Part shown: positions 1 to 64,000 of the stretch, in pieces
How positions within the stretch are numbered: position 1 is the stretch's first letter
How the letters are laid out: each line of letters starts with the position of its first letter
DNA from: Candidatus Latescibacterota bacterium
Lineage (GTDB): Bacteria > Latescibacterota > UBA2968
NCBI GenBank assembly: GCA_965116885.1
Contig: OZ220741.1
Coordinates: 918,932 to 982,931 of the forward strand
Length of the DNA stretch: 64,000 bases
Direction: 5' to 3'
The notes under the pieces: generated by a model
Database searches by the model: none
Told to the model about the DNA's origin: nothing
What the model saw: only the letters and a program-made list of their open reading frames with translations
Made by a program: the position numbers and the translations under genes

Positions 1-953
1 ACATCGCGAATAGTCGTTTGCTCTGCCGCTTCATCGAGCAATGTCGGTATCGATAGTTGTGCCGCATCAAACGTAAAGTGATGGCGATTGCCTTCGCTCT
101 CGACAAATTGAACGCCTGAAAGTTGTGGCGGAGATGTATCCGAAGTCTCAATAATAAGATGCCTGCGGTCGCCAAATTGACCGCGCAACGCCTGAAAATC
201 CCCATCAAACGCGATATTCCCCTTATCGATCATCACAATGCGCCCCGCGAGTTGCTCCAGCTCATCCATATCGTGGCTCGTGATCATAACCGTAACGCCC
301 TTTTCCCGATTGAGATTCTTGATAAACGCCAGCATATTGCGTTTGGCAAGCACATCAACCCCAATAGTAGGCTCGTCCAAAAAAAGAATCTCAGGCTCGT
401 GCATAAGCATAAGCGCGAGATCCGCCCGCATCTTTTGCCCCAAACTGAGTTGACGCGCGAGACTATTGAAAAACTCGTCAATCCCCAGAAGATCCTTCAC
501 AAAATCGAGCATAGCATCATACCGGTCCCGGGGAATATCCCACACCACGCGCTTCCACTCAAAACTCGCCGCCACGGGCTGATCCCACCACAACTCTGTC
601 CGCTGGCCAAAAACCACACCAATGCGCCCGACATAATGCACGCGATCCTTCAGAGGATCCATACCCAGACAGCGAACCGTTCCAGACGTCGGTGCAAGAA
701 CACTGGAAAGCAGCTTAACAGTCGTAGATTTTCCCGCACCATTGGGACCTGCATAGGCGACAATCTCGCCGCGGTGAATCTCGAGATTCACCTTCTGCAA
801 CGCCCGAATCTCCCGGACATTGGGCCGAAACAAATTCTTGAAAACATCCCGAACCTTCTCCGACCGCTGGCGCTGGTAAAAAATCTTATCGACCTCGGTC
901 AGTTCAACCGCGATGTCCGAAACCGAGGTAGCGCTGTGACCCGGTCTGTGCAT
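1..953 (-). CDS. ABC transporter ATP-binding protein (partial; C-terminal part lies beyond window start)
   Basis: The minus-strand translation gives a Walker A motif, GPNGAGKST (revcomp of ~700-741), an ABC signature LSGGQ and Walker B ILFLDEPT (revcomp ~395-450), and VMITSHDMDELEQLA (revcomp ~250-300). The start ATG is the revcomp of cat 951-953. The plus-strand track ORF 123..974 is its shadow. Confidence 0.8.
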   Translation of the reverse strand, partial: MHRPGHSATSVSDIAVELTEVDKIFYQRQRSEKVRDVFKNLFRPNVREIRALQKVNLEIHRGEIVAYAGPNGAGKSTTVKLLSSVLAPTSGTVRCLGMDPLKDRVHYVGRIGVVFGQRTELWWDQPVAASFEWKRVVWDIPRDRYDAMLDFVKDLLGIDEFFNSLARQLSLGQKMRADLALMLMHEPEILFLDEPTIGVDVLAKRNMLAFIKNLNREKGVTVMITSHDMDELEQLAGRIVMIDKGNIAFDGDFQALRGQFGDRRHLIIETSDTSPPQLSGVQFVESEGNRHHFTFDAAQLSIPTLLDEAAEQTTIRD

Positions 954-1746
954 AGTGCTGCATTCCTTTTTTAAACAAAATCCACGCAATAAGAGAGAAA
1001 ACAATAGCGACAAGCGGCGTATGCCACAGACTCGCTGGCGCAATACCGAGCAACTGGCGGCAGGGATACCACGCGACAAAACCCACGGGCAAAACAGTAA
1101 GCATACTGACAAGCACATAGCTGCTCAGCCCATCCAGTGGAAACGACTTGAGTTGGAACATAAAATTGACCGCGCGGCTGCTGATCTCCTCAGCCGCAAC
1201 CGGTGCCCAAAAAGCCAGACTCCCCCACGCAAAAGAAAAAGATAGCACAATCGCGCAGGAAGACGCGAGATTGCAAAAAAACATAAACCACCAGTACAGC
1301 GGAAACACCGCATCAATCTGAAAAATAGCCCAGGTCCAAATACCAATCCCCGTCAACAAAGACCACGACCCGGAAAAAGGCATAAAACCCTCGGTCAGCA
1401 GCCCCATCCACACCGGCTGGGGTTGCACCAGCGTGTGATCCATCTGACCGCGTCCAATGCGACGGCTGATATGCAGAACATTATAGCTAAACCCCATATC
1501 TAAAAACCCGCGAACAAGCGCGGCATAACCCAGCATAAAAACAATCTGATCCCGCGACCACAGGCCAATACCTTCAAACCGCTCAGCCAGAAGAAAAACC
1601 GCTGTAACACCCGCGAGATTGAGAATAATATCGGAAACAATATTAATGAAAAAAAACCGAAAATCCCGCGTCATCCACATAAAATCCAGATAAGCCTGCA
1701 CCCGCCAGCGGGCGAAAAGTGTTGTCAAAGTCTTCAGGATATTCAC
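904..1746 (-). CDS. ABC-2 family transporter permease
   Basis: A 280-aa strongly hydrophobic multi-TM protein directly upstream of the ABC ATPase on the same strand, which is the typical ABC-2 exporter arrangement. Confidence 0.65.
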   Translation of the reverse strand: MNILKTLTTLFARWRVQAYLDFMWMTRDFRFFFINIVSDIILNLAGVTAVFLLAERFEGIGLWSRDQIVFMLGYAALVRGFLDMGFSYNVLHISRRIGRGQMDHTLVQPQPVWMGLLTEGFMPFSGSWSLLTGIGIWTWAIFQIDAVFPLYWWFMFFCNLASSCAIVLSFSFAWGSLAFWAPVAAEEISSRAVNFMFQLKSFPLDGLSSYVLVSMLTVLPVGFVAWYPCRQLLGIAPASLWHTPLVAIVFSLIAWILFKKGMQHYAQTGSQRYLGFGHRG

Positions 1747-2543
1747 CCCCCATGCGAAACCAGACGTTCGCGATTGGCATTCCAGAGCCAGTGCGCGACG
1801 GGCCAGAGCACAACAGCCCAGACAGCTTGAAGACCGATGAGAAAAACGGGATCCCCCGTACCCGTATAAATGCGCAAAGGCGCAGAAGCCAGCGAAGCAA
1901 AAGGCAAAAAAGTCAGGACATCTCCAATACCCCAGGGCATCAGCGCAAGAGGAATAATTGCGCCCGACAACAAAACACTCACCGCATCTCGAATCTGCGT
2001 CAAAGCATAGACATGTTGCTCCAGCAAAACCATAAAACTCGCAAAAATGAAATCAAACGCCGCGCCGATGGCAATACCCAGAACCAGACTACACATAAAC
2101 AAAACACCGGCAGCCGCGCTCTCCGGCAATGGATCGACCCCCAGAAGGGGCGCCAAACAAAAAAGCGGCACAGAAAACAAAATGAGATTGGGCAAACCCG
2201 AGCCAAACATCTCCGCGATAAACTGACCGTAAATACCCACCGGGCGCAAAAAGCGATTGGCAATATCCCCGCGCCAGAGCGCCCCATCCAGACCTGTACG
2301 CACAGAAATCTGCCCGGCAAAAACCTCTGCAATCAGCGTATAGGTAAGCACCGCATTGCGCGTCATCCCGGAAACCTCCCCGGACTCTGGCAACAACATC
2401 CGCCACAGAGAAAGCAGAAACACCACGCGCAACAGACGCAAAGCAGAGCCACCCACAAGAACCCACCCCTTGTCATCCAGGGACCGGGTGGCAACCATGA
2501 TAATCGTCTTGAGATGTTTATGGGGTGTAATGAACATCATCAT
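1743..2543 (-). CDS. ABC-2 family transporter permease (second membrane subunit)
   Basis: A hydrophobic multi-TM protein. Its start is probably at MMMFITP (an ATG overlapping the hemY stop) rather than the track start at 2582. It overlaps the next permease by 4 nt. Confidence 0.6.
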   Translation of the reverse strand: MMMFITPHKHLKTIIMVATRSLDDKGWVLVGGSALRLLRVVFLLSLWRMLLPESGEVSGMTRNAVLTYTLIAEVFAGQISVRTGLDGALWRGDIANRFLRPVGIYGQFIAEMFGSGLPNLILFSVPLFCLAPLLGVDPLPESAAAGVLFMCSLVLGIAIGAAFDFIFASFMVLLEQHVYALTQIRDAVSVLLSGAIIPLALMPWGIGDVLTFLPFASLASAPLRIYTGTGDPVFLIGLQAVWAVVLWPVAHWLWNANRERLVSHGG

Positions 2544-3910
2544 AGAATCCGATCCACGGTATCCACCGCCTGCACAACACAATCGGGAATCGCCGACCCG
2601 CGATACGCACTCCCCGTCAAAAACAATCCGCCCACCTGCGTGGCGAGACGCTCCATTTCAGCCACCCGCTCCAGATGCCCCACATCGAACTGAGGGCGCC
2701 CTCTTCTCCAGCGAAAAACGCGCGCAAACAGCGGATCAGCCGTCACCCCCATCAACTCTTTCAACTCCTCGCGCGACAGTGCAATCAGCGCCTCATCATC
2801 CAGATCCACCAGATCTTCCCGCCCTGATCCCCCCACAAATGTACGCACCAGAACCCCATCGTCCGGCGCGCGAAAATCCAGCTTCGTCGAAACCCATGTA
2901 CACGCCGTAATCCGCCGCCCCTCGTGTTTCGGCGACAAAAAACCAAACCCCTCAAAATCGTGCTGCCCCTCAACATCCTCCTTCCGATACGCCAGCGAAA
3001 CCGTCGCCGTTGAAACATAGCGAATACCGCGCAACAAAAGACTCAAATCCGGCGCAAAATCCGCCACCAGATCAGCGGACACATAAGCCGGCGTCGCCAT
3101 CACCACGGCATCTGTCCCGATCACCTCCTCCCCTGCAACCACCTCAAATCCCCCACCCACCTTTCTAACAGACCCAACCGCAACCCCCCGGCGCAAATCC
3201 CCATCCAAACGCGCGACCAGAGCATCGACCATCTCCCCCATCCCCCCAACCAGCGTCTGAAACATCGCAGTCCCCGTAGATGCGCGCACCTTCCTCATCG
3301 CCCGCACCCCCTTAATCAAACTCCCATAGCGTTGCTCCATCGCCACATACATCGGAAACGCGCACAGCATACTCAAGCGCTCTGCATCTGCACTGTGGAT
3401 ACCCGCCAGCATCGCCCCGCCAATATTCACAGCCTCCCTGCCCAAACGCCGCCGAATAAAACTCGCCAGACTCTCATCGCCCTCGTCCCTCCGCCGAGGA
3501 ACAAACACCTCCAGCCCCATCCTCACCTTTCCAGAAAACGAAAACAGTGGCGACCTCACAAGAGGCCAGAACCTCGAAGGCACCAGCGAAAAATCCTCCG
3601 GAAAAGCCACCAACTTCCCATCCCGCACCAAAAACGTCCGCTGCCGATCATTATTCGTCGAAATCAACCGATCCGCCAGCCCCAGATCCACACACAACTG
3701 AATCCCCGCGGGCTTTTGCGTCAGCAGCAAATCCGGACCCCCCTCAATCAAAAAACCATCCACCGACTCCGTCGCAATCATCCCGCCCCATCGGTCACTG
3801 CGCTCCAGCAACACATACTGGATCTCCCGACCTTGTTCTCGCGCTCTTTTTTCCAAATAAAAAGCGGTCGCAAGACCCGCTATGCCACCGCCAATAATAG
3901 TTATATGCAT
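2540..3910 (-). CDS. hemY: protoporphyrinogen/coproporphyrinogen III oxidase, HemY (CgoX) family, FAD-dependent
   Basis: It is 456 aa with an N-terminal Rossmann motif, HITIIGGGIAGLATAFYLEK. It resembles B. subtilis HemY throughout (VGGKI.., ..GPDSFL.., ..LGL). Confidence 0.85.
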   Translation of the reverse strand: MHITIIGGGIAGLATAFYLEKRAREQGREIQYVLLERSDRWGGMIATESVDGFLIEGGPDLLLTQKPAGIQLCVDLGLADRLISTNNDRQRTFLVRDGKLVAFPEDFSLVPSRFWPLVRSPLFSFSGKVRMGLEVFVPRRRDEGDESLASFIRRRLGREAVNIGGAMLAGIHSADAERLSMLCAFPMYVAMEQRYGSLIKGVRAMRKVRASTGTAMFQTLVGGMGEMVDALVARLDGDLRRGVAVGSVRKVGGGFEVVAGEEVIGTDAVVMATPAYVSADLVADFAPDLSLLLRGIRYVSTATVSLAYRKEDVEGQHDFEGFGFLSPKHEGRRITACTWVSTKLDFRAPDDGVLVRTFVGGSGREDLVDLDDEALIALSREELKELMGVTADPLFARVFRWRRGRPQFDVGHLERVAEMERLATQVGGLFLTGSAYRGSAIPDCVVQAVDTVDRIL

Positions 3911-3922
3911 ATCGCTATCAAC

Positions 3923-4034
3923 GGGCGACCACAGGGGGTCGCCCCTACAAAACGGATTAAAATATCACCGTAGGGGACGGCCCCTGTGCCGTCCCGACCT
4001 CCTCCAGCGGGCAACCACAGGGGTCGCCCCTACA
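3923..4034. repeat. cluster of 3 REP-like GC-rich hairpin repeats (gggcgaccacagggggtcgcccctaca at 3923-3949; inverted copy gtaggggacggcccctgtgccgtccc 3970-3995; gggcaaccacaggggtcgcccctaca 4009-4034) between hemY and hemH
   Basis: Read directly from the sequence. Each copy has an 8-bp GC stem (GGGCGACC/GGTCGCCC) and a 6-nt loop followed by CTACA. The same family recurs more than 15 times in the window. Confidence 0.85.
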
Positions 4035-4063
4035 CATCTGCGTTCATCTGCGGATCACACTTT
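4035..4063. repeat. copy of second short-repeat family: tandem CATCTGCG units followed by GGATCACAC(T)TT; other copies at 44145-44246 and 56727-56784
   Basis: The sequence is catctgcgttcatctgcggatcacacttt; it overlaps the hemH stop codon and last codons. Confidence 0.5.
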
Positions 4064-4982
4064 CCACCGCATCTGCAACCGCCTCGATAAACACGGGATC
4101 GCTATTCATCATCTCTGTGCGTTCCAGGCGAATCCCGCATTTTTGTGCAATCTCCTGGCAACCGATATCAATATCGTAAAGCACCTCGACGTGATCGCAC
4201 ACAAAACCAATAGGCGCAACCAGAACATCGCGATAATTGCCAGAAGCCAGTGCCGGAATCACATCTTCAATCTGCGGACCCAACCAGGGCTCGCCCGTAT
4301 GTGCCGCACTCTGATATGAAAACATCCAATCCACCGGACCCAATCGATCCACAATCGCCTGTGCATTGCGCTTTAATTCATCGTCATAGGGATCGCCCAT
4401 CTTCAACAACCGCGCCGGCAAACTATGCGCCGAAAAAACCACCTTTGCCTTCCGCCTCACATCCTCCGAAAACTTCTCCAACCCCGCCCGTACCTTTGCC
4501 GCCTGCGCCTCGATCAACCGGGGCTGATCGCACCACGAATTGACATAGACAAACTCAATATCACTCCCCACCTCTTCCTGCGCATCCTCGACCTTCTGCT
4601 GATACAGCCCAATACTCATCCGCGAATAATGCGGCGCCATCACAATGCCCACAGCCTTCTCAACACCATCCGCCTGCATCTTCGCCACCGCCTCCACAAT
4701 CCGCGGCTTCCAGTGACGCATCCCCGTATAAGCCTTCACATCCCGCCCGCGCTTCTTCAACACCGCCTCGACATGCCCTGCCTGCTCAAACGTGCGGTCA
4801 TTCAGCGGCGACTTGCCACCAATCTGCGCGTAGCGACTGCGAAACTCCGCCACAAATTTTGGCGACATCGGCCTCCCACCCCGAATATCGCTCAAATAAG
4901 CCGCCATATCATCCAGCGAATCGGGACTGCCATAAGCCATTAAAAGCACGCCAATTATTTTCTCATCGCGCCGTATATTCAT
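4044..4982 (-). CDS. hemH: ferrochelatase (HemH/CpfC)
   Basis: Ferrochelatase-like throughout (GVLLMAYGSP.., ..SAHSLP.., ..FSYQS..). The start is probably MNIRRDEK, internal to the track ORF 4044..5039. Confidence 0.85.
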   Translation of the reverse strand: MNIRRDEKIIGVLLMAYGSPDSLDDMAAYLSDIRGGRPMSPKFVAEFRSRYAQIGGKSPLNDRTFEQAGHVEAVLKKRGRDVKAYTGMRHWKPRIVEAVAKMQADGVEKAVGIVMAPHYSRMSIGLYQQKVEDAQEEVGSDIEFVYVNSWCDQPRLIEAQAAKVRAGLEKFSEDVRRKAKVVFSAHSLPARLLKMGDPYDDELKRNAQAIVDRLGPVDWMFSYQSAAHTGEPWLGPQIEDVIPALASGNYRDVLVAPIGFVCDHVEVLYDIDIGCQEIAQKCGIRLERTEMMNSDPVFIEAVADAVESVIRR

Positions 4983-6006
4983 GCACAAAATCAACCAATC
5001 TCCGCACATTCTCCACAGGTGTGCGCTGTAAAATCCCATGCCCCAAATTAAAAATATGCCCCGACTTACCCTTCACCGAATCCAATATCCGCCCCGTCTG
5101 CCGCTCTATCTCCTCAAAAGGCGCGAACAACACAACGGGATCCAGATTGCCCTGCACACCCACATCATCGCCCAAACGGCGCCACGCCACATCTATATCA
5201 ATGCGCCAATCAACGCCAATAACATCGCCCCCCGCCTCTTTCAACAACTCGAGAATACCCGACGTACCCGTACCAAAATGAATAAGCGGCACATCCACCT
5301 CTTCTTTTGCAATCGCAATCGCCTTCTGCGAATGCGGCAACACGTACTCGCGATAATCTGCCGGACTCAACGCCCCGACCCAGCTATCAAACACCTGCAA
5401 CGCCCCGGCCCCCGCCCGGACCTGCGCGATGAGATAATCGCCAATCGCCGTCGCCATCATATCCATCAAACGATGCCATTGCGCCGGCTCGCCGTACATC
5501 AACCCCTTGGCAATCTCGTAATTGCGCGACGAACCGCCCTCCACCGCATAACAAACCAGCGTAAAAGGCGCACCCGCAAAACCAATCAACGGAACGCGAC
5601 CATTGAGTTCTGAGACAGCCATCTGAATGGCATCACTCGCATAAGGCATCGCCTCCTCGGCGGGTCTCACGGTCAACGCATCGATATCCGCCACCGTGCG
5701 AATCGGATTGTGAATAACCGGACCCTCGCCCTTTACATAATCCAGATCCAAACCCATCGACTCGAGAATCGGCAACAAATCCTGAAAAATAATCGCAGCA
5801 TCCACATCATAAGCATTCACAGGCTGCATCGTAATCGCCGTAGAGATCTCGGGCGTCTTCACCATATCGAGAAAACTGTAGCGATCGCGATACGTCCAGT
5901 AAGCCTTCATATACCGCCCGGCCTGACGCATAAACCAAACAGGCGTCGCATCCACACATTCGCGACGACACGCCTTTAAAAAACGATCTGAACCATCACG
6001 CATCAT
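4963..6006 (-). CDS. hemE: uroporphyrinogen decarboxylase
   Basis: 347 aa with the N-terminal HemE signature PVWFMRQAGRYM and the C-terminal motif NLGHGI. It overlaps the hemH start by ~20 nt. Confidence 0.9.
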   Translation of the reverse strand: MMRDGSDRFLKACRRECVDATPVWFMRQAGRYMKAYWTYRDRYSFLDMVKTPEISTAITMQPVNAYDVDAAIIFQDLLPILESMGLDLDYVKGEGPVIHNPIRTVADIDALTVRPAEEAMPYASDAIQMAVSELNGRVPLIGFAGAPFTLVCYAVEGGSSRNYEIAKGLMYGEPAQWHRLMDMMATAIGDYLIAQVRAGAGALQVFDSWVGALSPADYREYVLPHSQKAIAIAKEEVDVPLIHFGTGTSGILELLKEAGGDVIGVDWRIDIDVAWRRLGDDVGVQGNLDPVVLFAPFEEIERQTGRILDSVKGKSGHIFNLGHGILQRTPVENVRRLVDFVHEYTAR

Positions 6007-6241
6007 CCATTTCCTCCAGCACCCGCATCAAATCCTCCAGCGACACAATTTCTTCTCCCGTTCTGAGAGCCTCTGGCGCGGCATCTTCTCCAGAAGTCCC
6101 AAACACAAACCACTCAAACTCGCGCAAAAACTTCAAACAATGCCACTGACCTGTACGCGCGTAATCTTCGCTACACAACTCCCGCGGAATCGGGCACCCG
6201 TCGTACAGCCCGCGGGGACATGGTCGGCGTTTTTTCCCCAT
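5996..6241 (-). CDS. small hypothetical protein (81 aa) with 4 Cys (C8, C16, C23, C35)
   Basis: An ORF that overlaps the hemE start by 11 nt. No family was recognised, and the spacing is C-x7-C-x6-C-x11-C. The coding status is uncertain. Confidence 0.3.
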   Translation of the reverse strand: MGKKRRPCPRGLYDGCPIPRELCSEDYARTGQWHCLKFLREFEWFVFGTSGEDAAPEALRTGEEIVSLEDLMRVLEEMDDA

Positions 6242-6250
6242 CCCTGTACC

Positions 6251-7585
6251 TCATAAAATTTTAAGATGTTGATCCAATTCGTAACCCGTCACCTGCGATC
6301 TGTAATTGGCCCATTCGATCTTCTTATTCGCAATAAACTTCTCAAAAATGTGATCGCCCAGGGCATTGCGAAGCAAATCGCTACCCTCAGCCAGATCAAT
6401 AGCCTGTGACAGATCCAGAGGCAGGGTTTTAATCCCCGCACTTTCCCGCTCAGCACTGGACATCTCAGCCACATTTTTTTCCATAGGCGGCGGCACTTCA
6501 TAGCGTTTTTCAACGCCCTCCAACCCCGCAGCCAACATAATTGCAAATGCCAGATAGGGATTGCAGGCCGGATCGGGCGACCGGTATTCGATACGCGTAG
6601 TACTCTCCTTATCCAGAGAATAGGCCGGCACGCGCACCAGATCCGAACGATTGACCACCGACCACGTCGTGTACAAAGGCGCTTCATAACCCGGCACCAA
6701 CCGCTTATACGAATTCACCCACTGATTGGTCACCAGCGTTATCTCACACGCATGCTCGAGCAAGCCCGCAATAAAATACCGCGCCGTATCCGACAGATGG
6801 TACTCATCTTCAGCATCGTAAAACGCGTTAGCCTCTCCCTTAAACAGCGACATATTCGTATGCATACCATTGCCATTGACACCAAAAAGAGGCTTGGGCA
6901 TAAACGTCGCCCAAACGCCGTGCTTCACGGCAATCTCCTTCACCACCAAACGATAAGTCATCGCATTGTCCGCCATCGTCAGCGCATCGGTATAAAGCAA
7001 ATCGATCTCGTGCTGGCTGGGCGCATCTTCGTGATGGCTGGACGCCACCTCAATCCCCATCTTCTCCAGCGTCAACACCGTATCCCGGCGCAAATCACTC
7101 GCCACATCCAGAGACGTCTGGTCAAAATACCCACCCTCATCCAGACCCACGAGAGGAACCTCGGGTTTCTCAAAATAGAAAAACTCCATCTCTGGACTCA
7201 CGTAAAACGCAAAGCCCATATCGCCTGCGCGTCTCAAATTCTTTTTCAGCACCCAGCGCGGGTCTCCCTGATATGGATTTCCCCCCGGCTGGAGAATATC
7301 GCAAAACATACGCGCAACCGTACCGCCTTCTTGCGGGCGAAAAGGCAGCACCTGAAAAGTATTGGGATCGGGCATGGCGATCATATCGCTCTCGTCAATG
7401 CGCGCAAAGCCCTCTACGGACGACCCATCAAAACCGATCCCCTCGATCAGAGCACCATCGAGTTGCTCAACGGGAATGGCGACACTCTTTAGAAAACCCA
7501 AAATATCCGTAAACCAGAGCCTGACAAATTTGACCCCGTGTTCTGACGCGGCATTCAGCACGTATTCGCGGCTTCCTTCGTTCAT
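6251..7585 (-). CDS. glnA: glutamine synthetase type I
   Basis: A GS-I hallmark protein (VKFVRLWFTDILG, ..EVASSHHE.., NPY.A). The start is taken as MNEGSREY, 14 codons inside the track ORF. Confidence 0.9.
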   Translation of the reverse strand: MNEGSREYVLNAASEHGVKFVRLWFTDILGFLKSVAIPVEQLDGALIEGIGFDGSSVEGFARIDESDMIAMPDPNTFQVLPFRPQEGGTVARMFCDILQPGGNPYQGDPRWVLKKNLRRAGDMGFAFYVSPEMEFFYFEKPEVPLVGLDEGGYFDQTSLDVASDLRRDTVLTLEKMGIEVASSHHEDAPSQHEIDLLYTDALTMADNAMTYRLVVKEIAVKHGVWATFMPKPLFGVNGNGMHTNMSLFKGEANAFYDAEDEYHLSDTARYFIAGLLEHACEITLVTNQWVNSYKRLVPGYEAPLYTTWSVVNRSDLVRVPAYSLDKESTTRIEYRSPDPACNPYLAFAIMLAAGLEGVEKRYEVPPPMEKNVAEMSSAERESAGIKTLPLDLSQAIDLAEGSDLLRNALGDHIFEKFIANKKIEWANYRSQVTGYELDQHLKIL

Positions 7586-7617
7586 AGTTATGACCTGTAT
7601 TTTGTGCGACAAGAGCC

Positions 7618-7708
7618 GGGACGGCACAGGGGCCGTCCCCTACGGTGATATTGTGCTTTGTTGTAGGGACAACCCCCTGTGGTTGTCCTGCGACCCCCTG
7701 TGGTCGCC
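7618..7708. repeat. REP-like hairpin repeat cluster (gggacggcacaggggccgtcccctacg 7618-7644; inverted tgtagggacaaccccctgtggttgtcc 7661-7687; partial inverted gcgaccccctgtggtcgccc 7688-7708)
   Basis: Read directly from the sequence; same family as at 3923. Confidence 0.85.
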
Positions 7709-7972
7709 CGCTATCCCATATTTTAATTGTGAAACAACGCAAAAATGATGGTCAAACGTACGCTGATTATGTTTCCAACAGGTTTCATAAGTGTTTCGCC
7801 AATATTAAAAGCAATGGGATTTATGCATAGAAAATTTATTTGCTTATCAGGTTATTCTTTATTATTCTTCCGCTGCGATTACAAACGTTTCTCATTGCTC
7901 CATAGTTGTAAAACAGCTTCCCAGAAAGAGGACACAGCTATAGGGGCTTATTTTTCAAAAGGGAGGACCACC

Positions 7973-9763
7973 GTGAAGAAAACTCGAACATCACCCACAT
8001 ACATGATTCCCATTGTCGGACTGCTCGTGCTGGCCGGCGTCTTTTCCAATGCGCCTCCCGCCATAGCAGATTGTCCACTTCCTCCCGGCGTGACACCTCC
8101 TGCGGAACCGGCTGTAACGGCGCAGCAGGTGGAAGATGGTAGCGCTACCCTGCAGGACTTCGCGCTGGCCCTGAAAAATCATCCGGAGTTTAGCCAGGTA
8201 TCGGCGAGTTTGCATAGGCTGTTGCACCTTGGATGTCTCTTCAGGCAGGAGGGGGGGCCGTACCGTTCCGGTTCCACCTACATCGTACAACTGACGCCCG
8301 ACAGCAGGCTATCCGCTCACGCAAAGGACATGGCATTATCGGGCAGGCTGCTCAATCCCATAATTTATGGCGCGATCCTTCAAGCATTGGGAATCAACCC
8401 AGCCGACCTCACCGACCGTGCTGCGGCCCTGGCCGCTTTCGCTGCCGCGGTAGCCGGGGATGGCGGCCCGTTCAATGTGCCCGATATCCCAGGGGCTTCC
8501 GGCTATGCCGCCGCAGTTATATCGCCCAGTTTCCAGACCCCGATCGTGCTGCTCGTGGGATTCGATCTCAACGAATCTCACGTAGTTGAAGAAGTCATCG
8601 ATTACGGCGACCCGACCATTACCGCCAGTGACGTAGTAGATCGAGAAACCCTGAAGGCATTCGTCACGCAAGCGGGGGAGCGGTTTCTCGAAATCCAGAA
8701 GACCGGCGATCCAGCCGCTTTCTATAAAGCCAGGAACGCCATGCGGGATCCGAACGGACCCTGGAGACACGGTTCCGTGTACCTCTACATCCTGGATCTT
8801 ACCAGCAACATCATCACGTTTCACGGCGCGTTTCCGGACAGATTCGAACTTCAGCCTCTGATAGCCACTGTCCGAGACGTCGTTACTGGAGAGCTTATAC
8901 TACCGCAGGTCATCGAAGCGGCAAAAAATAACCCGGAAGGCGGCTTCGTGGAGTATTACTTCGACGATCCCACGGACGACACAGACAGTGCCGACATTCC
9001 CAAGGTGGGATACGCACGCGAGTTCAAAGGTGAACTCAGTTTAGGCGGACGCGTAGTCCCACTCCACTACATCGTCGGGTCGGGTTTTTACGGGCGCGCA
9101 CCCGAGGTCGTCCCAACTGATCCCTATACGAAAGTGGAAGCCACGGTCCTGGGCGACGCTGTCGAGGGATTGACCGTCGAGTTTGCGCGATCCATCGCTG
9201 GCCAGCCGGCCGACTACGCCTATAACGCCGTCACAGATGTTAATGGCTCTTTGTCCCTCACCATCTCCAACCCAGATGGGGTCACTGGTTACTATACAGC
9301 CCGCGCCAGCAACGCCGATGGCGAAACCGTCGGTCAGTGGCACAGCATTCCCCTCAACCAGAACCAACGCCAGGTCCTAAAACTGACCCTGAGTGGCGAT
9401 ATGAGAGTCGTACGCGTCGAACCACTGGCAGCATCCAAGCCAGTATTAGTAGCCGAGACAGTGGCAGTATCCGAGACAGTGCCAGAAGTTAGTGGTCTGG
9501 CACCCAACTTTCCCAACCCATTCAACAGCGCCACCCTGATCACCTACCACCTGTCCAGCCCTGGACCGGTGCAACTGGTAATCTACAATGTGCTGGGACA
9601 ACCCGTACGCACGCTGGTGAATCAGTCCCAGGCCGCAGGCTCCTACCAGATACGGTGGGATGTCCTCGATCATCGGGGCGTCTCGCTATCGACGGGGGTC
9701 TATATCGCACGCCTGAGCTATCCCGGCGGGGTGCAGACCCAACGGCTGCTCTACCTCAAGTAG
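7973..9763 (+). CDS. secreted Cache-like domain protein with T9SS C-terminal sorting domain (paralog 1 of 3)
   Basis: A GTG start preceded by aaaagggagga. The signal peptide is MIPIVGLLVLAGVFSNAPPAIA. The central region matches the sCache_2-like pattern (GSVYLYILD..HGAFPD..GGFVEYYFDDP..PKVGYAREF..GSGFY). The C-terminal ~90 aa (LAPNFPNPFNSATLITYHLS..VIYNVLGQPVRTL..YQIRWD..GVYIARL..QTQRLLYLK) is a canonical T9SS CTD. The track ORF start at 7745 is an upstream in-frame extension. Confidence 0.75.
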   Translation: MKKTRTSPTYMIPIVGLLVLAGVFSNAPPAIADCPLPPGVTPPAEPAVTAQQVEDGSATLQDFALALKNHPEFSQVSASLHRLLHLGCLFRQEGGPYRSGSTYIVQLTPDSRLSAHAKDMALSGRLLNPIIYGAILQALGINPADLTDRAAALAAFAAAVAGDGGPFNVPDIPGASGYAAAVISPSFQTPIVLLVGFDLNESHVVEEVIDYGDPTITASDVVDRETLKAFVTQAGERFLEIQKTGDPAAFYKARNAMRDPNGPWRHGSVYLYILDLTSNIITFHGAFPDRFELQPLIATVRDVVTGELILPQVIEAAKNNPEGGFVEYYFDDPTDDTDSADIPKVGYAREFKGELSLGGRVVPLHYIVGSGFYGRAPEVVPTDPYTKVEATVLGDAVEGLTVEFARSIAGQPADYAYNAVTDVNGSLSLTISNPDGVTGYYTARASNADGETVGQWHSIPLNQNQRQVLKLTLSGDMRVVRVEPLAASKPVLVAETVAVSETVPEVSGLAPNFPNPFNSATLITYHLSSPGPVQLVIYNVLGQPVRTLVNQSQAAGSYQIRWDVLDHRGVSLSTGVYIARLSYPGGVQTQRLLYLK

Positions 9764-9784
9764 TGCCGAACGCACAAAGCAAAA

Positions 9785-9818
9785 GCCCGCTGATCATATA
9801 GATCAACGGGCTTTTTTT
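9785..9818 (+). terminator. rho-independent terminator (gcccgctgatcatatagatcaacgggc + T7)
   Basis: An 11-bp stem with one mismatch, followed by TTTTTTT, directly after the paralog-1 stop. An identical element follows paralog 2. Confidence 0.7.
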
Positions 9819-9878
9819 CAGATCATCAGGAAACCGGAGCGTTAACCCACTCTACTGAACCCGCATCCCTGCTTATCC

Positions 9879-10118
9879 TCACAATAGCTTTACCAGAGCA
9901 GCGACCACGCCAATCGCGACCACCATCATGGAACCCAGACGCAAGGTCAAGTCGTGCTTCAGACGCAATTCCAATTCTTTCAAATCCTGCTTCGTCGCCA
10001 ATTTTTCGTCAATCAGTGCCGCCTGTGAACGCGCCAGCACCTCCGCCTGTTCTTCTGGCATCCCCGCATGGGTCAGTTCTTTTACGAAAGCGTGGGTATC
10101 AAAAATAATTGCTGCCAT
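9879..10118 (-). CDS. DUF1640-family small coiled-coil membrane-anchored protein
   Basis: 79 aa, MAAIIFDTHAFVKELTHAGMPEEQAEVLA...LVKLL, resembling the conserved bacterial DUF1640/CCDC90-like family. Confidence 0.55.
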   Translation of the reverse strand: MAAIIFDTHAFVKELTHAGMPEEQAEVLARSQAALIDEKLATKQDLKELELRLKHDLTLRLGSMMVVAIGVVAALVKLL

Positions 10119-10388
10119 CTAATTTTCTCCGGTATTGTTCATGCACTCCCATTTTGTTCTTTTAATGCAGCCAGAACATAAATAAATATATGAAAAATCC
10201 TTTTATAGCACAATGTAAAGTCAGGAAATCTCTGCCCAACTTCAATACCAGATTGCCATCACCATAAACATGGCAGGCCTGTGCCCTCAGTTTATGCATA
10301 GAAAATCTATTTGCTTACCAGGGCATCTTCATATTATTCTTCCTGCGCTCATTCCTTATCACCCATTCCAAAAGGGAGGACCATCCCG

Positions 10389-12230
10389 ATGAAAACTCGA
10401 ACATTACCCCCATACCTGATTCCCATTGTCGGACTGCTCGTGCTGGCTGGCGTCTTTTCCAATGCGCCTCCCGCCATAGCAGATTGTCCACCCCCTCCCG
10501 GCGTAATATCCCCTGTGGCACCGAGTGTGACGGCGCAACAGGTGGAAGATGGCAGCGCTACCCTGAAGGACTTCACGCTGGCCGCGAGGGAACAATTTGT
10601 TATGCAGCTCCAGACGGCTGAGAATCTGGGACAAGTGGTCTATTACGGATGTCTCTTCCGGCAAGAGGGGAGCTATTGGCATTCCGGTTCCACCTACATC
10701 GTGGTTATGAGGGCCGATGGCAGTGTTTTGATTCACGCGAAGAACATGGCATTGTCGAGCAGGCGACTCAACCCCCTTATTTATGCAGAGATCCTTTCTG
10801 CCCTGGGAGTACCCTCAACCGTTCTGGCCAACCTGGCATCTCCCGATACTGCTATTGCCGCCCAGGCTAATGCCGAAGTGGTTAATATATTGACGCAAGG
10901 ACCGGATGCCGCATTCGATGCGACCACCCCTATACCAGACCTGCGACCTGGCATACCGGGTGCCTCCGGCTATGCCGCCGCATATTTTTCGGACTTTTTT
11001 AGAGGCCCGCTTGTGATGATAGCCGGTTTCGAGCTCAATGAAACTCACGTAGTTGAAGAAGAGATCGATCACATTACCCCGGCCGTTACCGCCAGGGACG
11101 TGGTAGATCGAGAAACCCTGAAAGCCTTCGTCACGGCAGCAGGGGAGTACTGTCTCGAACTTCGGAAAACCGGCAATTTCCCCGGTGGGATAGCCAGGAT
11201 CGCACTTCGGGATCCGGACGGGCCCTGGAGACACGGTTCGGTGTACCTCTATGTCCTGGATACTACCAGCAACGTAATCCAAATACACGCTGCGTTTCCG
11301 AACAGATACGAGCTACGACCTCTGATAGCGACCGTCCGAGACGCGGTTACCGGAGAACTCATACTACCGCAGGTCATCGAAGCGGCGAAAAGTGACCCGG
11401 AAGGCGGCTTCGTGGAGTATTACTTTGACGATCCCAATGACGACACCGATAGCGCCGATATCCCCAAGGTCGGATACGCACGCGAGTTCAAAACGCAAAC
11501 CGAGTTAGGTGGAAGGGTAGTCCCGTACAACTTCATCATTGGGTCGGGTTTTTATGGACGCGCACCCGAGGTTGTCGTCCCGACTGAACCCCATACGGTA
11601 GTAGAAGCCACGGTTATGGGCGATGCCGTCGAGGGATTGACCGTCGCGTTTGCGCGATCCATCGCCGGCAGCCAGCCCGACTACGCCTATAGCGCTGTCA
11701 CAGATGCCAATGGCGCTTTGTCCCTCACCATCTCCAACCCAGATGGGGTGAGTGGTTACTATCAGGCACGCGCCCGCAACGCCGATGGCGAAACCGTCGG
11801 CCAGTGGCACTCCATTCCCCTCAACCAGAACCAACGCCAGGTCCTGGAACTGACCCTGAGCGGCGGTATGAAGATCGTACGCGTCGAACCACTGGTCGCA
11901 GCCAAGCCAGTGGCCGTATCCGAGCCCGTGTTATCAGCCGAGATAGTGCCAGAAGTTAGTGGTCTGGCACCCAACTTTCCCAACCCATTCAACAGCGCCA
12001 CCCTGATAACCTATCACCTGTCCAGCCCCGGTCCGGTACAATTGGTAATCTACAATGTGTTGGGACAGCCGGTACGCACATTGGTGGATCAATCTCAAGG
12101 CGCAGGCTCCTACCAGATACGGTGGGATGTCCTCGATCATCGGGGCGTCTCGCTATCGACGGGGATCTACATCGCACGCCTGAGCTATCCCGGCGGAGTG
12201 CAGACACAACGGTTGCTCTACCTCAAGTAG
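10389..12230 (+). CDS. secreted Cache-like domain protein with T9SS C-terminal sorting domain (paralog 2 of 3)
   Basis: An ATG start preceded by aaaagggagga. The signal peptide MKTRTLPPYLIPIVGLLVLAGVFSNAPPAIA, the Cache-like core and the T9SS CTD are as in paralog 1. The N-terminal ~250 aa are divergent while the C-terminal ~300 aa are near-identical. Confidence 0.75.
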   Translation: MKTRTLPPYLIPIVGLLVLAGVFSNAPPAIADCPPPPGVISPVAPSVTAQQVEDGSATLKDFTLAAREQFVMQLQTAENLGQVVYYGCLFRQEGSYWHSGSTYIVVMRADGSVLIHAKNMALSSRRLNPLIYAEILSALGVPSTVLANLASPDTAIAAQANAEVVNILTQGPDAAFDATTPIPDLRPGIPGASGYAAAYFSDFFRGPLVMIAGFELNETHVVEEEIDHITPAVTARDVVDRETLKAFVTAAGEYCLELRKTGNFPGGIARIALRDPDGPWRHGSVYLYVLDTTSNVIQIHAAFPNRYELRPLIATVRDAVTGELILPQVIEAAKSDPEGGFVEYYFDDPNDDTDSADIPKVGYAREFKTQTELGGRVVPYNFIIGSGFYGRAPEVVVPTEPHTVVEATVMGDAVEGLTVAFARSIAGSQPDYAYSAVTDANGALSLTISNPDGVSGYYQARARNADGETVGQWHSIPLNQNQRQVLELTLSGGMKIVRVEPLVAAKPVAVSEPVLSAEIVPEVSGLAPNFPNPFNSATLITYHLSSPGPVQLVIYNVLGQPVRTLVDQSQGAGSYQIRWDVLDHRGVSLSTGIYIARLSYPGGVQTQRLLYLK

Positions 12231-12251
12231 CGCTGAACACACAAAGCAAAA

Positions 12252-12285
12252 GCCCGCTGATCATATAGATCAACGGGCTTTTTTT
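12252..12285 (+). terminator. rho-independent terminator, identical copy of the 9785 element
   Basis: gcccgctgatcatatagatcaacgggcttttttt. Confidence 0.7.
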
Positions 12286-12311
12286 GTACGCCTCATCTTT
12301 TTTTCAACCCC

Positions 12312-12818
12312 CTACTGAACCCGCATCCATGTATCGACCCATGCCCCCTCATAGGATGCCGTCATCGTATTGCCTTCAAAAACCCACTGCTGCTCATCGT
12401 GTGCAATCTCAATTTTATCGCCCTCAACCGTAATTTTCCCCTTCACGCTTTTGGCCTTGGGATAAATCGACATCGGTGCTTCGGCAGAAGACCGATACCC
12501 CTGGCGAACCAGCACATGCCTGGCTCGCGTAATCGCCGACGTAGAAATTTCATACGTACTGGCAGCATAATTAAATCGCCGGGGTGTACCATCTTTTAAG
12601 TCTTCGAGAAGATTGAGCGTAACATGTGCTTTTCGAGAACTAATAGGCTCCCACAAAAGCGATCCTTTTACATGCGGATCACTCAACACAGTACCATCTT
12701 GCAATTGACGACTTTGCAAAACCCAGGTACCCGCCAATTGTGTTTGCATATCTGACAGACGATCACTACATCCCTGCATCGCGAACACAGACAGGAGGCA
12801 TATCATCAGGCGTTTCAT
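12312..12818 (-). CDS. hypothetical lipoprotein
   Basis: A signal peptide with a lipobox-like sequence, MKRLMICLLSVFAMQGC. No family was recognised. Confidence 0.5.
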   Translation of the reverse strand: MKRLMICLLSVFAMQGCSDRLSDMQTQLAGTWVLQSRQLQDGTVLSDPHVKGSLLWEPISSRKAHVTLNLLEDLKDGTPRRFNYAASTYEISTSAITRARHVLVRQGYRSSAEAPMSIYPKAKSVKGKITVEGDKIEIAHDEQQWVFEGNTMTASYEGAWVDTWMRVQ

Positions 12819-12997
12819 TTTGATCTCCCTGCAAGTTATCATCCGAAAAACGAACAGCTACAGTATATTTTTCGATTTGCGTGCTGTCAAGCCAAAAAAA
12901 TAATGTCTGCCCATCTCGCACACAAAGCCAACCAAACCCCCGCCCGGAATAACCAGGCGAGGTTTTGGTTTTAATGTAATTTTAGATTGTGTAAAAC

Positions 12998-13026
12998 TTG
13001 ACCTTTTTTAATAACAGTGATATATT
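12998..13026 (+). promoter_or_regulatory. sigma-70-type promoter TTGACC-17nt-TATATT upstream of Cache/T9SS paralog 3
   Basis: The -35 TTGACC lies at 12998-13003 and the -10 TATATT at 13021-13026, with an exact 17-nt spacer. Confidence 0.5.
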
Positions 13027-13029
13027 CAA

Positions 13030-13070
13030 AGGCGATATATAAGCCAAAAATCTATATATCGCCTTTTTGG
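13030..13070 (+). promoter_or_regulatory. leader hairpin followed by T-run (possible attenuator/terminator-like element) between promoter and start of paralog 3
   Basis: AAAGGCGATATATA-AGCCAAAAATC-TATATATCGCCTTTTTGG forms an 11-bp perfect inverted repeat followed by TTTTT, lying between the -10 and the RBS aaaaggagga. Confidence 0.4.
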
Positions 13071-13104
13071 CAACTCTTAAATCTAACTCAAAAGGAGGAC
13101 CATC

Positions 13105-14946
13105 GTGAAGAAAACTCTAACCTTACTCACCGGACTGCTCGTGCTGGCTGGCGTCTTTTCCAATGCGCCTCCCGCCATAGCAAATTGTCCACTTCCTCCC
13201 GGCGTGACGCCTCCTGCGGACCCGCGTGTGACGGCGCAACAGGTGGTAGATGGCAGCGCTACCCTGATGGACTTCGCGCTGGCCGTGAGAGAGCGGTCCA
13301 AAGAATATGCCCAAGGGCACGCGACCACGGAGGAAGCGGTATATATCGGATGCATCATAAGGCAGGATGATGGGATATGGCATTCCGGTTCCACGTACAT
13401 CGTGAGCCTGACGCTCGACGGCAGAGTGTACATTCACGCGAAGAACATGGCACTGTCGGGCAGGCTGATCAACCCGGTGATTTATGGAGCGATCCTTTTT
13501 GCGCTGGGCGTATCCCCAACCGATCTGGCGAATCTGGCGTCTCCTGATCCTGCTACCGCCGCCCAGGCTTTCGCCGCCGTCCTGGGCACATTGTTGCAGG
13601 AGCCGGACGGCGCATTCGACGCGACCACCTCTATTCCAGGTCTATCACCAGGAATACCAGGCGCTTCGGGCCATGCCGCCGTCTATGTCGAGCCCAATTT
13701 AGGGAACGTTCCGATTGTGATGCTCATGGGATTCGATCTCAATGAATCTCACTTGGTTCCCATTACCGATGAAACAATCGATTACGGCGATCCGGCTGTC
13801 ACTGCCAGGGACGTGGTGGACAGAGAAACCCTGAAGGCCTTCGTCACGCAAGCGGGAAATTACTTTCTTGAACTCCTGAAGACCGGCGATGCAGCCGCTC
13901 TTTCGCAAGCCAAGATCGCCTTGCGGGATGAGAACGGACCCTGGAGACACGGCTCGGTGTATCTCTACGTCCTGGATATTGTCAGCAACATCATCATATT
14001 TCACGCAGCGTTCCCGGACAAATACGAGTATCGGCCTCTGGTGCCGACCGTCCATGACGCTGTGACCGGAGAGTTCATTCTGCCTCAAGTCATCGAAGCG
14101 GCGAAAAGTGACCCGGAAGGCGGCTTCGTGGAGTATTACTTCGACGATCCCACCGACGACACAGACAGCGCCGACATCCCCAAGGTGGGATACGCACGCG
14201 AGTTCGCCGCTTCAATCCAGAGGGCAGACGGAAGCACAGTCCCGGCTGACTTCATCGTTGGGTCGGGCTTCTATGGGCGCGCACCCGTTGTTGTCCCGGA
14301 CGGTCCCTATACGGTAGTAGAAGCCACGGTTATGGGTGACGCCGTCGAAGGGTTGACCGTCGCGTTTGCGCGATCCATCGCAGGCCAACAGCCCGACTAT
14401 GCCTATAGTACTGTCACAGATGCCAATGGCTCTTCGTCCCTCACCATCTCCAACCCAGATGGCGTGAGTGGGTACTATACAGCCCGCGCCAGCAACGCCG
14501 ATGGCGAAACCGTCGGCCAGTGGCACTCCATTCCCCTCAATAGCAATCAACGCCAGGTCCTGGAACTGACCCTGGGCGGCGGCATGAAGATCGTACGCGT
14601 CGAGCCACTGGCCGCATCCAAGCCAGTGCTCGTAGCCGAGACAGTGGCAGTATCCGAGACAGTGCCGGAAGTTAGTGGTCTGGCACCCAACTTTCCCAAC
14701 CCATTCAACAGCGCCACCCTGATAACCTACCACCTGTCCAGTCCCGGTCCGGTGCAACTGGTAATCTACAATGTGCTGGGTCAACCCGTACGCACATTGG
14801 TGGATCAGTCCCAGGCCGCAGGCTCCTACCAGATACGGTGGGATGTCCTCGACCAGCGGGGCGTCTCGCTGTCAACGGGGATCTACATCGCCCGCCTGAG
14901 CTATCCCGGTGGGGTGCAGACCCAACGGCTGCTCTACCTCAAGTAG
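13105..14946 (+). CDS. secreted Cache-like domain protein with T9SS C-terminal sorting domain (paralog 3 of 3)
   Basis: GTG start at 13105 after the RBS aaaaggagga. Signal peptide MKKTLTLLTGLLVLAGVFSNAPPAIA. Same architecture and a near-identical C-terminal ~110 aa. Confidence 0.75.
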   Translation: MKKTLTLLTGLLVLAGVFSNAPPAIANCPLPPGVTPPADPRVTAQQVVDGSATLMDFALAVRERSKEYAQGHATTEEAVYIGCIIRQDDGIWHSGSTYIVSLTLDGRVYIHAKNMALSGRLINPVIYGAILFALGVSPTDLANLASPDPATAAQAFAAVLGTLLQEPDGAFDATTSIPGLSPGIPGASGHAAVYVEPNLGNVPIVMLMGFDLNESHLVPITDETIDYGDPAVTARDVVDRETLKAFVTQAGNYFLELLKTGDAAALSQAKIALRDENGPWRHGSVYLYVLDIVSNIIIFHAAFPDKYEYRPLVPTVHDAVTGEFILPQVIEAAKSDPEGGFVEYYFDDPTDDTDSADIPKVGYAREFAASIQRADGSTVPADFIVGSGFYGRAPVVVPDGPYTVVEATVMGDAVEGLTVAFARSIAGQQPDYAYSTVTDANGSSSLTISNPDGVSGYYTARASNADGETVGQWHSIPLNSNQRQVLELTLGGGMKIVRVEPLAASKPVLVAETVAVSETVPEVSGLAPNFPNPFNSATLITYHLSSPGPVQLVIYNVLGQPVRTLVDQSQAAGSYQIRWDVLDQRGVSLSTGIYIARLSYPGGVQTQRLLYLK

Positions 14947-14990
14947 CGCCGAATGGTTGGGTTTGTCAATTTTCTCATAGCTAAAAAAAT

Positions 14991-15016
14991 GCCCCTGAAA
15001 ATTCAGGGGCATTTTT
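14991..15016. terminator. bidirectional rho-independent terminator (A-run, gcccctgaaaattcaggggc, T-run) between paralog 3 and the sigma factor gene
   Basis: A 9-bp stem flanked by aaaaaaa on the 5' side and attttt on the 3' side. Confidence 0.65.
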
Positions 15017-15048
15017 CTACTGTATTTAAGTCTTACTTCTCACCGAAT

Positions 15049-15888
15049 TTAAGTCACTTCCAGCAACGGCTCAAGCCGCGAGCGACGGCGCGGATGGCGC
15101 AATCTGCGAAGCGCTTTCTCCTTAATTTGCCGCACGCGCTCCCGGGTCAAATTAAACCGAACGCCGATCTCTTCAAGCGTAAGTGGCTCTTCACCGCCCA
15201 GGCCAAAATACAGGCGCAAAACCTCAGTCTCCCGGTCATCCAGAGATGTGAGCACATCTTTTACCTGTTCGCGCACTGAATCCTCTACAACTTCCTCATC
15301 CGGTGCCTTTTGTGTCTTATCGGGCAACACATGCAACAAACTGTGGTCATCCTCCTCGCGGAAAGACGCATCCAGAGACCAGACATCGCGCGCGCGCATC
15401 AGCGTATCCTGAACCATCTCCACCGACACACCGAGTTCTTTTGCCACAGTTTCGGGTTCGGGTTCGGTCTCGCTTGACTGCCTCAGTTCGCGCGACACCT
15501 TTGAAATATTGTGCAACAAATCAATGCGGTTAATAGGCAAACGCACAACCCGTGAATCCTGTGCCAAACTCTGGTGAATCGCCTGGCGTATCCACCATAC
15601 CGCATAAGAAATAAACTTAAAGCCCCGCGTGCCATCAAAGCGCTCGGCAGCCGTCATCAGCCCCATATTTCCCGCGCTGATCAAATCCGCCAGAGGCACC
15701 CCGTGATTTTGATATTCGCGCGCTACGCTCACCACAAATCGGAGATTGGCCGCAACCAATTTATCTCTGGATCTCTGACAACCTTTGTGGATTTTCTTTG
15801 CCAGTTCAATTTCTTCCGCACTCGAAAGGGGTTCAGACGAGGCAATGTCTCGCAGATACAAATCCAGAGACTCACTATCTTGTATCAT
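15049..15888 (-). CDS. RNA polymerase sigma factor, sigma-70 family (RpoD/RpoS-like, ~280 aa)
   Basis: Region 2 YAVWWIRQAI, region 3, and region 4 LTLEEIGVRFNLTRERVRQIKEKALRRLRHP. The start is probably MIQDSESLDLYLRDI. Confidence 0.85.
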   Translation of the reverse strand: MIQDSESLDLYLRDIASSEPLSSAEEIELAKKIHKGCQRSRDKLVAANLRFVVSVAREYQNHGVPLADLISAGNMGLMTAAERFDGTRGFKFISYAVWWIRQAIHQSLAQDSRVVRLPINRIDLLHNISKVSRELRQSSETEPEPETVAKELGVSVEMVQDTLMRARDVWSLDASFREEDDHSLLHVLPDKTQKAPDEEVVEDSVREQVKDVLTSLDDRETEVLRLYFGLGGEEPLTLEEIGVRFNLTRERVRQIKEKALRRLRHPRRRSRLEPLLEVT

Positions 15889-15933
15889 AATTCCAGGCAA
15901 GGGGAACCTCCTGTAAAAGGATGGGGAGAACAA

Positions 15934-16500
15934 CTATAAAACAGAATGGGGAGCCGACATTTTGCGAATTTGCGCCAGGTGTTTCGTCATAAACTGATAC
16001 ATACTCATCGATGTGTCGCAGGCCATCAAACCCGCTCGCACATCTGAATTTTTAAACAACAGTGCCAAATTGCTCAAAACCGACAGATAAGGCACAGGAG
16101 CCGCATCGGGTACTGCAACCATGCATATCACGTGAACGGATTCTGCATCTGGGGGAAAAGCAATACCCGTCTGAGAAATGCCCAACGCCACACCGGGCTG
16201 AGCAACCGATCGGCATCGCGCATGGGGCAGTGCAACACCTCGACCCAAAACAGTACTCATCTGATCTTCTCGATCCAAAACAGTTTGCAAAAACTTCAGG
16301 CTATCGACCACCTTCCTGCACCCATAGAGCCGATCCACCAACTCTTTGATCGCCCCCAGGCGATCTTGTGATTGCAACTCGGGTACAAGAAGCGAAACAT
16401 CAAAGTGAAAAACATCGTCTTCAGATAAAACTGTCGTTTGAGTCACCTGATCTCCACACGCAACAAAATGCAGAATTTGCACCTTCAAACTATAAAACAT
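15934..16500 (-). CDS. ptsN: PTS EIIA-Ntr-like protein (PtsN family, fructose-type EIIA domain)
   Basis: GRGVALPHAR, with the phosphorylatable His in IPHA-like context, and GIAFPPDAESVHVICMVAVPD. It ends 1 nt before the sigma-factor ORF. Confidence 0.7.
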   Translation of the reverse strand: MFYSLKVQILHFVACGDQVTQTTVLSEDDVFHFDVSLLVPELQSQDRLGAIKELVDRLYGCRKVVDSLKFLQTVLDREDQMSTVLGRGVALPHARCRSVAQPGVALGISQTGIAFPPDAESVHVICMVAVPDAAPVPYLSVLSNLALLFKNSDVRAGLMACDTSMSMYQFMTKHLAQIRKMSAPHSVL

Positions 16501-16753
16501 CTATCAAAAAAGGAGAATAACGCATTAACATCAATAAAAACATAAGGTTAATCTCCAGCATCAAAAATCCGCGATAAACGCGCCCCAATATAACAGCAAT
16601 ATCCGTGCCAAAAACATGCATATAGGCATAACTTATTGTTTATATTGAACAAAAATCAGAAAGTCCGATCTGCTATGCTATTTTTGTCTCATTTAGAATG
16701 CAAAAATTGCACCCTATTTTATAACCAAAATGCAAAAATTGCGTTTTTAAAAA

Positions 16754-18112
16754 TTAGCGCAAATTATACGCCTTGATCTTGTATTGCAATGCGCGAACAC
16801 TGATCCCCAGCAGAGCCGCGGCCTCCTTCCTATTTGCCGTCACATGTGCAAGTGTTTTTTCGATCAGCGCGCGTTCCATATCTTCAAGCGAAGAACCGAG
16901 TTCGACCGTTATCGTATCCGTCGCATTCTGGGCATCGCGTATCCGAGAAGGCAAATGATCGACATCCACCTTTTGATCTGCGCAGGTTACCACAATGCGC
17001 TCAATAGTATTTTTCAGCTCGCGCACATTGCCGGGCCAGAAATAAGCCAGAACCCTATCCATCGCATCGGGCGTTAATTCCATGCGCGGTTTGTGGTGCA
17101 ACGCACACAGATTATCAAAAAACACATCGACCAAAAGCGGAATATCTTCAACGCGCTCGCGAAGTGGAGGCAAGCGAATAGGCACCACATTGATGCGGTA
17201 ATACAAATCTTCTCTAAATCGTCCTTCTGCCACTTCTCGCTCGAGATCGCGATTCGTGACAAAAATAGTTCGCACATCTGCGGCCACCGCTTTGGTACTG
17301 CCCACCGGGCGATAGGCTTTTTCTTCTAATACCCGGAGCAAATCGACTTGATTGGGCAATGGAATTTCACCCACCTCATCAAAAAAAAGCGTTCCCCCTT
17401 CAGCCGCCGCAAAAAACCCAGCCTTATCCGCTGTCGCGCCCGTAAACGCGCCTTTTACATAACCGAACAACTCGCTGCCAAATAATGTCTCGGCAAACGC
17501 CCCACAATTCATCGCCAATAGGGACGCATTCCGCCGCGCACTCGCCTGATGAATCGCACGCACCACGAGTTCTTTCCCCGTCCCCGTTTCTCCGGTAATC
17601 AAAACCGGCACATCGGTCATTGCCGCCTGTGCTATGGTATCACTAACCTGTTCCATCGCAGCACTCCGATGCACAATCTCTCCATTTTCGCCATTGGAAT
17701 CCAGACGCGCCCGCAATACGCGATTCTCCACTACCAGTGCCTGATGATCCAGCAAACGCTCTAAGGACAGGCGCAATCGCTTCAGATCTACGGGCTTGGT
17801 CAAATAATCATAAGCCCCCCGCCTCATGGCTTCAACAGCCGTCTCCACCTCGCCATAAGCCGTAATCACAATAACGCCAATTTCGCGATTTGCACCGCGC
17901 ACCCACTTCAAAAGTGATAGACCATCCTGCCCCGGCATCTTGAGATCAAAAATCGCGGCATCATATTCCTGGGCCTCCATAAGCGCCTTTGCCTGATTCC
18001 CATCATAAGCCACATCAACCCGATAACCATCTTTGGTCATCGCCTCCCGCAGACCCTCGCAGATATAGTACTCATCATCTGCAATTAAAAGTCGAATCTC
18101 ACTCGCGTCCAT
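16754..18112 (-). CDS. sigma-54-dependent Fis-family response regulator (NtrC/AtoC-like)
   Basis: A receiver domain (LIADDE, ..DLKMPG..) followed by an AAA+ sigma-54 activator domain (ITGETGTGKE, GAFTGA) and a C-terminal HTH. Confidence 0.9.
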   Translation of the reverse strand: MDASEIRLLIADDEYYICEGLREAMTKDGYRVDVAYDGNQAKALMEAQEYDAAIFDLKMPGQDGLSLLKWVRGANREIGVIVITAYGEVETAVEAMRRGAYDYLTKPVDLKRLRLSLERLLDHQALVVENRVLRARLDSNGENGEIVHRSAAMEQVSDTIAQAAMTDVPVLITGETGTGKELVVRAIHQASARRNASLLAMNCGAFAETLFGSELFGYVKGAFTGATADKAGFFAAAEGGTLFFDEVGEIPLPNQVDLLRVLEEKAYRPVGSTKAVAADVRTIFVTNRDLEREVAEGRFREDLYYRINVVPIRLPPLRERVEDIPLLVDVFFDNLCALHHKPRMELTPDAMDRVLAYFWPGNVRELKNTIERIVVTCADQKVDVDHLPSRIRDAQNATDTITVELGSSLEDMERALIEKTLAHVTANRKEAAALLGISVRALQYKIKAYNLR

Positions 18113-18206
18113 AAGTTACCTCTGTCTGTAGCAATGTCGGGAAAAGGATTTCCCTCCTACGATCCGTCTGCTGTTGGAGCGGCATCCCTGCCGCGATTGC
18201 CTCAAA

Positions 18207-19307
18207 TTATCGTATCTCATGCACGGGCAAATACACCCGGAAGGTCGTTCCTCTTTCGGGAAGACTCTCGACGTCAATATGCCCTCCGTGCTGATAAATG
18301 ATGCGCTGGGCAATAGACAGTCCCAACCCGGTACCCTCATCTTTTGTCGTATAATAAAACTCGAAAATGCGATCCACCTCTTCTTCGGGAATCCCGCATC
18401 CCGTATCTGTAAGCATCAAACACACCTGCCCTGACTCGGTTTGTGTTCGGGCAACCAAATCCCCACCAGTGGCCATAGACTGAAAGGCATTCACCACAAT
18501 ATTGAGCACGGCTTGACCGAGTTGGTCTTCATCTCCATTAATCGCGGGCAGACCGTCGGAAAGTTCCAGACACAACACAACCTCGCGCTCGCGTGCTTCG
18601 GGCGAGACCAGCTCAAAAACGCGGCGAACCACATCGTTGAGAGACACCTGCCGCAAATGGAGTTTGGGCGTACGCGAAAAACGCAAAAAATTATACACAA
18701 GGCGGTCGAGCCGTTTCATCTCTGTCTGTGCAATATTGAGCCGTCCCACAAGACGCTCTTTTAAGACACTTGCCAACTCGCCCAGGTCTTCTTCCAACAA
18801 CTGCAATTGAATATCAATCGCCCCCAGAGGATTGCGCACTTCATGGGCAACAGAAGCGGCCAAACGCCCCAACGCCGTCATCTTTTCAACTTGAAAAATC
18901 TCCCACTCCATCCGCTTTATCTCAGACACATCGCGCACCGCCAGCACCAGCCCGGACCGCGTATCTGCATCTAAAAACGAAGTACTCACGCGCAAATGTT
19001 GCAATCCACCATCGGCATTGTGGTGTACCAGATCCGTATCTGACACCAGTACTTTTTTCTTTATACCCTCGTTCAAAATCCGCAACAACTCAGGGCGTTG
19101 GGCAAAGAGCACCTCTGGCGATGCGCCACAAACAGCCTGTTTGTCCCACCCCATCAACGCAATCAGATGTGTATTGGCCATCACGGCCCGATGTGTTTTG
19201 TCAAAAGCCACGATGCCCTCCCCCAGCCCCTCCAGAATAGAAGCACTATAATCCATAGCCATGTCCATGCGCGTTCTCCAAAGGATAGACGAACCCCGCC
19301 CCACCAC
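18207..19307 (-). CDS. PAS-domain sensor histidine kinase (cognate of the NtrC-type regulator)
   Basis: A PAS-like N-terminus, an H-box HEVRNPLGAID, and G1/G2 boxes GTGLGLSIAQRII. Confidence 0.85.
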   Translation of the reverse strand: MVGRGSSILWRTRMDMAMDYSASILEGLGEGIVAFDKTHRAVMANTHLIALMGWDKQAVCGASPEVLFAQRPELLRILNEGIKKKVLVSDTDLVHHNADGGLQHLRVSTSFLDADTRSGLVLAVRDVSEIKRMEWEIFQVEKMTALGRLAASVAHEVRNPLGAIDIQLQLLEEDLGELASVLKERLVGRLNIAQTEMKRLDRLVYNFLRFSRTPKLHLRQVSLNDVVRRVFELVSPEAREREVVLCLELSDGLPAINGDEDQLGQAVLNIVVNAFQSMATGGDLVARTQTESGQVCLMLTDTGCGIPEEEVDRIFEFYYTTKDEGTGLGLSIAQRIIYQHGGHIDVESLPERGTTFRVYLPVHEIR

Positions 19308-19312
19308 CTAAC

Positions 19313-19340
19313 GGGCGGGCACAGGGGCACCGCCCCTACA
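19313..19340. repeat. REP-like hairpin repeat gggcgggcacaggggcaccgcccctaca, with upstream extension gacgaaccccgccccaccacctaac shared with the copy at 25470-25524
   Basis: Read directly from the sequence. Confidence 0.8.
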
Positions 19341-19442
19341 TCGATTCGCTGATTATTGTTAATTTTCCATATTTCTACCCAAAGCGCAAGCCCAAATATC
19401 TTGACACTTATACATTTGGCGTGATATTATTAACCTTTAGTT

Positions 19443-21110
19443 ATGAAAAACACAGAACAAAACCTCTATCGCGTACTCACCACCCAGCGCGCAAGCCTGT
19501 TATCCGAATGGCAAAAACGCGTCCGCCGCACATCTGACTTACAACTGCGCGAAGATTTTGATGGTCACACGCCCGACGATGTGCTCGAAGAGTTCTTTGA
19601 TCTAATAGTCAAACAGATCACCACCAAACAGGATTATCACCTGCTCCGCCAGCGCGTCTTTTCAGGCGAAATCAATGCTTTTACCCCCGATGCGGCTTGT
19701 CGATTGCTCATTGCGCTCAAAAAAACTGTTTTAGAACGCCTGGAAAATTTCACGCACAATGCCGAAGCCATATTTGACGAAATCTTGCTGCGCATATCGG
19801 CGTACTACCACGAAATGCGCTATCGAAACCTGGCGCGCGATCAATCTCAAAGCCTGCGCCAGCGCAATGTCGAAATCGCCCGCCTCCTCGCAGTGGAAAA
19901 ACAGCGCGCCGCGCACCTGACCACCAACAATCGCATCGCTCAAATGGCCCTATCAACCCTCGACCCGGATGAAATTTTCAGACGCATTGTACACGAAGTG
20001 CAACAGAGTTTCAATTACCAGCATGTCTCACTTTATTTTCTCGAAACACATTCTAACCAGATGATCATGAAAGCCAGAGCCGGTGTTTACGAAAAGCACT
20101 TCCCCGAAGGGTATCGCCAAAATGTGGGCGAAGGTATCGTAGGCCATGTCGTCGCGTCTGGCAATCCCATCATGGCCAATGACGTGGCCAATGACCCCAG
20201 GCGCATCATTGCTTTTCCGCAGGAAAAAAACACGCGATCAGAACTCTGTGTGCCAATCAAAACAGCAGACCGCGTATTGGGCGCACTCGATGTGCTCAGT
20301 CGCAAAAAAAATGGCTTTAATTGGACCGATGTGCAATCGCTAATGGTCTTGACCGATCAACTGGCATGGGTCATCCACAACGCGCATCTCTTTCAGGAAA
20401 CGCGAGAACTCCAGGACGAACTCGTACAATCGGAACGCCTGGCCGTAATCGGCGAAATGTCTGCGCGCATAGCACACGAGATTCGCAATCCACTCGCGAC
20501 AATTGGCGGCTTTGCGCGCTCTCTTCAGCGCGCGCCAACGCCCCACCGCATCGACACGGCATCGCGCATCATATCTCAGGAAGTCACGCGCCTGGAAGAG
20601 CTACTGACCGACATCCTCAACTACACGCGGCCGCGCAAGCTCGAACTCGAACCCGTCAATCTCCCGGACCTCATCGCCGATGTCTATCATCAGGTTGGCG
20701 AGGGCCTCGAGGACCGGGGCATCGCCTACCGACAAAACGCACCATCTAATCTGCCCGAAACACCCGTGGATGCCGCACAGTTTAAGCAGGTACTCATCAA
20801 CATCTTCAAAAACGCATTTCAAGCAATGCCCAATGGCGGCAAGTTGCACGTCCATATCCGAAAAAAAGAGGATCAGCCACATATCGAAATAGAAATACGA
20901 GATACGGGACCGGGGATTCCCGCCGAAATTCAGAACGAAATTTTCAAGCCCTATTTCACCACCAAAACCACGGGTACAGGTCTCGGATTGGTCATCAGCA
21001 AACAAATCGTCGAGCGCCACGGCGGAACCCTCTCATTCACGAGCCACAGCGGTTCTGGCACCACCCTCTTCATCCATCTCCCCGATCTCTCCTCAAGGAA
21101 ACCATTATGA
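19443..21110 (+). CDS. GAF-domain sensor histidine kinase
   Basis: 555 aa with a GAF-like middle region, an H-box HEIRNPLATIGGF, and an HATPase domain GTGLGLVISKQIVERHGG. Confidence 0.85.
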   Translation: MKNTEQNLYRVLTTQRASLLSEWQKRVRRTSDLQLREDFDGHTPDDVLEEFFDLIVKQITTKQDYHLLRQRVFSGEINAFTPDAACRLLIALKKTVLERLENFTHNAEAIFDEILLRISAYYHEMRYRNLARDQSQSLRQRNVEIARLLAVEKQRAAHLTTNNRIAQMALSTLDPDEIFRRIVHEVQQSFNYQHVSLYFLETHSNQMIMKARAGVYEKHFPEGYRQNVGEGIVGHVVASGNPIMANDVANDPRRIIAFPQEKNTRSELCVPIKTADRVLGALDVLSRKKNGFNWTDVQSLMVLTDQLAWVIHNAHLFQETRELQDELVQSERLAVIGEMSARIAHEIRNPLATIGGFARSLQRAPTPHRIDTASRIISQEVTRLEELLTDILNYTRPRKLELEPVNLPDLIADVYHQVGEGLEDRGIAYRQNAPSNLPETPVDAAQFKQVLINIFKNAFQAMPNGGKLHVHIRKKEDQPHIEIEIRDTGPGIPAEIQNEIFKPYFTTKTTGTGLGLVISKQIVERHGGTLSFTSHSGSGTTLFIHLPDLSSRKPL

Positions 21111-21469
21111 AAAACATCCTCATTGCCGACGACGACCAAAATCTGGCACTGCTCTACGAGCAAGAACTCACCGATGAAGGGTATCGCGTCGATGTGGTTC
21201 ACGACGCGCAAACCGCGATTGAGCGCGTCAAAGACAATCCGCCAGACCTCTTAATACTCGACATTCGAATGCCCGGCATGGACGGCATTGAAGCTCTCAA
21301 CCACATTCTGGGGATAAACAACCAGTTACCCGTTATTCTCAACACCGCTTATAGCAATCACAAAGACAATTATCTCACCTGGTCAGCCAATGCCTATGTG
21401 GTCAAGTCATCGGACCTGTCAGAACTCAAAACCGCCATAAGCGATGTGCTGAACGGTGAAAGGTCTTGA
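21107..21469 (+). CDS. single-domain response regulator (CheY-like receiver)
   Basis: LIADDD...DLLILDIRMPGMDG. Its ATGA start overlaps the stop of the kinase gene. Confidence 0.85.
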   Translation: MKNILIADDDQNLALLYEQELTDEGYRVDVVHDAQTAIERVKDNPPDLLILDIRMPGMDGIEALNHILGINNQLPVILNTAYSNHKDNYLTWSANAYVVKSSDLSELKTAISDVLNGERS

Positions 21470-22670
21470 CATGCCCGATGATACGCTAACCATGATCCTC
21501 GCCGGAGGCCAGGGGTCGCGGCTTTATCCCCTCACGCGCAATCAGGCCAAACCCGCCGTGCCCTTCGGCGGCATGTACCGCATCATTGACTTTACCCTCT
21601 CCAACTGCCTCAACTCCAACTTGCGCCGCATCTATGTTCTCACGCAATACATGTCAACATCTCTCGACCGGCATTTGCAACGCGGCTGGTCCATTTTCAA
21701 TCCCGAACTCGACGAATTTATCTTTGAAGTCCCGCCCCAATTCCGCCTTGCTGGCAACTGGTATCGCGGCACAGCCGATGCCATTTTTCAAAACATCGAC
21801 ATCCTCGAACGCGAGCGTCCCGATCGCGTCCTCATCCTGGGCGGCGACCATGTGTACAAAATGGATTACAGCAAGATGCTCGCCTTTCACAACAACGCAA
21901 ATGCCGATCTCACGGTAGCCTGTATTGAAGTACCCATCAAAAATGCCACTGAATTGGGCGTCATGGCAATCGACGATGAATCTCGCATTGTCGGCTTTGA
22001 AGAAAAACCCGACCACCCCAAACCCACACCACACAATCCCAATCTCGCCCTGGCCTCAATGGGCATCTACATCTTCAGCACAGAAGTCCTCGTGCGCCAA
22101 CTCTCCGAAGATGCCAAACGCGACACAGCCCACGACTTTGGGCAAAACATCATCCCCTCAATGGTCGATTCGGGACGCGTCTTTGCGTACAACTTCAAGC
22201 ACGGCAATCGCAATTCGACCGTGTACTGGCGCGACATCGGCCTTCTCGACGCGTACTGGGAAGCCAACATGGACCTCGTTTCTGAAACCCCCGAATTCGA
22301 CCTGCACGACCCGAACTGGCCCATCCGCACACATGCACATCCATATCCGCCTTCGCGCCTGCACATTCGACCGCAAAACAGTTCTCTTCTCGTCGTAGCC
22401 CAGGGATGTGTTATTGCCAATGCGCGGGTCGAGCGCTCAGTCATCTCTGCAGGTGTTCACATAGACTCCGGCGCACAGGTTACCGATTCGGTGCTCATGG
22501 AAGGCGTCAAAGTCGGTGCCAAAGCCCAACTCCACCGCGTCATCGCCGATGAAGGCGTCGTCATTCCAGACGGTGCCCAAATTGGGATTAACCGCGAAGA
22601 CGACCGCCAGCGGTTCACAGTCACAGATAGCGGCGTCGTAGCCATTTCCAAAGGATTGCCCATTGAATAA
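21456..22670 (+). CDS. glgC: glucose-1-phosphate adenylyltransferase
   Basis: ILAGGQGSRLYPLTRNQAKPAVPFGGMYRIIDFTLSNCLNS and a C-terminal left-handed beta-helix. It overlaps the receiver gene by 14 nt; the start may be the internal MPDD. Confidence 0.9.
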   Translation: MKGLDMPDDTLTMILAGGQGSRLYPLTRNQAKPAVPFGGMYRIIDFTLSNCLNSNLRRIYVLTQYMSTSLDRHLQRGWSIFNPELDEFIFEVPPQFRLAGNWYRGTADAIFQNIDILERERPDRVLILGGDHVYKMDYSKMLAFHNNANADLTVACIEVPIKNATELGVMAIDDESRIVGFEEKPDHPKPTPHNPNLALASMGIYIFSTEVLVRQLSEDAKRDTAHDFGQNIIPSMVDSGRVFAYNFKHGNRNSTVYWRDIGLLDAYWEANMDLVSETPEFDLHDPNWPIRTHAHPYPPSRLHIRPQNSSLLVVAQGCVIANARVERSVISAGVHIDSGAQVTDSVLMEGVKVGAKAQLHRVIADEGVVIPDGAQIGINREDDRQRFTVTDSGVVAISKGLPIE

Positions 22671-25332
22671 ACAAATCCCCATATGTGATACCCTCCAACG
22701 CGATCTTCTCAACGAAAAAAAAAGATTCGACACCTGGCCCACCGAACGCCTGTCGTATTTGCGAACCTATCTCGACACCGCCTGGGAAACGATTTATGCG
22801 CACCACCAGAGCGGGGCATCGGGCAACGCTGTGGTGGCAGCACTCACACAGCGCGTCGATACACTCATCCAGGCACTGTATGCCGAAGCGATTGAAGAAC
22901 ACGGTGAACCAACCGGATTTGCCGTAATCGCGCAAGGGGGATATGGCCGGGGTGCGCTCAATCCCCACTCGGATATCGACCTGTTATTTCTCTTCAAAAA
23001 AAAAGTCCATGAAGGCGACCCCATAACGCGCGCGATTCTCCACACCCTGTGGGATCTGCGATTTGACGTGGGATACAGCACGCGCACCCTGTCCGATTGC
23101 ATCACTGCAGCACAAGACGACACCGATTCCATGACAGCAATGCTCGAAACGCGCCATCTCGTGGGTGATCCCACCCTGAAGACCCACCTGCAAGACGCCC
23201 TTGCGCGGCGGTTCTTTGGTCGGCGTGCGAGCGGTTTTATCAACAAAAAAATTCAGGAACGCATCCAACGACACAGCAAATTCAAATTTTCAACCCAACT
23301 CCTCGAACCCAATATCAAAGAAAGCCCTGGGGGATTGCGAGATATTCACACAGCCGGCTGGTTCTTAATGGCACGCCGCAGTATTCGCGCGCCCGAAGGC
23401 TTGCAAAAAAGCCATATACTCACCCGCAGAAATTACGAGATCTATGTCAAAGCCTTTGACTTCATGCTGCGCACGCGCAACGAATTACACTTCCACACGG
23501 GCAAATACTTTGACGTACTCGAACACGACCTTCAACTCATTATCGCCAAAAATTTGGGCTACCGGGACCGCGACAATGAACTGGGCGTCGAACACTTTAT
23601 GCGAGACTACTACACCCATGCGCGTGCAATCAAACACCTCAGCGACCTGATATGTGAACGTCTCAAAGGCCAATCTTCCACCGGCCGGGCTGTGGGATTG
23701 CTCACGCGCCGTCAACTCGACGACGGCTCTGTATTGCACCACACGCACATAGCCCTGCCCAAAAAGCGACGACATTTTTTTGACAACGCGCCCCATCGCC
23801 TCCTCTCCCTCTTCCTCAACGCGCAGCGATTTGGCGTCTCCCTCAATGAAGCGGCCAAACAGGGAATAAAAGACCACCTCCATCTCATCGACGACAGCTT
23901 CAGGTCTTCTGGACGCGCCAGTCGCATCTTTCTCGACCTCTTCCGCGCACCCGTCGGCATTGGCACCACCCTTCGCACCATGCACGAACTCGACGTTTTG
24001 GGCACTTACGTACCCGAATTCGGCAGCCTGACCTGCCTGGTACAATACAATCGCTATCACATCTACACGGCAGACGAACACACCCTGGTCGCTGTAGAGC
24101 GTCTCGATTACCTCGCGCGATCTCCTTCTTTGCCCCAAGATTTGCAGCACCTCAGACGCGTGTACAATGAAATCCCGAGAAAAGAGCTTCTCTATCTCGC
24201 CCTGATGATGCACGACGTGGGAAAATCTGTTCGCGACAAAGATCACAGCATTGTCGGTGCAGAAATGACACGGGACTTTCTCAAACGCCTTCAATTGCCC
24301 GATGACCAGATAGAAACCGTTGTTTTTCTCGTGCGACACCATCTTGCAATGTCCGCCATTGCCCAGCGCCGCGACCTGTCAGATCAGCGCATGATCGCCG
24401 AATTTGCCAGCACATTTTCACACCCCGATGTCTTGCGTATGCTCTATGTACTCACTTATGCCGACCTGTCTGCCGTCACACAAACTGCGTGGACCGCCTG
24501 GAAAGGTCACCTCTTGCGCGAACTCTACGAAAATACCTTTTATCTCCTCACACAAAGCGCCCAACCCAATCGCGAGCAACCCGAACCACAAGACATTCAA
24601 AAAATCCTCACTGCTCTGGAGTCGCGCATTCCATATCAGACCCTTGTCGAACACCTCAACAACATGCCCCCGCGCTATCCCGAACAAAACAGCCCGGAAG
24701 AAATTGCACAACACCTGCAACTCATCGACACAATGGGATCCTCGCTGGTCGCCGTTAACGTACAACCCGGCGGACTCTTTCTGGAAATCACCATCTGTAC
24801 GCACGACCTGCCCTTTCGCCTATCTGAAATTTGCGGTGTGCTGGCAACCCGCGACATCAACATCTTCAGCGCACACGCCTACACGCGCAACGACGGCACA
24901 GTCATCGACATCTTCCAGGTCACTTCCGATATGGATGATGACGCTGCATTACGGGAAAAAATTCAACAAACCCTGACCGATGTCTTTCAAAAAAAAGAGC
25001 GCGTATCAGACCTATTCGCCAATTACAGTCAGAGGTGGTCCCTGAAGCGTCAGCCCACAACTCCCATATCCCCTAAAATCACATTCGACAACAATGTTTC
25101 TATGCGCTCCACCGTCATCGATATCACTGCACAAGATGCAATAGGCCTCCTGTATCGCATCACGCGCACATTATCAGACCTTGGCCTCGACATCTACACC
25201 GCCCGCATTGGCACACAGGCAGACCGCGCTGTCGATGCCTTTTACATACGTAAAAATGGCGATAAAATCACAGACCCCGCACAGCTCGAATACATCACCC
25301 GCGAACTCACGCACGCGATTGAGAATCCGTGA
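22663..25332 (+). CDS. glnD: [protein-PII] uridylyltransferase/uridylyl-removing enzyme
   Basis: 889 aa with a nucleotidyltransferase motif GGYGRGALNPHSDIDLLFLF, an HD domain (LALMMHDVGK) and two C-terminal ACT domains. It overlaps the glgC stop by 8 nt. Confidence 0.9.
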   Translation: MNKQIPICDTLQRDLLNEKKRFDTWPTERLSYLRTYLDTAWETIYAHHQSGASGNAVVAALTQRVDTLIQALYAEAIEEHGEPTGFAVIAQGGYGRGALNPHSDIDLLFLFKKKVHEGDPITRAILHTLWDLRFDVGYSTRTLSDCITAAQDDTDSMTAMLETRHLVGDPTLKTHLQDALARRFFGRRASGFINKKIQERIQRHSKFKFSTQLLEPNIKESPGGLRDIHTAGWFLMARRSIRAPEGLQKSHILTRRNYEIYVKAFDFMLRTRNELHFHTGKYFDVLEHDLQLIIAKNLGYRDRDNELGVEHFMRDYYTHARAIKHLSDLICERLKGQSSTGRAVGLLTRRQLDDGSVLHHTHIALPKKRRHFFDNAPHRLLSLFLNAQRFGVSLNEAAKQGIKDHLHLIDDSFRSSGRASRIFLDLFRAPVGIGTTLRTMHELDVLGTYVPEFGSLTCLVQYNRYHIYTADEHTLVAVERLDYLARSPSLPQDLQHLRRVYNEIPRKELLYLALMMHDVGKSVRDKDHSIVGAEMTRDFLKRLQLPDDQIETVVFLVRHHLAMSAIAQRRDLSDQRMIAEFASTFSHPDVLRMLYVLTYADLSAVTQTAWTAWKGHLLRELYENTFYLLTQSAQPNREQPEPQDIQKILTALESRIPYQTLVEHLNNMPPRYPEQNSPEEIAQHLQLIDTMGSSLVAVNVQPGGLFLEITICTHDLPFRLSEICGVLATRDINIFSAHAYTRNDGTVIDIFQVTSDMDDDAALREKIQQTLTDVFQKKERVSDLFANYSQRWSLKRQPTTPISPKITFDNNVSMRSTVIDITAQDAIGLLYRITRTLSDLGLDIYTARIGTQADRAVDAFYIRKNGDKITDPAQLEYITRELTHAIENP

Positions 25333-25335
25333 AAG

Positions 25336-25476
25336 CACGAATAGACGAATAGACGAATAGACGAATAGACGAATAGACGAATAGACGAATAGACGAATAG
25401 ACGAATAGACGAATAGACGAATAGACGAATAGACGAATAGACGAATAGACGAATAGACGAATAGACGAATAGACGA
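25336..25476. repeat. perfect tandem array of an 8-bp unit (ACGAATAG) x ~17.5, immediately 3' of glnD stop
   Basis: Read directly from the sequence. The unit is not a multiple of 3, and the minus-strand track ORFs with SIRLFVY repeats are artifacts of it. Confidence 0.9.
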
Positions 25477-25496
25477 ACCCCGCCCAACCACCCAAC

Positions 25497-25524
25497 GGGC
25501 GGGCACAGGGGCACCGCCCCTACA
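25497..25524. repeat. REP-like hairpin repeat (gggcgggcacaggggcaccgcccctaca)
   Basis: Read directly from the sequence. It is flanked 5' by gacgaaccccgcccaaccacccaac, the same extension as at 19290. Confidence 0.8.
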
Positions 25525-25539
25525 TTGATGAACTGTTCC

Positions 25540-25660
25540 GAACCAGTTGTACCCCGTTCCGTTGATTCGCTGATGAACTGGCCTGAAAGACGGCCAGTTG
25601 TACCCCGTTCCGTTGATTCGCTGATTCGCTGATTCGTTGATTCGCGTTTCTTCTTTTTCT
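25540..25660. repeat. direct repeat (2 x ccagttgtaccccgttccgttgattcgctgat) followed by short tandem array of GATTCGCT-like units
   Basis: Read directly from the sequence. The GATTCGCT units are an imperfect inverted counterpart of the upstream ACGAATAG array. Confidence 0.75.
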
Positions 25661-25882
25661 TGACAAGCCACATTGTTTGTTTTACGTTTAGATCAACTTC
25701 AAAATGTATTCCCTCGCACTAATGCTCCGCATCCTGCCCCACAATCTTCCAAAGCACTGTTCTCCGTAGGCTTCGCAGTACCCCAATGATTTCGCACAAC
25801 ATTTGTTTTACATCCCCCACAGCATGTGTCGCTCGAGCATGCATTATTTCTCCCCTTTCCAACCCATCAGGAACCCCAAAAA

Positions 25883-27166
25883 ATGGCAATTACCGAAGAA
25901 AAATTGAACATGTTTGAGTTGCAGGAATGCAGCATACCCGAACTCAACAAACACGCGCAGGCTCTCAATATTCAAGGCTACAGCAGCCTGCGAAGACAAG
26001 AACTTATCTTTGCTATTCTCCAGAGCCAAACCGCCAAAAGTGGACGTATCTTCGCCCAGGGTGTTCTCGACATCCTCGAAGACGGATTTGGCTTCCTCAG
26101 ATCGCCAAAGTACAATTATTTGCCCGGTCCCGATGACATTTATGTGGGACACTCGCAAATCAAACGCTTCAACCTGCGAACTGGAGACACCATATCGGGA
26201 CATATTCGTCCACCGAGAGGTGACGAAAAATACTTTGCACTCATTCGCGTTGAGGCCGTCAATTTTGAAGATCCGGAAGTCGCGAAACAAAAAATTCTAT
26301 TTGACAATCTCACGCCACTGCACCCGGACGAACGCATTGACCTCGAGTACGACCCGCAGGACCTTTCCACTCGGATCATGAATCTCCTCACGCCAATTGG
26401 CAAAGGACAACGCGGCATGATTGTCGCCCCCCCGTTTACGGGCAAAACCATGCTCCTGCAAAAAATTGCCAACGCCATTACCAAAAACCATCCCGAAATC
26501 ACGCTTATTGTCCTCCTCATTGACGAGCGCCCCGAAGAAGTCACAGACATGATCCGTTCGGTCGAAGGCGAAGTCGTCAGTTCGACTTTTGACGAACCCC
26601 CGACCCGACATGTACAGGTCGCCGACATGGTCATAGAAAAAGCCAAGCGATTGGTCGAACACCAGCAGGACGTCGTCATCTTACTCGACAGCATTACCCG
26701 CTTAGCCCGGGCCTATAACACCGTCGCCCCACACAGTGGGCGCATTCTCTCCGGCGGTCTCGACTCCACCGCCATGCAGTGGCCCAAGCGATTTTTTGGC
26801 GCAGCGCGCAACATCGAAGAAGGCGGCAGCCTGACCATTCTGGCAACTGCTCTTGTCGAAACCGGAAGCCGTATGGACGAAGTCATCTTCGAAGAATTCA
26901 AAGGCACGGGCAACATGGAACTCAAGCTGGACCGTCGGCTCTCCAATCGCCGCGTCTTTCCCGCCATTGACGTATCCATGTCCAGCACGCGCAAAGAAGA
27001 ACTCCTGCTAAAAGAAAAAGAACTCAACCGCGTTTGGATCTTGAGAAAACTACTCAATCAAATGCAACCTCTGGAAGCGATGGAATTTTTCACAGAACGC
27101 ACAAAAGAAAACAAAACCAACGAAGACTTTCTCAATGCCATGAGCGAACCGATTCACGCCTTCTAA
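25883..27166 (+). CDS. rho: transcription termination factor Rho
   Basis: An N-terminal RNA-binding OB region, a Walker A motif [17 protein letters not shown] and RecA-like ATPase motifs. The start is taken as MAITEEKL. Confidence 0.9.
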
Positions 27167-27268
27167 GACATCTTCTAAAACCCGCGACTTGATTATTTTT
27201 TCGCATTTTGGTATATTCTTCAGCCTGTCTTTCTTTGAACAACATTCGAACAACTTGAGGACAATCGC

Positions 27269-27559
27269 ATGAAACCCAATATCCATCCAGAATACCGCGA
27301 CGTGATCTTTGAAGACGTCAGTGCCAACCCACCATTTCGGGTCAAAACGCGATCGACGCGCACCTCTGAAGAAACCATCGAATGGGAAGACGGCAACACC
27401 TATCCACTGATCAAAGTTGAAATCAGTTCCGCTACCCATCCGTTCTTCACGGGCAAGATGATGCTCGTTGACACCGCCGGTATGGTCGAACGCTATCGCC
27501 GCCGGTATGGTATTGAAGGCACTGAAGAAGAAAAGGAAGAAGAAAAAACGGACAGTTAG
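27269..27559 (+). CDS. rpmE: 50S ribosomal protein L31 (with acidic C-terminal extension)
   Basis: MKPNIHPEY...HPFFTG, followed by an unusual tail [14 protein letters not shown]. Confidence 0.85.
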
Positions 27560-27626
27560 CAACGCGATCCACATGAAAAAGGGTGAAACGGCCGCATGCC
27601 GCGACTGTTTCGCCCTTTTTGTATTA

Positions 27627-27706
27627 CGGGCGGGCACAGGGGCACCGCCCCTACGATGATATTATTATTCGATTTGTGTAGAAGGACAACCCCCTGTGGT
27701 TGTCCG
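27627..27706. repeat. inverted pair of REP-like hairpin repeats (gggcgggcacaggggcaccgcccctacg; ggacaaccccctgtggttgtcc), coordinates +/-2
   Basis: Read directly from the sequence. Confidence 0.8.
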
Positions 27707-27725
27707 CTCATCTGAAAGAACCACC

Positions 27726-28802
27726 ATGTTTGAACAACTCAAAACCATTGAAACCCGCTATTTCAAACTCGGCGAAGAAATGGCCAGACCCGAAGTTGCC
27801 GCAGACCCCAATCGCATTCGCAAACTCGGCAAAGAATATCGCGACCTCGAAGAAATCGTCACAACGTATCGCGACTACAACAAAGTGAGCGAAGACCTCG
27901 CCGAAGTAAATGACATCATCAGCACATCAGATGACGCCGAACTCGTCGATATGGCCCAAATGGAAAAAGAAGACCTCGCCCTGCGCGAATCAGACCTGTC
28001 CAACAAGCTCAAAATGCTCTTAATTCCCAAAGACCCCAACGACAGCAAAGACACCGTCGTCGAAATACGCGCAGGTGCGGGCGGAGACGAAGCCGCCCTC
28101 TTTGCCGCCGACCTCCACCGCATGTACTCGCGCTATGCGGAAAACACGGGGGGCCGCTGTGAAATCCTCAGCTCAAATCCCACGGGAATTGGTGGATACA
28201 AAGAGATCATCTTCTTAGTCGTTGGCAACGGTATCTACGGCAGGCTAAAATACGAAAGCGGGGTACACCGGGTCCAGCGCATTCCCGAAACCGAATCCAG
28301 CGGCCGCATCCACACCTCGACAGCCACGGTAGCCGTTCTTCCCGACGCAGAAGACGTCGATATAGACATCGATCTCAACGACCTCAAAATAGATGTCTTT
28401 CGCTCTTCGGGACCCGGCGGTCAAAGCGTCAACACCACCGACTCGGCAGTGCGCATCACCCACATGCCATCGGGTCTTGTGGTTACGTGTCAGGACGAAA
28501 AATCCCAGCACAAAAACAGAGCCAAAGCACTCAAAGTCTTGCGCTCGCGCCTGCTCGATCAGGCCATCCGCGAACAACAGGCAAAAACCGCCGCCGACCG
28601 CCGCTCTCAAATTGGCAGCGGCGACCGAAGCGCGAAAATTCGCACCTACAATTTCCCACAGGGACGCGTAACCGACCACCGCATCAAACTCACCCTGCAC
28701 AGACTTGAAAACATTCTGGACGGCAACATCGCAGAACTCATCGAAGCCCTTCGCCTCTCTGACCAAACGGAAAAACTCAAACAACAGGAACAAATCTTCT
28801 AA
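27726..28802 (+). CDS. prfA: peptide chain release factor 1
   Basis: A GGQ motif ([23 protein letters not shown]) and an RF1-type tripeptide region [13 protein letters not shown]. The start is taken as MFEQLKTIE. Confidence 0.9.
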
Positions 28803-28807
28803 CCCCC

Positions 28808-29665
28808 ATGTCCTCCTCCATTCACCATCTCCTCATCTGGGCCAGAGACATCCTCATCAAAGCGGGTGTACCCAGCCCACAGGCAGATGCCGAATGGACG
28901 CTCGCCCATGTGCTCGAATGTCAGCGTTCAGAACTGCTTATGCGGGCGCGCCAGCCGCTCACACCTGAACAAAACGCGACCTATCGCAACTTGATACACC
29001 GCCGTGCCGATCGCATACCCCTGCAACACCTTTTGGGCAACACCGAATTTTACGGCCTCCCATTTCACACCTCGCCCGATGCCCTGATTCCCCGACCAGA
29101 AACAGAGACCCTCGTCGAAATTGTCCTCGACCAATTAAAAAACATCACAAAACTCCGTATCCTCGACATTGGCACCGGATCGGGAATCATCGCCATTACC
29201 CTGAGCAAAGCACTCACAGAATCGCATGTAATCGCCACAGACATATCGCGTAAAGCACTTTACCTCGCCAGCCAAAACGCCTGCCTCAACGGCGTTTCCG
29301 ACCGCATTTCCTTTTTGCAAGCCGACCTCCTCACACCCTTTGCACCGCCAGAGGGGTTCAATGCCATCCTCTCCAACCCCCCCTATATTCCCAGCCGTAC
29401 AATCGACGCGCTACAACCCGAAGTCCGCGCCTGTGATCCTCACCTCGCCTTAGACGGAGGCAGTGACGGCCTCGACTTCTATCGCAAAATTATTCCCACC
29501 AGTGTCCCTTTGCTCGCACCGGACGGATTATTGGGTTTGGAAATCGGCCACGACCAGGCCGATACCGTCACGCAACTCCTCGCGCGACAAAGTGGCCTCA
29601 CCCACATCTCTACCCACACCGACCTGAGTGGATATCCCCGCGCGGTACTGGCGCAAAGGCGATGA
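28808..29665 (+). CDS. prmC: release factor glutamine N5-methyltransferase (HemK/PrmC)
   Basis: NPPYIP motif and SAM-binding motifs DIGTGSG. Confidence 0.85.
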   Translation: MSSSIHHLLIWARDILIKAGVPSPQADAEWTLAHVLECQRSELLMRARQPLTPEQNATYRNLIHRRADRIPLQHLLGNTEFYGLPFHTSPDALIPRPETETLVEIVLDQLKNITKLRILDIGTGSGIIAITLSKALTESHVIATDISRKALYLASQNACLNGVSDRISFLQADLLTPFAPPEGFNAILSNPPYIPSRTIDALQPEVRACDPHLALDGGSDGLDFYRKIIPTSVPLLAPDGLLGLEIGHDQADTVTQLLARQSGLTHISTHTDLSGYPRAVLAQRR

Positions 29666-29666
29666 T

Positions 29667-29736
29667 GGGACGGCACGGGGGCCGTCCCCTACGATAATAT
29701 TGTTAATCCTGTAGGGGCGACCCCCTGTGGTCGCCC
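29667..29736. repeat. inverted pair of REP-like hairpin repeats (gggacggcacgggggccgtcccctacg 29667-29693; tgtaggggcgaccccctgtggtcgccc 29710-29736)
   Basis: Read directly from the sequence. It starts 2 nt after the prmC stop. Confidence 0.85.
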
Positions 29737-29832
29737 GCTAACCGCCAATTGCTAATCATTGACTTTTACGACCTTTTTTGTTAATTTCTCACGCCTCAAT
29801 ATTCGTTTGTCTCACCCCTTTATAAACGCGCC

Positions 29833-30801
29833 ATGTTAGACCAAATTTTCGCGCCCATCCAATATCAGATCGCACGCTTTGAAACCCGTCTCGAAGAAAT
29901 CATGACGGCCTCTGATGTCGGGGGAATACAAAAAATGGCCTATCACGTTGTTAAAAACAGGGGCAGGCGTTTTCGACCTGCTCTTGCATTCTTAACAGCG
30001 CAGGCCGTAGGCGAGTGTTCAGACGCGGTGATCGATGCTGCTGTAGGCGTTGAAATTATACAAACGGCATCGCTCATTCACGATGACGTAATCGACAACG
30101 CGGAAACGCGCCGGGGTGCCGACGTCTTACACTTCCAATGGGGCAACCGCGCAGCCATTTTGATGGGCGATTTTCTTTTTGCCAAATCAATGCAAGTGCT
30201 CGTTGGACTCAACTCCCTACCGGTCATGGACGCCACGACCCACGCGATACAGCGCGTCGTCGAAGGAGAAATTCTCGAGGGCGAAATATCTTCTTCGGGT
30301 GAAGCATCGCTCTATTTTCGCATGATTAATCAAAAAACGGCATCACTGCTCGCGCTGGCTTGCGAATTGGGTGCTATTTTGGGCAATGGATCGCCCAATC
30401 AGATCGCTCGCATGGCGTCTTTCGGCAGTGAAATCGGCGTCGCCTTCCAGATTACCGACGACGTCCTCGACCTGATGGGCAGTGCAAATAACATGGGCAA
30501 ACCCACGGGAAACGATCTTCGAGAAAAAAAATTGACCTTACCCTTAATTCGGGCACTGGCAAACTGCAAAAATGGCGAAGCTGCCCATATTCGCAGCAAA
30601 GTACTCAATGGCGTAGAAACCGACAGCGACTGGCGAGAAATCATGCGCTTTGTCCAGCGCTATCGGGGCGTAGAAGCCGCGCGAGAAGAAGCGCGTTCTT
30701 ATGCACAATCCGCTCTCAAAAATCTGAATGTTCTACACACCTCCAGCGCGCGCGACGCGCTTGCACTGGCGGTTCAACACGTAGTTGAACGAAACCAGTG
30801 A
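29833..30801 (+). CDS. polyprenyl diphosphate synthase (IspB/HepT-like trans-prenyltransferase)
   Basis: A first aspartate-rich motif LIHDDVIDNAETRRG and a second, ITDDVLDL. Confidence 0.8.
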   Translation: MLDQIFAPIQYQIARFETRLEEIMTASDVGGIQKMAYHVVKNRGRRFRPALAFLTAQAVGECSDAVIDAAVGVEIIQTASLIHDDVIDNAETRRGADVLHFQWGNRAAILMGDFLFAKSMQVLVGLNSLPVMDATTHAIQRVVEGEILEGEISSSGEASLYFRMINQKTASLLALACELGAILGNGSPNQIARMASFGSEIGVAFQITDDVLDLMGSANNMGKPTGNDLREKKLTLPLIRALANCKNGEAAHIRSKVLNGVETDSDWREIMRFVQRYRGVEAAREEARSYAQSALKNLNVLHTSSARDALALAVQHVVERNQ

Positions 30802-30830
30802 ATCACACCTAAACGGAGTAACTTTCTGCG

Positions 30831-33359
30831 ATGACCCGAGAATACTGGCGTTTGTTAATCATCTGTGCGACCATAGTGCTCGCACTTTTTTATCTCTATC
30901 CCACCTACCAATTTTACTACGCACCTCCGGAAAATTTAGACCAGCGAGAGCGCGTAAAACAGCAAGCCATCAACCTCGGATTAGACTTGCAAGGGGGTAT
31001 CCACCTCGTTCTCGAAGTGGATCAAACCAATCTCTCAGAAGATGAAAAAACAGACGTGGTTGCGCGCGCCCTCGAAATTATCCGCAATCGCATCGATCAA
31101 TTTGGCGTCTCTGAACCCATCATTCACCGCGAAGGCGACTGGCGTATCGTAGTCGAATTGCCGGGTGTGCAAGACATCGAACGCGCCAAGGGCCTGATCG
31201 GCAAAACCGCGCGTCTCGAATTCAAAATCCTCAAATCCGACGCCGACCGCGCTAGCATAATCGAAAAAATTGACCGACACCTTGCCGCGCAGGCACCTGT
31301 TGACAGCGCGAAAGCCGAAGACCCGCTCCTCGGGCAAATAGCCGAAGACACCCCATCTCTCTCTCGCTATATGCTATCTTCTCGGGGAGACTTCGTAGTA
31401 ACAGAAGACAATATACTGACCGTGCGAGAACTTCTGAATCGTCCAGACGTACAAAAACTCCTGCCACCCGACGCGCAATTCCTGTGGAATTCCAAAGACG
31501 AAGAAATGGGCGACGGACAACGCTATCGCGCACTCTACTATCTCAAAAGACGCGTAGAAATGACAGGCGAAATCCTCTCCGATGCCTCTGTTACAACCGG
31601 ACAATCCTTTGAAAACGCCGGTCAACCCATTGTCAACTTCACCACCACCAGCCAGGGCGTGCGCCTCTTTGGACGGGTCACGGGCGCCAACGTGGGCGAA
31701 CGCATGGCCATCATTCTCGATGATCAGGTCTATTCCGCGCCCACAATCCGCTCCAAAATCAACCAGGGCTCGGGCATTATTGAAGGCACTGGCACCGTTG
31801 ACGAAGCCAAAGACCTCGCCATTGTCTTGCGTGCAGGTGCGCTACCCGCCGACGTCAATATCGTCGAAGACCGCACGGTCGGACCTTCACTTGGACGCGA
31901 CTCCATAGAACAGGGCAGAAATGCAGCCCTCATCGGCCTCGTCATCGTCATCATTTTTATGGTCATCTACTACGGCTTTTCGGGTCTCGTCGCCGATCTT
32001 GCGCTCGTGCTCAACCTCGTCTTTGTCATGGCCATCCTCGCGGCATTTCAAGGCACGCTCACCCTGCCCGGCATAGCGGGTATTATTCTAACCATTGGTA
32101 TGGCAGTAGATGCCAACGTGCTGATTCTCGAACGCATCCGCGAGGAATTGCGCGCGGAAAAAACCCTGCGGGTAGCCATTGAAAATGGTTATGCGCGCGC
32201 CGTACAGACCATCGTCGATGCCAACGTAACCACCATCATCACCGCCATCGTGCTCTACCAATACGGCACCGGTCCCATCAAGGGCTTTGCACTCACCCTG
32301 ATGATCGGTATCATTTCCTCGATGTTCACCGCCATCTTTGTCACGCGCACCATTTACGACACCATTGTCTCGCGCCAGGTCAATCCCCGCCTCAGCATTG
32401 GCAGGCTGCGCGTATTTGGCGACACCAGCATCAACTTTCTCGGTGTTCGACGGGGTGCTTTCATCCTGTCCGCTGTTCTCATCCTGCTCGGCCTGGGATC
32501 CACCATCACCAAAGGCGGCTATAACCTGGGCATCGACTTTGCCGGCGGCACATTGCTCGAATTGCACTTTGATCCCCCAGCCTCCGTCGGCGACATCCGC
32601 CAGTCTCTGGGCGACGTCCGCGTTGAGGACCAGAGCATGGACTTGCGCAACAGCGAAATCAAAGAATTCGGCACGGTCAACGACATCCTCATTCGCGTTG
32701 AAGAAGAAGCCGAAGGCACAGCCATCGCAGACGCCATAAAAACCAGACTCAAATCCGATTTTGCCGGCAATATTCAAGATGAGACCGAGTGGTTGCGACG
32801 GCAGGAAGCCGTCGGACCCAAAATTGGCGAAGAACTCAAGACCAATGCCGTATATGCCATCCTCGTCTCAATGATACTCATTATCATTTACGTGTGGTGG
32901 CGTTTCAGGCAGATCGAATTTGGGATTGCAGCCGTCATTGCCCTTTTCCACGACGTCATGATCACTCTCGGGATCTTTTCAGTTCTAAATTGGGAGATCT
33001 CCCTGGCCATTGTGGCGGCCTTGCTCACCATTGTGGGGTACTCCCTCAACGATACAATCGTGGTCTATGACCGCATCCGCGAAGACATCAAATTGTATCG
33101 CCGCGACACCTTTAGCAGCGTAATCAACCGCGCCATCAACGAGTGTCTCAACCGCACAGTACTCACCTCGGGCACCACCATGCTGGTCGTCCTCTCCCTC
33201 ATCCTCCTGGGCGGAGAAGTAATCCGCGACTTTGCATTCGCCCTGCTCATCGGCGTCATCGTGGGAACCTACTCCTCGGCATTTGTCGCATCGCCCATCG
33301 TGGTCGAATGGCACAACCGCCGGGAGGCAAAAGCGAGACAGGGACGGAGTGCGGCGTAG
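30831..33359 (+). CDS. secDF: fused protein translocase subunit SecDF
   Basis: 842 aa with an N-terminal TM segment, a large periplasmic domain and 12 TM helices in two RND-like halves. Confidence 0.85.
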   Translation: MTREYWRLLIICATIVLALFYLYPTYQFYYAPPENLDQRERVKQQAINLGLDLQGGIHLVLEVDQTNLSEDEKTDVVARALEIIRNRIDQFGVSEPIIHREGDWRIVVELPGVQDIERAKGLIGKTARLEFKILKSDADRASIIEKIDRHLAAQAPVDSAKAEDPLLGQIAEDTPSLSRYMLSSRGDFVVTEDNILTVRELLNRPDVQKLLPPDAQFLWNSKDEEMGDGQRYRALYYLKRRVEMTGEILSDASVTTGQSFENAGQPIVNFTTTSQGVRLFGRVTGANVGERMAIILDDQVYSAPTIRSKINQGSGIIEGTGTVDEAKDLAIVLRAGALPADVNIVEDRTVGPSLGRDSIEQGRNAALIGLVIVIIFMVIYYGFSGLVADLALVLNLVFVMAILAAFQGTLTLPGIAGIILTIGMAVDANVLILERIREELRAEKTLRVAIENGYARAVQTIVDANVTTIITAIVLYQYGTGPIKGFALTLMIGIISSMFTAIFVTRTIYDTIVSRQVNPRLSIGRLRVFGDTSINFLGVRRGAFILSAVLILLGLGSTITKGGYNLGIDFAGGTLLELHFDPPASVGDIRQSLGDVRVEDQSMDLRNSEIKEFGTVNDILIRVEEEAEGTAIADAIKTRLKSDFAGNIQDETEWLRRQEAVGPKIGEELKTNAVYAILVSMILIIIYVWWRFRQIEFGIAAVIALFHDVMITLGIFSVLNWEISLAIVAALLTIVGYSLNDTIVVYDRIREDIKLYRRDTFSSVINRAINECLNRTVLTSGTTMLVVLSLILLGGEVIRDFAFALLIGVIVGTYSSAFVASPIVVEWHNRREAKARQGRSAA

Positions 33360-33380
33360 ATTGAGCTATATCAAAAAAAA

Positions 33381-33418
33381 AGCACCTGATCAATCTCATC
33401 AGATCAGGTGCTTTTTTT
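33381..33418 (+). terminator. rho-independent terminator after secDF (agcacctgatc...gatcaggtgct + T7)
   Basis: An 11-bp perfect stem followed by ttttttt. Confidence 0.7.
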
Positions 33419-33437
33419 ATCAGATGGGAATAACACA

Positions 33438-36017
33438 ATGGCAGCAAAAACACATCACCGCACCCCGAGATTTGCCTGCCTGAGCAGCATGCTCCTCCTG
33501 ATACTCATCTCCAGCGGACACGCGCTTGCACAATTCACCTATACCTGGAAGACCGATCAAACCTACGAAGGGACAGAATCGACCACCCTCGTACAACCCG
33601 TGCAGGTCATGTTCTTAGATGAGCCGATACAGGTCGTGCCACACAGTTCATCATTGCGCCTCATGCAAAAATATTCGGTATTACTCGGAACAGAATGGAA
33701 CGCAGAGCAGGCTTACCGCCTGCTCCAGACCTTTGAATCCGTCCCACAATTGAGTAACGACCCGTACAAAGAGACACTTGAAGTGCCATCTTCATTATGG
33801 CAATTGACAGACCAGCATATTCAAAATGACATAGAAATTCGCATCCAGGACGGACAGAAAATCGTCACCCTATCCCGGGAGGCTTTTACATACGCCGACC
33901 CATTGCTGGCTGAAATAGAGGGTGTGAGAGGCCGCTTCTTCTCCAAAAGACTCCATCAGGCCGTCGTTCGCTATGTAACCGACGATGGCAGAGACAGAGA
34001 TGCCCTGAAGCAGATATTAGAGAACCGCTACGGCGTAAGTATAGATGTACCGGACTATACTGAACTGACGCGAAGAACAACAAGGGAAGATGCAGGTCGG
34101 TTTGGAGAATTCAAAAACGAGGAATTGATGGCTCTTGTGAGTATGTTTGAAGAATTCCCACAAGGCATGCTCACGACGCCAGGGCTGCGATATCTGGTTC
34201 GGCGATTAGATGGAACACCCTCTCCAATTGTATCGGGTGCTGTTGCTTTAGCCTGGGTGACCGAAGGCTATATCGAATTTATGGAAGGCGCTTTTAAGAG
34301 AATAAATCTCGGCTACATCCACCGCCTGATTCTCCATGAAAAAGCGCACTTCTTATGGGAACATCTCTTTGACGACCAGCTCAAACAGGACTGGATTGAA
34401 CTCGGCGGCTGGTATGAAAACCCGGACGACAAAGATGGCTGGTCAACGACCAAACAGACCGAGTTCGTATCTGCTTATGCACACGGTGTGAATCCGAATG
34501 AGGATATGGCAGAAACGATCAGCTATTACATCGTGAACCCCGACAAGTTGCGCTCGCGTTCCCCTGCCAAATACGAATTTGTTCGAGACCGGATCATGCA
34601 CGGCACGCACTACATATCCCAGATACGCGAAGACCTGATGTTTCAGGTCTATAATCTATATCCCTATGTGGTATATCCCGGCCGGATCATACGGGTTGAC
34701 ATACGGGTTGAAGGCGAACCCGAAGAAGATAAGGATATAACAATAGAACTTGAGCTTCACCAGGAAAATGACTTTGATAATGCGCAGGCATCACGCCTGA
34801 GCATTCACAGCCCAAAAGGCACCTTTTTTTCTATCTGGCTTTATCCCGTAAGCGCCGATGGCCAACGCATCAATGCAAGTCACATTTTGAGAGGACAACG
34901 CACACTATCCAGGCACGCGGCGCATGGCTATTGGGGTCCAGATCGAATTACCCTGAGGGATGCCCAGGGCAATGAACGGCACGAATCTCAGATCGATTTC
35001 GGATGGAAGCTCTATGTCAACAATCCACTCGCAGATGATAAACCGCCGGAGTACATCAAAAATTCAATGCAACTCTCGTTGTCACAAAGGACAGCAGAAG
35101 GCAAGCCATATCAAATTCTCACCGCACGTTGGAAAATTTTTGAAGAAATCGGGATACCGGAACAGGGCGTCAAAGCTGAACTGAATGATATGAATGCCGA
35201 GACCTATTCCTTCTACACGAGGTGGGGTAATTATGACCCTCAGACCGGTGAAGCGCGTGTTCAACTTGCGATTCCGGATTACTTTCGGAGTGGCACATAC
35301 ACGCTTAATCATATCCTGATGTATGATATCGCGTTAAATCCACGGGGCGTGCACTTTACCGATCCAGGAAGAGGAATAAGAGACGAAGACATCATAATAG
35401 ATGAGGCACCTGCCACCATTGATGTCCAAACGACAAATCCGGATGACACCCCACCCGTACTCGCTTTGAATCAGATCACCATTCAGGCAGAACCGACCAA
35501 TATAGAAGCACCAAACGGCGAAACGCGGGTCGATATTACTTTTAAAGTCAAGGACAACATCAGTGGATATCTTGTGACAGACATGTATTTACGCGATCCC
35601 AACGGCGTGAGGCACCGCTTTAGACATTACGAACCGGATTATCGCAAAATCTATTTTACACGGGATCCCACTGTCTATGAAACCTACCATAAAGCGATCA
35701 CCTTGCCCGTTGGCAGTATTCCCGGAACGTGGGGACTTGCGGAAATAAAAATATGGGACAAAGCATATAACCTCCTTCGGACAAACTTCACTGACATCAT
35801 CCGCTTTGAGGTAGAAGAGACGCCCCTTGCCTCTGCCGACTTTGATGGCGATGGACAGGTCGATGTCGCAGACTTTCTGCTCTTTGTAGAAGTGTTTGGA
35901 ACCCAGAGCGGACAGGAAAACTTCGATCCAAAATACGACCTCAACAGCGATGGAATCATTGGCATTCCCGACTTCCTCATCTTTGTGGATTCCTTTGGCA
36001 AAACGGTCATTGGATAA
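33438..36017 (+). CDS. secreted putative zinc metallopeptidase-like protein (HExxH) with C-terminal dockerin-like Ca-binding repeat pair, paralog A
   Basis: Signal peptide MAAKTHHRTPRFACLSSMLLLILISSGHALA. Motif LILHEKAHFLWEHLF (HEKAH) with a possible third ligand NPNEDMAETI ~55 aa downstream. C-terminal DFDGDGQVDVADFLLFVEVFG...YDLNSDGIIGIPDFLIFVDSFG. Confidence 0.65.
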   Translation: MAAKTHHRTPRFACLSSMLLLILISSGHALAQFTYTWKTDQTYEGTESTTLVQPVQVMFLDEPIQVVPHSSSLRLMQKYSVLLGTEWNAEQAYRLLQTFESVPQLSNDPYKETLEVPSSLWQLTDQHIQNDIEIRIQDGQKIVTLSREAFTYADPLLAEIEGVRGRFFSKRLHQAVVRYVTDDGRDRDALKQILENRYGVSIDVPDYTELTRRTTREDAGRFGEFKNEELMALVSMFEEFPQGMLTTPGLRYLVRRLDGTPSPIVSGAVALAWVTEGYIEFMEGAFKRINLGYIHRLILHEKAHFLWEHLFDDQLKQDWIELGGWYENPDDKDGWSTTKQTEFVSAYAHGVNPNEDMAETISYYIVNPDKLRSRSPAKYEFVRDRIMHGTHYISQIREDLMFQVYNLYPYVVYPGRIIRVDIRVEGEPEEDKDITIELELHQENDFDNAQASRLSIHSPKGTFFSIWLYPVSADGQRINASHILRGQRTLSRHAAHGYWGPDRITLRDAQGNERHESQIDFGWKLYVNNPLADDKPPEYIKNSMQLSLSQRTAEGKPYQILTARWKIFEEIGIPEQGVKAELNDMNAETYSFYTRWGNYDPQTGEARVQLAIPDYFRSGTYTLNHILMYDIALNPRGVHFTDPGRGIRDEDIIIDEAPATIDVQTTNPDDTPPVLALNQITIQAEPTNIEAPNGETRVDITFKVKDNISGYLVTDMYLRDPNGVRHRFRHYEPDYRKIYFTRDPTVYETYHKAITLPVGSIPGTWGLAEIKIWDKAYNLLRTNFTDIIRFEVEETPLASADFDGDGQVDVADFLLFVEVFGTQSGQENFDPKYDLNSDGIIGIPDFLIFVDSFGKTVIG

Positions 36018-36042
36018 GCACGCGGACACAGATAAAAAAGAA

Positions 36043-36077
36043 GCACCAGGTCAGATATGTGATCCGGTGCTTTTTTT
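36043..36077 (+). terminator. rho-independent terminator after paralog A
   Basis: gcaccaggtcagatatgtgatccggtgc followed by ttttttt. Confidence 0.55.
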
Positions 36078-36136
36078 ATTCCGTCGATAAGGAAGCCAAT
36101 TAACCATTGACTCGCAAACTATAATTTTTATATTAG

Positions 36137-36177
36137 CACAAACGTTCACAACAAACGTTCACAACAAACGTTCACAC
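36137..36177 (+). promoter_or_regulatory. 3 tandem copies of a 13-bp unit (ACAAACGTTCACA) upstream of paralog B; candidate regulator binding array
   Basis: The sequence reads cacaaacgttcacaacaaacgttcacaacaaacgttcacac, and each unit contains the palindromic core AACGTT. Confidence 0.4.
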
Positions 36178-36217
36178 AGAAATTAGGCACAGTTCAACAC
36201 TTGAAAGGAGTAACACA

Positions 36218-38803
36218 TTGACAGCAAAAACACATCACCACATCTTGAGATTTGCGTTCCTCAGCAGCATGATCCTTCTGATAGCACTCATCTTCAGCGG
36301 ACATGCTCTTGCACAATATACCTATACCTGGAAAACCGACACAACCTACGAAGGGGTAGATCGGGCAACCCTCGTTCAACCCGTACAGGTCATGTTCTTA
36401 CACCAGCCGATACAGGTCGTGCCCCACAGCGCATCATTGCGTCTCATGCAACAGTATTCTGTTTTACTCGGCACCGAATGGAGTGATGGTCAGGCTTACC
36501 GACTGCTCCAGACCTTTGAATCCATCCCACAATTGAGTAACGACCCGTACAAAGAGACACTTGAAGTGCCATCTTCATTATGGCAATTGACAGACCAGCA
36601 TATTCAAAATGACGTAGAGATTCGCTTCCAGGATGGGCAGAAAATCGTCACCCTGTCCCGGGAGGCTTTTACCTATGCCGACCCATTGCTGGCTGAAATA
36701 GAGGGTGTGAGAGGCCGTTTCTTCTCCAAAAGACTCCACCATGCCGTTGTTCGCTATGTAACCGATGGTGGCAGGGATAGAGATGCGCTAAAGCAGATTT
36801 TAGAGAAACGGTATGGCATAAGCATAGATGTGCCGGACTATACCGAACTCACGCGAAGAACAACAAAAGAACATGCAGGTCGTTTTGGAGAATTCAAAAA
36901 CGAAGAATTGATAGCTCTTGTGAGTATGTTTGAAGAATACCCACAAGGCATGCTCAGCACACCAGGGTTGCAATATCTGGTTAGACGATTGGATGGAACA
37001 CCTCATCCAATTAACCCGTCTGCTCCTGCTATAGCCTGGGTGACCGAGGGCTATATTGAGTTCATGGAATCTGCTTTTAAGGGACAGGACCTCGACTACA
37101 TCCACCGCTTAATTCTCCATGAAAAAGCACATTTTTTCTGGGAACATCTCTTTGATGACCAACTCAAACAGGACTGGATTGAACTCGGCGGCTGGTATGA
37201 AAACCCGGACGACAAAGATGGCTGGTCAACGACCAAACAGACCGAGTTCGTATCTGCTTATGCACACGGTGTGAATCCGAATGAGGACATGGCAGAAACG
37301 ATCAGTTATTACATCGTGGATCCCGACAAGTTGCGCTCCCGTTCGCCTGCCAAATACGAATTTATTCGCGATCGGGTCATGCACGGCACGCGGTACATCT
37401 CTCGGATACGCGAAGACCTGACATTTCAGGTCTATAATCTGTATCCCGATGTCGTATATCCAGGACGGATCATACGGGTTGACATACAGGTTGAGGGAGA
37501 ACCGGAAGAGGATAAGGTAATAACAGTAGAGCTTGAACTTCACCGGGATAATAGCTTCGAAACAGCACAAACAACAAATATCCGGATCTTCAACTCCAAA
37601 GGTACCTTTTTTTACCTCAGGCTTTTTCCTGTAGATGCCAATGGACTGCGCGTCAATGAAAGTCACATTTTGCGAGGGCACTACGCACTATCAAAGCACG
37701 CAGCACATGGCTACTGGGGACCAGATCAAATTAGCCTCAAGGATGCCCAGGGCAATGAACGGCACGAATCCCAGGTCGATTTCGGATGGAAACTCTACGT
37801 CAACAATCCGCTTGCAGATGATACACCACCTGCTTACGTCAAAAATTCAATGCAACTCTCATTGTCACAGGGCACGGCAGAAGGCAGGCTCGTACAAATC
37901 CTCACCGCACGTTGGCGGCTTTTTGAAGAATTCGGTGTAAGAAAACTCTATGCACAACTAAACGATGCAAATGCTGAAACCTATTCTCGTCGCGCGCAGG
38001 AGTATGGAAATTATAATCCACAAACCGGTGAAGCAAGTGTCCAACTTAAAATTCCGGATTACTTCCAGAATGGCACATATATCGTTAACTATGTCAAGAT
38101 GCGTGATATGGCGTTAAATGCACAAGGCGTGTACTTTACCGATCCAGGACACGGGTTAAGGATTGAAGATGTCATAGCAGATGAATCACCTGCCACCATT
38201 GATGTTCAAACGACAAATCCGGATGACACTCTACCCGTGCTCGATCTAAATCAGATCACCATTCAGGCAGAGCCAATCAATCCAGAAGAACCAAATGGCG
38301 AAACAAAGGTCGATATTGCCTTTAGAATCAAGGACGACATCAGTGGATATAGTTCGACAGAAATATATTTACGCGACCCCAATGGTGTGAGACACTACTT
38401 TAGGCATCTCGATCCGGATTATTACAAAGTCTATTTTACACGCGATCCAGCTGTCTATGAAACCTACCATAAAACGATCATCTTGCCCGTTGGCAGCATC
38501 CCCGGAACGTGGGGAATCGCTGAAATGAAAGTATTCGATAAAGCATATAACCTCCTTCGTGCGAACTTCACTGAAATCATCCGCTTTGAGGTAACCGATA
38601 CGCCGCTTACTGCTATCTCTGCCGACTTTGATGGCAGTGGACAGGTCGATATCGCTGACTTTTTGTTTTTTGTCAATGTGTTTGGAACCCAGAGCGGACA
38701 GGAGAACTTCGATCCAAAATACGACCTCAACAGCGATGGAACAGTTGACATTACCGACTTCCTCATCTTCGTAGATTCCTTTGGCAAACCTGTCAGTGGA
38801 TAG
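36218..38803 (+). CDS. secreted putative zinc metallopeptidase-like protein (HExxH) with C-terminal dockerin-like repeat pair, paralog B
   Basis: TTG start after the RBS aaaggag. ~75% identical to paralog A. Motif LILHEKAHFFWEHLF. C-terminal ADFDGSGQVDIADFLFFVNVFG...YDLNSDGTVDITDFLIFVDSFG. Confidence 0.65.
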   Translation: MTAKTHHHILRFAFLSSMILLIALIFSGHALAQYTYTWKTDTTYEGVDRATLVQPVQVMFLHQPIQVVPHSASLRLMQQYSVLLGTEWSDGQAYRLLQTFESIPQLSNDPYKETLEVPSSLWQLTDQHIQNDVEIRFQDGQKIVTLSREAFTYADPLLAEIEGVRGRFFSKRLHHAVVRYVTDGGRDRDALKQILEKRYGISIDVPDYTELTRRTTKEHAGRFGEFKNEELIALVSMFEEYPQGMLSTPGLQYLVRRLDGTPHPINPSAPAIAWVTEGYIEFMESAFKGQDLDYIHRLILHEKAHFFWEHLFDDQLKQDWIELGGWYENPDDKDGWSTTKQTEFVSAYAHGVNPNEDMAETISYYIVDPDKLRSRSPAKYEFIRDRVMHGTRYISRIREDLTFQVYNLYPDVVYPGRIIRVDIQVEGEPEEDKVITVELELHRDNSFETAQTTNIRIFNSKGTFFYLRLFPVDANGLRVNESHILRGHYALSKHAAHGYWGPDQISLKDAQGNERHESQVDFGWKLYVNNPLADDTPPAYVKNSMQLSLSQGTAEGRLVQILTARWRLFEEFGVRKLYAQLNDANAETYSRRAQEYGNYNPQTGEASVQLKIPDYFQNGTYIVNYVKMRDMALNAQGVYFTDPGHGLRIEDVIADESPATIDVQTTNPDDTLPVLDLNQITIQAEPINPEEPNGETKVDIAFRIKDDISGYSSTEIYLRDPNGVRHYFRHLDPDYYKVYFTRDPAVYETYHKTIILPVGSIPGTWGIAEMKVFDKAYNLLRANFTEIIRFEVTDTPLTAISADFDGSGQVDIADFLFFVNVFGTQSGQENFDPKYDLNSDGTVDITDFLIFVDSFGKPVSG

Positions 38804-38828
38804 CTGTCGCGCGGTCAAACACCACAAA

Positions 38829-38862
38829 GCCCGTCAATCAATGAGCATTGACGGGCTTTTTT
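38829..38862 (+). terminator. rho-independent terminator (gcccgtcaat...attgacgggc + T6)
   Basis: A 10-bp perfect stem. Confidence 0.7.
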
Positions 38863-38885
38863 GTACTTAAAGATGTGATTTTTAC

Positions 38886-39971
38886 TTATCCACCTCCATC
38901 CACATACCCCCGTGTAATATCAATAATCAACCCAATATCGTACCGCGCATCTTCCACCGGTGTGCGGCACGGCTCGCCATCTGTGATACACGCGTAAAAA
39001 TGCCGAAGCTCTCGTACAAACGGACTCTCCCAATCAATCTCGGGACTGCGCGTACCGTGAGACCCATTGGCGTGAATCTCCAGCACATCGAGCGTTGACA
39101 AAATCCCCCGTGCAAAACCCGTGGGATACGACAGAATAACGCGCTTATCGTCCTTGTGGACCTCAAGCGTCTCCTTAAAATGCCACAAATCGGGCAAATC
39201 GATCCACGTAGCCACGCACCGCGCCCCCGATGCATATTGCAAAATCGTCGTCATCGCCCGGCCCCCCTGCCACACCTCGGTACTCACCACATGCGTCGGA
39301 TTGCCCAGCATCAGACGCAAACCGTACAAATCGTGAATCATACTCCCCGACAGCGTAAAAAACGCCCGCGCAACATCATCCGACACATCGCCCACCGCCT
39401 GCTTCAAAGCCGCCTGCCGCGCTTCGTTTCTCTCAACTGCCGCTTCGGGCGGTAAATCGTCAAAATAGGTCAACTCAAACTGCTTCAAATGCAAATTATT
39501 ATTCGGATGCAAATGATTCACCTGCACAAAACGCACATCGCCCGCATCCCCCACCTCCTCCCGAGCCAACTCATACGCCGGATCATAGACCTTCATATAG
39601 CCCACCTGCCCCACCGTACCCGCCCGCTCCTTCGCAGCACATATCGCATCCACCTCCTCGAGCGAATAGCACATCGGCTTCTCAATAAACACATGCTTAC
39701 CCGCCTCAAAAGCCGCCACCGCCAGCTCCGTCTTCGGATCCGCATGGCATAAAATCACCGCATCCACATCCCCCGCCTGTAACAACTCATGCGGATCCGT
39801 CGTAAAATTCGGCACGCCAAAAACCTCTGCCAGCCACCGCGCCAACCCCGGCGAAATATCGCACACCCACGTCACCTCATAAAGCGCGTGCAAAATCCCC
39901 AAATTTGGCATATGCTGCACCTGTGCAATCGCGCCGCAACCAATAATCCCCATTTTGATCTTCGACATCAC
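38886..39971 (-). CDS. Gfo/Idh/MocA family NAD(P)-dependent oxidoreductase
   Basis: MGIIGCGAIA Rossmann motif and the EKP motif (HVFIEKPM). Confidence 0.8.
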   Translation of the reverse strand: MMSKIKMGIIGCGAIAQVQHMPNLGILHALYEVTWVCDISPGLARWLAEVFGVPNFTTDPHELLQAGDVDAVILCHADPKTELAVAAFEAGKHVFIEKPMCYSLEEVDAICAAKERAGTVGQVGYMKVYDPAYELAREEVGDAGDVRFVQVNHLHPNNNLHLKQFELTYFDDLPPEAAVERNEARQAALKQAVGDVSDDVARAFFTLSGSMIHDLYGLRLMLGNPTHVVSTEVWQGGRAMTTILQYASGARCVATWIDLPDLWHFKETLEVHKDDKRVILSYPTGFARGILSTLDVLEIHANGSHGTRSPEIDWESPFVRELRHFYACITDGEPCRTPVEDARYDIGLIIDITRGYVDGGG

Positions 39972-40567
39972 ACCCTCCTGACCTTTATATTTTCCACCAC
40001 AGCCGCAACCCCCGCAACCACACCAGTCCGAATCGTCTCCAACGCCATACTCGGCTGCGACCTCCCCAGTTCCGCAATAAGCTCCGGCGTAGGCGGCACG
40101 TGAATAAACCCCGCGGGCAGATCATCCTCAGCGACCAGATGCAGCACAGAATACATAATGTGATTGCACAAAAACGTACCCGCCGAATACGTCAACCGCG
40201 CCGGCACCCCGGCATCCTCCATCCGCTGAACCATAGCCCGGGTCGGCAACGTAGAAAAATAGGCATCCGGACCCCCTTCCACAATGGGATAATCGCCCCC
40301 ATCTATCACCTTCAAATTAATCCCAACGCGCTCGACATGGAGCGCAGACGCAGAACCGTGCAACCCCAAACACACCACCGCCACTGGCTCGTATTCTGCG
40401 ATCAGCGGCGCAACCCGATCAATATCCGCCCCGTGAACAACCGGCAACACAGCCGAAACAACCTCGCATCCACCAATCGAAACCCCATCCAAAGACTCAG
40501 CCACAGCGCCCGATGGATTGGACGACCACGCTGCCCAGGGTTCAAAACCCGTCAGTAAAATTTTCAC
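39968..40567 (-). CDS. pcp: pyroglutamyl-peptidase I (peptidase C15)
   Basis: Begins VKILLTGFEPW (GTG start); other motifs are NPSG, TYSAGTFLCNH (catalytic Cys) and a His near the C-terminus. Confidence 0.8.
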   Translation of the reverse strand: MKILLTGFEPWAAWSSNPSGAVAESLDGVSIGGCEVVSAVLPVVHGADIDRVAPLIAEYEPVAVVCLGLHGSASALHVERVGINLKVIDGGDYPIVEGGPDAYFSTLPTRAMVQRMEDAGVPARLTYSAGTFLCNHIMYSVLHLVAEDDLPAGFIHVPPTPELIAELGRSQPSMALETIRTGVVAGVAAVVENIKVRRV

Positions 40568-42624
40568 GCGCCCTCCTCCGCTGTAATACAAGAAACCCGA
40601 TGCCCACCCGCGACCTCGACCCCCGTGCACTGGACAGCTTCGACGGTAACATCCCCTTTATCCCAGACAACAGTACCCGTCCCCATCGCCTCAACATGCA
40701 CCTCACCCTCGGGCACCGTAAGCGTCAGCGGTTCAGGTTCCACCCCGTGAAAAGCAGCCACATAGCGCTCGGTCTGAGAACATGCAAAAAGCCATGCGGG
40801 CTGTCTTCCGCAGATCAACGTAGCGTCTCCAACCGAGATTTCACCCGTACTGCTCTGACGGGCAAACGGCGACTCGAGCGGAGGCCAGCCCAGAACACCC
40901 TCCTGCGTCCAGCGCTTCTGAAGAACCCACGCCAGCAAATCGATCTCAATACCCAGCGTCTCCCCACCCCGGGTATATTCCACGGACCACGGCCGCGTCT
41001 TCCCCGCTTCATAAGTCACAGGAGGCGCAGCATCATCTCTCAGAGCACCGCCGGCAACCGCCCGAACAAAAGACTGCACATCCGCATAATCCGACCGCTC
41101 AGCCATCTCCGCATAAAAACCGCACCGGGGCTTACCCTGATAAAAAGAACCCGGATGTCCCTGCTCCCAGAACGTCTTGGACGGGCCCAGATAATTATAT
41201 AGCTCCAAAAAAAGATGCGTATCGTACGCCACCAGACGCAGAGGTGCATTCCGCCCCAAATCTGTACGCGCAAGCGGGCGAATCGCAGAAAGAACCGGAC
41301 CAATCGCAACACCAACCGTAGCACCATCCGGAACATCGAACGGCAAACTCTCCACCTTCTCATCACCAACCCAAATCTCATCCACCAGCCCGCAATCGTG
41401 CCAGCACACAACGGCTTTGGCACTGCTCCGCGGCGCCATCGCGCCCAGATCCTTCGGCGAATAAAGCACAATCGCCCGGGAACCATCCTGGACATTGTGA
41501 CACTGCCCCTCCTCAAAAAGAATCTGATCATTGGACCGCGCGGGCGTTGACCGAAACGACCCGAGCCAGTGATCATCCAGCACATACCGGGAATAAATAA
41601 CACCCGTCTGATCCGTACCCGTCTTGTGATGCGCGACAAAAACACTCGACTGCCCGGTAATAAAGCGATTCGTCTGACTGCGAAGTTCCTGAGACGAAAC
41701 CCCCAGCGCAAACGAAGGACTGTGATACGTGGAAATCCCCACGCCATTTTCCGAATCAGCCGTCTCCAAAAGAAAAAACGTCTCCGGACGGTAATCGAGC
41801 GCATCGGACAGCCAATCGGGAAGAACACCCGCCTCAATATATTCCCGAAACGCATCGATCTCCGGCGGCATCTGGCAAAAAAGCGCGTGCCGGTACGCCC
41901 GGCTAAAAGGACCTGCCCAGCGACCCGTAGGCCGATGAATATGCAGGGCTGCTGAAAGACCAATACGCGCGCACATCGCCCTGGCACCAATGCGCGTAGG
42001 CTTGTGCTGCACCAGTTCGCCCAGCCTGTGCAACACGCGCATCGCCACATTCGCGTAACCGGGACTATTAAACTCGTACGCACAACCATTTTGAGTCGTA
42101 AAATCCATCCACGCCCGGAACTTCTCATACCCCCGGTTCTCAAACGCCTCATCCCCGAGCAACTCCCCACCCAAACACGTATTGGCAATATCCTTAACCA
42201 CAATATTCGTATAGCGAAAATGAACATCAATCCGCCGAACCTCTTCCAACCCCAGGCGAATACTCTGCCGGACGCGATTCTGCATATCCTCAGAAAGCGC
42301 ATTCCCATAATTAATCATCAGTGGAATAAGCTGAAAAAGACAAAACTGAACCGCATTCAAATCCTCCACCACCTCATCCTCGCGCTCCCACAGAAAATTT
42401 CCCAAATGGGGATCGCCCTCACGCGTCTCCTGACATGCCAGCATCGCATCGAGCACCTTCTCAGCCAAATCGACATCCTCACGCGCACCATTCGCCAGAA
42501 GATCGTTGGCAAACTCAGCCGCCAGACGCGGCGCGTGATACATCTTGCCCTCTTCCCAGCGAGACAGCATAAAAGTCTCAGGATTAAAATTCGGGGGAAT
42601 AGGAAGGGGTTGAGCTTTAGACAT
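40564..42624 (-). CDS. hypothetical 686-aa cytoplasmic protein, possibly polysaccharide-lyase/heparinase II/III-like (alpha/alpha toroid + beta-sandwich)
   Basis: No signal peptide. The start is taken as MSKAQPLPIPP. It is co-linear with pcp and the Gfo/Idh/MocA gene, with 4-nt overlaps. The family assignment is weak. Confidence 0.55.
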   Translation of the reverse strand: MSKAQPLPIPPNFNPETFMLSRWEEGKMYHAPRLAAEFANDLLANGAREDVDLAEKVLDAMLACQETREGDPHLGNFLWEREDEVVEDLNAVQFCLFQLIPLMINYGNALSEDMQNRVRQSIRLGLEEVRRIDVHFRYTNIVVKDIANTCLGGELLGDEAFENRGYEKFRAWMDFTTQNGCAYEFNSPGYANVAMRVLHRLGELVQHKPTRIGARAMCARIGLSAALHIHRPTGRWAGPFSRAYRHALFCQMPPEIDAFREYIEAGVLPDWLSDALDYRPETFFLLETADSENGVGISTYHSPSFALGVSSQELRSQTNRFITGQSSVFVAHHKTGTDQTGVIYSRYVLDDHWLGSFRSTPARSNDQILFEEGQCHNVQDGSRAIVLYSPKDLGAMAPRSSAKAVVCWHDCGLVDEIWVGDEKVESLPFDVPDGATVGVAIGPVLSAIRPLARTDLGRNAPLRLVAYDTHLFLELYNYLGPSKTFWEQGHPGSFYQGKPRCGFYAEMAERSDYADVQSFVRAVAGGALRDDAAPPVTYEAGKTRPWSVEYTRGGETLGIEIDLLAWVLQKRWTQEGVLGWPPLESPFARQSSTGEISVGDATLICGRQPAWLFACSQTERYVAAFHGVEPEPLTLTVPEGEVHVEAMGTGTVVWDKGDVTVEAVQCTGVEVAGGHRVSCITAEEGA

Positions 42625-42641
42625 AATGCACTCCGATAGTA

Positions 42642-42670
42642 TTGACACTTCATTAAAAGATGTGTAAAAT
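42642..42670 (+). promoter_or_regulatory. consensus sigma-70-type promoter TTGACA-17nt-TAAAAT upstream of the GH10 xylanase gene
   Basis: The -35 TTGACA lies at 42642-42647 and the -10 TAAAAT at 42665-42670, with a 17-nt spacer. Confidence 0.5.
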
Positions 42671-42764
42671 GCGATACCCAAAGTAGCCAGAACGCGATGG
42701 ACTGGCAAGACAAACCCATTCGTCTTGCGATGAACATGTATTCATCCTCTACTCATTTGGCATC

Positions 42765-44006
42765 ATGCAAAAACACACAAAAATCCTTTTATGTCTCGCA
42801 CTGGGATTAACACCTATTCTGACCAGTCTTGCCCATGCACAAACCGACCTGGCACGCGCAGACTTTGATGGCAATCGGAAGGTTGATATTCAAGACTTTC
42901 TCGCATTTGTCGCGGCTTTCGGAAAGACTTCATCGGAGGAAGGTTTTGATAGCAGAATGGACTTTAATGGCGACAACGCCGTTAATATCCAGGACTTTCT
43001 CGCATTTGTCGCGGTTTTCGGTCAATCTGTTGAACTGAAGGACCTGGCCGGTTATCCGGTAGGGGTATCTCTCCAGACAAAGTATTTGACCGATGATGCC
43101 CGGGTATCACTCATCAAAAAAACATTCAGCAGCATAACCGGCGGATGGGAGATGAAGCCGATCTCAACGGGACCTGGCGCCTATGACTGGCGCAGAGCAG
43201 ACGCGCTCGTAGATTTTGCGGAAGCCAACAACATGCAGGTCCATGGGCATACGTTGCTGTGGCACAATACCGTACCTACCTGGATGGAGAACTTCTCGGG
43301 AGACGATGCGGCCTTTGAAGCGGCCATAAAGGAATACATCACAACAGTGGTGCAGCGGTATCGCGGGCGGGTCGTTAGCTGGGACGTGGTCAACGAAGGC
43401 ATTGACGGTAGAGGAAAGGTGCGCGACAACTTATTCAGCCAGCGCATGGGGAATGACTATATCGCCCGCATGTTTCAGTATGCCCGTGAAGCAGACCCCG
43501 ATGTATTGCTATTTTACAACGATTACGGCACATCGCAGCCCTGGGCCCGCGCCAAACGCGCTGGCATGCTAAACATGCTGGACGATTTCCAGACACGCGG
43601 TATTCCCATAGACGGAGTCGGTTTGCAAATGCATATTTCCTACAACTCTCCAGACATCTCGACAATACGAGAAACCATTGACGAGATCATACGACGGGGA
43701 CTCAAACTACACATCTCCGAACTGGACATCCGCATCAACCCCGATGGCGACCTGTCCGAACCGACTCAAGAGCGGCTCGAATTGCAAAAAAAGCGCGTCA
43801 TAGAAATCGTGACAGCTTTCCACCAGGTACCGGAAGCACAGCGGTTTGGCATCACGATATGGGGAATAGCGGACCCGGACACCTGGCTCATACAGGCTGG
43901 CCGAAGTCAGGGCCGTCCCGAATGGCCGCTCTTATTCGATGATCACCTGCAGCCCAAACCGGCTTACGATGGATTTGTCGAAGCACTTCAGAACAAAGGA
44001 TTTTAG
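42765..44006 (+). CDS. glycoside hydrolase family 10 endo-1,4-beta-xylanase with N-terminal dockerin-like repeat pair
   Basis: A signal peptide, an N-terminal ADFDGNRKVDIQDFLAFVAAFG...MDFNGDNAVNIQDFLAFVAVFG, and the GH10 catalytic motifs WDVVNEG (acid/base) and HISELDIR (nucleophile). Confidence 0.85.
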   Translation: MQKHTKILLCLALGLTPILTSLAHAQTDLARADFDGNRKVDIQDFLAFVAAFGKTSSEEGFDSRMDFNGDNAVNIQDFLAFVAVFGQSVELKDLAGYPVGVSLQTKYLTDDARVSLIKKTFSSITGGWEMKPISTGPGAYDWRRADALVDFAEANNMQVHGHTLLWHNTVPTWMENFSGDDAAFEAAIKEYITTVVQRYRGRVVSWDVVNEGIDGRGKVRDNLFSQRMGNDYIARMFQYAREADPDVLLFYNDYGTSQPWARAKRAGMLNMLDDFQTRGIPIDGVGLQMHISYNSPDISTIRETIDEIIRRGLKLHISELDIRINPDGDLSEPTQERLELQKKRVIEIVTAFHQVPEAQRFGITIWGIADPDTWLIQAGRSQGRPEWPLLFDDHLQPKPAYDGFVEALQNKGF

Positions 44007-44133
44007 CCATAAATATCAGAGTTTTGGAAAAAAAATTGGCGATCCTGCATTCAATGCGACAGCCGATTTAGACAGCAGCGGTACGATCGACATTCAAGAC
44101 TTTCTGATTTTTGTTCAGGCTTTTGGCAATTGA
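43939..44133 (+). pseudogene. out-of-frame dockerin-like half-repeat (DLDSSGTIDIQDFLIFVQAFGN) directly 3' of the xylanase; possible frameshifted C-terminal module
   Basis: A different reading frame overlapping the last ~20 codons of the xylanase encodes ...GDPAFNATADLDSSGTIDIQDFLIFVQAFGN*, which matches the dockerin-like motif family. Confidence 0.35.
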
Positions 44134-44254
44134 CAACCCCTGAAATTCACACTTCACGCCCCTCTTTTTCATCTGTGGTCATCTGCGCCATCTGCGAAAA
44201 ACGCTCAAATTATTCGCGTTTTTTTCTACGGATCACACTTCACAGGAGCCTCTC

Positions 44255-45097
44255 ATGGCAACCGCCGAAACACCCATCGCGATGCATGAACCATCCCTCT
44301 ACGAAACAACCAGACGGGCAGACTATCTCGACACCCTCGCCGACATTGACGACCGTCAAATCGCCCAATTTCACGAACAGGGATACCTCGCCATTCAACG
44401 GGCATTCACGCCGCAACAAATCGAATCCGCGGGCCAGGCCATGTGGGATCTCATCGACGGCAAAAGCCAGGACTTCAAAGGCGTAATGGCCGAAGCCGCC
44501 AAACGCGGGCAATTTTCCGAACTCACAGGCAAAGCGCGCCGCGACAGCGTGCGTAAAATCTGGAAATTCGTCGATTATGACACCCGGCTCAACGACCTCG
44601 CCCACGACCCCAACATCCTCTCCGTACTCTCCCGCATGATGGACGACACACCCGTACTCTTTCAGGACATGGGACTGATCAAACCCCCGCACATCGGCCG
44701 CGAAAAACCCTGGCATCAGGACTGCGCGTACTTCAACTATCCCGTCGGCACCACCGTCGTCGGCGTATGGATCGCCATCGATGCCGCTACAGAAGAAAAC
44801 GGATGCTTGCACATCATCCCCGGCTCACACCGCGAAGGACCCATCCCGCACTTCAGGCGACGCGACTGGCAAATATGCGACACCGACGTCGCCGTCCCCA
44901 GAAACGTCACCGTCCCCCTCAACCCCGGCGGATGCCTCTTCTGGCACGGCATGACCCATCACGGCAGCCCAACCAACCAATCCGCCCACCGCCGCAGGGC
45001 ACTGCAATACCACTACCGCCCCGAAAGCACCGTGGAAATGACGGCAAAAGAACGCCTCGCCATCTACGGCGGCGACGAACTCGGCGTAACGTACTGA
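44255..45097 (+). CDS. phytanoyl-CoA dioxygenase (PhyH) family Fe(II)/2OG oxygenase, canonical HxD
   Basis: PWHQDCAYF, VWIAIDAATEENGCLHIIPGSHRE and LFWHGMTHHGSPN. Confidence 0.75.
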   Translation: MATAETPIAMHEPSLYETTRRADYLDTLADIDDRQIAQFHEQGYLAIQRAFTPQQIESAGQAMWDLIDGKSQDFKGVMAEAAKRGQFSELTGKARRDSVRKIWKFVDYDTRLNDLAHDPNILSVLSRMMDDTPVLFQDMGLIKPPHIGREKPWHQDCAYFNYPVGTTVVGVWIAIDAATEENGCLHIIPGSHREGPIPHFRRRDWQICDTDVAVPRNVTVPLNPGGCLFWHGMTHHGSPTNQSAHRRRALQYHYRPESTVEMTAKERLAIYGGDELGVTY

Positions 45098-45106
45098 ATC
45101 ACTTAT

Positions 45107-45964
45107 TTACAGCTCACTCTTATCTTTCACCTGCGGCTCTCTCGGGAGCGGCACTTGCGGTTGCACAATGCGGCGGCGTTGGGGGGTGAGGCGTGCCAGC
45201 AACTCTGGCGACGGCTGGTACCCGTGCCGAAAATTCCCCCACGAAGGCCCGTAGCGATACACCGCGATACGCCGCGTCCCCGCATTCATCCGCTTTGCCG
45301 ACCCGTGTGAAAGTCCATCCACAAAAACCAGCGCATCGCCCGCCTTCATAAACACCTCAATCGCGCCCACCGTCCCATCCACAGACCTGTCCTCTCCCAT
45401 CCTCTGCTCATCGTAAAACGGATGTCTGAAATTCGCCTTGTGGCTCCCCGGAATCAACATCGTCCCCCCATCGCCCGGACCGATATCCGTCAGCGCCATC
45501 AGCACATTCACCTGCCCGCACATAAACCGCCCCCCGTGATACCGGAACTGATTCCTCATAATCGGCGGAAACCCGCCCGAATGCAACCCAATCGCCTCCC
45601 CCGGCTCGCGAAAATTGGCCAAACACTCATCGATAAACATCGGACCGTGATGGTGATCAAACGTCCCCTCCGCCCCGATAAAAAGCTTCACATGCTCAAA
45701 CCACGACGGATGATCAATCAGCTTCTCAAACGGCTCGCCCGCCTCGTAAATCTGTTGATAATTGATCCCCGACGTCACATCGCCATACGCATGACCCTGA
45801 ACATACCCATACCACTCCCCCGGCTTCAGCGCGGGAATCTCATCCAAACAACCGTTCAACGCCTGAACCTCATCCGTCGTCAGCGCCCCCTCCATAAGCA
45901 GGTACCCGCGCAGGTCAAACAAATAAACATCGAGATCTGGAACCATCGTCACGCTCCTTGTCAA
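45107..45964 (-). CDS. PhyH-family protein, non-canonical (no HxD/E)
   Basis: PGSHK and HGS motifs are present, but the motif-1 region reads GLHSGGFPP...RYHGGRF. Confidence 0.7.
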   Translation of the reverse strand: MTRSVTMVPDLDVYLFDLRGYLLMEGALTTDEVQALNGCLDEIPALKPGEWYGYVQGHAYGDVTSGINYQQIYEAGEPFEKLIDHPSWFEHVKLFIGAEGTFDHHHGPMFIDECLANFREPGEAIGLHSGGFPPIMRNQFRYHGGRFMCGQVNVLMALTDIGPGDGGTMLIPGSHKANFRHPFYDEQRMGEDRSVDGTVGAIEVFMKAGDALVFVDGLSHGSAKRMNAGTRRIAVYRYGPSWGNFRHGYQPSPELLARLTPQRRRIVQPQVPLPREPQVKDKSEL

Positions 45965-46030
45965 TATTAGCTATGCATATCGCAAGTTATGATAAACTGT
46001 TATAGGCTTAAAAGCCATAGCATTTTTGGC

Positions 46031-46170
46031 GGGCGACCACAGGGGGTCGCCCCTACAATCTGGATCGCGGCTAACACATTGCCGCGATGACGGGCGGGCA
46101 CGGGGGCACCGCCCCTACAACAACGGGTGGACAGGGCATACGTACGGGCGAGGCATGCCTCGCCCCTACC
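46031..46170. repeat. REP-like hairpin repeat cluster: gggcgaccacagggggtcgcccctaca 46031-46057, gggcgggcacgggggcaccgcccctaca 46092-46119, gggcgaggcatgcctcgcccctacc 46146-46170, plus intervening hairpin atcgcggc...gccgcgat
   Basis: Read directly from the sequence. Confidence 0.85.
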
Positions 46171-46246
46171 AACGTAATATTCTTTCTTGCTTCATTCTCA
46201 TTCAAACCATATAATTTGGAAACACAGTAAAAATGGACATACAACT

Positions 46247-47098
46247 ATGGAACAACAAAACCCCAAAAACATGCGTGAACGCACGCCTGAAACCGTTCGC
46301 GGTGAAGAAACCGAGGAAGAGCAGATCATCGAGGAAGAAACCCTTGAAGAATCGCAACCCCTGCTCGAAGAACGGCTCACCCTGCGGAAACCGCTCGGCC
46401 TATTATTTGACCTGGGCGACACCCTCTTGACATACCTCAAATTCGACCCAGAAGCCGGGCACGCGGCCACACTAAACATCGCCGACAACCCATTGGGCTA
46501 CACAGTCGAAGACATTGACAACCACATAAAAAGACTCAACCGCGACCTCATACCCCGCAGGGAAAAAGCACAGGTAGAATTTCATCCCCACATCATCCAG
46601 CGCCACGTCTATGAAGCCCTGCACATCACCTTTGACCGCACCCCTGAAGAAGTCGAACGCGTATTCTGGCGTGCGGCGACATCGTGGCAGCCCGAACCGG
46701 GCATAGAATACGTCCTCGAAATATTGCGAAACAAAAACATCCCAATGGGCATCGTCAGCAACGCCGCATTTTGCGGCAACACATTGATATGGGAAATCGA
46801 ACAACAGGGCCTCGCGGACTACTTTCGCTTCCTCATGTCCAGCGCCGACTACTGGGTACGCAAACCCCATCCCCTCCTGTTGGAAACCGCCGCCGCCAAA
46901 CTCGGATACAAACCCGCCGACTTATGGTATGTGGGCAACTCGCCTCAATACGATATCGCAGCCGCGCACAACGCCGGCATGGGCGCCGTATGGTACAACC
47001 GTCTGGACGACCCCCTCGACGGACCCGACCCCCATGTCGAAATCAAAAGTTGGCGCGAATTTTTAGAATTAGTTGAAGGCTTTTATTTAAAAATATAA
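46247..47098 (+). CDS. HAD-superfamily hydrolase with acidic N-terminal extension
   Basis: Motif I LLFDLGDTLL (DxDxT-like), motif III K, and motif IV in VGNSPQYDIAAAHNAG. The N-terminal ~50 aa are rich in E. Confidence 0.7.
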   Translation: MEQQNPKNMRERTPETVRGEETEEEQIIEEETLEESQPLLEERLTLRKPLGLLFDLGDTLLTYLKFDPEAGHAATLNIADNPLGYTVEDIDNHIKRLNRDLIPRREKAQVEFHPHIIQRHVYEALHITFDRTPEEVERVFWRAATSWQPEPGIEYVLEILRNKNIPMGIVSNAAFCGNTLIWEIEQQGLADYFRFLMSSADYWVRKPHPLLLETAAAKLGYKPADLWYVGNSPQYDIAAAHNAGMGAVWYNRLDDPLDGPDPHVEIKSWREFLELVEGFYLKI

Positions 47099-47112
47099 AG
47101 GAGAGAAACACG

Positions 47113-48348
47113 ATGTCCGATTTTTCAATCGCAGAAGCTGTACACAACGCATTTCAAAACCACGCCATCGTCGATATACACACCCACCTCTATCCCGCCT
47201 CCATGGGCGAACTCTACCTGGCCGGACCCGACGAACTCCTCACCTATCACTATCTCAAAGCCGAATGCTCGCGCATGTTGCCCGAAGGCGTTGCGGTTGA
47301 CACCTTTAACAACATGCCCACCACAGAACAGGCCGACATCATCTGGCAACAACTCTTCGTCGGCAACAGCTCCCCAATATCCGAAGCGCAACTCGGCGTC
47401 GTCACCGTCATGAACCGCCTGGGACTAAACCCGCGCGCAGAAAACCTGTCCGAATTTCGCGCCTTCCACAACTCTAAAACACCCGAAGAATACACCGACA
47501 TGGTCTTCGAAAGCGCTGGCGTCGCCAGTGTCTATATGACCAACGACCCCCTCGACGACACCGAAGGTCCCATGTGGCAACAGGGCATCGACATCGACCC
47601 GCGCTTCAGAGCAGTCCTGCGCCTCGACAGCGCGCTCATGAACTGGCCCGCCCCCGCCGACAAACTCCGCGCCCTAAGATACGATGTAGAAGAAAGCCTA
47701 TCCGACAAAACCTTTGCGGAACTGCGGCGCTACCTCACCGACTGGGCCCAAAAAATGGACGCTCGATACATGGCCATATCGCTCCCCCCGGACTTTGCCT
47801 ACCCCTCTGAAGACAGCATCTCACAAATGATGGGCAACGTCGTATATCCCACAGCCCGGGAACTCCAGATCCCCTCGGCAATGATGATCGGCGTCACCCG
47901 GCAAGTCAACCCCATCCTCAAAGACGGCGGCGACAGCCTGGGCAAATGGGACATCGCCAACCTCGAACGCATCGCACGCGACTGGCCCGACGTCAACTTC
48001 CTCATCACCCTCCTCTCGCGCGAAAACCAGCACGAACTCTGCGTCACGGGCCGCAAATTCCCCAACGTACACCCCTTTGGCTGCTGGTGGTTCTTGAACA
48101 ACCCCAGCATCATCCGGGAAATAACAGCCGAACGCCTCGAACTCCTCGGCACCAGCTTTGTACCCCAGCACTCCGACGCCCGCATCCTGGACCAGCTCCT
48201 CTACAAATGGACCCACTCCATCGGCGTCATCGCCCCCGTGTTCATCGACAAATACGAATCGCTTCGCGCTGCGGGCTGGCCCCTCACTCCGGCAGACATC
48301 CAGCGCGACATCGCCACCATGTTTGGCGGCGGCAAATTACTGGACTAA
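47113..48348 (+). CDS. uronate (glucuronate) isomerase UxaC-like amidohydrolase-fold protein
   Basis: The N-terminus IVDIHTHLYP...TYHYLKAE parallels UxaC IFDYHCHLPP...GDHYKWRAM, and the C-terminal PFGCWWFLNN parallels UxaC GSGWWFND. Confidence 0.5.
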   Translation: MSDFSIAEAVHNAFQNHAIVDIHTHLYPASMGELYLAGPDELLTYHYLKAECSRMLPEGVAVDTFNNMPTTEQADIIWQQLFVGNSSPISEAQLGVVTVMNRLGLNPRAENLSEFRAFHNSKTPEEYTDMVFESAGVASVYMTNDPLDDTEGPMWQQGIDIDPRFRAVLRLDSALMNWPAPADKLRALRYDVEESLSDKTFAELRRYLTDWAQKMDARYMAISLPPDFAYPSEDSISQMMGNVVYPTARELQIPSAMMIGVTRQVNPILKDGGDSLGKWDIANLERIARDWPDVNFLITLLSRENQHELCVTGRKFPNVHPFGCWWFLNNPSIIREITAERLELLGTSFVPQHSDARILDQLLYKWTHSIGVIAPVFIDKYESLRAAGWPLTPADIQRDIATMFGGGKLLD

Positions 48349-48367
48349 TGGCAACTGGATCGCGGAC

Positions 48368-48394
48368 GGGACGGCACAGGGGCCGTCCCCTACA
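48368..48394. repeat. REP-like hairpin repeat gggacggcacaggggccgtcccctaca
   Basis: Read directly from the sequence. Confidence 0.85.
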
Positions 48395-48412
48395 ACATGG
48401 CAGGATTTATTG

Positions 48413-48940
48413 ATGCATAAGATGACAACTAAAACCTTCTGGATTGCGGTCGCCCTCCTCCTCTTCTCCGGATCGGGGTTGTGTGCGCCGTATAAAATCT
48501 ATATCTTTATGGGAGAAACCTGTCCGGTCTCGCGGCATTACACCTTGACACTCAAAGAACTGCACGCAGAATACGCATCTGAAAAACTCGAATTCATCGG
48601 CGTATTCCCCAATCGACTCTCCACCCCAGCCACGATTGCCGCGTTCAAAAAAAAATACGCCTTGCCATTCACCTGCATCGGGGATTCCATCCACACATGG
48701 GTGAACCGACTGGGCGCAACGATCACGCCAGAAGTCGTCGTTGCCGACACATCGAACACCGCCATCTATCGGGGTCGCATTGACAACACCTTTGCGGATT
48801 TGGGCAAAAGACGCCGCATCGTCACCGCCCACGACCTCACAGATGTACTGAAAGCCCTCAAGAACGAAAAACCCCCGGTATTTCGCCAGACCCAGGCCAT
48901 TGGCTGCATCATAACCTCATGGCAAAACACAAAGGAATAA
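48413..48940 (+). CDS. secreted thioredoxin-fold (redoxin-like) protein
   Basis: Signal peptide MHKMTTKTFWIAVALLLFSGSGLCA, then IYIFMGETCPVSRHY, a single-Cys redoxin-like motif. The track ORF start at 48158 is an upstream extension across a REP. Confidence 0.45.
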   Translation: MHKMTTKTFWIAVALLLFSGSGLCAPYKIYIFMGETCPVSRHYTLTLKELHAEYASEKLEFIGVFPNRLSTPATIAAFKKKYALPFTCIGDSIHTWVNRLGATITPEVVVADTSNTAIYRGRIDNTFADLGKRRRIVTAHDLTDVLKALKNEKPPVFRQTQAIGCIITSWQNTKE

Positions 48941-48944
48941 AGCC

Positions 48945-50483
48945 ATGCGACCACTTGCCCTCTCCATACTCGCGATCCTCCTCGCCGTTACTTCGCCACG
49001 CGCGGAAGCCCCCACCTTTAGCAAAGACGTCTCGTCCATCATATACAACAACTGCACATCGTGCCATCGAGACGGTGAAATAGGGCCTATGCCCCTCACA
49101 AATTACAGCGAAATCTCGGCTTATGCAGACATGATCAAACACGTCACAGAAACCCAGTACATGCCCCCGTGGAAACCCGATTACAACTACAGCCAGCACA
49201 TCGGCGCAAGAACACTCACCAAAACAGAAATCAACACAATATCAAACTGGGTCAACGCCGGCTTTCCCCAGGGCGACATCGCCCTTGAAGCCCCCATGCC
49301 GGAATTTCCAACAGGCTCTGTACTCGGCACCCCCGACCTCGTACTCACCATGGCAGAACCCTTTACCATCCGCGGCGACAATGAAGACCAGTACCAGGTC
49401 TTCGTCATCCCAACCCACCTCACAGAAGACCGGGAAGTCGAAGCCGTTGAATTTCGACCCGGCAACAGCAGAATCGTTCACCACGCCCTCATCGGCGCCG
49501 ACATCACGGGCACTGCCCGCCAAAGAGACCTCGAAACCCCGGAATACGGTTACGAATCCTTTGGTGCATTCGGCGCGCCAACCGCTGTTGTCCTCCCTGG
49601 ATATACACCCGGTGCAAAACCCCCGATATATCCCAAAGGCGTTGGACACATACTGCCCAAAAACTCCGACTTACTGATCCAGGTACACTACGCACCCTGG
49701 CCACTTGCAGAATCCGATCAATCCAGCATCAACATATTCTTCAAAAAAGAACCCATCGAAAGAGAAGTGGGTTTTATCACCTTCGCACCGCTCACCACGG
49801 ACGGTGAAAGACTGAGCAGACTATTCAGGGTCCTGCTCGGAGAAGAGCGACACGGCGGCACCCCCGTAGAAAAAATCCAAATTAGCGATATCTTTATCAT
49901 CCCGAAAGATCGAATCAAAACATTTCACACGACACTCTTCATCAATCGGGACATCAGCCTCCTGTCCATCTATCCGCACATGCACTTGTTGGGCAAATCC
50001 TGGGAAATCTATGCCACGGACCCACAGGGCAACCGCACCAACCTCATCCGTATTGAAGACTGGGATTTTAACTGGCAGGGCAATTACACCTTCACCCAAT
50101 ATCAAAAAATAACTGCGGGATCCCAAATCCACGCCATTACCACCTACGACAACACCACAAACAACCCGCTCAACCCCAACTATCCCCCCCGCCAATCGAC
50201 CTGGGGCGAAAAAACCACCGATGAAATGCTCCTGGCTGTCATGGAATACGTACCCTACCGACAAGGCGATGAAAACATCGCCCTCACCGTTGGCCGGGGC
50301 GGCGAAATAAGCATAGACTTCAACGGCAATGGACAAAAGGACTTTGCCGACTTCCTCCTATTCGTCCAGAACTTTGGCCTGAGCCGAAGCGACACCAGCT
50401 ATCAGCGTCACTTTGACCTCAACGAGGATGGACACATCAACTTTACCGACTTTATCATCTTCGCCAATCAATATGCGCAATAA
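48945..50483 (+). CDS. secreted PSCyt1-type cytochrome c domain protein with putative type-2 copper monooxygenase-like HH/HxH/M motifs and C-terminal dockerin-like repeat pair
   Basis: A signal peptide and a heme-binding CTSCH with the PSCyt1-like context IIYNNCTSCHRDGEIGPMPL...YMPPW...NWVNAGFP. Downstream are IVHHALIGA and YPHMHLLGKSW plus Met-rich TDEMLLAVMEY. C-terminal DFNGNGQKDFADFLLFVQNFG...FDLNEDGHINFTDFIIFANQY. Confidence 0.6.
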   Translation: MRPLALSILAILLAVTSPRAEAPTFSKDVSSIIYNNCTSCHRDGEIGPMPLTNYSEISAYADMIKHVTETQYMPPWKPDYNYSQHIGARTLTKTEINTISNWVNAGFPQGDIALEAPMPEFPTGSVLGTPDLVLTMAEPFTIRGDNEDQYQVFVIPTHLTEDREVEAVEFRPGNSRIVHHALIGADITGTARQRDLETPEYGYESFGAFGAPTAVVLPGYTPGAKPPIYPKGVGHILPKNSDLLIQVHYAPWPLAESDQSSINIFFKKEPIEREVGFITFAPLTTDGERLSRLFRVLLGEERHGGTPVEKIQISDIFIIPKDRIKTFHTTLFINRDISLLSIYPHMHLLGKSWEIYATDPQGNRTNLIRIEDWDFNWQGNYTFTQYQKITAGSQIHAITTYDNTTNNPLNPNYPPRQSTWGEKTTDEMLLAVMEYVPYRQGDENIALTVGRGGEISIDFNGNGQKDFADFLLFVQNFGLSRSDTSYQRHFDLNEDGHINFTDFIIFANQYAQ

Positions 50484-50488
50484 AAAAA

Positions 50489-50546
50489 GGGCAACCACGA
50501 AGGTTGCCCCTACAACAATGGGACTGCACAGGGACCGTCCTCTACG
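50489..50546. repeat. two degenerate REP-like hairpin repeats (gggcaaccacgaaggttgcccctaca; ggactgcacagggaccgtcctctacg)
   Basis: Read directly from the sequence. Confidence 0.6.
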
Positions 50547-51420
50547 ACACAACCCGCGTTGTCTCGCCATCGGACGCCAGCAGGGGTAGCTGCCCCCCGT
50601 GGTGAACCCCGGGACCGTACAAAACCGCCTGTTGTTCAGGCGTCAACTCACTCACCCAATCGCCATAGCGTTCCTCGGGCGTAAAATACTTACCCACGGC
50701 GCGAGCCGCTGCGCGAGAAGCGTATTTATAAAGCACAGAACGCCGCTCCCCATCGCTGCGCCACGGCAGCGTACCATGCGTCATCGTCTCCGCAAAAAAG
50801 AGCACATCGCCCGCTTGCATCACCGGTTGATAAACCAGCCCCATATCATCCTCTACGGAACGCACCTCAGCGGGTGTCGGCTCCGCAGTCTTATGACTCC
50901 CCGGCACACAGGCAAACCCCCCATCGCCCTCATTCACATCCGTCAACTGCCACGCCACAGTAATACCCCGACAGAAAATCTTCCCATTCTGCTGGTGATA
51001 CCACACCGACTGGCTAAACGGCTCCCCGCCACCGTGCAGTGTATGCCCCTCTGCACCCTTGTGCGCGCTGATCAACAGCGGCCCGTGATCCAGGCGAAAA
51101 CCCTTGCCGCTAAACTCATTCAAACGACTCACCACAACCGGATGAACCAGCAACTTCCGAAACGGCTCGCGATAGGGTTCGGGCCAGCCCAACATACCCG
51201 TAAGCTCGCGCCTACCCTCTTTACCCGTAAGCGCGGACGACCCTCGCGCCAGACCCCCATCTTCAATAGACCGCGTCCTGATCTCATCCCCATAGTGATC
51301 AATCGCATCATTGCACGCCTTGACCTCATCTGCGGACAATGCCCCCCGCACGACCAGATAGCCGCGCAGGTCAAAAAAGTACTTCTCCTCTTCACTCACT
51401 GTATAAAGATTGTTGCCCAT
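50542..51420 (-). CDS. PhyH-family protein, non-canonical (no HxD/E)
   Basis: ITVAWQLTDVNEGDGGFACVPGSHK and ETMTHGT are PhyH hallmarks, but the motif-1 region reads HTLHGGGEPF...WYHQQNGK. Confidence 0.7.
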   Translation of the reverse strand: MGNNLYTVSEEEKYFFDLRGYLVVRGALSADEVKACNDAIDHYGDEIRTRSIEDGGLARGSSALTGKEGRRELTGMLGWPEPYREPFRKLLVHPVVVSRLNEFSGKGFRLDHGPLLISAHKGAEGHTLHGGGEPFSQSVWYHQQNGKIFCRGITVAWQLTDVNEGDGGFACVPGSHKTAEPTPAEVRSVEDDMGLVYQPVMQAGDVLFFAETMTHGTLPWRSDGERRSVLYKYASRAAARAVGKYFTPEERYGDWVSELTPEQQAVLYGPGVHHGGQLPLLASDGETTRVVS

Positions 51421-51443
51421 GGTAAAACGCTCCTATTTTTATA

Positions 51444-52301
51444 CTACCCCTCTATCCGCACGCTCCCATCCTCACAGACCTCCAGATACGGCACGCGGCC
51501 TTTGTGATTGGAATAGGGACCATACATAACCGACAACTGCTCGGGCGTCATATCCTCGACAATCTCTCGATCCCAATAAATCTCCGGCGGCGACACCTCC
51601 TGAGAAGGACCGCCCCGCGCACACGTGCGCCCCGTGTATTTGAACAAAATGGACCGCCGCGTCGTATCCAACTTCCACGGCGTTGCGCCGTGTGCTTGCG
51701 CGCTATCCATAAAAAAGACGACATCGCCAGCCTCCACCACCGGCTGCTTAATCAAACCCATATCGTCATCTCCAGTACGCACGCCACCTGGCATCGGAAA
51801 CATCGCCTTGTGACTCGAAGGCACACAGGCAAACCCACCCATCCCCTCTTTGCAATCGTGCAATTGCCACGCCACAGTCACACCGCCAACCCAGGTCTTG
51901 CCATTTTGATGGTGATACGCGACATGCGGGCGATGCGGCTCGCCATTTCCGTGCATCGTATGGCCCGCCGTACCCTTATTACTCACAATAAACATCGGAC
52001 CGTGATCCAGCCGAAACCCTTTATCGCACATCACATTGAGATACTTCACCAGCACCGGGTGTGCCAGCATCTCCCGGAAAGGTTCACAATCCGGTTTTGG
52101 AAATTCCAGAATACCGGGCAACATAGGACGCCCCGTACCGGCAAAAGCGACCGACTCCCTCGCCGTTGAACCGCCGACCTGAACCCGGTCCCAGTAGCGA
52201 TCCACAATATCATTCGCCCGCGCAACCTCTTCCTTTGACAACACGCCTTTCACGACGAGGTATCCCGTCAAATCCCAGAAATATCGCTCGCGCGCATCCA
52301 T
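51444..52301 (-). CDS. PhyH-family protein, non-canonical (no HxD/E); close paralog of 50542..51420
   Basis: VTVAWQLHDCKEGMGGFACVPSSHK, with HTMHGNGEPH...AYHHQNGK in the motif-1 region. Confidence 0.7.
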   Translation of the reverse strand: MDARERYFWDLTGYLVVKGVLSKEEVARANDIVDRYWDRVQVGGSTARESVAFAGTGRPMLPGILEFPKPDCEPFREMLAHPVLVKYLNVMCDKGFRLDHGPMFIVSNKGTAGHTMHGNGEPHRPHVAYHHQNGKTWVGGVTVAWQLHDCKEGMGGFACVPSSHKAMFPMPGGVRTGDDDMGLIKQPVVEAGDVVFFMDSAQAHGATPWKLDTTRRSILFKYTGRTCARGGPSQEVSPPEIYWDREIVEDMTPEQLSVMYGPYSNHKGRVPYLEVCEDGSVRIEG

Positions 52302-52414
52302 AAGGCTTCTCCTTTTGAGATAGGTAAATACTTTTCAACATGAACATCAATGAACCTGAAATTTCTAAAAGTCAATTTTTTTCGACAGGGCAGGGTGAGA
52401 AAAACGGCTTTTTA

Positions 52415-53284
52415 TCAAAACAAATCCATCTGCACAGGCGCCTCTACAACCTGCTCCGCGGGCCAGGGCGGCATCTCGCCGACATCTATATCCCCAGACA
52501 ACATCTGGTGAAAATGGCGCGCCAAATGCGGTGCGTAAAAATCATCGGGCGCGTGCATAAACACAAACGGCGTTCGCCCCTCGCGTATCCAATTGGCAAC
52601 CACCGGCACCCACTCTGCAAGAAGCGGCAGATTCTTCTCAACCTCCGGATGACCGACAAACCTCACAAAAGGAAAACGCCCCGTCGCAAGAAACCGAACG
52701 GGAACCTTTGGCTTCTTTCGCTGTGCTTCGCGCCCTGCAACATCATCCGTCTGAGCACTGTGCAACCCCCGCGTATCAAACACCACGCGATCCACGCCAT
52801 GACTTTTGAGCACCGCATGCAACTCATTTTCTGCCTCGGCAAAAAACAGATGGTGCCGAATCTCCACAGCATAAGAAAATGTATCGGGCAGCGTGTCCAA
52901 ATACCTGTCCAATACCGGCAAATCGCGCGGCCCATAAGAGGGAGGCAACTGCAAAAATGACGGACCCACCCGATCCTGTAACACCGTGAGAACATCTACA
53001 AACGCGGCCGTCTCCAGTTCGGCATTTCGCAACCGCTTATCGTGGCTAATCGCACGCGGAAACTTGAGCGCAAAACGAAACCCCGGCGGCGTATCAGCCA
53101 GCCAGCGCATCGCGGCCTTATCCGAAGGCAAACCGTAAAAAGTGGTATTCCCCTCCACAGTATTAAACACAGAGGCGTATTGCTTCAAAAAATCTTTCTG
53201 CACAACATCGGGCGCAAACAACTCGCCCACCCACTCCTTATTGCCCCAAATCGGACAGCCTAAAAAATAACGTTCGATACTCAT
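52415..53284 (-). CDS. DUF72 (UPF0759) family protein
   Basis: The N-terminus YFLGCPIWGNKEWVGELFAP fits the DUF72 signature (GxSGWsy..W.g.fYP). The start is taken as MSIERYF. Confidence 0.65.
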   Translation of the reverse strand: MSIERYFLGCPIWGNKEWVGELFAPDVVQKDFLKQYASVFNTVEGNTTFYGLPSDKAAMRWLADTPPGFRFALKFPRAISHDKRLRNAELETAAFVDVLTVLQDRVGPSFLQLPPSYGPRDLPVLDRYLDTLPDTFSYAVEIRHHLFFAEAENELHAVLKSHGVDRVVFDTRGLHSAQTDDVAGREAQRKKPKVPVRFLATGRFPFVRFVGHPEVEKNLPLLAEWVPVVANWIREGRTPFVFMHAPDDFYAPHLARHFHQMLSGDIDVGEMPPWPAEQVVEAPVQMDLF

Positions 53285-53292
53285 AACAGCCT

Positions 53293-54861
53293 CTATATAG
53301 ACCCCTTGCCACCCACCCACAACCCCACAACACACGGCTGATCCTTATCGCTAAACGGATTGACCAAATCAGTATTAAACCCACCCCAATCACTCGACTT
53401 TTCCATCTCGCCACTGCTCCGCTCACCCGTCAAAATTGCCATCCAATCCACCGCTATCGGTGTCCCCTCTCCCACATCGGACAAATCGATACGCGTATCG
53501 CCGCCCTCGGGTAAATACACCAGATACACATCCCCTGCCAGCGCCAGACAAAGACCGCGCTCCACATACTCATTATCCCCAACCATCTGATTAAACGGCA
53601 GCCCCTCCAAAAAATCCCGCAACTCCCGATACCTCATCCAGCTCTCTGGCACCGGCTCAAACTTAATCAAATCCCACGACGTATTGTCATAATAATAACA
53701 CGGATATGCACCAGCCGCATAAATCGCCCACGTCCACTTCAAAATATCATCCCACTCGGCAGTCGTGCGCCCGCGATAAGTCTTGAGCTGTTCCTCGGCA
53801 AGCTCATACCCGTATTCCACATTCACATAAGGCGTACCCGAATTCCGCATCCTGCGAATCGCCTCTCGATTATAGCGCGCCGCATCGGACAAATGCACCT
53901 GATCCGTCACAAAATCCGACTGGCGATCCGGTTCAGACAGCGTACCCGCGTTTCGAAGTACAACATCGTGCACCGTCAGCAAATGCCCATACGCATCTGC
54001 CTTGCGAATAATAGCCATGCGATCCAGAACATAATCGTGATCGCCCATCTCGCGAAACAGATTCTTGCTCTCCTTGCCCACATCCCAGATCACATTCCCA
54101 AACGCCTGGTACCGCGCAACCGCATAGCGCCAGAACCGATCATCTGCCTCTGTCTCGCGCGCTGGCCAATTCACCTGCTTATTTTGCACCTGCAACATCA
54201 GATGAACCACAATCCCCTTCCCGTGCAAATAGCGCATCAAGCGGTCAAAATCGCGAAAAAAATCGATATTCATCCGCTCGTGATCCGGCGCATCATTCGC
54301 GCCCTCGAACAAATACATCTCCGGAGGACCAAAAAGGTACTCGGGCAACATCTGGCGCGTATCGTCATTCGGCCTTGAACCAAAACCCGTATGGGCGTAC
54401 AAATTCATAACAAAACAATTGAACCCCCGGCTCGCAACCAGATCGACATGCCGATAACACCGCTCGGCATCTGCCTGGTGATAGCTAAACAACCAATCGC
54501 ACTCAAAACCCAGATATAAAAACGGCGTACCATCAGACCATGCAAACCGCTGTGGATATTCCGGATCAATACCCACCAGACCATGCACATCAGCGTTCTC
54601 ATTCCCCACACACTGCACACGCCACTCAGCCCCATCCAGCCCCGAATGCTCAGACCGCGAACGCCCCGTCCAAACACCTTCTACACCCGGACTAAACCGC
54701 ACAACCCATTTATCCCCATCAAAAAAACCGGGCAAATCTTCAACCACCTCGCCCAGTTCATGAGTAAAAGTTGCCGTCACCTCGACCGCAAACGGATTTT
54801 TATCCCCCACATCCGAATACAATTCAAAATCGCACACCGCGTATTGTTGCACCTCTACCAT
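53293..54861 (-). CDS. putative glycoside hydrolase-like protein (DUF5060 N-terminal beta-sandwich + DUF4038/GH5-like TIM barrel, GH140-like)
   Basis: 522 aa with no signal peptide. VASRGFNCFVMNLYAHTGFG and NVIWDVGKE (NEP-like) are GH5-like features. The assignment is tentative. Confidence 0.5.
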   Translation of the reverse strand: MVEVQQYAVCDFELYSDVGDKNPFAVEVTATFTHELGEVVEDLPGFFDGDKWVVRFSPGVEGVWTGRSRSEHSGLDGAEWRVQCVGNENADVHGLVGIDPEYPQRFAWSDGTPFLYLGFECDWLFSYHQADAERCYRHVDLVASRGFNCFVMNLYAHTGFGSRPNDDTRQMLPEYLFGPPEMYLFEGANDAPDHERMNIDFFRDFDRLMRYLHGKGIVVHLMLQVQNKQVNWPARETEADDRFWRYAVARYQAFGNVIWDVGKESKNLFREMGDHDYVLDRMAIIRKADAYGHLLTVHDVVLRNAGTLSEPDRQSDFVTDQVHLSDAARYNREAIRRMRNSGTPYVNVEYGYELAEEQLKTYRGRTTAEWDDILKWTWAIYAAGAYPCYYYDNTSWDLIKFEPVPESWMRYRELRDFLEGLPFNQMVGDNEYVERGLCLALAGDVYLVYLPEGGDTRIDLSDVGEGTPIAVDWMAILTGERSSGEMEKSSDWGGFNTDLVNPFSDKDQPCVVGLWVGGKGSI

Positions 54862-54965
54862 CGGATAAATCCCCTATTTATAAGACTTAATCACATAATA
54901 CAACAACACACCCAGCACAATAACCACAACCCCCACCCAGATCAGCGCCCAAAACTGAACATCCA

Positions 54966-55775
54966 TCACTCACCATCCTCAATCGACACATCACGCACAT
55001 CATCTGTCCAATCAACCCAGATATCATCTCCCGGGGGTTCTTCCTGAAGCTGGGGCATATCGTTCAGCTTGAAATCGTACAACACCGCCTTTCGGATCTG
55101 CCGCGAATAATTGGCCGACGCCATATGCCCAATGCGGTGGTGCCAGAAAACAATATCGCCGGGTTCGCCATGCGTCTGATATGAATTCTCGTCACAAGAT
55201 TGAAACGCCTCTCTATGCTTCTCCATCCGGGGCAATGGCTCCCTGAGATAGCGCGTCTGGTAATCGAAAAAAAACGTGCGATGGCTCTTAGGCCACACCG
55301 TAAAACCACCGCCATCTTCGGGCACATGATCGATATAACCCACCACTGCAAAATTGAACGCATGGGCATCCACATGCAAATGACGCGGTTGGCGCGGGAC
55401 ATCGCCATAGGGCAACGTACAATAAATACCGCGCACACCTGCAGGCTCTGGAAAATTCCCCTTACCCAGCATCTGTTCAGCAGCACCCCACACAACCGGA
55501 TTCTTTGCCAACAGCTCAATCATCCAGGGCTCTCTGCCCACCTTGCGGTATTGCCAGCGATAACCGCGCTTGTAATTGCTCTTATCCATTGATTCCTCTT
55601 CCGGCTTAATGGGACCGACCCAGGAATCCGGATCATCTTTCTTCAAACTCGGCGGCGGATCGTCCCACAGGCGTTCCCGCGCACGGGCGCACAACTCCGG
55701 ATCCAGAGCGCCCTTCTTCACCAGATAGCCCTCGCGTTTAAAAAAACGGATCTCGTCTTCTGTAAGCACAGACAT
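54966..55775 (-). CDS. PhyH-family Fe(II)/2OG oxygenase, canonical HxD
   Basis: RHLHVDAHAF (H-V-D), VVGYIDHVPEDGGGFTVWPKSHR and VFWHHRIGHMASAN. The start is taken as MSVLTEDEIRFF. Confidence 0.7.
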   Translation of the reverse strand: MSVLTEDEIRFFKREGYLVKKGALDPELCARARERLWDDPPPSLKKDDPDSWVGPIKPEEESMDKSNYKRGYRWQYRKVGREPWMIELLAKNPVVWGAAEQMLGKGNFPEPAGVRGIYCTLPYGDVPRQPRHLHVDAHAFNFAVVGYIDHVPEDGGGFTVWPKSHRTFFFDYQTRYLREPLPRMEKHREAFQSCDENSYQTHGEPGDIVFWHHRIGHMASANYSRQIRKAVLYDFKLNDMPQLQEEPPGDDIWVDWTDDVRDVSIEDGE

Positions 55776-55943
55776 GACTCTCTCCTCTTTTGTGCGAATT
55801 GATACTGTCAATCCAATTATAGGCACTTACCTATCGTGAAAAAAGTATAAAGTGACCTGATACAACAAAAAACCCGGTCTTAATAATGAGACCGGGGAGA
55901 AATTTCATATTTGTAGTGGCGCATTCGAGAAGCCCTTTTCTGT

Positions 55944-56231
55944 TCAGGGCTTAGCAAAGGTCATAATGATCGAAACGGCTGTACCGACATTTGCAAGCAA
56001 CACAACGACCAGCAGGCCAATAAGCCACCTGAAATTGCTGTTATTGCGAGTATCCATGTTGGTCAACCGGGTGTCCATGTTGGTCAACCGAGTGTCTATA
56101 TTGGAAAAGCCGTTGTCAACGCGGGTTTCAAGGCCAGTCAAGCGCGTGTTCATTTGTTCAGCAATTCCCTCGACGCGCGCCAGGCGGGCGTCCATTTCGG
56201 ACAGTTTGTCTTGTGGTGTCGGAATCTGCAT
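55944..56231 (-). CDS. small coiled-coil protein with C-terminal TM helix and internal heptapeptide repeats (DTRLTNM x2-3)
   Basis: 95 aa. A 21-bp tandem duplication tccatgttggtcaaccgRgtg at 56053-56094 encodes the repeats. No family was recognised. Confidence 0.4.
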   Translation of the reverse strand: MQIPTPQDKLSEMDARLARVEGIAEQMNTRLTGLETRVDNGFSNIDTRLTNMDTRLTNMDTRNNSNFRWLIGLLVVVLLANVGTAVSIIMTFAKP

Positions 56232-56367
56232 GGGTTTCTTTTTTTGTGTGTAGTGGTCTATACTCCGTCTATGGAATTATACCAGACCTTTTAGAATTAA
56301 GCAAGTCCTATCGGCGTTTTTTAGCATTGCCCTGTTATACTTCGCCTGTGTCTTTACTCTAATTTAC

Positions 56368-56718
56368 CTACCCCTCATCCCGCTGATACGACGCCGTAAT
56401 CTCGTGATCTATACCCCCGCGAATATTGAAACGGCTGATCACCTCCATCTCGACCGGATCGCACAGCGCCACCAGATCGTTCAAAATCTGATTCGTCACA
56501 GGCTCCATATAAATCCCCTGATCTCGGAACGACCAGAAATAGTGCTTCAGCGACCGCAACTCCACACACCGCTGACCTGGAACATACCAGACCACAATCG
56601 TCGCAAAATCCGGCTGCCCCGTCTTGGGACACAGCGACGTAAACTCCGGAAACGTAAACTCAATCGTATAACGCCGCTCCGGATTCGGATTGTCAAACGC
56701 CTCTAATATGGAACTCAT
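56368..56718 (-). CDS. queF: NADPH-dependent 7-cyano-7-deazaguanine reductase, type I
   Basis: 116 aa with the QueF motif and catalytic Cys in EFTSLCPKTGQPDFATI and a T-fold C-terminus. Confidence 0.85.
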   Translation of the reverse strand: MSSILEAFDNPNPERRYTIEFTFPEFTSLCPKTGQPDFATIVVWYVPGQRCVELRSLKHYFWSFRDQGIYMEPVTNQILNDLVALCDPVEMEVISRFNIRGGIDHEITASYQRDEG

Positions 56719-56772
56719 ACCTCATCCTTCACACTTCACATCTTATCTGCGTTCATCTGCGTCATCTGCGGA

Positions 56773-57117
56773 TCATACTTCATCCTCGCGCTCGTACATC
56801 ACAGACACCCGCGTCTCAATCCCCCCCCGCACCGTAAAATCACCCGTCACATCTAACGTCACAGGATCGCAGGCCGCTACAAAATCATCTACAATCCTAT
56901 TAACCACACCCTCGTAAAACACCTTCTCATCCCGAAACGACCCCAAATACCGCTTCAGCGACATCTGCTCCACACATACCTCTCCCGGCACATAAGAAAT
57001 CGAAATCGCGGCAAAAATCGGCTGCCCCGTCACCGCGTACAGCGCCGTAAACTCCGACGTCTCAAAATCAATCGTATAAACCCGCCCGCGCTCGGGATTG
57101 TCAACACATTCTAACAT
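56773..57117 (-). CDS. QueF-like T-fold protein lacking the catalytic cysteine (Cys replaced by Tyr)
   Basis: MLECVDNPERGRVYTIDFETSEFTALYAVTGQPIFAAI is the same motif with LCP replaced by LYA. It is ~45% identical to the adjacent queF. The start is at the ATG revcomp of cat 57115-57117. Confidence 0.6.
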   Translation of the reverse strand: MLECVDNPERGRVYTIDFETSEFTALYAVTGQPIFAAISISYVPGEVCVEQMSLKRYLGSFRDEKVFYEGVVNRIVDDFVAACDPVTLDVTGDFTVRGGIETRVSVMYEREDEV

Positions 57118-57121
57118 AAAA

Positions 57122-58288
57122 TCACTCAAACGGCACCAGACTCGCGCCCACCGGATCGGGACTCGTGGGCCGAATCGGCATCTCCTCATAAGAACGATAA
57201 GATATATCCAGATGCGGCGTCTCAACCCGTCTATACCCCTCATACCGCGAATCTATCAACGCCTCCAGCGCACCGGAAATCAGCAACGTGCGCTCAACCG
57301 GATACTGCGGTCGCCCCGTCAAAAACATCTGCTGAATATTCAAACTCAAATAACTAAAATGCGCATGCGGATTATCCGGCAAAAAAACGCGCATATTATC
57401 CACCTCTCCCCCGCGCCGCGCCGCAAAACCCCACCCCCGCGTGTACCCATTCAACATAAACGTCGCCGCCGTCAACCCATCTGCATACTCCAACAAAAAA
57501 ACAGCCGGATTCTCGCAATGCGCGCGCACATCGCCATCCTCCTTCGCCTCAATATGCGCCACCGCCGCCGCGTACAAATCGCGATCCCACGCATCCGACG
57601 CCCAGACATCATCCCCCTCCAAACACTGCACCGCCACAATCCCCGTCTCCCCGCCCGCCCGGCGCTCAACCATACACTGCAGCGTCTCCAGCGCGTGAAA
57701 ACCATAAGAATCAAGCCCACCAAAAGCCACCGACATCGCCATCTCGATCTCCGTATCCAAATCATACTCAAGCCACGGCTTGCGCCATGCAAGTGGCAGA
57801 GACGACCCCGCCATAAACGGCACCTCTATCTCCCGCGCGCGATCGCACATCCACTTTGCATCGTGCCAATTATACGAAAGATGCTTATCGCTAAACACCG
57901 GCACAGACCGCCCCGACGAAGCGAACACCCCGCAAATCTGCTCAAAAAAATACTTCCGCGGATACATATGTTGCTCCTTCTCATTCCACGGATAATCGCC
58001 GTGCTCGCCAATCAGCAACACCCCATCCACCGCCAGTTCATCACCGCCCAAAGTCAACGCCTGATTAATACTCCCGAACATCGGCACACCGTATTCCTCT
58101 GCAATCGCGCACCCGATATCATCTCTGAAATGCACCTGATCCAGATACATCGACGCCACATCCACCTCTGGTGAAAGCAACCCGTCATCTGTTGGAAACC
58201 CCTTCAAAAACTTCGTCACAATCACATCGGCATGTGACCGCGGAAAATACGACGTAATCACCGCTGCGATTTTCTTTCGATCAGCCAT
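57122..58288 (-). CDS. hypothetical protein (388 aa)
   Basis: A long ORF with normal composition on the same strand and within 5 nt of the QueF-like gene. No family was recognised. Confidence 0.55.
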   Translation of the reverse strand: MADRKKIAAVITSYFPRSHADVIVTKFLKGFPTDDGLLSPEVDVASMYLDQVHFRDDIGCAIAEEYGVPMFGSINQALTLGGDELAVDGVLLIGEHGDYPWNEKEQHMYPRKYFFEQICGVFASSGRSVPVFSDKHLSYNWHDAKWMCDRAREIEVPFMAGSSLPLAWRKPWLEYDLDTEIEMAMSVAFGGLDSYGFHALETLQCMVERRAGGETGIVAVQCLEGDDVWASDAWDRDLYAAAVAHIEAKEDGDVRAHCENPAVFLLEYADGLTAATFMLNGYTRGWGFAARRGGEVDNMRVFLPDNPHAHFSYLSLNIQQMFLTGRPQYPVERTLLISGALEALIDSRYEGYRRVETPHLDISYRSYEEMPIRPTSPDPVGASLVPFE

Positions 58289-58374
58289 AGCTTTTCCCTC
58301 CTGTCTCGTTGTGTAAACGTTAAATTATACCACAAGGAGTTCAACGACAACAAAAAAAACCTTCTGGATCGCAC

Positions 58375-58437
58375 GGGACGGCACGGGGGCCGTCCCCTAC
58401 AACATCATGCCGCAATGACGCATGCCTCGCCCCTACA
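58375..58437. repeat. REP-like hairpin repeat gggacggcacgggggccgtcccctaca (58375-58401) plus partial copy cgcatgcctcgcccctaca (58419-58437)
   Basis: Read directly from the sequence. Confidence 0.8.
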
Positions 58438-58535
58438 CTGACCACTGACTACTAAATATTCTTACATCCTCACACCCAAAATTTGGTATCTTAAACACCC
58501 TGAACACAACCACAATCTTTACCAGGAGGAATCAC

Positions 58536-59141
58536 TTGACCGAAGTCAAAGCCACCAACATCGTCTGGCACGAAGGCCATGTCGCGCGCAAACAGCGCGA
58601 AGACCTACTCGAACAAAAAGGCGCACTCATCTGGCTCACCGGACTGCCCAGCTCGGGCAAAAGCACCATCGCATTCACCACAGAACACGCCCTGATCGAA
58701 CGCGGGCGCATGGCCTATGTACTCGACGGCGACAACATCCGCCACGGCCTCAACAAAAACCTCGGATTCTCAGCCGAAGACCGCGCAGAAAACATCCGCC
58801 GCATCGGCGAAGTAGGCAAACTCTTTACCGACGCCGGTATCATCACCCTATCCAGCTTTGTAAGCCCCTATCGCACCGACCGCGACAGCGTGCGCGAACT
58901 CATGGAAAACAAAAACTTCATCGAAGTATTCATCAACACCCCGCTCGACGTATGTGAAGAACGCGACCCCAAGGGCCTGTACAAAAAAGCGCGCACAGGT
59001 GAAATACCCAACTTCACCGGCATCTCTGACCCCTATGAACCCCCCGAAAACCCCGAACTCGTCATACACACCGTTGACAGCACGCCACAAGAGGCCGCAT
59101 TGCAAATCATCTCCCTGCTCGAAACGCGCGGAAACATCTGA
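58536..59141 (+). CDS. cysC: adenylylsulfate (APS) kinase
   Basis: P-loop GLPSSGKST and an APS kinase fold throughout (LDGDNIRHGLNKNLGFSAEDRAENIRR). Confidence 0.9.
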   Translation: MTEVKATNIVWHEGHVARKQREDLLEQKGALIWLTGLPSSGKSTIAFTTEHALIERGRMAYVLDGDNIRHGLNKNLGFSAEDRAENIRRIGEVGKLFTDAGIITLSSFVSPYRTDRDSVRELMENKNFIEVFINTPLDVCEERDPKGLYKKARTGEIPNFTGISDPYEPPENPELVIHTVDSTPQEAALQIISLLETRGNI

Positions 59142-59143
59142 CA

Positions 59144-59803
59144 ATGCCCATCATCGACCTCACCATGCCCATTGCCGACCACTTCCGCTGGCCCGTTGAG
59201 CGCAGCCTAAAAAGCAGTTTTGAAACCGGCGACATGGCGCAAGTGACCCACATGGGATGGGCAGTCCACGGATTCACGCACGTCGATGCGCCGCGCCACA
59301 TGTTCCCGGAAGGACCCACCACCAGCGACACCAAACTCGACCAAATCGTGGGACAAGCCGCAGTCGTCGATCTCTCGGGCATCGCGCCGGAAACCCCGAT
59401 CACCGAAGCGCAGATTCGCGCTGCCGGACAACACATACGATCCGGAGACATCGTCGTCATGAAAACGCGGTGGGACGAAATAGAATCGCATCAAACCCCC
59501 GAATTCTGGACCCGCGCGCCCTACATGTCGCGCGCTGCCGCAAAATGGTTGCGCGCGCAAAACATCCGCGCCATAGCATTTGACTTTCCGCAGGACTATC
59601 CCATTCGCCAATTGCTCAATAACCAGAGAGCACCCCTTTCCGAATTTGTAACCCACGACATCCTCTTGCGCGAAGGCATTATCCTCATCGAATACATCTG
59701 CAACACGGGCATGATAGCAACAGACCGCGTATCCTTCTTCGCCCTACCCTTAAAAATCCCCGAAGCCGATGGCGCACCGGCTCGCGTCATCGCAATACCA
59801 TAA
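59144..59803 (+). CDS. cyclase-family protein (kynurenine formamidase-like metal hydrolase)
   Basis: The cyclase-family signature HMGWAVHGFTHVDAPRHMF. Confidence 0.75.
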   Translation: MPIIDLTMPIADHFRWPVERSLKSSFETGDMAQVTHMGWAVHGFTHVDAPRHMFPEGPTTSDTKLDQIVGQAAVVDLSGIAPETPITEAQIRAAGQHIRSGDIVVMKTRWDEIESHQTPEFWTRAPYMSRAAAKWLRAQNIRAIAFDFPQDYPIRQLLNNQRAPLSEFVTHDILLREGIILIEYICNTGMIATDRVSFFALPLKIPEADGAPARVIAIP

Positions 59804-59819
59804 CCCCCGGGAAACCACC

Positions 59820-61184
59820 ATGATCTACCACCAACTCTTCGCCCAAATTGACCGCACCGTACGCGTTGGCGTCATCGGCACCGGACACTACGCCACAGCC
59901 CTCGTCACACAATCGCGCGTCGTCGATCAACTCCACGTACCCGTCGTCTGTGACACAAACCCGGACGCAGCTCAAAATGCATATCATCACGCCGGCCTGG
60001 ACACCGACAAAACCATCATAGCCGACACCGCCCAACAGGCTGCCGCAGCCATAGAACAGGGCAAATATGTCATCCTCACCGACGCCATGCAAATGATGGA
60101 CCTGCCCCTCGACGTCATCGTAGAATCCACAGGCGTCCCGAGTGCAGGTGCGAAACACGGCATAGAAGCCATTCGACACGGCAAACACGTCGCCATGGTA
60201 TCCAAAGAAACCGACGTCACCGTCGGACCCATCCTCAAACACCTCGCAGACAAAGCCGGACGCGTCTATACCGCTGTTGACGGGGACCAGCACGGCCTGC
60301 TCATGGGCCTTGTACAATGGGCGCGCAGCCTGGGCCTCGAGGTACTCTGCGGAGGCAAATCACTGGACTCCAACCGCGTTTACGACCCCCAGACCAACGC
60401 CATCGTCTGGTCCAAAGGCAAAATCCAGATCCCCGACGAACGCATATTCTCTACCCAAAATCCCTCTGCCTACATTGCACAACGCCGCCAGATCATGGGC
60501 GAACTGGGCGCCATCGCCGGTTATGACGTCACCGAACTCACCATCGCCGCCAATGCTACCGGACTCATCCCCGACACAGACACCCTGCACACACCCGTAG
60601 TCCGCACCGTTGAAATACCCGAAGTCCTCGCACCCCGAGAAGACGGCGGCATCTTATCCCACCGCGGCGTCATCGACTGCGTCTCCTGCCTGCGCCAGGC
60701 AAACGAACCCGGCCTCGGCGGCGGCGTCTTCATCGTCATCGCCTGTGAAAACGCCTACTCCCGCCACATCCTCACCACCAAAGGACTCATCCCCAACAAA
60801 AAAGGCACCACAGCCCTCATCTACCGACCCTACCACCTCTGCGGCGTTGAAACACCCATCACAACACTCGTCGCGGGCCTCTTAAACCTGCCCACAGGCA
60901 CCACCGACTACCACCCGTCCTTCGACATAGTAGGCCGTGCAAAAGAACCCCTCAAAGCCGGCGACCAGATCCGCAACGACCACAGCAAAAAAATCGAATA
61001 CCTCATGCGCCCCGCGCTACCCGTCGCGCCCGACAACCCCCTCCCCTTCCACATGGCCAACGGCAATACCCTCACCCGGGACATCCCCGCTGGCGCATTC
61101 ATCACCGCAAGCGCAATACAACCAAAAGACAACGACCCCCTCTGGACGCTTCGCAAAGAACAAGACGCTCATTTTTTACAATAA
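59820..61184 (+). CDS. SAF-domain NAD(P)-dependent dehydrogenase (COG4091 predicted homoserine dehydrogenase-like)
   Basis: An N-terminal Rossmann motif VGVIGTGHYA and a C-terminal SAF-like region. The start is taken as MIYHQLFAQ. Confidence 0.55.
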   Translation: MIYHQLFAQIDRTVRVGVIGTGHYATALVTQSRVVDQLHVPVVCDTNPDAAQNAYHHAGLDTDKTIIADTAQQAAAAIEQGKYVILTDAMQMMDLPLDVIVESTGVPSAGAKHGIEAIRHGKHVAMVSKETDVTVGPILKHLADKAGRVYTAVDGDQHGLLMGLVQWARSLGLEVLCGGKSLDSNRVYDPQTNAIVWSKGKIQIPDERIFSTQNPSAYIAQRRQIMGELGAIAGYDVTELTIAANATGLIPDTDTLHTPVVRTVEIPEVLAPREDGGILSHRGVIDCVSCLRQANEPGLGGGVFIVIACENAYSRHILTTKGLIPNKKGTTALIYRPYHLCGVETPITTLVAGLLNLPTGTTDYHPSFDIVGRAKEPLKAGDQIRNDHSKKIEYLMRPALPVAPDNPLPFHMANGNTLTRDIPAGAFITASAIQPKDNDPLWTLRKEQDAHFLQ

Positions 61185-61225
61185 AAAAAACCGGGTACAT
61201 CGCAAAGATGTACCCGGCTGTTCTT
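61182..61225. terminator. bidirectional rho-independent terminator (A8, ccgggtacatc...gatgtacccgg, T-rich) between the SAF gene and acnA
   Basis: An 11-bp perfect stem. On the minus strand it is followed by T8, which suits acnA. Confidence 0.7.
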
Positions 61226-61238
61226 TACCTCTGCTCTT

Positions 61239-63923
61239 TCACCCCTTCAAAAAACCCCGCAACACCGTATGCAAAATCCCACCATTGCGATAATAATCGA
61301 TCTCCACCGGCGTATCGATACGCACCGTCGCAGAAAACGACTTCACATTCCCATCCTCATCCGTCGCCGTCACCGTCACATCTTGCAAAGGCTGCAAATC
61401 ATCGCTCAGCCCGGTAATATCGTACACCTCCCGCCCCGTAAGCCCCAGCGACTCGGCATTCTCGCCCGCCACAAACTCCAGCGGCAACACCCCCATACCC
61501 ACCAGATTGCTGCGGTGAATGCGTTCAAAACTCTCCACAAGCACCGCGCGCACACCCAAAAGTAACGGACCCTTAGCCGCCCAATCGCGCGACGACCCCG
61601 AACCGTACTCCGCGCCCGCAATCACAATCGACGGCACGCCCGCATCCACATACCGCATCGCCGCATCGTAAATACTCATCTGCTCACTCGAAGGCAGGTG
61701 CACCGTCACACCGCCCTCTGTCCCTGGCGCCAGCGAATTGCGAATGCGAATATTCGCAAACGTACCCCGCATCATCACCTCGTGATTACCCCGCCGCGAA
61801 CCATAAGAATTGAAATCCTTCGGCTCAACCCCCTTTGAAATCAAAAACTGCCCCGCCGGACTATCCACCGCAATCGAACCCGCCGGAGAAATGTGATCCG
61901 TCGTCACCGAATCGCCCAATCGCGCCAGCACCCGCGCGCCTTTAATATCTGTAATCGCATCTAACTCAGGCGACAAATCCACAAAAAACGGCGGCTCCTG
62001 CACATAAGTACTCTCCGCCTGCCACCCATAGAGATCCCCCGCTTGCCCACCAACCGCATTCCACATCTCATTGCCCTCAAACACATTGCCATAGCGCGCC
62101 TCGAACATATCCGGCTTGAGCGCCCGTGCAATCGTATCGCCAATCTCATCCTGACTGGGCCAGACATCGTGCAAAAACACCGCATTGCCATCCCCATCCA
62201 CCCCTATCGGCTCCGCAGTCAAATCCAGATCCACCCGCCCCGCCAGGGCATACGCCACAACCAGCGGCGGCGACGCCAGATAATTCGCCTTCACATGCGG
62301 ATGCACGCGACCTTCAAAATTGCGATTGCCACTCAACACCGACGCAGCAACCAGGTCATCCTCGTGAATCGCGGCAACCACCGGATCGGGCAACGGCCCG
62401 CTATTGCCAATACACGTCGTACAGCCATACCCCACCGTATAAAAACCCAACTGCTCCAAATACGGCGTCAAACCCGCCTGATCGAGATAATCCGACACCA
62501 CGCGCGAACCCGGCGCCAGACTCGTCTTCACATGCGCGTGAACCTTCAACCCCTTCTCCACCGCCTTCTTCGCCAACAAACCAGCGGCCACCATCACAGA
62601 CGGATTGCTCGTATTGGTACAACTCGTAATCGCCGCAATCACCACCGCCCCGTGCCCCAGCTTGCCATTCGTCCTCTTTTGCACCTCATCATCACTTAGT
62701 CCAAAACCACTATTGCCCACCGGTGCGCGCAACGCGCCTTCAAACGCCCCCTTCATCTGCCCCAGCGCAATGCGATCCTGCGGGCGTTTTGGACCCGCCA
62801 AACTCGGCTCCACCGTACTCAAATCCAGTTCAAGCGTATCCGTAAACCGCGGCTCTGGCGTATCATCTGTACGGAACAACCCCTGCGCCTTCGCGTACCG
62901 CTCAACCACATCCACCTCTTCTGCCGTGCGACCCGTGCGCGCCAAATAATGCAACGTCTCATCATCCACCGGGAAAAACCCCATCGTCGCCCCGTATTCC
63001 GGCGCCATATTTGCAATCGTCGCGCGATCAGCCAGCCCAATACCCGTCAACCCCGTACCGTAAAACTCCACAAACTTATCCACCACGCCCTTCTCGCGCA
63101 ACATCTGAACCACCGTCAACGTCAAATCCGTCGCCGTCGTACCCTCGGGCAACTGCCCATCCAACTTGAACCCGACAACCTCGGGCGTCAGCATATAAAT
63201 CGGCTGCCCCAGCATCACCGCCTCTGCCTCAATACCCCCCACACCCCAGCCCACCACACCCAGGCCATTAATCATCGTCGTATGTGAATCTGCCCCCACC
63301 AGACTATCGGGAAAAGCCACGCCATCCCGGGCAATAACCCCCTTCGCCAGATACTCCAGATTGACCTGATGCACAATACCCGTCAGAGGTGGCACCACCC
63401 TGAAACGCTCAAACGCATTCGCACCCCAGCGCAAAAACTCATACCGCTCCCGATTGCGCAAAAACTCGATCTCTGCATTTCTCCGCAACGCATCCGAATT
63501 TGCAAAACTATCCACCTGCACCGAATGATCCACCACCAGATCCACCGGAATCAACGGCTCAACCCGACTTGTATCGCCCCCCATGCGCCCCATAGCCGAA
63601 CGCAACGCCGCCAGATCCACCAGCGAAGGCACACCCGTAAAATCCTGCAACACCACCCGCGCGGGCTTAAACGGTATCTCTATCGGATTGGGATTGGTCG
63701 CATTCCAATTCGCCAGCGCCGCCACATCCTCCTCCCGCACCTGATACCCATCCAGATTTCGCAGTGCCGCCTCGAGCAGCACCCGCACGGAAAACGGCAA
63801 AGTCGATACCGCCCCAATGCCATCAGCTTCCAATCGATCCAGCCGAAAAATTGCCAGATCACCTGCCATAGTAGAAAGTGTATCCCGTGAATTCAAAGGA
63901 TTATGCGTTTGACTCATAAACAA
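61239..63923 (-). CDS. acnA: aconitate hydratase A
   Basis: 894 aa with AcnA-type N-terminal and swivel domains and Fe-S ligand Cys motifs ([17 protein letters not shown]). Confidence 0.9.
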
Positions 63924-64000
63924 GTCCTTCTCTAAAAGGTTTCAAGCTACTTTCTCAGGAAAATGGTACAAAGGTACTGAATGGACAGGCGTACCAGTTG

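Follow-up and report, generated by a model that had tools for sequence, protein, structure and literature searches.

The question raised by this locus is what a Cache-type ligand-binding region does when it is joined to a secretion tail. Three paralogous genes, P1, P2 and P3, encode this arrangement in the 64-kb window, which is the whole stretch of Latescibacterota DNA that was analyzed. The reading favored here, with moderate confidence, is that they encode horizontally exchanged, surface-displayed or released stand-alone ligand-binding proteins and not sensors; this is a predicted function.

The original prediction described three paralogs of 596–613 aa, and intact plus-strand ORFs are present at the positions that it gave (Table 1). 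The P3 ORF begins precisely at its GTG start codon; the ORFs of P1 and P2 are open upstream to positions 7745 and 10311, respectively. Two observations support the starts that had been chosen for these two, GTG 7973 and ATG 10389: all three starts have the same ribosome-binding context, AAAAGG(G)AGGACCATC, 5–8 nt upstream, and the N-terminus MKKT..LLVLAGVFSNAPPAIA is conserved in the alignment of P1–P3. The genes are in tandem on the same strand, but "head-to-tail" is not fully accurate, as a conserved minus-strand ORF is located between P2 and P3. The terminators of P1 and P2 are the same hairpin. The promoter-like site upstream of P3 matches 10 of 12 consensus positions and has an extended -10 TG. 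With their own ribosome-binding sites and terminators, and with no transmembrane or transmitter part, P1–P3 represent complete genes and not pieces of a larger signaling protein. Near-identical orthologs with the same synteny are present in other assemblies and the head, i.e., the ~360-aa region formed by the two Cache modules, has at least 989 database relatives; P1–P3 are therefore real genes and not chance ORFs.

Table 1. Features of the P1–P3 locus. Positions are those of the window; gene ends are the ORF ends in the ORF listing.
Feature	Position	Strand	Description and basis
P1 gene	7973..9763	+	596 aa; ORF listing, RBS, Pfam/NCBIfam matches
P1 Cache module 1	about 8081-8572	+	tblastn with P3 domains, alignments
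P1 Cache module 2	8615-9103	+	tblastn with P3 domains, alignments
P1 beta spacer	9107-9496	+	tblastn with P3 domains, alignments
P1 T9SS type A CTD	9497-9760	+	tblastn with P3 domains, alignments
Hairpin and T-run terminator after P1	9781..9818	+	AAAAGCCCGCTGATCATATAGATCAACGGGCTTTTTTT; read from sequence
P2 gene	10389..12230	+	613 aa; ORF listing, Pfam/NCBIfam matches
P2 Cache module 1	about 10497-11063	+	tblastn with P3 domains, alignments
P2 Cache module 2	11082-11570	+	tblastn with P3 domains, alignments
P2 beta spacer	11571-11963	+	tblastn with P3 domains, alignments
P2 T9SS type A CTD	11964-12227	+	tblastn with P3 domains, alignments
Bidirectional hairpin terminator, P2 / minus-strand ORF	12248..12282	.	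15-pair stem, 7 GC pairs
Conserved 176-aa ORF	12312-12842	-	between P2 and P3
Promoter-like site upstream of P3	12998..13026	+	TTGACC, 17 nt spacer, TG, TATATT; consensus match only
P3 gene	13105..14946	+	613 aa; paralog used for structure model
P3 Sec signal peptide	13105..13182	+	aa 1-26, MKKTLTLLTGLLVLAGVFSNAPPAIA, AxA cleavage motif; read from sequence
P3 Cache-like module 1 (variable module)	13213..13779	+	aa 37-225
P3 sCache_2-like module 2	13798..14286	+	aa 232-394; invariant Y286/H300/Y344/K360, acidic loop DDPTDDTDSAD
P3 beta-rich spacer	14287..14679	+	aa 395-525; probably Ig-like
P3 type A T9SS C-terminal sorting domain	14680..14943	+	aa 526-613
Hairpin terminator, P3 / convergent sigma-factor gene	14983..15016	.	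AAAAAAATGCCCCTGAAAATTCAGGGGCATTTTT; read from sequence

The layout is the same in P1–P3: a Sec signal peptide, Cache module 1, Cache module 2, a beta spacer and a type A C-terminal sorting domain (CTD) of the type IX secretion system (T9SS). Searches with Pfam and NCBIfam profiles show no further domain in any of the three. The claim that no transmembrane or cytoplasmic signaling part is present is borne out, and on this ground the predicted architecture holds. In the P3 spacer, strands are predicted but poorly modeled (pLDDT 30–55), and all spacer profile matches (Big_1, BIg21 and DUF4307) are below threshold. The N-terminal ~250 aa had been described as variable and the C-terminal ~300 aa as nearly identical. 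Amino acid identity among P1–P3, which is 74–76% over the whole proteins, does rise toward the C-terminus, but the values by region (64–80% for signal peptide and linker, 49–59% for module 1, 74–77% for module 2, 79–85% for the beta region and 97–98% for the CTD) represent a gradient and not a sharp split.

A structure model of P3 and a structure search show Cache folds in the head, in agreement with the Cache-type region originally proposed. The motifs quoted for it, GPWRHGSVYLY(I/V)LD, GSGFY, GSTYIV...HAK(D/N)MALS and VTGE(L/F)ILPQVIEAAK..PEGGFVEYYFDDP.DDTDSADIPKVGYAREF, are found in the translations; HGAFPD(R/K)(F/Y)E is approximate only, with HGAFPDRFE in P1 but HAAFPNRYE in P2 and HAAFPDKYE in P3. 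The model and an internal comparison reveal two collinear, tandem-duplicated modules, each with its own N-terminal helices. This differs from dCache proteins (PctA, TlpC, DctB), where the modules are arranged around one long shared helix. Of the three paralogs, P2 alone matches the Pfam dCache_2 profile above its cut-off of 26.5 bits (30.5 bits). The match covers profile positions 80–182 of 298, one module's worth. The dCache_2 profile is also hit by 24 of 30 diverse relatives. Pfam sCache_2 scores of the P1–P3 heads are below the cut-off, and no Cache chain was recovered when PDB sequences were searched with a profile. The closest structural matches are characterized sCache_2 domains.

Comparison was made with the sCache_2 chemoreceptor domains of Adeh_3718 (4K08), the V. 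parahaemolyticus MCP (4EXO), P. syringae PscD, P. putida McpP and H. pylori TlpB (3UB6). The P1–P3 heads are likewise extracytoplasmic and have the Y..H...Y...K...GxGxY pattern. They differ from these receptors in having no flanking transmembrane helix, HAMP or signaling domain, in having two tandem modules fused to a secretion tail, and in an acidic insertion before the Lys of module 2. Y286, H300, Y344 and K360 are invariant in 51 homologs and in 20 heads from different phyla. Their spacing (14, 44, 16) resembles that of PscD (13, 40, 13), where Tyr90, His103, Tyr143 and Lys156 hold the carboxylate (PMC5062169); the correspondence of P3 to PscD is one of motif spacing and not of residue-level alignment. 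Conservation within the head is highest in module 2 (63–93% across phyla). Because it keeps the Tyr/His/Tyr/Lys pattern of carboxylate-binding sCache_2 domains and is near-invariant across phyla, module 2 probably binds the same small ligand throughout the family, most likely a carboxylate-bearing one. The proposed diversification of specificity on a constant scaffold thus fits module 1, which varies between paralogs and may tune or add specificity, but not module 2, which carries the canonical pocket motif. Cys28, just after the P3 signal peptide, and Cys83 are also invariant in the 51 homologs, and each of the three repeat units of protein P0121 has their equivalents. This pattern probably reflects an extracytoplasmic disulfide, which would staple the two modules as the head folds.

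The C-terminal sequence that had been quoted (LAPNFPNPFNSATLITYHLS...QTQRLLYLK) is found in P1–P3, and its assignment as a T9SS CTD is confirmed by TIGR04183 (type A) scores of 43–47 bits against a cut-off of 23. Neither a non-Cache fold, a missing CTD match nor a gene fragment, the findings named as contrary to the original prediction, was encountered. The CTD superposes on those of PorU, mirolase and PorZ, and the NCBI pipeline names the orthologs "T9SS type A sorting domain-containing protein". Pfam Por_Secre_tail scores 21–23 bits, under its cut-off of 27, and FlgD_ig scores 30–34 bits, over its cut-off of 27. None of porK/L/M/N, sov, porV and porU is within the 64-kb window. These Pfam scores, the window without a T9SS core gene, and histidine kinases and a sigma-54 regulator nearby would suit a generic FlgD-like Ig domain that is no secretion signal; P1–P3 would then be soluble periplasmic binding proteins that pass ligand to a transporter or sensor in the inner membrane, in the manner of LuxP with LuxQ or TorT with TorS. 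This is improbable in view of a TIGR04183 score about twice the cut-off, the pipeline annotation, the barrel found at the CTD position in relatives from other phyla, and the adjoining kinases, which are cytoplasmic PAS/GAF types with synteny in close relatives only.

As stand-alone surface binders, P1–P3 would be exported as precursors by Sec, with cleavage after AIA, and the type A CTD would route them through the T9SS. By analogy with characterized T9SS cargo, we infer subsequent removal of the CTD and either surface linkage or release of the protein. The likeness to Bacteroidota type A cargo (gingipains, mirolase, PorU, PorZ) consists of a Sec signal and a ~80-aa Ig-like TIGR04183 CTD with a matching fold; secretion machinery was not observed in the window. 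P1–P3 differ from that cargo in their host, a Latescibacterota-type sponge symbiont, and in carrying a Cache binding module in place of a protease, glycosidase or classical adhesin.

Beyond the original prediction, the head represents a large cross-phylum family with interchangeable export tails, sponge-derived for a verified subset of MAGs. It forms 449 clusters at 50% identity. Among GTDB species genomes there are 116 relatives, whose heads are 56–92% identical across at least eight taxonomic labels; the MAGs that carry the head are labeled Latescibacterota/Gemmatimonadota, Alpha-, Gamma- and Deltaproteobacteria, Acidobacteriota, Binatia, Nitrospirales and Opitutales. Where P1–P3 have the CTD, 16 of 30 diverse relatives have the PF03797 autotransporter barrel, and one relative is fused to LRRs. 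Multi-unit relatives have 3–7 modules, Calx-beta-like repeats and a barrel. By a heuristic classification of C-terminal endings, T9SS tails are confined to MAGs labeled Latescibacterota/Gemmatimonadota (26/34), and a terminal W or F, the barrel-type ending, predominates in Alpha-, Gamma- and Deltaproteobacteria and Nitrospirales. The tail follows lineage: Latescibacterota have a T9SS CTD, Proteobacteria and others an autotransporter barrel, and the remaining lineages LRR or unrecognized tails. In relatives from other phyla an outer-membrane barrel takes the place of the CTD, so the head is predicted to belong outside the outer membrane. Usual type Va passengers are beta-helices. No mention of a Cache passenger was found in the literature searched; P1–P3 themselves have no barrel. 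Synteny around P1–P3 is kept only in close relatives, and no neighboring gene conserved across phyla points to a pathway.

Sponge origin was verified for the MAG sets RHO, COS, IRC, APA and SB06xx (PMC8163846 supplement); for UUID-named ENA MAGs it was taken from project context and not one by one. P1–P3 may play a role in the host association. A possible but rather unlikely reading is that the heads are host-matrix adhesins, which bind a macromolecular sponge ligand (for example a protein, or a glycan that is sialylated or contains uronic acid) and not a free small molecule, and so hold the symbiont in place in the mesohyl or let it pass as "self" and escape phagocytosis. The head is displayed on adhesin-type scaffolds (autotransporter passengers, 3–7-module arrays with Calx-beta-like repeats, the LRR fusion), the family has multiple copies that lie in tandem and are mosaic between strains, a frequent pattern in surface adhesins, and its distribution is in part verified as sponge-derived. 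Cell-attachment genes and the degradation of sialic acid and glycosaminoglycans are enriched in sponge MAGs (PMC8163846), and surface Cache domains were proposed as host-recognition candidates in sponge Thaumarchaeota (PMC7848895). The small-ligand pocket residues are conserved, however, and acetate, pyruvate, propionate and urea are among the small molecules bound by the closest structural matches. This reading overlaps the favored one, with ligand class as the only difference. Small carboxylates cross the outer membrane via porins. A diderm therefore has no obvious need for a surface binder of such molecules, and the real ligand of the head may be a carboxylated glycan or macromolecule.

The high number of copies, their tandem arrays and the existence of giant relatives with many modules would also be compatible with a structural or coat component, or with a scavenger or decoy that sequesters host or competitor signals, with the Cache fold as a scaffold; a target molecule shared by all sponges could explain why module 2 is so strongly conserved across phyla. 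This is very unlikely, as the conserved pocket residues favor specific binding and nothing points specifically to a coat or decoy, although a decoy and a binder are inseparable on the evidence.

The favored reading, a binding protein exchanged between lineages, agrees with the sequence relationships of the heads. The P3 head shares 72% identity with heads from Alphaproteobacteria and Thermodesulfobacteriota, but only 62% with P1 and 66% with P2. The strand skew of the genome is extreme, and among the housekeeping-rich plus-strand genes the third-position skew is weakest in P1–P3. Mosaicism between close strains coincides exactly with P1–P3. Compared with a relative whose flanks are 97–100% identical, P1 is only 40–93% identical, and the P2 and P3 tails are more diverged than their heads; in another genome, a 93% match to the P1 head lies at a different locus. 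The best reading is horizontal exchange of the head family between bacteria that belong to marine sponge holobionts. In each recipient lineage the same head would be fused to a tail for export or anchoring that is compatible with the envelope of that lineage; in Proteobacteria, Nitrospirales and others, for example, this tail is a type Va autotransporter barrel. Within Latescibacterota, recombination between paralogs would swap heads and homogenize tails.

The Cache family is not mentioned in the PMC8163846 survey of sponge symbionts. It resembles the ankyrin, LRR and TPR proteins, in which sponge symbionts across phyla are enriched, in being common to unrelated symbionts and in a presumed action at the host interface (PMC8163846); unlike such eukaryote-like repeats, the head is a bacterial sensor-domain fold with another likely origin. 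An extracellular Cache region with no cytoplasmic output of its own is also present in animal alpha2-delta calcium-channel subunits, but these are very distant, being eukaryotic, dCache_1-type, GPI-anchored and part of a channel complex.

Paralogues P1, P2 and P3 are three Cache genes arranged in tandem on the forward strand (see table, where the start codons are those of the original prediction). A common ribosome-binding context, AAAAGG(G)AGGACCATC, is found 5–8 nt upstream of each of the three starts, and each gene is followed by its own terminator. P1–P3 are thus three separate, complete genes and not fragments of a larger signalling protein, as the original prediction had also held. The sequence motifs it quoted are all present in the three translations, one of them only approximately. 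Overall amino acid identity among the three products is 74–76%; by region it is 64–80% in the signal peptide and linker, 49–59% in Cache module 1, 74–77% in module 2, 79–85% in the beta spacer and 97–98% in the C-terminal domain (CTD). There are no additional copies of the head (modules 1 and 2) or of the CTD in the 64-kb window. The 176-aa ORF between P2 and P3 matches no family in Pfam or NCBIfam, and its position is kept in close relatives only.

Positions of the Cache genes and of other features in the window
Feature	Position	Strand	Remarks
P1	7973–9763	+	start codon GTG
Terminator after P1	9781–9818		hairpin and T-run
P2	10389–12230	+	start codon ATG
Terminator after P2	12248–12282		hairpin and T-run
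176-aa ORF	12312–12842	-	lipoprotein-like N-terminus (MKRLMICLLSVFAMQGC)
P3	13105–14946	+	start codon GTG
Terminator after P3	~14983–15016		hairpin and T-run
Sigma-70-family gene	15049–15933		
ptsN-like EIIA gene	15934–16500		
Sigma-54 promoter	16595–16610	-	perfect consensus, TGGCACGGATATTGCT
Dockerin protein 1	33408–36017	+	~865 aa, tandem paralogue
Dockerin protein 2	36218–38803	+	~865 aa, tandem paralogue
PhyH-family paralogue	44255–45097		
PhyH-family paralogue	45107–45964		
Dockerin protein 3	48945–50483	+	512 aa
PhyH-family paralogue	50542–51420		
PhyH-family paralogue	51444–52301		
PhyH-family paralogue	54966–55826		

In the structure model of P3, the head takes the PAS-like alpha/beta fold known from solved Cache sensor domains, N-terminal helices included, and this bears out the Cache fold that had been proposed from sequence. 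Further structural matches of the model are to dozens of dCache and PAS sensor domains. The dCache_2 profile (PF08269) scores 25.1, 30.5 and 25.6 bits in P1, P2 and P3, such that P2 alone is above the Pfam cut-off of 26.5, and sCache_2 (PF17200) is sub-threshold at 12.7–17.2 bits (cut-off 25). Among relatives, dCache_2 is matched by Pfam in 24 of 30 sampled members at E ≤ 1e-3. When the profiles of modules 1 and 2 are compared with each other, they match with a probability of 90%, an E value of 1.4e-6 and 26% identity; VTAQQVEDGSATL..F is paired with ITA.DVVDRETLKAF, and R.EG..WRSGSTYIV.L with RDPNGPWRHGSVYLYVLD. The modules align end to end and have separate helices (positions 54–84 in module 1 and 240–274 in module 2). 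Because module 1 aligns with module 2, the head represents a tandem duplication of an sCache_2-like unit and not a dCache arrangement. In dCache two modules, one membrane-distal and one membrane-proximal, lie on one long shared helix, whereas the P1–P3 heads are collinear repeats.

Cache domains are described as the most frequent extracellular sensor modules in prokaryotes, where they are known as inputs of membrane-bound signal transducers. The canonical transducers (MCP, histidine kinase and GGDEF proteins) have a Cache domain flanked by transmembrane segments and a cytoplasmic transmitter; P1–P3 have neither. HAMP, MCPsignal, HisKA, HATPase and GGDEF domains are not found in P1, P2 or P3 with Pfam and NCBIfam, and all three proteins end in the beta spacer and CTD, in agreement with the earlier suggestion that a transmembrane segment and a transmitter are lacking. 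An N-terminal Sec signal peptide with an AxA site can be read from each sequence. Together with the C-terminal export tails, it places the predicted location of the head outside the cytoplasm, so that the Cache fold would here be exported cargo without a transducer.

Module 2 has a putative binding pocket for a small ligand. In the sCache_2 protein PscD, the carboxylate is held by Tyr90, His103 and Lys156 together with Tyr143, all of them conserved across the sCache_2 seed alignment (PMC5062169). Module 2 contains Y286, H300, Y344 and K360 (P3 numbering), none of which varies among 51 homologues or among 20 heads of various phyla; the distances between them, compared as motif spacing, are similar to those between the PscD residues. 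In module 1 the Tyr and His are retained (Y98 and H111), with PGASG in place of the Lys. A PDB profile search with module 2 yields nothing relevant, and the PorU CTD is the only match in a PDB sequence search with the full protein. Judged from the conserved residues, module 2 probably binds a small, carboxylate-bearing ligand. Cys28 and Cys83 are also invariant and are found once per unit in relatives with several units, which suggests an extracytoplasmic disulfide between them.

The extreme C-terminus of each protein (aa 513–592 or 530–609 of 596- or 613-aa proteins) matches TIGR04183, the NCBIfam model of the type A T9SS sorting domain, with 43.6, 42.8 and 47.0 bits in P1, P2 and P3 (cut-off 23). 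The T9SS sorting domain of the original prediction is therefore upheld at about twice the cut-off, and also by the modelled fold, an Ig-like beta-sandwich with structural matches to the PorU, mirolase and PorZ CTDs. The corresponding Pfam family Por_Secre_tail (PF18962) is just under its cut-off in all three (21–23 bits versus 27), and the related Ig fold FlgD_ig is above the Pfam cut-off. A homologue search with the CTD only recovers almost exclusively short CTD fragments and a few that are fused to LRR or He_PIG domains. No T9SS core genes (PorK/L/M/N, Sov/SprA, PorV, PorU) are present in the 64-kb window, and nothing on T9SS in Latescibacterota or Gemmatimonadota is found in the searched literature. 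From the C-terminal signature we infer that P1–P3 are exported by T9SS, after which the CTD would be removed and the proteins attached to the surface or released.

In a 90% cluster database, at least 989 sequences are related to the head (aa 28–385 of P3), and the best 120 of these are all at least 66% identical. The few of these 120 that are named are termed 'T9SS type A sorting domain-containing protein' or 'hypothetical protein'. When each 50% cluster is represented by one sequence, the head has 449 matches, of which 119 fall below 1e-30. Among GTDB species, each scanned with a single genome, 116 relatives are found, from which 77 loci were kept. Identities to the P3 head are 62–92% in MAGs labelled Latescibacterota or Gemmatimonadota, 56–72% in Alphaproteobacteria, 69–72% in Thermodesulfobacteriota/Deltaproteobacteria, 59–70% in Acidobacteriota, 59–69% in Binatia, 57–61% in Gammaproteobacteria, 60% in Nitrospirales and 90% in Opitutales. 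Tandem copies are common, with 129 family genes in 73 loci. Bins from sponges are represented in the supplement of Robbins et al. 2021 (PMC8163846), where RHO1_bin_28 is from Rhopaloeides odorabile, COS4_bin_9 from Coscinoderma matthewsi, IRC1_bin_16 from Ircinia ramosa and APA_bin_29 from Aplysina aerophoba, and SB06xx bins carry the prefix IRC_PAM. Bins that NCBI labels 'Gemmatimonadota' are GTDB Latescibacterota in the same supplement, and RHO1_bin_28 and COS4_bin_9 belong to class UBA2968. The UUID-named OZ, OY and CBD assemblies are, from their project context, consistent with the sponge genome-note series. The family crosses phyla, and it is sponge-derived for the checked subset of MAGs.

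Some relatives are very large. P0121 (1408 aa) has three complete heads; in P0148 (2142 aa), seven single modules are interspersed with Calx-beta-like repeats, and the protein ends in a barrel. Together with a third protein of 2506 aa (locus L056, 45–7565), these giants string together 3–7 Cache units and Calx-beta-like repeats, with a barrel at the C-terminus, and resemble repetitive surface fibres made from the same head.

Extension of the matches to full ORFs and a heuristic sorting of the C-termini by their final residues reveal that the tail differs by lineage. The T9SS ending ...RLLYLK is found only in MAGs labelled Latescibacterota or Gemmatimonadota (26 of 34). A terminal W or F, with which autotransporter barrels typically end, is found in Alpha-, Gamma- and Deltaproteobacteria, Nitrospirales, Longimicrobiales and some Binatia. 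In the 30 members sampled with Pfam, besides dCache_2 (24), the autotransporter beta-domain PF03797 is present in 16 (from other lineages), FlgD_ig in three and leucine-rich repeats in one. Type Va autotransporters carry this C-terminal barrel; P1–P3 differ in that Pfam finds no PF03797 in them. Two other conserved tails, ending in ...GVVNDGG(T/A)PGERTGDGAYIPA.. and ...EWQQ.SQNFVIT(D/N)V(Q/E), are found in Acidobacteriota-type MAGs (loci L030, L049, L064 and L037) and in Binatia/Thermodesulfobacteriota (L043, L045 and L073). They match no recognised sorting or anchor domain in Pfam at E ≤ 1e-3 and may be lineage-specific sorting or anchoring domains. A further arrangement is seen in locus L006 (OZ219851.1, labelled Opitutales), where tandem proteins of ~990 aa (4417–7371 and 7899–10874) have heads 85–90% identical to those of P2 and P3 and longer, non-T9SS tails, probably the leucine-rich-repeat tail of the one sampled relative. 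Either the head was transferred to Verrucomicrobiota very recently or the sequence was misbinned.

Since the tails differ by lineage, the same head is joined to the carrier lineage's own surface-export device. This exchange is the strongest argument that the head acts outside the outer membrane. P1–P3 could alternatively be read as periplasmic binding proteins, but the TIGR04183 score and the relatives with autotransporter tails make that unlikely. The family is an unusually clear case of one head re-fitted with different secretion tails between phyla, i.e., a natural experiment in secretion-signal modularity.

Similarity among the heads extends across phylum borders. For the P3 head, identity reaches 72% with heads from Alphaproteobacteria and Thermodesulfobacteriota versus only 62% with P1 and 66% with P2, and the P1 head is 65% identical to a gammaproteobacterial head versus 61–62% to its own paralogues. 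Plasmid and phage vectors were considered as carriers and rejected: none of 72,556 plasmids or 50,697 phages carries the head, nor does IMG/VR, the sole match being an unrelated Cache domain at 32%. The composition of the window displays an extreme strand asymmetry (GC skew -0.20, AT skew +0.14). For housekeeping genes on the plus strand, GC skew at third codon positions is -0.34 to -0.71; for minus-strand genes it is +0.50 when read on their coding strand, and the bias is independent of gene orientation. The cumulative skew is monotonic, hence there is no replication origin or terminus in the window. Close relatives (loci L002 and L003) share the asymmetry, and proteobacterial loci that carry the head family do not have it. 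P1–P3 are among the least skewed plus-strand genes (-0.17 to -0.22), as are the two tandem dockerin genes. The low skew of the Cache genes fits recent import or frequent exchange.

Comparison of strains shows changes within the array itself. P1 was compared with loci L002 (4868–6685) and L042 (5822–7606). L002 is from an assembly with flanks 97–100% identical to the window, yet its gene in the same slot is 40–93% identical to P1 per 100 nt. In P2 and P3, the heads are 99–100% identical to those of the flank-identical assembly and the 3' parts only 66–98%. Slot 1 is absent in L003, and the P1 head has a 93% match at a different chromosomal locus of another genome (OZ242320.1). Slot 1 is hypervariable between near-identical strains. 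The tail regions of all paralogues of six genomes are 81–96% identical with no orthology signal, which indicates concerted evolution. These comparisons show that the Cache genes evolve as mosaics.

Module 2 is 63–93% identical across phyla and the carriers in the MAG sets that could be checked are marine sponge symbionts, which makes it likely that the ligand is a molecule central to life inside sponges. We infer a role for P1–P3 at the symbiont-sponge interface. A bolder and rather doubtful extension is an inter-phylum 'symbiosis cassette': unrelated symbionts would have acquired the head horizontally, as a surface receptor for one sponge-derived molecule, and plugged it into their own export system (T9SS, type V or others). 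Whether a symbiont resides in the sponge, or is tolerated by it, would depend on this binding, and recombining arrays would vary the outer module. The main rival to the reading of P1–P3 as binders of a small ligand differs solely in ligand class: the ligand would be a host glycan or macromolecule and the protein an adhesin. Knowing the ligand would open symbiont-host or symbiont-symbiont chemistry to concrete tests in a setting where almost nothing is culturable.

The domains themselves are already known, and orthologues are in databases under a generic name only. The searched literature holds no description of Cache modules as T9SS cargo or autotransporter passengers, of a tandem sCache_2 head, or of such a head spreading between phyla of sponge symbionts while export tails are exchanged, and it does not link dCache with sponge symbiosis for this head family. 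The closest published remark concerns sponge Thaumarchaeota, in which Cache Pfams are enriched and might serve to recognise the host (PMC7848895).

The trio is flanked by glnA and by a cluster with the sigma-70-family gene, ptsN-like, ntrC-like, histidine kinase and glnD genes. The sigma-54 promoter lies upstream of the ptsN-like and sigma-70-family genes and just downstream of the ntrC-like activator gene. This site beside ptsN-like and ntrC-like genes, with glnA and glnD near, identifies a nitrogen-regulation neighbourhood. A link of the trio to a nitrogen regulon was rejected: there is no sigma-54 promoter upstream of P1, P2 or P3, synteny of the trio is limited to close relatives, and no neighbour gene is conserved across phyla around the head family.

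Elsewhere in the window, three secreted-looking proteins have a type I dockerin at the C-terminal end; no cohesin is seen in the 64 kb. The tandem pair has a weak Peptidase_Mx match and the third protein weak Cu2_monoox_C and cytochrome c matches. Up to five paralogues of PhyH-family (phytanoyl-CoA dioxygenase-like) Fe/2-oxoglutarate oxygenases are located within 12 kb. Four match Pfam PhyH; for the fifth, the assignment relies on weak NCBIfam hydroxylase matches only. This cluster adjoins an apiosidase-like glycosidase and a xylanase/esterase-like protein.

Follow-up and report, generated by a model that had tools for sequence, protein, structure and literature searches.

Cellulosomal dockerins of clostridia consist of duplicated segments, each a 12-residue Ca2+ loop followed by a helix that ends in FG, and the modules described here share this build. 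Cohesin and dockerin modules outside cellulosomes have reportedly been found on toxins, peptidases and proteins of unknown function (as Peer et al. are said to have described in 2009), and the NagJ cohesin–NagH dockerin pair (2OZN) and the Archaeoglobus fulgidus cohesin (2XDH) likewise lie, as here, outside cellulose degradation. A scaffoldin can also be dispensed with: OlpA and OlpC of Clostridium thermocellum (3UL4, 4DH2), which join one cohesin to a surface-anchoring module, capture single dockerin enzymes directly, as we propose for the system below. What we describe is a tethering system of a known kind, though its secretion setting is unusual; a T9SS-linked precedent has been published once, for Candidatus Stygibacter (Cloacimonadota), an FCB-group diderm with a putative cellulosome-like system in which dockerins sit on signal-peptide enzymes including peptidases, as they do here, and the cohesin scaffoldin bears a CTD (PMC8542988). 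An earlier note on this DNA had called cohesin–dockerin pairing unusual in a T9SS-bearing lineage; the setting is indeed unusual, but Ca. Stygibacter means that it is not unprecedented (PMC8542988).

The window, the whole 64-kb stretch of DNA analysed, comes from a Latescibacterota MAG (older NCBI labels read Gemmatimonadota). It is syntenic with the Latescibacterota chromosomes OZ242320.1 (SecDF 98%), OZ242311.1 and OX638329.1, orthologs in syntenic relatives are 92–98% identical, and a protein identical to the second zincin-like protein listed below is present on a circular 5,561,361-bp contig. A six-frame scan for D-x-[DNS]-x-[DNS]-x3-[DNGST]-x2-D-F-L-x-F-x3-F-G found nine segments in the window, eight of them forming four pairs in a 33-residue register and the ninth standing alone. 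The pairs correspond to a ~55-aa module, present once on each of four signal-peptide proteins and built from two 12-residue EF-hand-like Ca2+ loops (D1, D/N3, D/N/S5, D12), each leading into a Phe-rich helix (DFLxFVxxFG). The GH10 protein has the tag at its N terminus, the other three at their C termini. The carriers and modules are:

33438..36017, + strand: zincin-like secreted protein 1, 859 aa from the ATG at 33438, with an HEKAH motif
35838..35999, + strand: dockerin module of zincin 1, segments DFDGDGQVDVADFLLFVEVFG and DLNSDGIIGIPDFLIFVDSFG (motif scan, alignment)
36218..38803, + strand: zincin-like secreted protein 2, 861 aa, C-terminal dockerin
38624..38785, + strand: dockerin module of zincin 2, segments DFDGSGQVDIADFLFFVNVFG and DLNSDGTVDITDFLIFVDSFG (motif scan)
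42765..44006, + strand: GH10 endo-xylanase, 413 aa, with signal peptide, N-terminal dockerin and catalytic domain
42861..43022, + strand: dockerin module of GH10, directly behind the signal peptide (motif scan), with near-identical segments DFDGNRKVDIQDFLAFVAAFG and DFNGDNAVNIQDFLAFVAVFG
44020..44133, + strand: orphan 3' half-dockerin, SFGKKIGDPAFNATADLDSSGTIDIQDFLIFVQAFGN and stop (translation), aligning to the second module half
48945..50483, + strand: secreted cytochrome c (CxxCH)/copper-monooxygenase-like protein, 512 aa, C-terminal dockerin
50316..50477, + strand: dockerin module of the cytochrome c/Cu protein, segments DFNGNGQKDFADFLLFVQNFG and DLNEDGHINFTDFIIFANQYA (motif scan)

The scan agrees, to within a few codons, with the earlier description of a two-copy Ca-loop module on several secreted proteins. 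That description spoke of four or five unrelated proteins; there are four carriers, but they represent three unrelated families, because zincin 2 is a tandem paralog of zincin 1 (79% identical), and the fifth copy is the orphan half-module, which lies outside any intact gene.

Zincin 1 has a signal peptide ending in GHALA/Q, a C-terminal dockerin (Dockerin_1 at aa 810–857; lineage HMM E 2.4e-29 for the module) and weak matches to Peptidase_Mx/Mx1; its length of 859 aa is also that of the gene call in one related locus (L005), and its ortholog in another (L006) is 93% identical. Zincin 2 as a whole protein matches the PDB chain 2y3n_B at aa 800–859 (phmmer, E 9.6e-6), and homologs of the zincin family score 37–46 bits against Dockerin_1 at the same position. 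In the xylanase, Glyco_hydro_10 (E 5.4e-93) covers aa 96–406 and Dockerin_1 aa 32–79; orthologs at 93–98% identity keep both the N-terminal dockerin and the same C-terminus (9 of 9), and the module (lineage HMM E 1.2e-26) shows a pN/pS of 0.29–0.59 among them. The cytochrome c/Cu protein, preceded by a gene for a secreted AhpC/TSA-like redoxin (48416–48940), has Dockerin_1 at aa 458–506, a match to 2y3n_B at aa 456–510 (E 5.9e-5; lineage HMM E 1.1e-26) and weak matches to Cu2_monoox_C (21.4) and Cytochrome_CBB3 (20.4). Its cluster at 90% identity has 206 members, with lengths of 340–514 aa, mostly 511–514, among the 15 listed.

The ninth segment (44065–44127) lies in the +1 frame relative to GH10, which bears out the earlier report of an out-of-frame half-module after the xylanase. 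It belongs to a stretch that runs from the end of helix 1 through the linker and segment 2 to a stop codon at 44131–44133, and translation of 44020..44133 showed neither a signal peptide nor a credible start site. The half-module is conserved downstream of GH10 in four related loci (L001–L004), its frame relative to GH10 varying by genome between +1, −1 and an in-frame position that follows two stops, and in a sister genome it is called as a 54-aa ORF (P0101). Most plausibly it is what remains of the 3' end of a lost dockerin-coding sequence.

By sequence and by predicted structure, the shared module is a true dockerin, with loops predicted to bind Ca2+. Pfam Dockerin_1 (PF00404) matches all four proteins (E 1.4e-6 to 2.8e-4), two above the cut-off of 22.9 bits (zincin 2, 28.8; cytochrome c/Cu protein, 26.0) and two just under it (zincin 1, 21.6; GH10, 21.4). 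The best PDB match of the zincin 2 module is the Pseudobacteroides cellulosolvens Cel48 dockerin 2y3n_B (phmmer, E 1.4e-7), aligned over the full module (query 6–65, chain 5–64), and with a lineage profile the four ORFs reach E 1e-26 to 2e-29 and the orphan segment 1e-14; together these E-values show that the match is not due to chance. An AF2 model of the zincin 2 module (pLDDT 91.2) retrieved dockerins as all of its top 12 Foldseek matches (query-normalised TM 0.61–0.81, probability 0.99–1.0). The type-I-like dockerin reading in the earlier note is thus upheld at the level of sequence by Pfam and phmmer and at the level of fold by AF2 and Foldseek. We give almost no credence to the view that the module is instead a generic EF-hand pair that senses or buffers Ca2+. 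Troponin C and calcineurin B do appear in the phmmer list (E 1e-3 to 1e-1), and EF-hand_1, EF-hand_7 and other EF-hand models match weakly, but all of these models fall below their own cut-offs where Dockerin_1 reaches 21–29 bits; dockerin matches are stronger in every search, calmodulin and troponin reach a Foldseek TM of only about 0.25, against 0.6–0.8 for dockerins, and the 33-residue register and FG-terminated helices are dockerin features.

Compared with chain B of 2Y3N, the module shows 32% identity over 60 aligned columns and a TM of 0.72/0.80, and a dual binding mode is conceivable, given how nearly symmetrical its two segments are. Unlike clostridial dockerins, however, its helices are unusually rich in Phe (DFLxFVxxFG) and without the Ser-Thr or Lys-Arg recognition pairs, its host is an FCB-group diderm rather than a Gram-positive, and its cargo is mostly not carbohydrate-active, with the module often at the N terminus.

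The window also encodes proteins with a recognized sorting domain:

7745..14946, + strand: three tandem secreted Cache-domain proteins (7745–9763, 10311–12230 and 13105–14946), each ending in a T9SS type-A CTD

These CTDs, proposed earlier, are confirmed by FlgD_ig (30–34 bits, above the cut-off), Por_Secre_tail (21–23 bits) and, for the protein at 7745–9763, NCBIfam TIGR04183 (43.4 bits, cut-off 23), and they show that T9SS sorting is in use in this genome. T9SS type-A cargo is exported by the T9SS, its CTD is cleaved and the protein is attached at the outer-membrane surface. The four dockerin proteins of the window have a Sec signal peptide only, with no match to TIGR04183 or PF18962. CTDs of this type (TIGR04183/PF18962) resemble the dockerin in being short terminal modules on many unrelated secreted proteins, and the earlier note had compared the two because both occur on secreted proteins of the same genome; they are unrelated in fold and sequence.

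Its suggestion that the module might itself be a terminal sorting or anchoring signal, parallel to the CTD, is not supported, and we regard it as very improbable. The module is terminal in all four window proteins, and the NCBIfam 'GC-type dockerin domain-anchored protein' model matches weakly (25.2 and 18.6 bits; cut-off 29). Across the lineage, however, position varies widely: among 179 dockerin ORFs in 1.45 Mb of fetched loci, the module is N-terminal in 66, near-N-terminal in 41, C-terminal in 51 and internal in 13, so that 120 of 179 carry it N-terminally (near-N included) or internally. Zincin homologs with ~65% identity from Poribacteria-labelled genomes, moreover, combine a dockerin and a CTD, in tandem, within a single polypeptide, which argues against the dockerin serving as an alternative sorting signal; in sequence and fold it matches dockerins that bind proteins, and the candidate receptor described below itself bears a CTD.

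The lineage loci also show how widely the tag is used. Two-segment modules with the 33-residue register make up 154 of 165; the cargo includes enzymes, AhpC/TSA redoxins and giants of 2,600–3,000 aa with LRR, fn3, cadherin or CARDB domains; and one genome, OX638329.1, has dockerins on at least 17 separate fetched loci.

A candidate receptor was found in seven dockerin loci of relatives, as ~268-aa proteins consisting of a signal peptide, a ~150-aa domain and a CTD (TIGR04183 T9SS type-A, 34–35 bits against a cut-off of 23). The ~150-aa domain is probably a cohesin, a call that comes mainly from predicted structure because Pfam is marginal, with one Cohesin score just over the cut-off of 24.1 bits (24.3) and two under it (20.6, 19.6). 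Precomputed PF00963 matches occur on several of the 120 family members listed, out of 459 hits for the family as a whole, and when the family profile is compared with PDB sequences, the NagJ cohesin of Clostridium perfringens matches the domain best (E 0.023). The AF2 model (block-mean pLDDT mostly 72–93 over residues 40–170) has nearly only cohesins among its Foldseek matches (E 1.4e-9 to 2.1e-5; target-normalised TM up to 0.73 for single-cohesin targets), 2JH2 and 2XDH ranking among the best and 3UL4 and 4DH2 also appearing. Whereas the one scaffoldin of Ca. Stygibacter (3,755 aa) combines tandem cohesins with CBM2/CBM3, these are single-cohesin proteins without a CBM, and unlike other non-cellulosomal cohesins they are fused only to a T9SS CTD. 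That CTD takes the place of the SLH module by which OlpA and OlpC are anchored to the Gram-positive wall. A type-A CTD anchor would mean covalent outer-membrane attachment after CTD cleavage.

In close relatives the cohesin-CTD genes are usually embedded in clusters of dockerin genes. Searched from the cohesin side, 3 of 3 genes of one type (L058) are flanked by dockerin genes on the same strand; in OX638329.1, a close relative of the window genome, a cohesin gene lies directly upstream of two dockerin genes; and both components occur on at least six complete chromosomes. A sponge MAG whose GH10 ortholog (MYB59439.1) is 95% identical to that of the window also appears, by shared accession series, to encode one of the cohesin-CTD proteins (MYB58693.1). 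On the opposite side, the neighbours of the most conserved cohesin-CTD subtype (P0366) are housekeeping genes of haem biosynthesis and mreB, with no dockerin gene among them. The earlier expectation that dockerins imply cohesin-bearing partners therefore holds for the lineage, but no cohesin was found in the 64-kb window, and none of the family members listed (120 of 459 matches; 15 of the 167 members of the 90%-identity cluster formed by the subtype of the window's nearest relatives) comes from its contig.

The likeliest reading, to which we assign a probability of roughly 0.6, is that the dockerins dock Ca-dependently onto T9SS-anchored surface cohesins; we infer both the binding and a cohesin in the window genome. 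The four window proteins have a Sec signal peptide and one dockerin tag each, while the cohesin-CTD protein would be exported via the T9SS, lose its CTD and become attached at the outer-membrane surface, where its single cohesin would bind dockerin carriers non-covalently in the presence of Ca2+. Against docking, the window proteins bear a Sec signal but no CTD, each genome has few cohesin genes (one to three copies) for possibly very many dockerin proteins, and cytochrome c-type proteins are more usually periplasmic.

It is also possible, if unlikely, that the window genome has no cohesin receptor and that its dockerins are Ca2+-dependent stabilizing modules or bind another ligand, such as a surface glycan, LPS, a host matrix component or another dockerin protein. 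The absence of a cohesin from the window fits this, as do the commonness of the module, whose profile matches 31,914 cluster representatives (E<=1e-3), and a cargo (cytochrome c protein, LRR and cadherin adhesins) unlike that of cellulosomes; non-cellulosomal dockerins without identifiable cohesins are reportedly widespread (Peer et al., 2009, a study cited in PMC6487960 and PMC8542988). The clustering of cohesin-fold proteins with dockerin genes in close relatives speaks against it, however, as do the size of the 167-member cluster, which argues for a conserved core function, and the conserved symmetry of the two segments, like that of cohesin-binding dockerins.

Rather doubtful, in our estimate, is a third arrangement, in which cohesin-CTD proteins would bind CTD-less dockerin proteins before these leave the periplasm and take them along through the T9SS translocon, supplying the sorting domain in trans and later also the surface anchor. 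None of the 179 Latescibacterota dockerin ORFs has a CTD by a local HMM that may miss divergent CTDs, the window proteins have Sec signals only, the receptors consist of cohesin and CTD alone, and the Poribacteria-labelled zincins with dockerin and CTD in cis suggest that the same cargo needs a CTD. This scheme is, however, entirely inferential, would require cargo of 2,600–3,000 aa to pass the translocon as a complex, and has no counterpart that we know of, T9SS hitch-hiking being undescribed to our knowledge.

In the preferred reading, docking at the cell surface, the cohesin anchors would display dockerin-tagged enzymes and adhesins. The dockerin itself is a general secretome tag in the Latescibacterota lineage, extending beyond carbohydrate-active enzymes.

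The earlier note described a shared calcium-loop module on several secreted proteins of the window, and an ORF listing combined with a six-frame motif scan bears this out: four + strand ORFs each carry one two-segment module, and a single further segment lies behind the xylanase gene. The six-frame motif scan of the window found no other copies.

Dockerin modules of the window and the genes that carry them (ORF listing and six-frame motif scan)
33438-36017, + strand: zincin-like protein with a HEKAH motif; dockerin at 35838-35999, C-terminal
36218-38803, + strand: paralogous zincin-like protein; dockerin at 38624-38785, C-terminal
42765-44006, + strand: GH10 xylanase; dockerin at 42861-43022, N-terminal, behind the signal peptide
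44020-44133, + strand: orphan half-dockerin (segment 44065-44127), just behind the GH10 stop in the +1 frame, with its own stop codon
48945-50483, + strand: CxxCH cytochrome c / Cu-monooxygenase-like protein; dockerin at 50316-50477, C-terminal

The four proteins all begin with a typical Sec signal peptide, as read from the sequence (basic n-region, hydrophobic core, AxA-like site), and only the GH10 protein is a CAZyme (Pfam Glyco_hydro_10, E 5e-93). The note had counted four or five unrelated carriers. The four secreted proteins stand, but the two zincin-like proteins are paralogs with 79% identity, so the cargo comprises three unrelated families, and the supposed fifth carrier is an orphan fragment. 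When the whole zincin and cytochrome c proteins were compared with the PDB, dockerins were the sole matches and the catalytic parts remained unmatched.

Several lines of evidence identify the module as a dockerin, that is, two tandem segments of about 22 residues, each with a 12-residue EF-hand-like loop that has acidic or amide residues as its ligands (positions 1, 3, 5 and 12) and is followed by a helix. Each of the eight segments in the four proteins agrees with this loop pattern, with D1 and D12 invariant. Pfam Dockerin_1 (PF00404) matches every one of the four, two above the gathering cut-off of 22.9 bits (28.8 and 26.0) and two slightly under it (21.6 and 21.4), and homologs of the zincin family score 37-46 bits at the equivalent position. 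Searched against the PDB with phmmer, the module from ORF 36218-38803 found its best match in a dockerin borne by an enzyme, Cel48 of Pseudobacteroides cellulosolvens (2Y3N chain B, E 1.4e-7), and the alignment runs from end to end. An AlphaFold2 model made from 43 homologs (mean pLDDT 91.2; helices at residues 18-27 and 51-60) predicts the three-dimensional fold of a dockerin: its best 12 Foldseek matches in the PDB were dockerins without exception (TM 0.61-0.81 normalised to the query, rmsd 1.3-2.1 A, probability 0.99-1.0). An ordinary EF-hand identity can be set aside, as the EF-hand families (PF00036 / PF13499) all score lower than Dockerin_1 and under threshold, at 10-21 bits against cut-offs of 25-30, and calmodulin and troponin structures align with the model at a TM of only about 0.25. 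The dockerin reading offered in the earlier note was thus right. The module is an additional member of a very large known family (31,914 representatives of 50% clusters match the profile at E<=1e-3, and 3,946 at E<=1e-10) whose function is well understood in principle. NCBIfam NF041540, "GC-type dockerin domain-anchored protein", scored 25.2 and 18.6 bits against a cut-off of 29 on ORFs 36218-38803 and 48945-50483; its existence means that NCBI curators already recognise a dockerin-as-anchor class, in another group of organisms.

In alignment, the half-module behind the xylanase covers the last part of helix 1 together with the linker and segment 2, and it is kept downstream of GH10 in four related loci. 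One candidate explanation, that GH10 has or once had a C-terminal dockerin reached by frameshift or read-through, was rejected: all nine GH10 orthologs end at the same residue, and the frame of the orphan relative to GH10 varies in three lineages, being +1, -1, or in frame behind two stops. A run of 7 or 8 A bases shifts the upstream part. Given the shared end and the varying frame, the orphan is best read as the 3' relic of a lost dockerin-coding sequence, and it has neither a start codon, nor a signal peptide, nor a consistent frame relation to GH10. Its own reading frame and Ca-ligand residues are kept in three diverged genomes (the window and two related loci, L001 11279-11395 and L002 11330-11436), with a synonymous bias and a pN/pS of 0.17-0.48, computed on only 11-17 differences and similar to that of the N-terminal GH10 dockerin (0.29-0.59). 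Recent loss of function (very recent decay), or gene conversion from the many paralogous dockerins, could explain this pattern.

The note had also raised the alternative that the module is a sorting signal working in parallel with the C-terminal sorting domain (CTD) of type IX secretion (the T9SS). A type-A CTD is a C-terminal beta-sandwich domain of about 75-90 residues that matches TIGR04183 / PF18962. Three Cache-domain proteins of the window carry one (Pfam FlgD_ig above cut-off; TIGR04183 43.4 bits against a cut-off of 23 for the one at 7745-9763), and this score, with the 34-35 bits of cohesin-CTD proteins from relatives, served as the positive control for the same searches. None of the four dockerin proteins matches Por_Secre_tail or FlgD_ig in Pfam, TIGR04183 did not match either of the two that were also run against NCBIfam (36218-38803 and 48945-50483), and a local HMM detected no CTD among 179 dockerin ORFs from Latescibacterota loci. 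Homologs of the zincins argue against it. At about 65% identity, proteins of about 990-1,010 aa, some named Candidatus Poribacteria, share the same core and have a dockerin at the equivalent place (residues 792-848, E 4e-12), then a linker, then a type-A CTD (904-992). As dockerin and CTD are joined in one chain, they have two separate functions, and the dockerin is no substitute sorting signal. Other zincin homologs have a CTD without a dockerin, or Big_1, Invasin_D3 or CarboxypepD_reg modules instead (P0196-P0243), and module swapping between sponge-associated phyla is evidently concentrated at the C-terminus of this family. Compared with the Poribacteria-labelled orthologs that have both domains, the Latescibacterota zincins have lost the CTD or never had it. 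In the window, three tandem paralogous secreted proteins (7745-9763, 10311-12230 and 13105-14946) have a dCache_2-like domain and near-identical type-A CTDs (...GVQTQRLLYLK); an extracytoplasmic Cache domain with neither a transmembrane segment nor a signalling output is unusual.

Proteins of the window have exact matches on a circular metagenome-assembled contig of 5,561,361 bp (ENA ERZ25072196, ctg194532_22x_c), and near-identical proteins from sponge MAGs carry the NCBI names "Gemmatimonadetes/Gemmatimonadota bacterium". The sponge-associated PAUC34f has been described as a sister group (PMC7081726). The window is syntenic with three Latescibacterota chromosomes: OZ242320.1 (SecDF 98% and zincin 93% identity), OX638329.1 (92-94% over window positions 1-2582) and OZ242311.1. 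The lineage is accordingly taken here to be Latescibacterota. The copy number of the zincin-dockerin gene, which lies between secDF and a GFO/IDH oxidoreductase gene, differs among these relatives: two tandem copies (79% identical) in the window (33438-38803), one in OZ242320.1 (L006 7589-10198), and none in a 6.32-Mb ENA contig (L001 4885-4964) or OZ242311.1 (L068 5541-6044). A 714-aa protein (40564-42708, - strand), divergent from GH10, occurs in all syntenic relatives at 91-93% identity, has no Pfam match at E<=0.01, and is split by a DDE transposase insertion in the L001 ortholog. Four ORFs (44255-45097; 45107-45964, 50542-51420 and 51444-52301 on the - strand) are, judged by their place and size, the counterparts of PhyH-family (phytanoyl-CoA dioxygenase-like) genes in the syntenic locus L002, and flank the cytochrome c/Cu gene cluster on both sides, beside genes for a HAD hydrolase and a redoxin. 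That cluster also has a conserved 411-aa protein, which one NCBI record calls "glucuronate isomerase".

Dockerins are used on a far larger scale across the lineage. A module-profile scan of one genome per GTDB species returned 71 loci, nearly all from complete Candidatus Latescibacterota chromosomes of 4-6.5 Mb, and the fetched loci, 1.45 Mb in all, contain 179 dockerin ORFs by the local HMM, often in same-strand clusters of three to seven genes. OX638329.1 accounts for at least 17 separate loci among the best 80. The dockerin is N-terminal, directly behind the signal peptide, in 66 of these ORFs, about 130-300 residues in for 41, at the extreme C-terminus in 51 and internal in 13, with eight more on short ORFs (<130 aa) that are mostly fragments. 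The two segments keep a 33-residue register in 154 of 165 two-segment modules; conservation of D1 and D12 is 100%, with D/N at position 3 and D/N/S at position 5. The window copies agree with the lineage consensus, DFDGDGxV(G/D)(F/I)xDFLxF(V/A)xxFG for segment 1 and DL(D/N)xDGxI(G/N/D)(F/I)xDFLIF(V/A)xxFG for segment 2, and the two GH10 segments are nearly identical to one another. Among the cargo proteins are giants (2,700-3,000 aa) that bear LRR, fibronectin-III, cadherin and CARDB domains, as well as LRR proteins of about 500 aa and AhpC/TSA redoxins; plant-cell-wall-degrading enzymes do not dominate, and the set is not cellulosome-like. Counts of "stand-alone dockerins" in these MAGs call for caution. 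Numerous database entries of 60-120 aa with nothing but a dockerin (P0048, P0050, P0051, P0054) represent the C-terminal ends of zincin or cytochrome c homologs, from short contigs or multi-Mb assemblies, and frameshifts, broken gene calls and real pseudogenes are candidate causes; in two loci (L059/L062) small dockerin ORFs stand in arrays of six or seven, which may share this cause. When the dockerin profile was used to search for homologs, every protein retrieved was 38-118 aa long and most were C-terminal fragments or broken gene calls, so such a short query is useless for finding multi-domain partners.

The earlier note reasoned that dockerins imply cohesin-bearing partner scaffolds. Candidate partners do appear in relatives, as CTD proteins with a single cohesin. 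They lack a CBM, unlike a multi-cohesin CBM scaffoldin, and the lineage cohesin HMM found no multi-cohesin protein in 1.45 Mb of loci. The 64-kb window itself contains no cohesin by Pfam or the lineage HMM. The candidate receptor is a family of about 268 aa, found beside dockerin genes in seven loci (L038, L041, L052, L057, L058, L067 and L071) and consisting of a signal peptide, a domain of about 150 residues and a CTD (CTD HMM; TIGR04183 34-35 bits against the cut-off of 23). Their sole name in public records is "T9SS type A sorting domain-containing protein". We looked for the two marks of a cohesin, a PF00963 sequence match and a nine-stranded beta-sandwich fold. Pfam Cohesin scores 24.3 (cut-off 24.1), 20.6 and 19.6 bits across about 90-100 of 139 profile positions; precomputed PF00963 matches are present on several of the 120 family members listed, the best 120 of 459; and the best PDB match of the family profile over this domain is the non-cellulosomal NagJ cohesin of C. 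perfringens (E 0.023). The Foldseek matches of an AlphaFold2 model (block-mean pLDDT mostly 72-93, residues 40-170) in the PDB were nearly all type I, type II or non-cellulosomal cohesins (E 1.4e-9 to 2.1e-5), with target-normalised TM up to 0.73 against single-cohesin targets. The domain is thus predicted to be a cohesin, with marginal support in sequence and strong support in the modelled fold. A phmmer search with a single CipA cohesin of C. thermocellum (checked against 1AOH, E 3.7e-89) found nothing below E 0.7 among all ORFs of the window and 76 loci; this probe was too insensitive, and domain-architecture reasoning was used instead.

A second, putative cohesin-like domain of about 135 aa (NSFSLSLD...RFEYD...GLxGTxRFRT) precedes the dockerin in 39 of the 41 proteins whose dockerin lies 130-300 residues in (for example L038 9443-14722, L069 7935-10397, L021 748-9858 and L083 8901-12347, with about 35 other ORFs in L013-L076). 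Its resemblance to cohesins is weak: Pfam Cohesin E 0.013-0.023, hhalign E 0.001 to the cohesin-CTD family, and a sole PDB profile match, cohesin 4uyp_A, at E 0.11. On giant adhesins, a head of signal peptide, putative cohesin-like domain and dockerin would permit chains or self-capping.

At least six complete chromosomes of relatives, with the close relative OX638329.1 among them, carry genes for both the cohesin-CTD proteins and dockerins. As the seven loci had originally been fetched for their dockerins, we looked up three cohesin genes directly, and all three (L083, L084 and L085) are flanked by same-strand dockerin genes. A second cohesin-CTD subtype, to which copies in both OX638329.1 and OZ244960.1 belong, forms a 167-member cluster at 90% identity. 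The representative of this cluster is surrounded by housekeeping genes (hemA/C/D, mreBC) and has no dockerin neighbours; the copy in OX638329.1 lies directly upstream of two dockerin genes. None of the 15 members listed for this cluster is on the 5,561,361-bp contig ctg194532_22x_c. One member, MYB58693.1, belongs to the same accession series as MYB59439.1, an ortholog 95% identical to the window GH10, and on that basis the two probably come from one MAG.

The best-supported reading is that the dockerins would serve as Ca2+-dependent docking tags and that their receptor in this lineage would be a single cohesin, exported by the T9SS and then fixed on the cell surface. Surface fixing of type-A CTD cargo is established for the T9SS. 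Functional analogues are OlpA and OlpC of C. thermocellum, single-cohesin anchors that use SLH modules where the proteins here have a CTD, and the sole precedent we found for a CTD-bearing cohesin protein is the proposed scaffoldin of Ca. Stygibacter (Cloacimonadota; PMC8542988). Latescibacteria are said, in a passage of PMC7081726 citing Farag et al. 2017, to possess "cellulosome-affiliated enzymes"; Youssef et al. 2015 do not mention dockerins, and our literature search found nothing specific on dockerins in sponge, Gemmatimonadota, Poribacteria or Latescibacteria contexts.

How proteins without a CTD cross the outer membrane leaves room for a bolder reading, which we consider unlikely. The cohesin-CTD proteins could be secretion adaptors in trans, capturing folded, CTD-less dockerin proteins in the periplasm, carrying them through the T9SS and staying on as their covalent anchor. 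If so, the whole dockerin-tagged secretome of a sponge-associated lineage, from enzymes and redox proteins to giant eukaryote-like adhesins, would owe its T9SS export and surface display to a single CTD-bearing cohesin or a few of them, and the putative cohesin-like domains before the dockerin in many giants would permit chains.

The window itself makes ordinary additions to a well-known family. What goes beyond routine is the secretome-scale use of dockerins on non-cellulolytic cargo (peptidase-like zincins, a cytochrome c/Cu protein, redoxins, and LRR and cadherin adhesins) together with a likely cohesin-CTD receptor. Seeing that receptor as a cohesin joins the cohesin-dockerin assembly of Gram-positive bacteria and the T9SS of Bacteroidota/FCB, which are usually treated as alternatives. 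The candidate binding pair bears on surface decoration in an uncultured lineage with sponge-derived bins among its nearest MAGs and, if confirmed, would improve the annotation of hundreds of proteins in these MAGs.

What the first reader, a model, noticed from the sequence alone, without database searches (positions are those of the whole stretch)
48413..50483. Secreted redoxin-like protein coupled to a cytochrome c (PSCyt1-like) / copper-monooxygenase-like / dockerin-like fusion
Two genes are separated by 4 nt. The first encodes a signal-peptide thioredoxin-fold protein with a single Cys (ETCPVSRHY). The second encodes a 512-aa secreted protein whose N-terminus has the CxxCH heme site in a PSCyt1-like context (CTSCHRDGEIGPMPL...YMPPW...WVNAGFP). 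Further on it has HH (IVHHALIG), HxH (YPHMHLLG) and Met-rich segments, reminiscent of the CuH and CuM sites of PHM/DBH-type copper monooxygenases, and it ends in the dockerin-like module. A heme c electron-entry domain fused to a putative mononuclear copper oxygenase on a secreted, anchorable protein suggests an extracellular oxidative enzyme (compare lytic polysaccharide monooxygenase (LPMO) or PHM logic) next to a xylanase and uronate isomerase.
Basis: partly seen in the sequence, partly recalled or inferred. Interest (0 to 1): 0.55.

Follow-up and report, generated by a model that had tools for sequence, protein, structure and literature searches.

The report
Bacterial copper oxygenase with built-in cytochrome
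Two coupled genes in a Latescibacterota genome encode a secreted thiol-redox protein and a secreted enzyme that joins a cytochrome c to a two-copper monooxygenase of the type animals use to amidate peptide hormones and make noradrenaline. The pair belongs to a very large bacterial family that public annotation does not recognise as such and that my literature searches did not find described.

Summary

- **Gene A (48413-48940)** is a signal-peptide thioredoxin-fold protein.
- **Gene B (48945-50483)** starts 4 nt later. It encodes signal peptide, mono-haem cytochrome c, a two-domain PHM/DBH-type copper monooxygenase core, and a type I dockerin.
- **Copper site.** All six PHM copper ligands align in a profile comparison (HH...H and HxH...M). 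They are about 97-100% conserved in 362 relatives. The 31 best fold matches of the AlphaFold2 model are all PHM or DBH.
- **Substrate.** PHM's peptidylglycine-binding residues are not conserved, so the substrate is something else.
- **The pair is one unit.** The redoxin is adjacent in 63 of 80 species-level genomes from at least four phyla. It is fused to the enzyme in 34 of the 150 best cluster representatives.
- **Neighbours.** The xylanase and other neighbours are shared only within Latescibacterota.

- Gene A is not single-Cys; a second cysteine, C165, is invariant.
- The PSCyt1 label is unsupported.
- The protein is not Met-rich.

The family has at least 7,886 clusters at 50% identity. 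It is annotated only as redoxin, cytochrome c or hypothetical. Substrate and redoxin role remain unknown. I rate it a new variant of a known kind, interest about 0.6.

The parts
48368..48397 (+). Intergenic G+C-rich hairpin followed by CTACAACA, 25 nt upstream of gene A. One copy of a repeated element.
   Evidence: Fold. Repeat count. Alignment A4. The copy is conserved in relative L009.
48413..48940 (+). Gene A: secreted thioredoxin-fold thiol-redox protein, 175 aa, PRX_like1/TlpA-like.
   Evidence: Pfam AhpC-TSA 28.6 bits, above the gathering score of 26. AF2 pLDDT 90. Foldseek best hits 2ywo/2cvb/3u5r/2ywi. Profile vs PDB E 1e-17.
48521..48532 (+). Gene A active-site motif C37-P-V-S40 at the N-cap of helix 1 (CxxS variant of CxxC).
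   Evidence: C37 is invariant. Position 40 is Ser, Thr or Ala about twice as often as Cys in the family.
48905..48907 (+). Gene A invariant distal Cys165 ('AIGC').
   Evidence: The same Cys is conserved in the solved homologues 2ywi, 2cvb and 3u5r.
48945..50483 (+). Gene B: 512-aa secreted cytochrome c + PHM-like copper monooxygenase + dockerin.
48945..49010 (+). Gene B signal peptide (MRPLALSILAILLAVTSPRAEA).
   Evidence: Direct reading of the sequence. No signal-peptide predictor was available.
49014..49280 (+). Mono-haem class I cytochrome c domain (residues 24-112). CxxCH at 49053-49067; axial Met73 at 49161-49163.
   Evidence: C37, C40, H41 and M73 are invariant. Cytochrome_CBB3 E 3.7e-5 for the domain alone. 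33 of 41 members hit it.
49335..49790 (+). CuH (electron-transfer copper) jelly-roll domain, about residues 131-282. H179/H180 at 49479-49484; Q246-V-H248 at 49680-49688.
   Evidence: hhalign aligns them to PHM H107/H108/H172. Foldseek. PF01082 scores above its gathering score in relatives P0345 and P0277.
49860..50264 (+). CuM (catalytic copper) jelly-roll domain, about residues 306-440. H345-M-H347 at 49977-49985; E427-M428 at 50223-50228. Family signature motifs WDFNWQG (50061-50081) and YDNTxxNPxNPNxPP (50145-50189).
   Evidence: Cu2_monoox_C 24.6 bits, above the gathering score of 23, for the domain alone. hhalign aligns to PHM H242/H244/M314. Invariance.
50313..50480 (+). Type I dockerin module with two Ca-binding repeats.
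   Evidence: Pfam Dockerin_1 26 bits, above the gathering score of 22.9. PDB sequence hits to cellulosomal dockerins, E 5.9e-5.
50489..50517 (+). Hairpin plus CTACAACA element just after the gene B stop. It also acts as a terminator-like hairpin for the convergent gene.
   Evidence: Fold -15.3 kcal/mol, z -3.3. Terminator scan. Repeat family.

Best explanation
Genes A and B form one functional unit. It is the split form of a widespread bacterial enzyme built from three redox modules: a thioredoxin-fold dithiol protein, a c-type cytochrome, and a PHM/DBH-type two-copper monooxygenase.

**Proposed mechanism**
1. Both proteins are exported by Sec signal peptides (read from the sequence).
2. Haem is attached covalently to C37/C40 of B, with H41 and M73 as axial ligands (inferred from invariance).
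3. Two coppers bind as in PHM: CuH to H179/H180/H248 and CuM to H345/H347/M428 (inferred from alignment and fold).
4. The haem c replaces ascorbate as the one-electron donor to CuH.
5. Electrons cross to CuM, where O2 is activated and a C-H bond of the substrate is hydroxylated (by analogy with established PHM/DBH chemistry).

**Substrate.** It is not a glycine-extended peptide, because PHM's carboxylate-binding residues are replaced by hydrophobic or aromatic ones.

**Localisation.** The C-terminal dockerin is an interchangeable localisation or interaction module. The same position holds a T9SS sorting domain in Bacteroidota, and EF-hand, CBM4_9, PKD or TPR modules elsewhere. This points to action at or beyond the cell surface.

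**Role of the redoxin (least certain step).**
- About 40%: it acts on B in the periplasm as a dedicated assembly or priming factor. It would keep the CxxCH cysteines reduced for haem attachment, or handle Cu(I).
- About 30%: it is a two-electron dithiol feeder into haem c.
- The remainder covers peroxide handling and substrate tethering.
For: **Identity of B**
- The Foldseek top 31 PDB hits are all PHM/DBH (E 8e-14 to 4e-10, target TM 0.57-0.65 for PHM).
- hhalign of the family profile against verified rat PHM gives probability 90.6% and E 1.3e-6, with all six copper ligands in register.
- The ligands, CxxCH and M73 are conserved in 97-100% of 362 homologues.
- Cu2_monoox_C scores above the gathering score for the C-terminal domain alone. 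PF01082 scores above the gathering score in relatives.
- Dockerin_1 scores above the gathering score.

**Unity of A and B**
- The genes are 4 nt apart.
- An A homologue lies on the same strand next to B in 63 of 80 species-representative genomes of Latescibacterota, Verrucomicrobiota and Bacteroidota, and also in KSB1.
- A is the only widely conserved neighbour.
- 3 of 3 A homologues chosen blind are followed by a B homologue.
- 34 of the 150 best 50%-identity cluster representatives are fused as redoxin-cytochrome c-PHM. Two of these (P0277, P0293) carry the redoxin domain C-terminal to the PHM core instead, and one protein holds two complete units in tandem. The five N-terminally fused sequences read keep the same CPx[S/C/T] and ...GC motifs.
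- Fused genes in Planctomycetota have no conserved neighbours, which suggests a self-contained enzyme.

**Substrate differs from PHM**
- PHM R240, N316 and Y318 align to Y343, L430 and V432. These positions are hydrophobic or aromatic across the family.

**Swappable C-terminal modules**.
Against: - No biochemical data exist. Haem and copper binding, O2 use and hydroxylation are all inferred.
- The whole-protein Pfam scores for Cu2_monoox_C (21.4 vs 23) and Cytochrome_CBB3 (20.4 vs 27) fall below the gathering scores.
- The CuH half has no Pfam hit in the window protein.
- The family profile finds no PDB sequence by HMMER.
- The AF2 model is only moderately confident (pLDDT 79) and is weak around M73 and residues 422-425.
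- In Bacteroidota, B carries a T9SS export tag and A does not. An electron-feeder role for A therefore cannot hold everywhere.
- A fused 'assembly factor' would be unusual.
- About 20% of loci lack an adjacent A.
Confidence: 0.75

Rival explanations
1. Polysaccharide-oxidising enzyme. This is a substrate-level variant of the best explanation and overlaps with it. The cytochrome-wired copper core would hydroxylate or oxidise a glycan or other cell-wall polymer at the cell surface, working beside dockerin-tagged glycoside hydrolases. The logic parallels LPMO plus cellobiose dehydrogenase.
For: - B carries a dockerin, and a dockerin-tagged GH10 xylanase lies 5 kb away.
- Bacteroidota members carry T9SS sorting domains.
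- One fused member has a C-terminal CBM_4_9 carbohydrate-binding module (P0360).
- From general knowledge, the host phyla are polymer degraders.
Against: - No CAZyme is a conserved neighbour outside Latescibacterota.
- Fused Planctomycetota genes stand alone among unrelated genes.
- Most members have no CBM.
- Other accessory modules (TPR, Kunitz, FGE-sulfatase, EF-hand) point to other partners.
- There is no histidine brace, so it is not an LPMO.
Confidence: 0.2
2. Envelope redox or stress module acting as an oxidase rather than a monooxygenase. Electrons from thiols (the redoxin) would pass through haem c to the coppers and on to O2 or H2O2. The function would be thiol oxidation, peroxide removal or metal or oxidative stress defence, with no organic substrate hydroxylated.
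For: - The redoxin is fused or adjacent throughout the family.
- Gene A passes the AhpC-TSA gathering score.
- In KSB1 and Verrucomicrobiota the pair follows an ECF sigma factor, an anti-sigma factor and a small protein with weak LTXXQ/Metal_resist (CpxP/Spy-like) hits. An ECF sigma cluster occurs in about 10 of 89 loci.
- MsrA and DinB genes lie next to one pair.
Against: - Gene A lacks the peroxiredoxin PxxxTxxC motif (direct reading).
- The LTXXQ hits are below threshold.
- The ECF association covers only about 11% of loci.
- From established knowledge, PHM-type sites are tightly coupled and do not turn over O2 without substrate.
- Strict retention of the full CuM site and of family-specific pocket motifs (WDFNWQG, YDNT..NP.NP) argues for a bound substrate.
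Confidence: 0.12
3. Non-catalytic double jelly-roll. The middle region would be a PNGase F-like or CBM-like binding module attached to an electron-carrier cytochrome, and the His/Met motifs would be coincidental.
For: - The PHM fold belongs to the same Pfam clan as PNGase F (PMC8812541).
- Weaker Foldseek hits include cupins, capsid proteins and glycan-binding proteins.
Against: - All six copper ligands align to PHM and are 97-100% conserved in 362 sequences.
- The 31 best structural hits are PHM/DBH, separated from the next class by about 4 orders of magnitude in E-value.
- Both Pfam halves of the copper monooxygenase family score above threshold in family members.
Confidence: 0.04
4. A true bacterial peptidylglycine alpha-hydroxylating monooxygenase that amidates secreted peptides.
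For: PHM is the closest solved relative by fold and profile.
Against: - The PHM residues that bind the peptide C-terminal carboxylate (R240, N316, Y318) are replaced by Y/W/A/L/F, L/F/I and G/P/F/I. At none of these positions do PHM's residues R240 or N316 appear among the five commonest residues; Y318's tyrosine recurs in only part of one of the three sequence sets.
- No lyase (PAL/NHL) partner or precursor-peptide gene is conserved nearby.
- None of PHM's disulfide cysteines is conserved.
Confidence: 0.03

Closest known systems
Peptidylglycine alpha-hydroxylating monooxygenase (PHM, catalytic core of PAM; PDB 1PHM, 1SDW, 4E4Z)
   Same: - Same two-jelly-roll fold (Foldseek E about 1e-13).
- Identical ligand sets in conserved sequence contexts: VHHxL, QVHY, HxHxLGK and DEM.
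- The Gln preceding the third CuH histidine is retained (Q246 = PHM Q170).
   Different: - Bacterial rather than eukaryotic.
- N-terminal covalent haem c domain instead of dependence on soluble ascorbate.
- No conserved disulfides.
- Substrate-carboxylate residues R240, N316 and Y318 are absent.
- Extra family-specific motifs (WDFNWQG, YDNTxxNPxNP).
- C-terminal dockerin or T9SS tag.
- Obligatory thioredoxin-fold partner.
Dopamine beta-hydroxylase, tyramine beta-monooxygenase, MOXD1/2 (DOMON + PHM-like core; PDB 4ZEL)
   Same: - Same copper core (Foldseek ranks 5 and 17).
- Also carries an extra N-terminal domain ahead of the catalytic core (my knowledge of DBH architecture).
   Different: - The N-terminal domain here is a class I cytochrome c with CxxCH, not a DOMON domain.
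- No dimerisation domain.
- Only about 15% identity.
Lytic polysaccharide monooxygenases with cytochrome electron donors (for example cellobiose dehydrogenase), recalled from general knowledge
   Same: The logic is shared: a secreted copper oxygenase supplied with electrons by a haem domain, sometimes carrying CBM or anchoring modules.
   Different: - Unrelated fold and copper site. There is no N-terminal histidine brace; the mature B protein starts PTFSK.
- Two copper sites rather than one.
- The haem is c-type and fused in cis.
PRX_like1 (cd02969) thioredoxin-like proteins TTHA0593 (2CVB/2YWO), GK (2YWI), SMc02350 (3U5R), and the more distant TlpA/ResA/CcmG/StoA
   Same: - Gene A is homologous (profile E 1e-17 to 7e-13; Foldseek E 8e-12).
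- It shares the cysteine at the helix-1 N-cap, the cis-Pro 'TP', the Y-x-G-[RQ]-x-D motif and the C-terminal 'IGC' cysteine.
   Different: - Gene A has a signal peptide.
- It has CxxS (CxxC in a minority of relatives) instead of the CNHC seen in 2ywi and 2cvb.
- It is tied to the cytochrome-copper enzyme.
- The solved relatives have no assigned function. ResA/TlpA-type CxxC is not met in the window protein.

Membership tests
Copper type II ascorbate-dependent monooxygenases (PHM/DBH/TBM; Pfam PF01082 + PF03712) | Two consecutive jelly-roll domains (PHM fold) | tested here: met
   AF2 model (pLDDT 79). The Foldseek top 31 PDB hits are all PHM/DBH, with 320-355 aligned columns in most hits (up to 435 for one DBH chain).
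Copper type II ascorbate-dependent monooxygenases (PHM/DBH/TBM; Pfam PF01082 + PF03712) | CuH site: HH plus a distal H | tested here: met
   H179/H180/H248 align to PHM H107/H108/H172. They are conserved in 358-361 of 362 homologues.
Copper type II ascorbate-dependent monooxygenases (PHM/DBH/TBM; Pfam PF01082 + PF03712) | CuM site: HxH plus a distal Met | tested here: met
   H345/H347/M428 align to PHM H242/H244/M314. They are conserved in 359-361 of 362 homologues.
Copper type II ascorbate-dependent monooxygenases (PHM/DBH/TBM; Pfam PF01082 + PF03712) | Pfam models reach their gathering scores | tested here: inconclusive
   PF03712 scores 21.4 bits (below 23) for the whole protein but 24.6 (above 23) for the domain alone. 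PF01082 has no hit in the window protein, but scores 31.3 and 30.9 (above 30) in family members P0345 and P0277.
Copper type II ascorbate-dependent monooxygenases (PHM/DBH/TBM; Pfam PF01082 + PF03712) | Binds two Cu and hydroxylates a C-H bond with O2; ascorbate as reductant | not testable with these tools
   Requires purified protein. The fused haem c suggests that ascorbate is replaced.
PHM proper (EC 1.14.17.3) | Residues binding the peptidyl-glycine carboxylate (R240, N316, Y318) | tested here: not met
   They align to Y343, L430 and V432. At none of the three positions do PHM's residues R240 or N316 appear among the five commonest residues; Y318's tyrosine recurs in only part of one of the three sequence sets.
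Class I c-type cytochrome | CxxCH haem-attachment motif and a distal Met ligand | tested here: met
   C37, C40 and H41 are conserved in every homologue whose N-terminus is present, and M73 in 360 of 362. Apparent haem-less members are N-terminally truncated gene calls.
Class I c-type cytochrome | Pfam cytochrome c model at its gathering score | tested here: inconclusive
   Cytochrome_CBB3 scores 24.4 bits for the domain alone, below the gathering score of 27. 33 of 41 members match at E<0.01.
PSCyt1 (PF07635, planctomycete cytochrome c) | Match to the PF07635 model | tested here: not met
   No hit at E<=10 for the isolated haem domain, and none among 41 family members at E<=0.01.
Type I dockerin (PF00404) | Pfam model above the gathering score; two Ca-binding F-hand repeats | tested here: met
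   26 bits, above 22.9. The repeats are DFNGNGQKDFAD and DLNEDGHINFTD. PDB dockerin hits.
Type I dockerin (PF00404) | A cohesin partner in the same genome | not tested
   Only 64 kb of the genome is available and no cohesin search was made.
Thiol-disulfide oxidoreductases of the TlpA/ResA/CcmG type | Thioredoxin fold with cis-Pro loop | tested here: met
   AF2 pLDDT 90. Foldseek hits to ResA, StoA and DsbE at E 1e-5 to 1e-6. T105-P106 is invariant.
Thiol-disulfide oxidoreductases of the TlpA/ResA/CcmG type | CxxC active site | tested here: not met
   The window protein has CPVS. In the family, position 40 is Ser, Thr or Ala in about two thirds and Cys in about one third of members.
PRX_like1 (cd02969; TTHA0593-like) | Sequence homology plus a conserved N-cap Cys and a C-terminal 'IGC' Cys | tested here: met
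   Profile E 1.2e-17 (2ywi) and 5.7e-17 (2cvb), with both Cys aligned. The motif description of PRX_like1 is in PMC3514251.
Peroxiredoxin (AhpC/TSA) | PxxxTxxC peroxidatic motif | tested here: not met
   The sequence before C37 is YIFMGET-C, with no Pro at -7 and no Thr at -3 (direct reading). The Pfam AhpC-TSA score itself passes (28.6, above 26).
Lytic polysaccharide monooxygenase | N-terminal histidine brace after signal-peptide cleavage | tested here: not met
   The predicted mature N-terminus is PTFSK, and the fold is PHM-like.

The most novel reading that the evidence does not exclude
The redoxin, the haem c and the two coppers form a complete, self-contained electron-transfer chain: dithiol to haem c to CuH to CuM. 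This would let bacteria run PHM/DBH-type C-H hydroxylation outside the cytoplasm without ascorbate. The dockerin-, T9SS- and CBM-tagged forms would be a previously unrecognised class of cell-surface oxidative enzymes acting on extracellular polymers or signals. They would be functionally comparable to LPMOs but evolutionarily related to the neuropeptide and catecholamine enzymes of animals.
Probability: 0.2. Interest if true: 0.85.

Novelty: new variant of a known kind. Interest (0 to 1): 0.62.

Why it matters
- **A gap in annotation.** PHM/DBH-type non-coupled two-copper monooxygenases are treated as essentially eukaryotic, ascorbate-dependent enzymes. [quoted passage not shown] Here there is a bacterial family of at least 7,886 clusters at 50% identity that keeps the complete copper site. 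It is wired to a covalently bound haem c and a dithiol protein. Public annotation calls it only 'redoxin', 'cytochrome c', 'T9SS sorting domain protein' or 'hypothetical'.
- **A handle on an open mechanistic question.** How electrons reach CuH and cross the solvent gap of about 11 Å to CuM is unresolved in this enzyme class (my knowledge). A natural haem-CuH fusion would give a spectroscopic handle and a defined protein electron donor for kinetic study.
- **Ecology.** The family is common in Bacteroidota, Planctomycetota, Verrucomicrobiota and Latescibacterota and carries cell-surface targeting modules. It may therefore be an overlooked route of extracellular O2-dependent oxidation.

Tried and rejected
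1. **PSCyt1 label.** Rejected; no Pfam hit even at E<=10.
2. **Direct sequence route to a solved structure.** phmmer found only dockerins and the family profile found nothing. The link to PHM needed profile-profile alignment against a PHM sequence that I recalled and then verified as identical to PDB 4e4z_A, plus fold search.
3. **NCBIfam.** No family matches the core.
4. **Functional link to the GH10, the 411-aa ORF, HAD and PhyH neighbours.** Rejected. These are syntenic only within Latescibacterota.
5. **Haem-less members as a test of the redoxin's role.** The apparent cases are N-terminally truncated gene calls that still contain the MPPW motif, so the test is unavailable.
6. **The 259-aa gene upstream of B in L001.** It does not align convincingly with gene A (27% identity, gapped; none of A's cysteine motifs) and has no Pfam hit.
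7. **Lipoprotein anchoring of gene A.** Only 4 of 116 homologues have a lipobox-like motif.
8. **Conserved partners of the fused Planctomycetota genes.** None found in three loci.
9. **Literature.** Eight full-text searches found no paper describing bacterial cytochrome c-PHM or redoxin-PHM proteins. A further search, for the solved redoxin homologues, turned up nothing on their function. Subscription journals are largely not covered.
10. **afdb50 fold search.** Not available on the machine.
11. **Rfam.** No credible match in 45900-50700.


Full report
**1. What is in the sequence**

The region holds two same-strand ORFs: gene A at 48413-48940 (175 aa) and gene B at 48945-50483 (512 aa). The A stop codon and the B start codon are 4 nt apart, with an AAGGA run upstream of the B start. 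B is the last gene of a run of +-strand genes. A strong hairpin follows its stop codon (-15.3 kcal/mol, z = -3.3), and the next gene converges from the other strand.

The closest public relatives are complete chromosomes of Candidatus Latescibacterota MAGs. B is 96% identical in OZ242320.1, so the window comes from that phylum.

**2. Gene B, module by module**

- *Pfam on the whole protein.* Dockerin_1 scores above its gathering score. Cu2_monoox_C scores just below it (21.4 vs 23 bits). A sub-threshold cytochrome c match (Cytochrome_CBB3) is also present.
- *Pfam on separate pieces.* The C-terminal catalytic half passes the Cu2_monoox_C gathering score (24.6 bits). The haem domain gives Cytochrome_CBB3 at E 3.7e-5. 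No PSCyt1 hit appears even at E<=10.
- *Alignment of 41 homologues down to 47% identity.* Invariant residues are C37, C40, H41, M73, H179, H180, H248, H345 and H347. M428 is nearly invariant.
- *Structure prediction.* An AlphaFold2 model built on that alignment has pLDDT 79 and pTM 0.72. Searched against the PDB, ranks 1-31 are exclusively PHM and human dopamine beta-hydroxylase (E 8e-14 to 4e-10, target-normalised TM 0.57-0.65 for PHM). The next hits are cupins and capsid proteins at E about 1e-5.
- *Ligand mapping.* HMMER alone could not bridge to a solved structure. I therefore typed the rat PHM catalytic-core sequence from memory, confirmed that it is identical to PDB 4e4z_A, and aligned the family profile to it with hhalign. 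The result was probability 90.6% and E 1.3e-6 over 224 columns, with these correspondences:
  - IVHHAL to TVHHML
  - LIQVHY to VLQVHY
  - PHMHLLGK to VHTHHLGK
  - TTDEM to SSDEM

  So H179/H180/H248 correspond to CuH (H107/H108/H172), and H345/H347/M428 correspond to CuM (H242/H244/M314).
- *Wider conservation.* In 362 homologues from three independent searches, each of these residues, the CxxCH motif and M73 is conserved in 97-100% of sequences.

Neither is met.

**3. It is not PHM itself**

The PHM residues that hold the peptide C-terminal carboxylate (R240, N316, Y318) align to Y343, L430 and V432. Across the family these positions are hydrophobic or aromatic. None of PHM's disulfide cysteines is conserved. 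No lyase or precursor-peptide gene accompanies the family. The family has its own invariant motifs in the CuM domain, WDFNWQG and YDNTxxNPxNPNxPP, which probably shape a different substrate pocket (inference).

**4. Gene A**

Gene A passes the AhpC-TSA gathering score and models confidently as a thioredoxin fold (pLDDT 90). Its closest solved relatives are three functionally uncharacterised thioredoxin-like proteins: TTHA0593 (2CVB oxidised, 2YWO reduced), 2YWI and SMc02350 (3U5R). The matches are Foldseek E 8e-12 and profile E 1e-17. These correspond to the CDD group PRX_like1 (motifs quoted in PMC3514251). ResA, StoA and TlpA-type proteins are more distant.

- C37 sits where the nucleophilic Cys of CxxC sits.
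- The second position is Ser, Thr or Ala about twice as often as Cys in the family.
- A distal Cys, C165 in 'AIGC', is invariant. It is also conserved in the solved relatives.

Whether C37 and C165 form the redox disulfide could not be measured because model coordinates are not exposed. Gene A lacks the peroxiredoxin PxxxTxxC motif. It has an ordinary signal peptide rather than a lipobox.

**5. The two genes are one unit**

- *Adjacency.* In 80 species-representative genomes carrying a B homologue, an A homologue lies next to it on the same strand in 63. It is usually upstream and is downstream in 10. These genomes span Latescibacterota, Verrucomicrobiota and many orders of Bacteroidota. The pair also occurs in KSB1.
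- *Other neighbours.* Clustering all neighbouring ORFs shows that A is the only widely conserved neighbour. PhyH, HAD and the 411-aa ORF are shared only among Latescibacterota.
- *Reciprocity.* Three A homologues chosen without regard to context are each followed by a B homologue.
- *Fusion.* An exhaustive search with the PHM-like part found 7,886 cluster representatives at E<=1e-3, and 987 at E<=1e-30. Among the best 150:
  - 87 are cytochrome c-PHM.
  - 34 are single polypeptides combining redoxin, cytochrome c and PHM. Two of these have the redoxin at the C-terminus. One protein has two complete units in tandem.
  - The remainder are truncated gene calls.
- *Same redoxin subfamily.* The five N-terminally fused sequences read keep the CPx[S/C/T] and ...GC motifs of gene A.
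- *Distribution of the fused form.* It is abundant in Planctomycetota (4,399 hits at E<=1e-20). It is annotated only as redoxin, thiol-disulfide isomerase or cytochrome c family protein. It stands alone among unrelated genes.

**6. The C-terminal module is interchangeable**

Several different modules occupy the position after the catalytic core:
- Dockerin in the nearest Latescibacterota.
- T9SS sorting domain in Bacteroidota, KSB1 and some closer relatives.
- A separate EF-hand protein encoded immediately downstream in Verrucomicrobiota.
- EF-hand repeats, CBM_4_9, PKD/Ig, TPR, Kunitz, DUF3471 or an FGE-sulfatase domain in others.

A constant catalytic core with variable localisation or interaction modules suggests work at or beyond the cell surface on lineage-specific targets (inference). 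The GH10 xylanase 5 kb upstream also carries a dockerin. In this organism the two may therefore share an anchoring system, but that is co-localisation, not a conserved functional link.

**7. Most likely mechanism**

*Shown:* domain composition, ligand conservation, fold, gene coupling and fusion.

*Inferred from established PHM/DBH chemistry:* two copper sites about 11 Å apart. CuH receives electrons, and CuM binds O2 and abstracts a hydrogen from the substrate to give a hydroxylated product.

*Inferred from architecture:* haem c is the built-in one-electron donor that replaces ascorbate.

*Role of the redoxin (least certain).* In Bacteroidota B carries an export tag and A does not. The one role that fits both split and fused forms is a periplasmic assembly or priming function. 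This would mean keeping the only conserved cysteines of B, the CxxCH pair, reduced for haem ligation, or handling Cu(I). I put this at about 40%. A catalytic dithiol-to-haem electron feeder fits the fusions well, since they occur in either order and include forms with a CBM. It fits the T9SS forms poorly, so I put it at about 30%. Peroxide handling or substrate tethering through a CxxS mixed disulfide make up the rest.

*Stress link.* In a minority of loci the pair follows an ECF sigma / anti-sigma / CpxP-like cassette. This keeps a stress-linked oxidase reading alive at about 12%.

**8. Novelty**

The kind of enzyme is known, so this is not categorically new. The following all depart from every characterised member:
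- bacterial distribution at this scale;
- the covalent haem c donor;
- the obligatory thioredoxin-fold partner;
- the loss of peptidylglycine-binding residues;
- the cell-surface tags.

Neither NCBIfam nor source annotations recognise the family. Eight full-text literature searches found no description of it, and one recent comparative paper treats PHM as the eukaryotic branch of its clan. The library lacks most subscription journals, so a prior description cannot be excluded. I rate it a new variant of a known kind, with interest 0.62.

Noticed in passing
window 46088-46122, 48368-48397, 50489-50517, 58370-58404 (+); 7659-7700 (-): A repeated intergenic element. It is an 8-bp G+C-rich hairpin whose stem sequence differs between copies with compensatory changes, followed by an invariant CTACAACA. 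There are 5 exact copies of CCCTACAACA and 10 with at most 1 mismatch, against 3.7 +/- 2.0 expected; 0 of 100 shuffles reach 10. Two copies bracket the A-B pair. Four of five lie 25-140 nt upstream of a same-strand gene start. There is no Rfam match. The role is unknown.
   Followed up: partly
window 1-64000: Strong strand compositional asymmetry across the whole window. The + strand has C 31.8% vs G 21.2% (GC skew -0.20) and A 26.7% vs T 20.3% (AT skew +0.14). The sign is the same in genes on either strand. By my recollection of typical bacterial values this is unusually large for a bacterial chromosome.
   Followed up: no
window 42765-44006 (+): The GH10 xylanase carries an N-terminal type I dockerin (residues 32-79, 26.7 bits, above the gathering score of 22.9). 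It is therefore a second dockerin-tagged secreted protein 5 kb from gene B.
   Followed up: partly
window 44255-45097 (+), 45107-45964 (-), 50542-51420 (-), 51444-52301 (-), 54966-55826 (-, not Pfam-checked): An array of four Pfam-confirmed PhyH-family (phytanoyl-CoA dioxygenase-like, Fe/2-oxoglutarate) paralogues, plus a fifth look-alike, surrounds the pair. A similar array occurs in a related Latescibacterota contig (L006). Substrates are unknown.
   Followed up: no
L004 3560-5072; L007 3446-4718; L094 2687-3957: In KSB1 and Verrucomicrobiota the redoxin + cytochrome c-PHM pair sits directly downstream of an ECF sigma factor and one or two small ORFs (an anti-sigma zf-HC2 in L004). In L004 and L007 one small ORF gives weak LTXXQ / Metal_resist (CpxP/Spy-like) hits; the L094 small ORFs were not scanned at that sensitivity. 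In Verrucomicrobiota a 99-aa EF-hand protein follows. This hints at envelope- or metal-stress regulation in those lineages.
   Followed up: partly
proteins P0336, P0360, P0279 (relatives, not in the window): Unusual fusions of the redoxin-cytochrome c-PHM unit. One carries a C-terminal FGE-sulfatase (formylglycine-generating-enzyme-like) domain, one carries a CBM_4_9 carbohydrate-binding module, and one 1,251-aa protein contains two complete units in tandem.
   Followed up: partly
It is conserved upstream of gene A only in Latescibacterota.
   Followed up: no
window 48482-48484 (Cys24 of gene A): Latescibacterota copies of gene A share a conserved G-[LI]-C-A-[PS] at the end of the signal peptide. 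Other phyla lack it, and it does not fit a classical lipobox.
   Followed up: no
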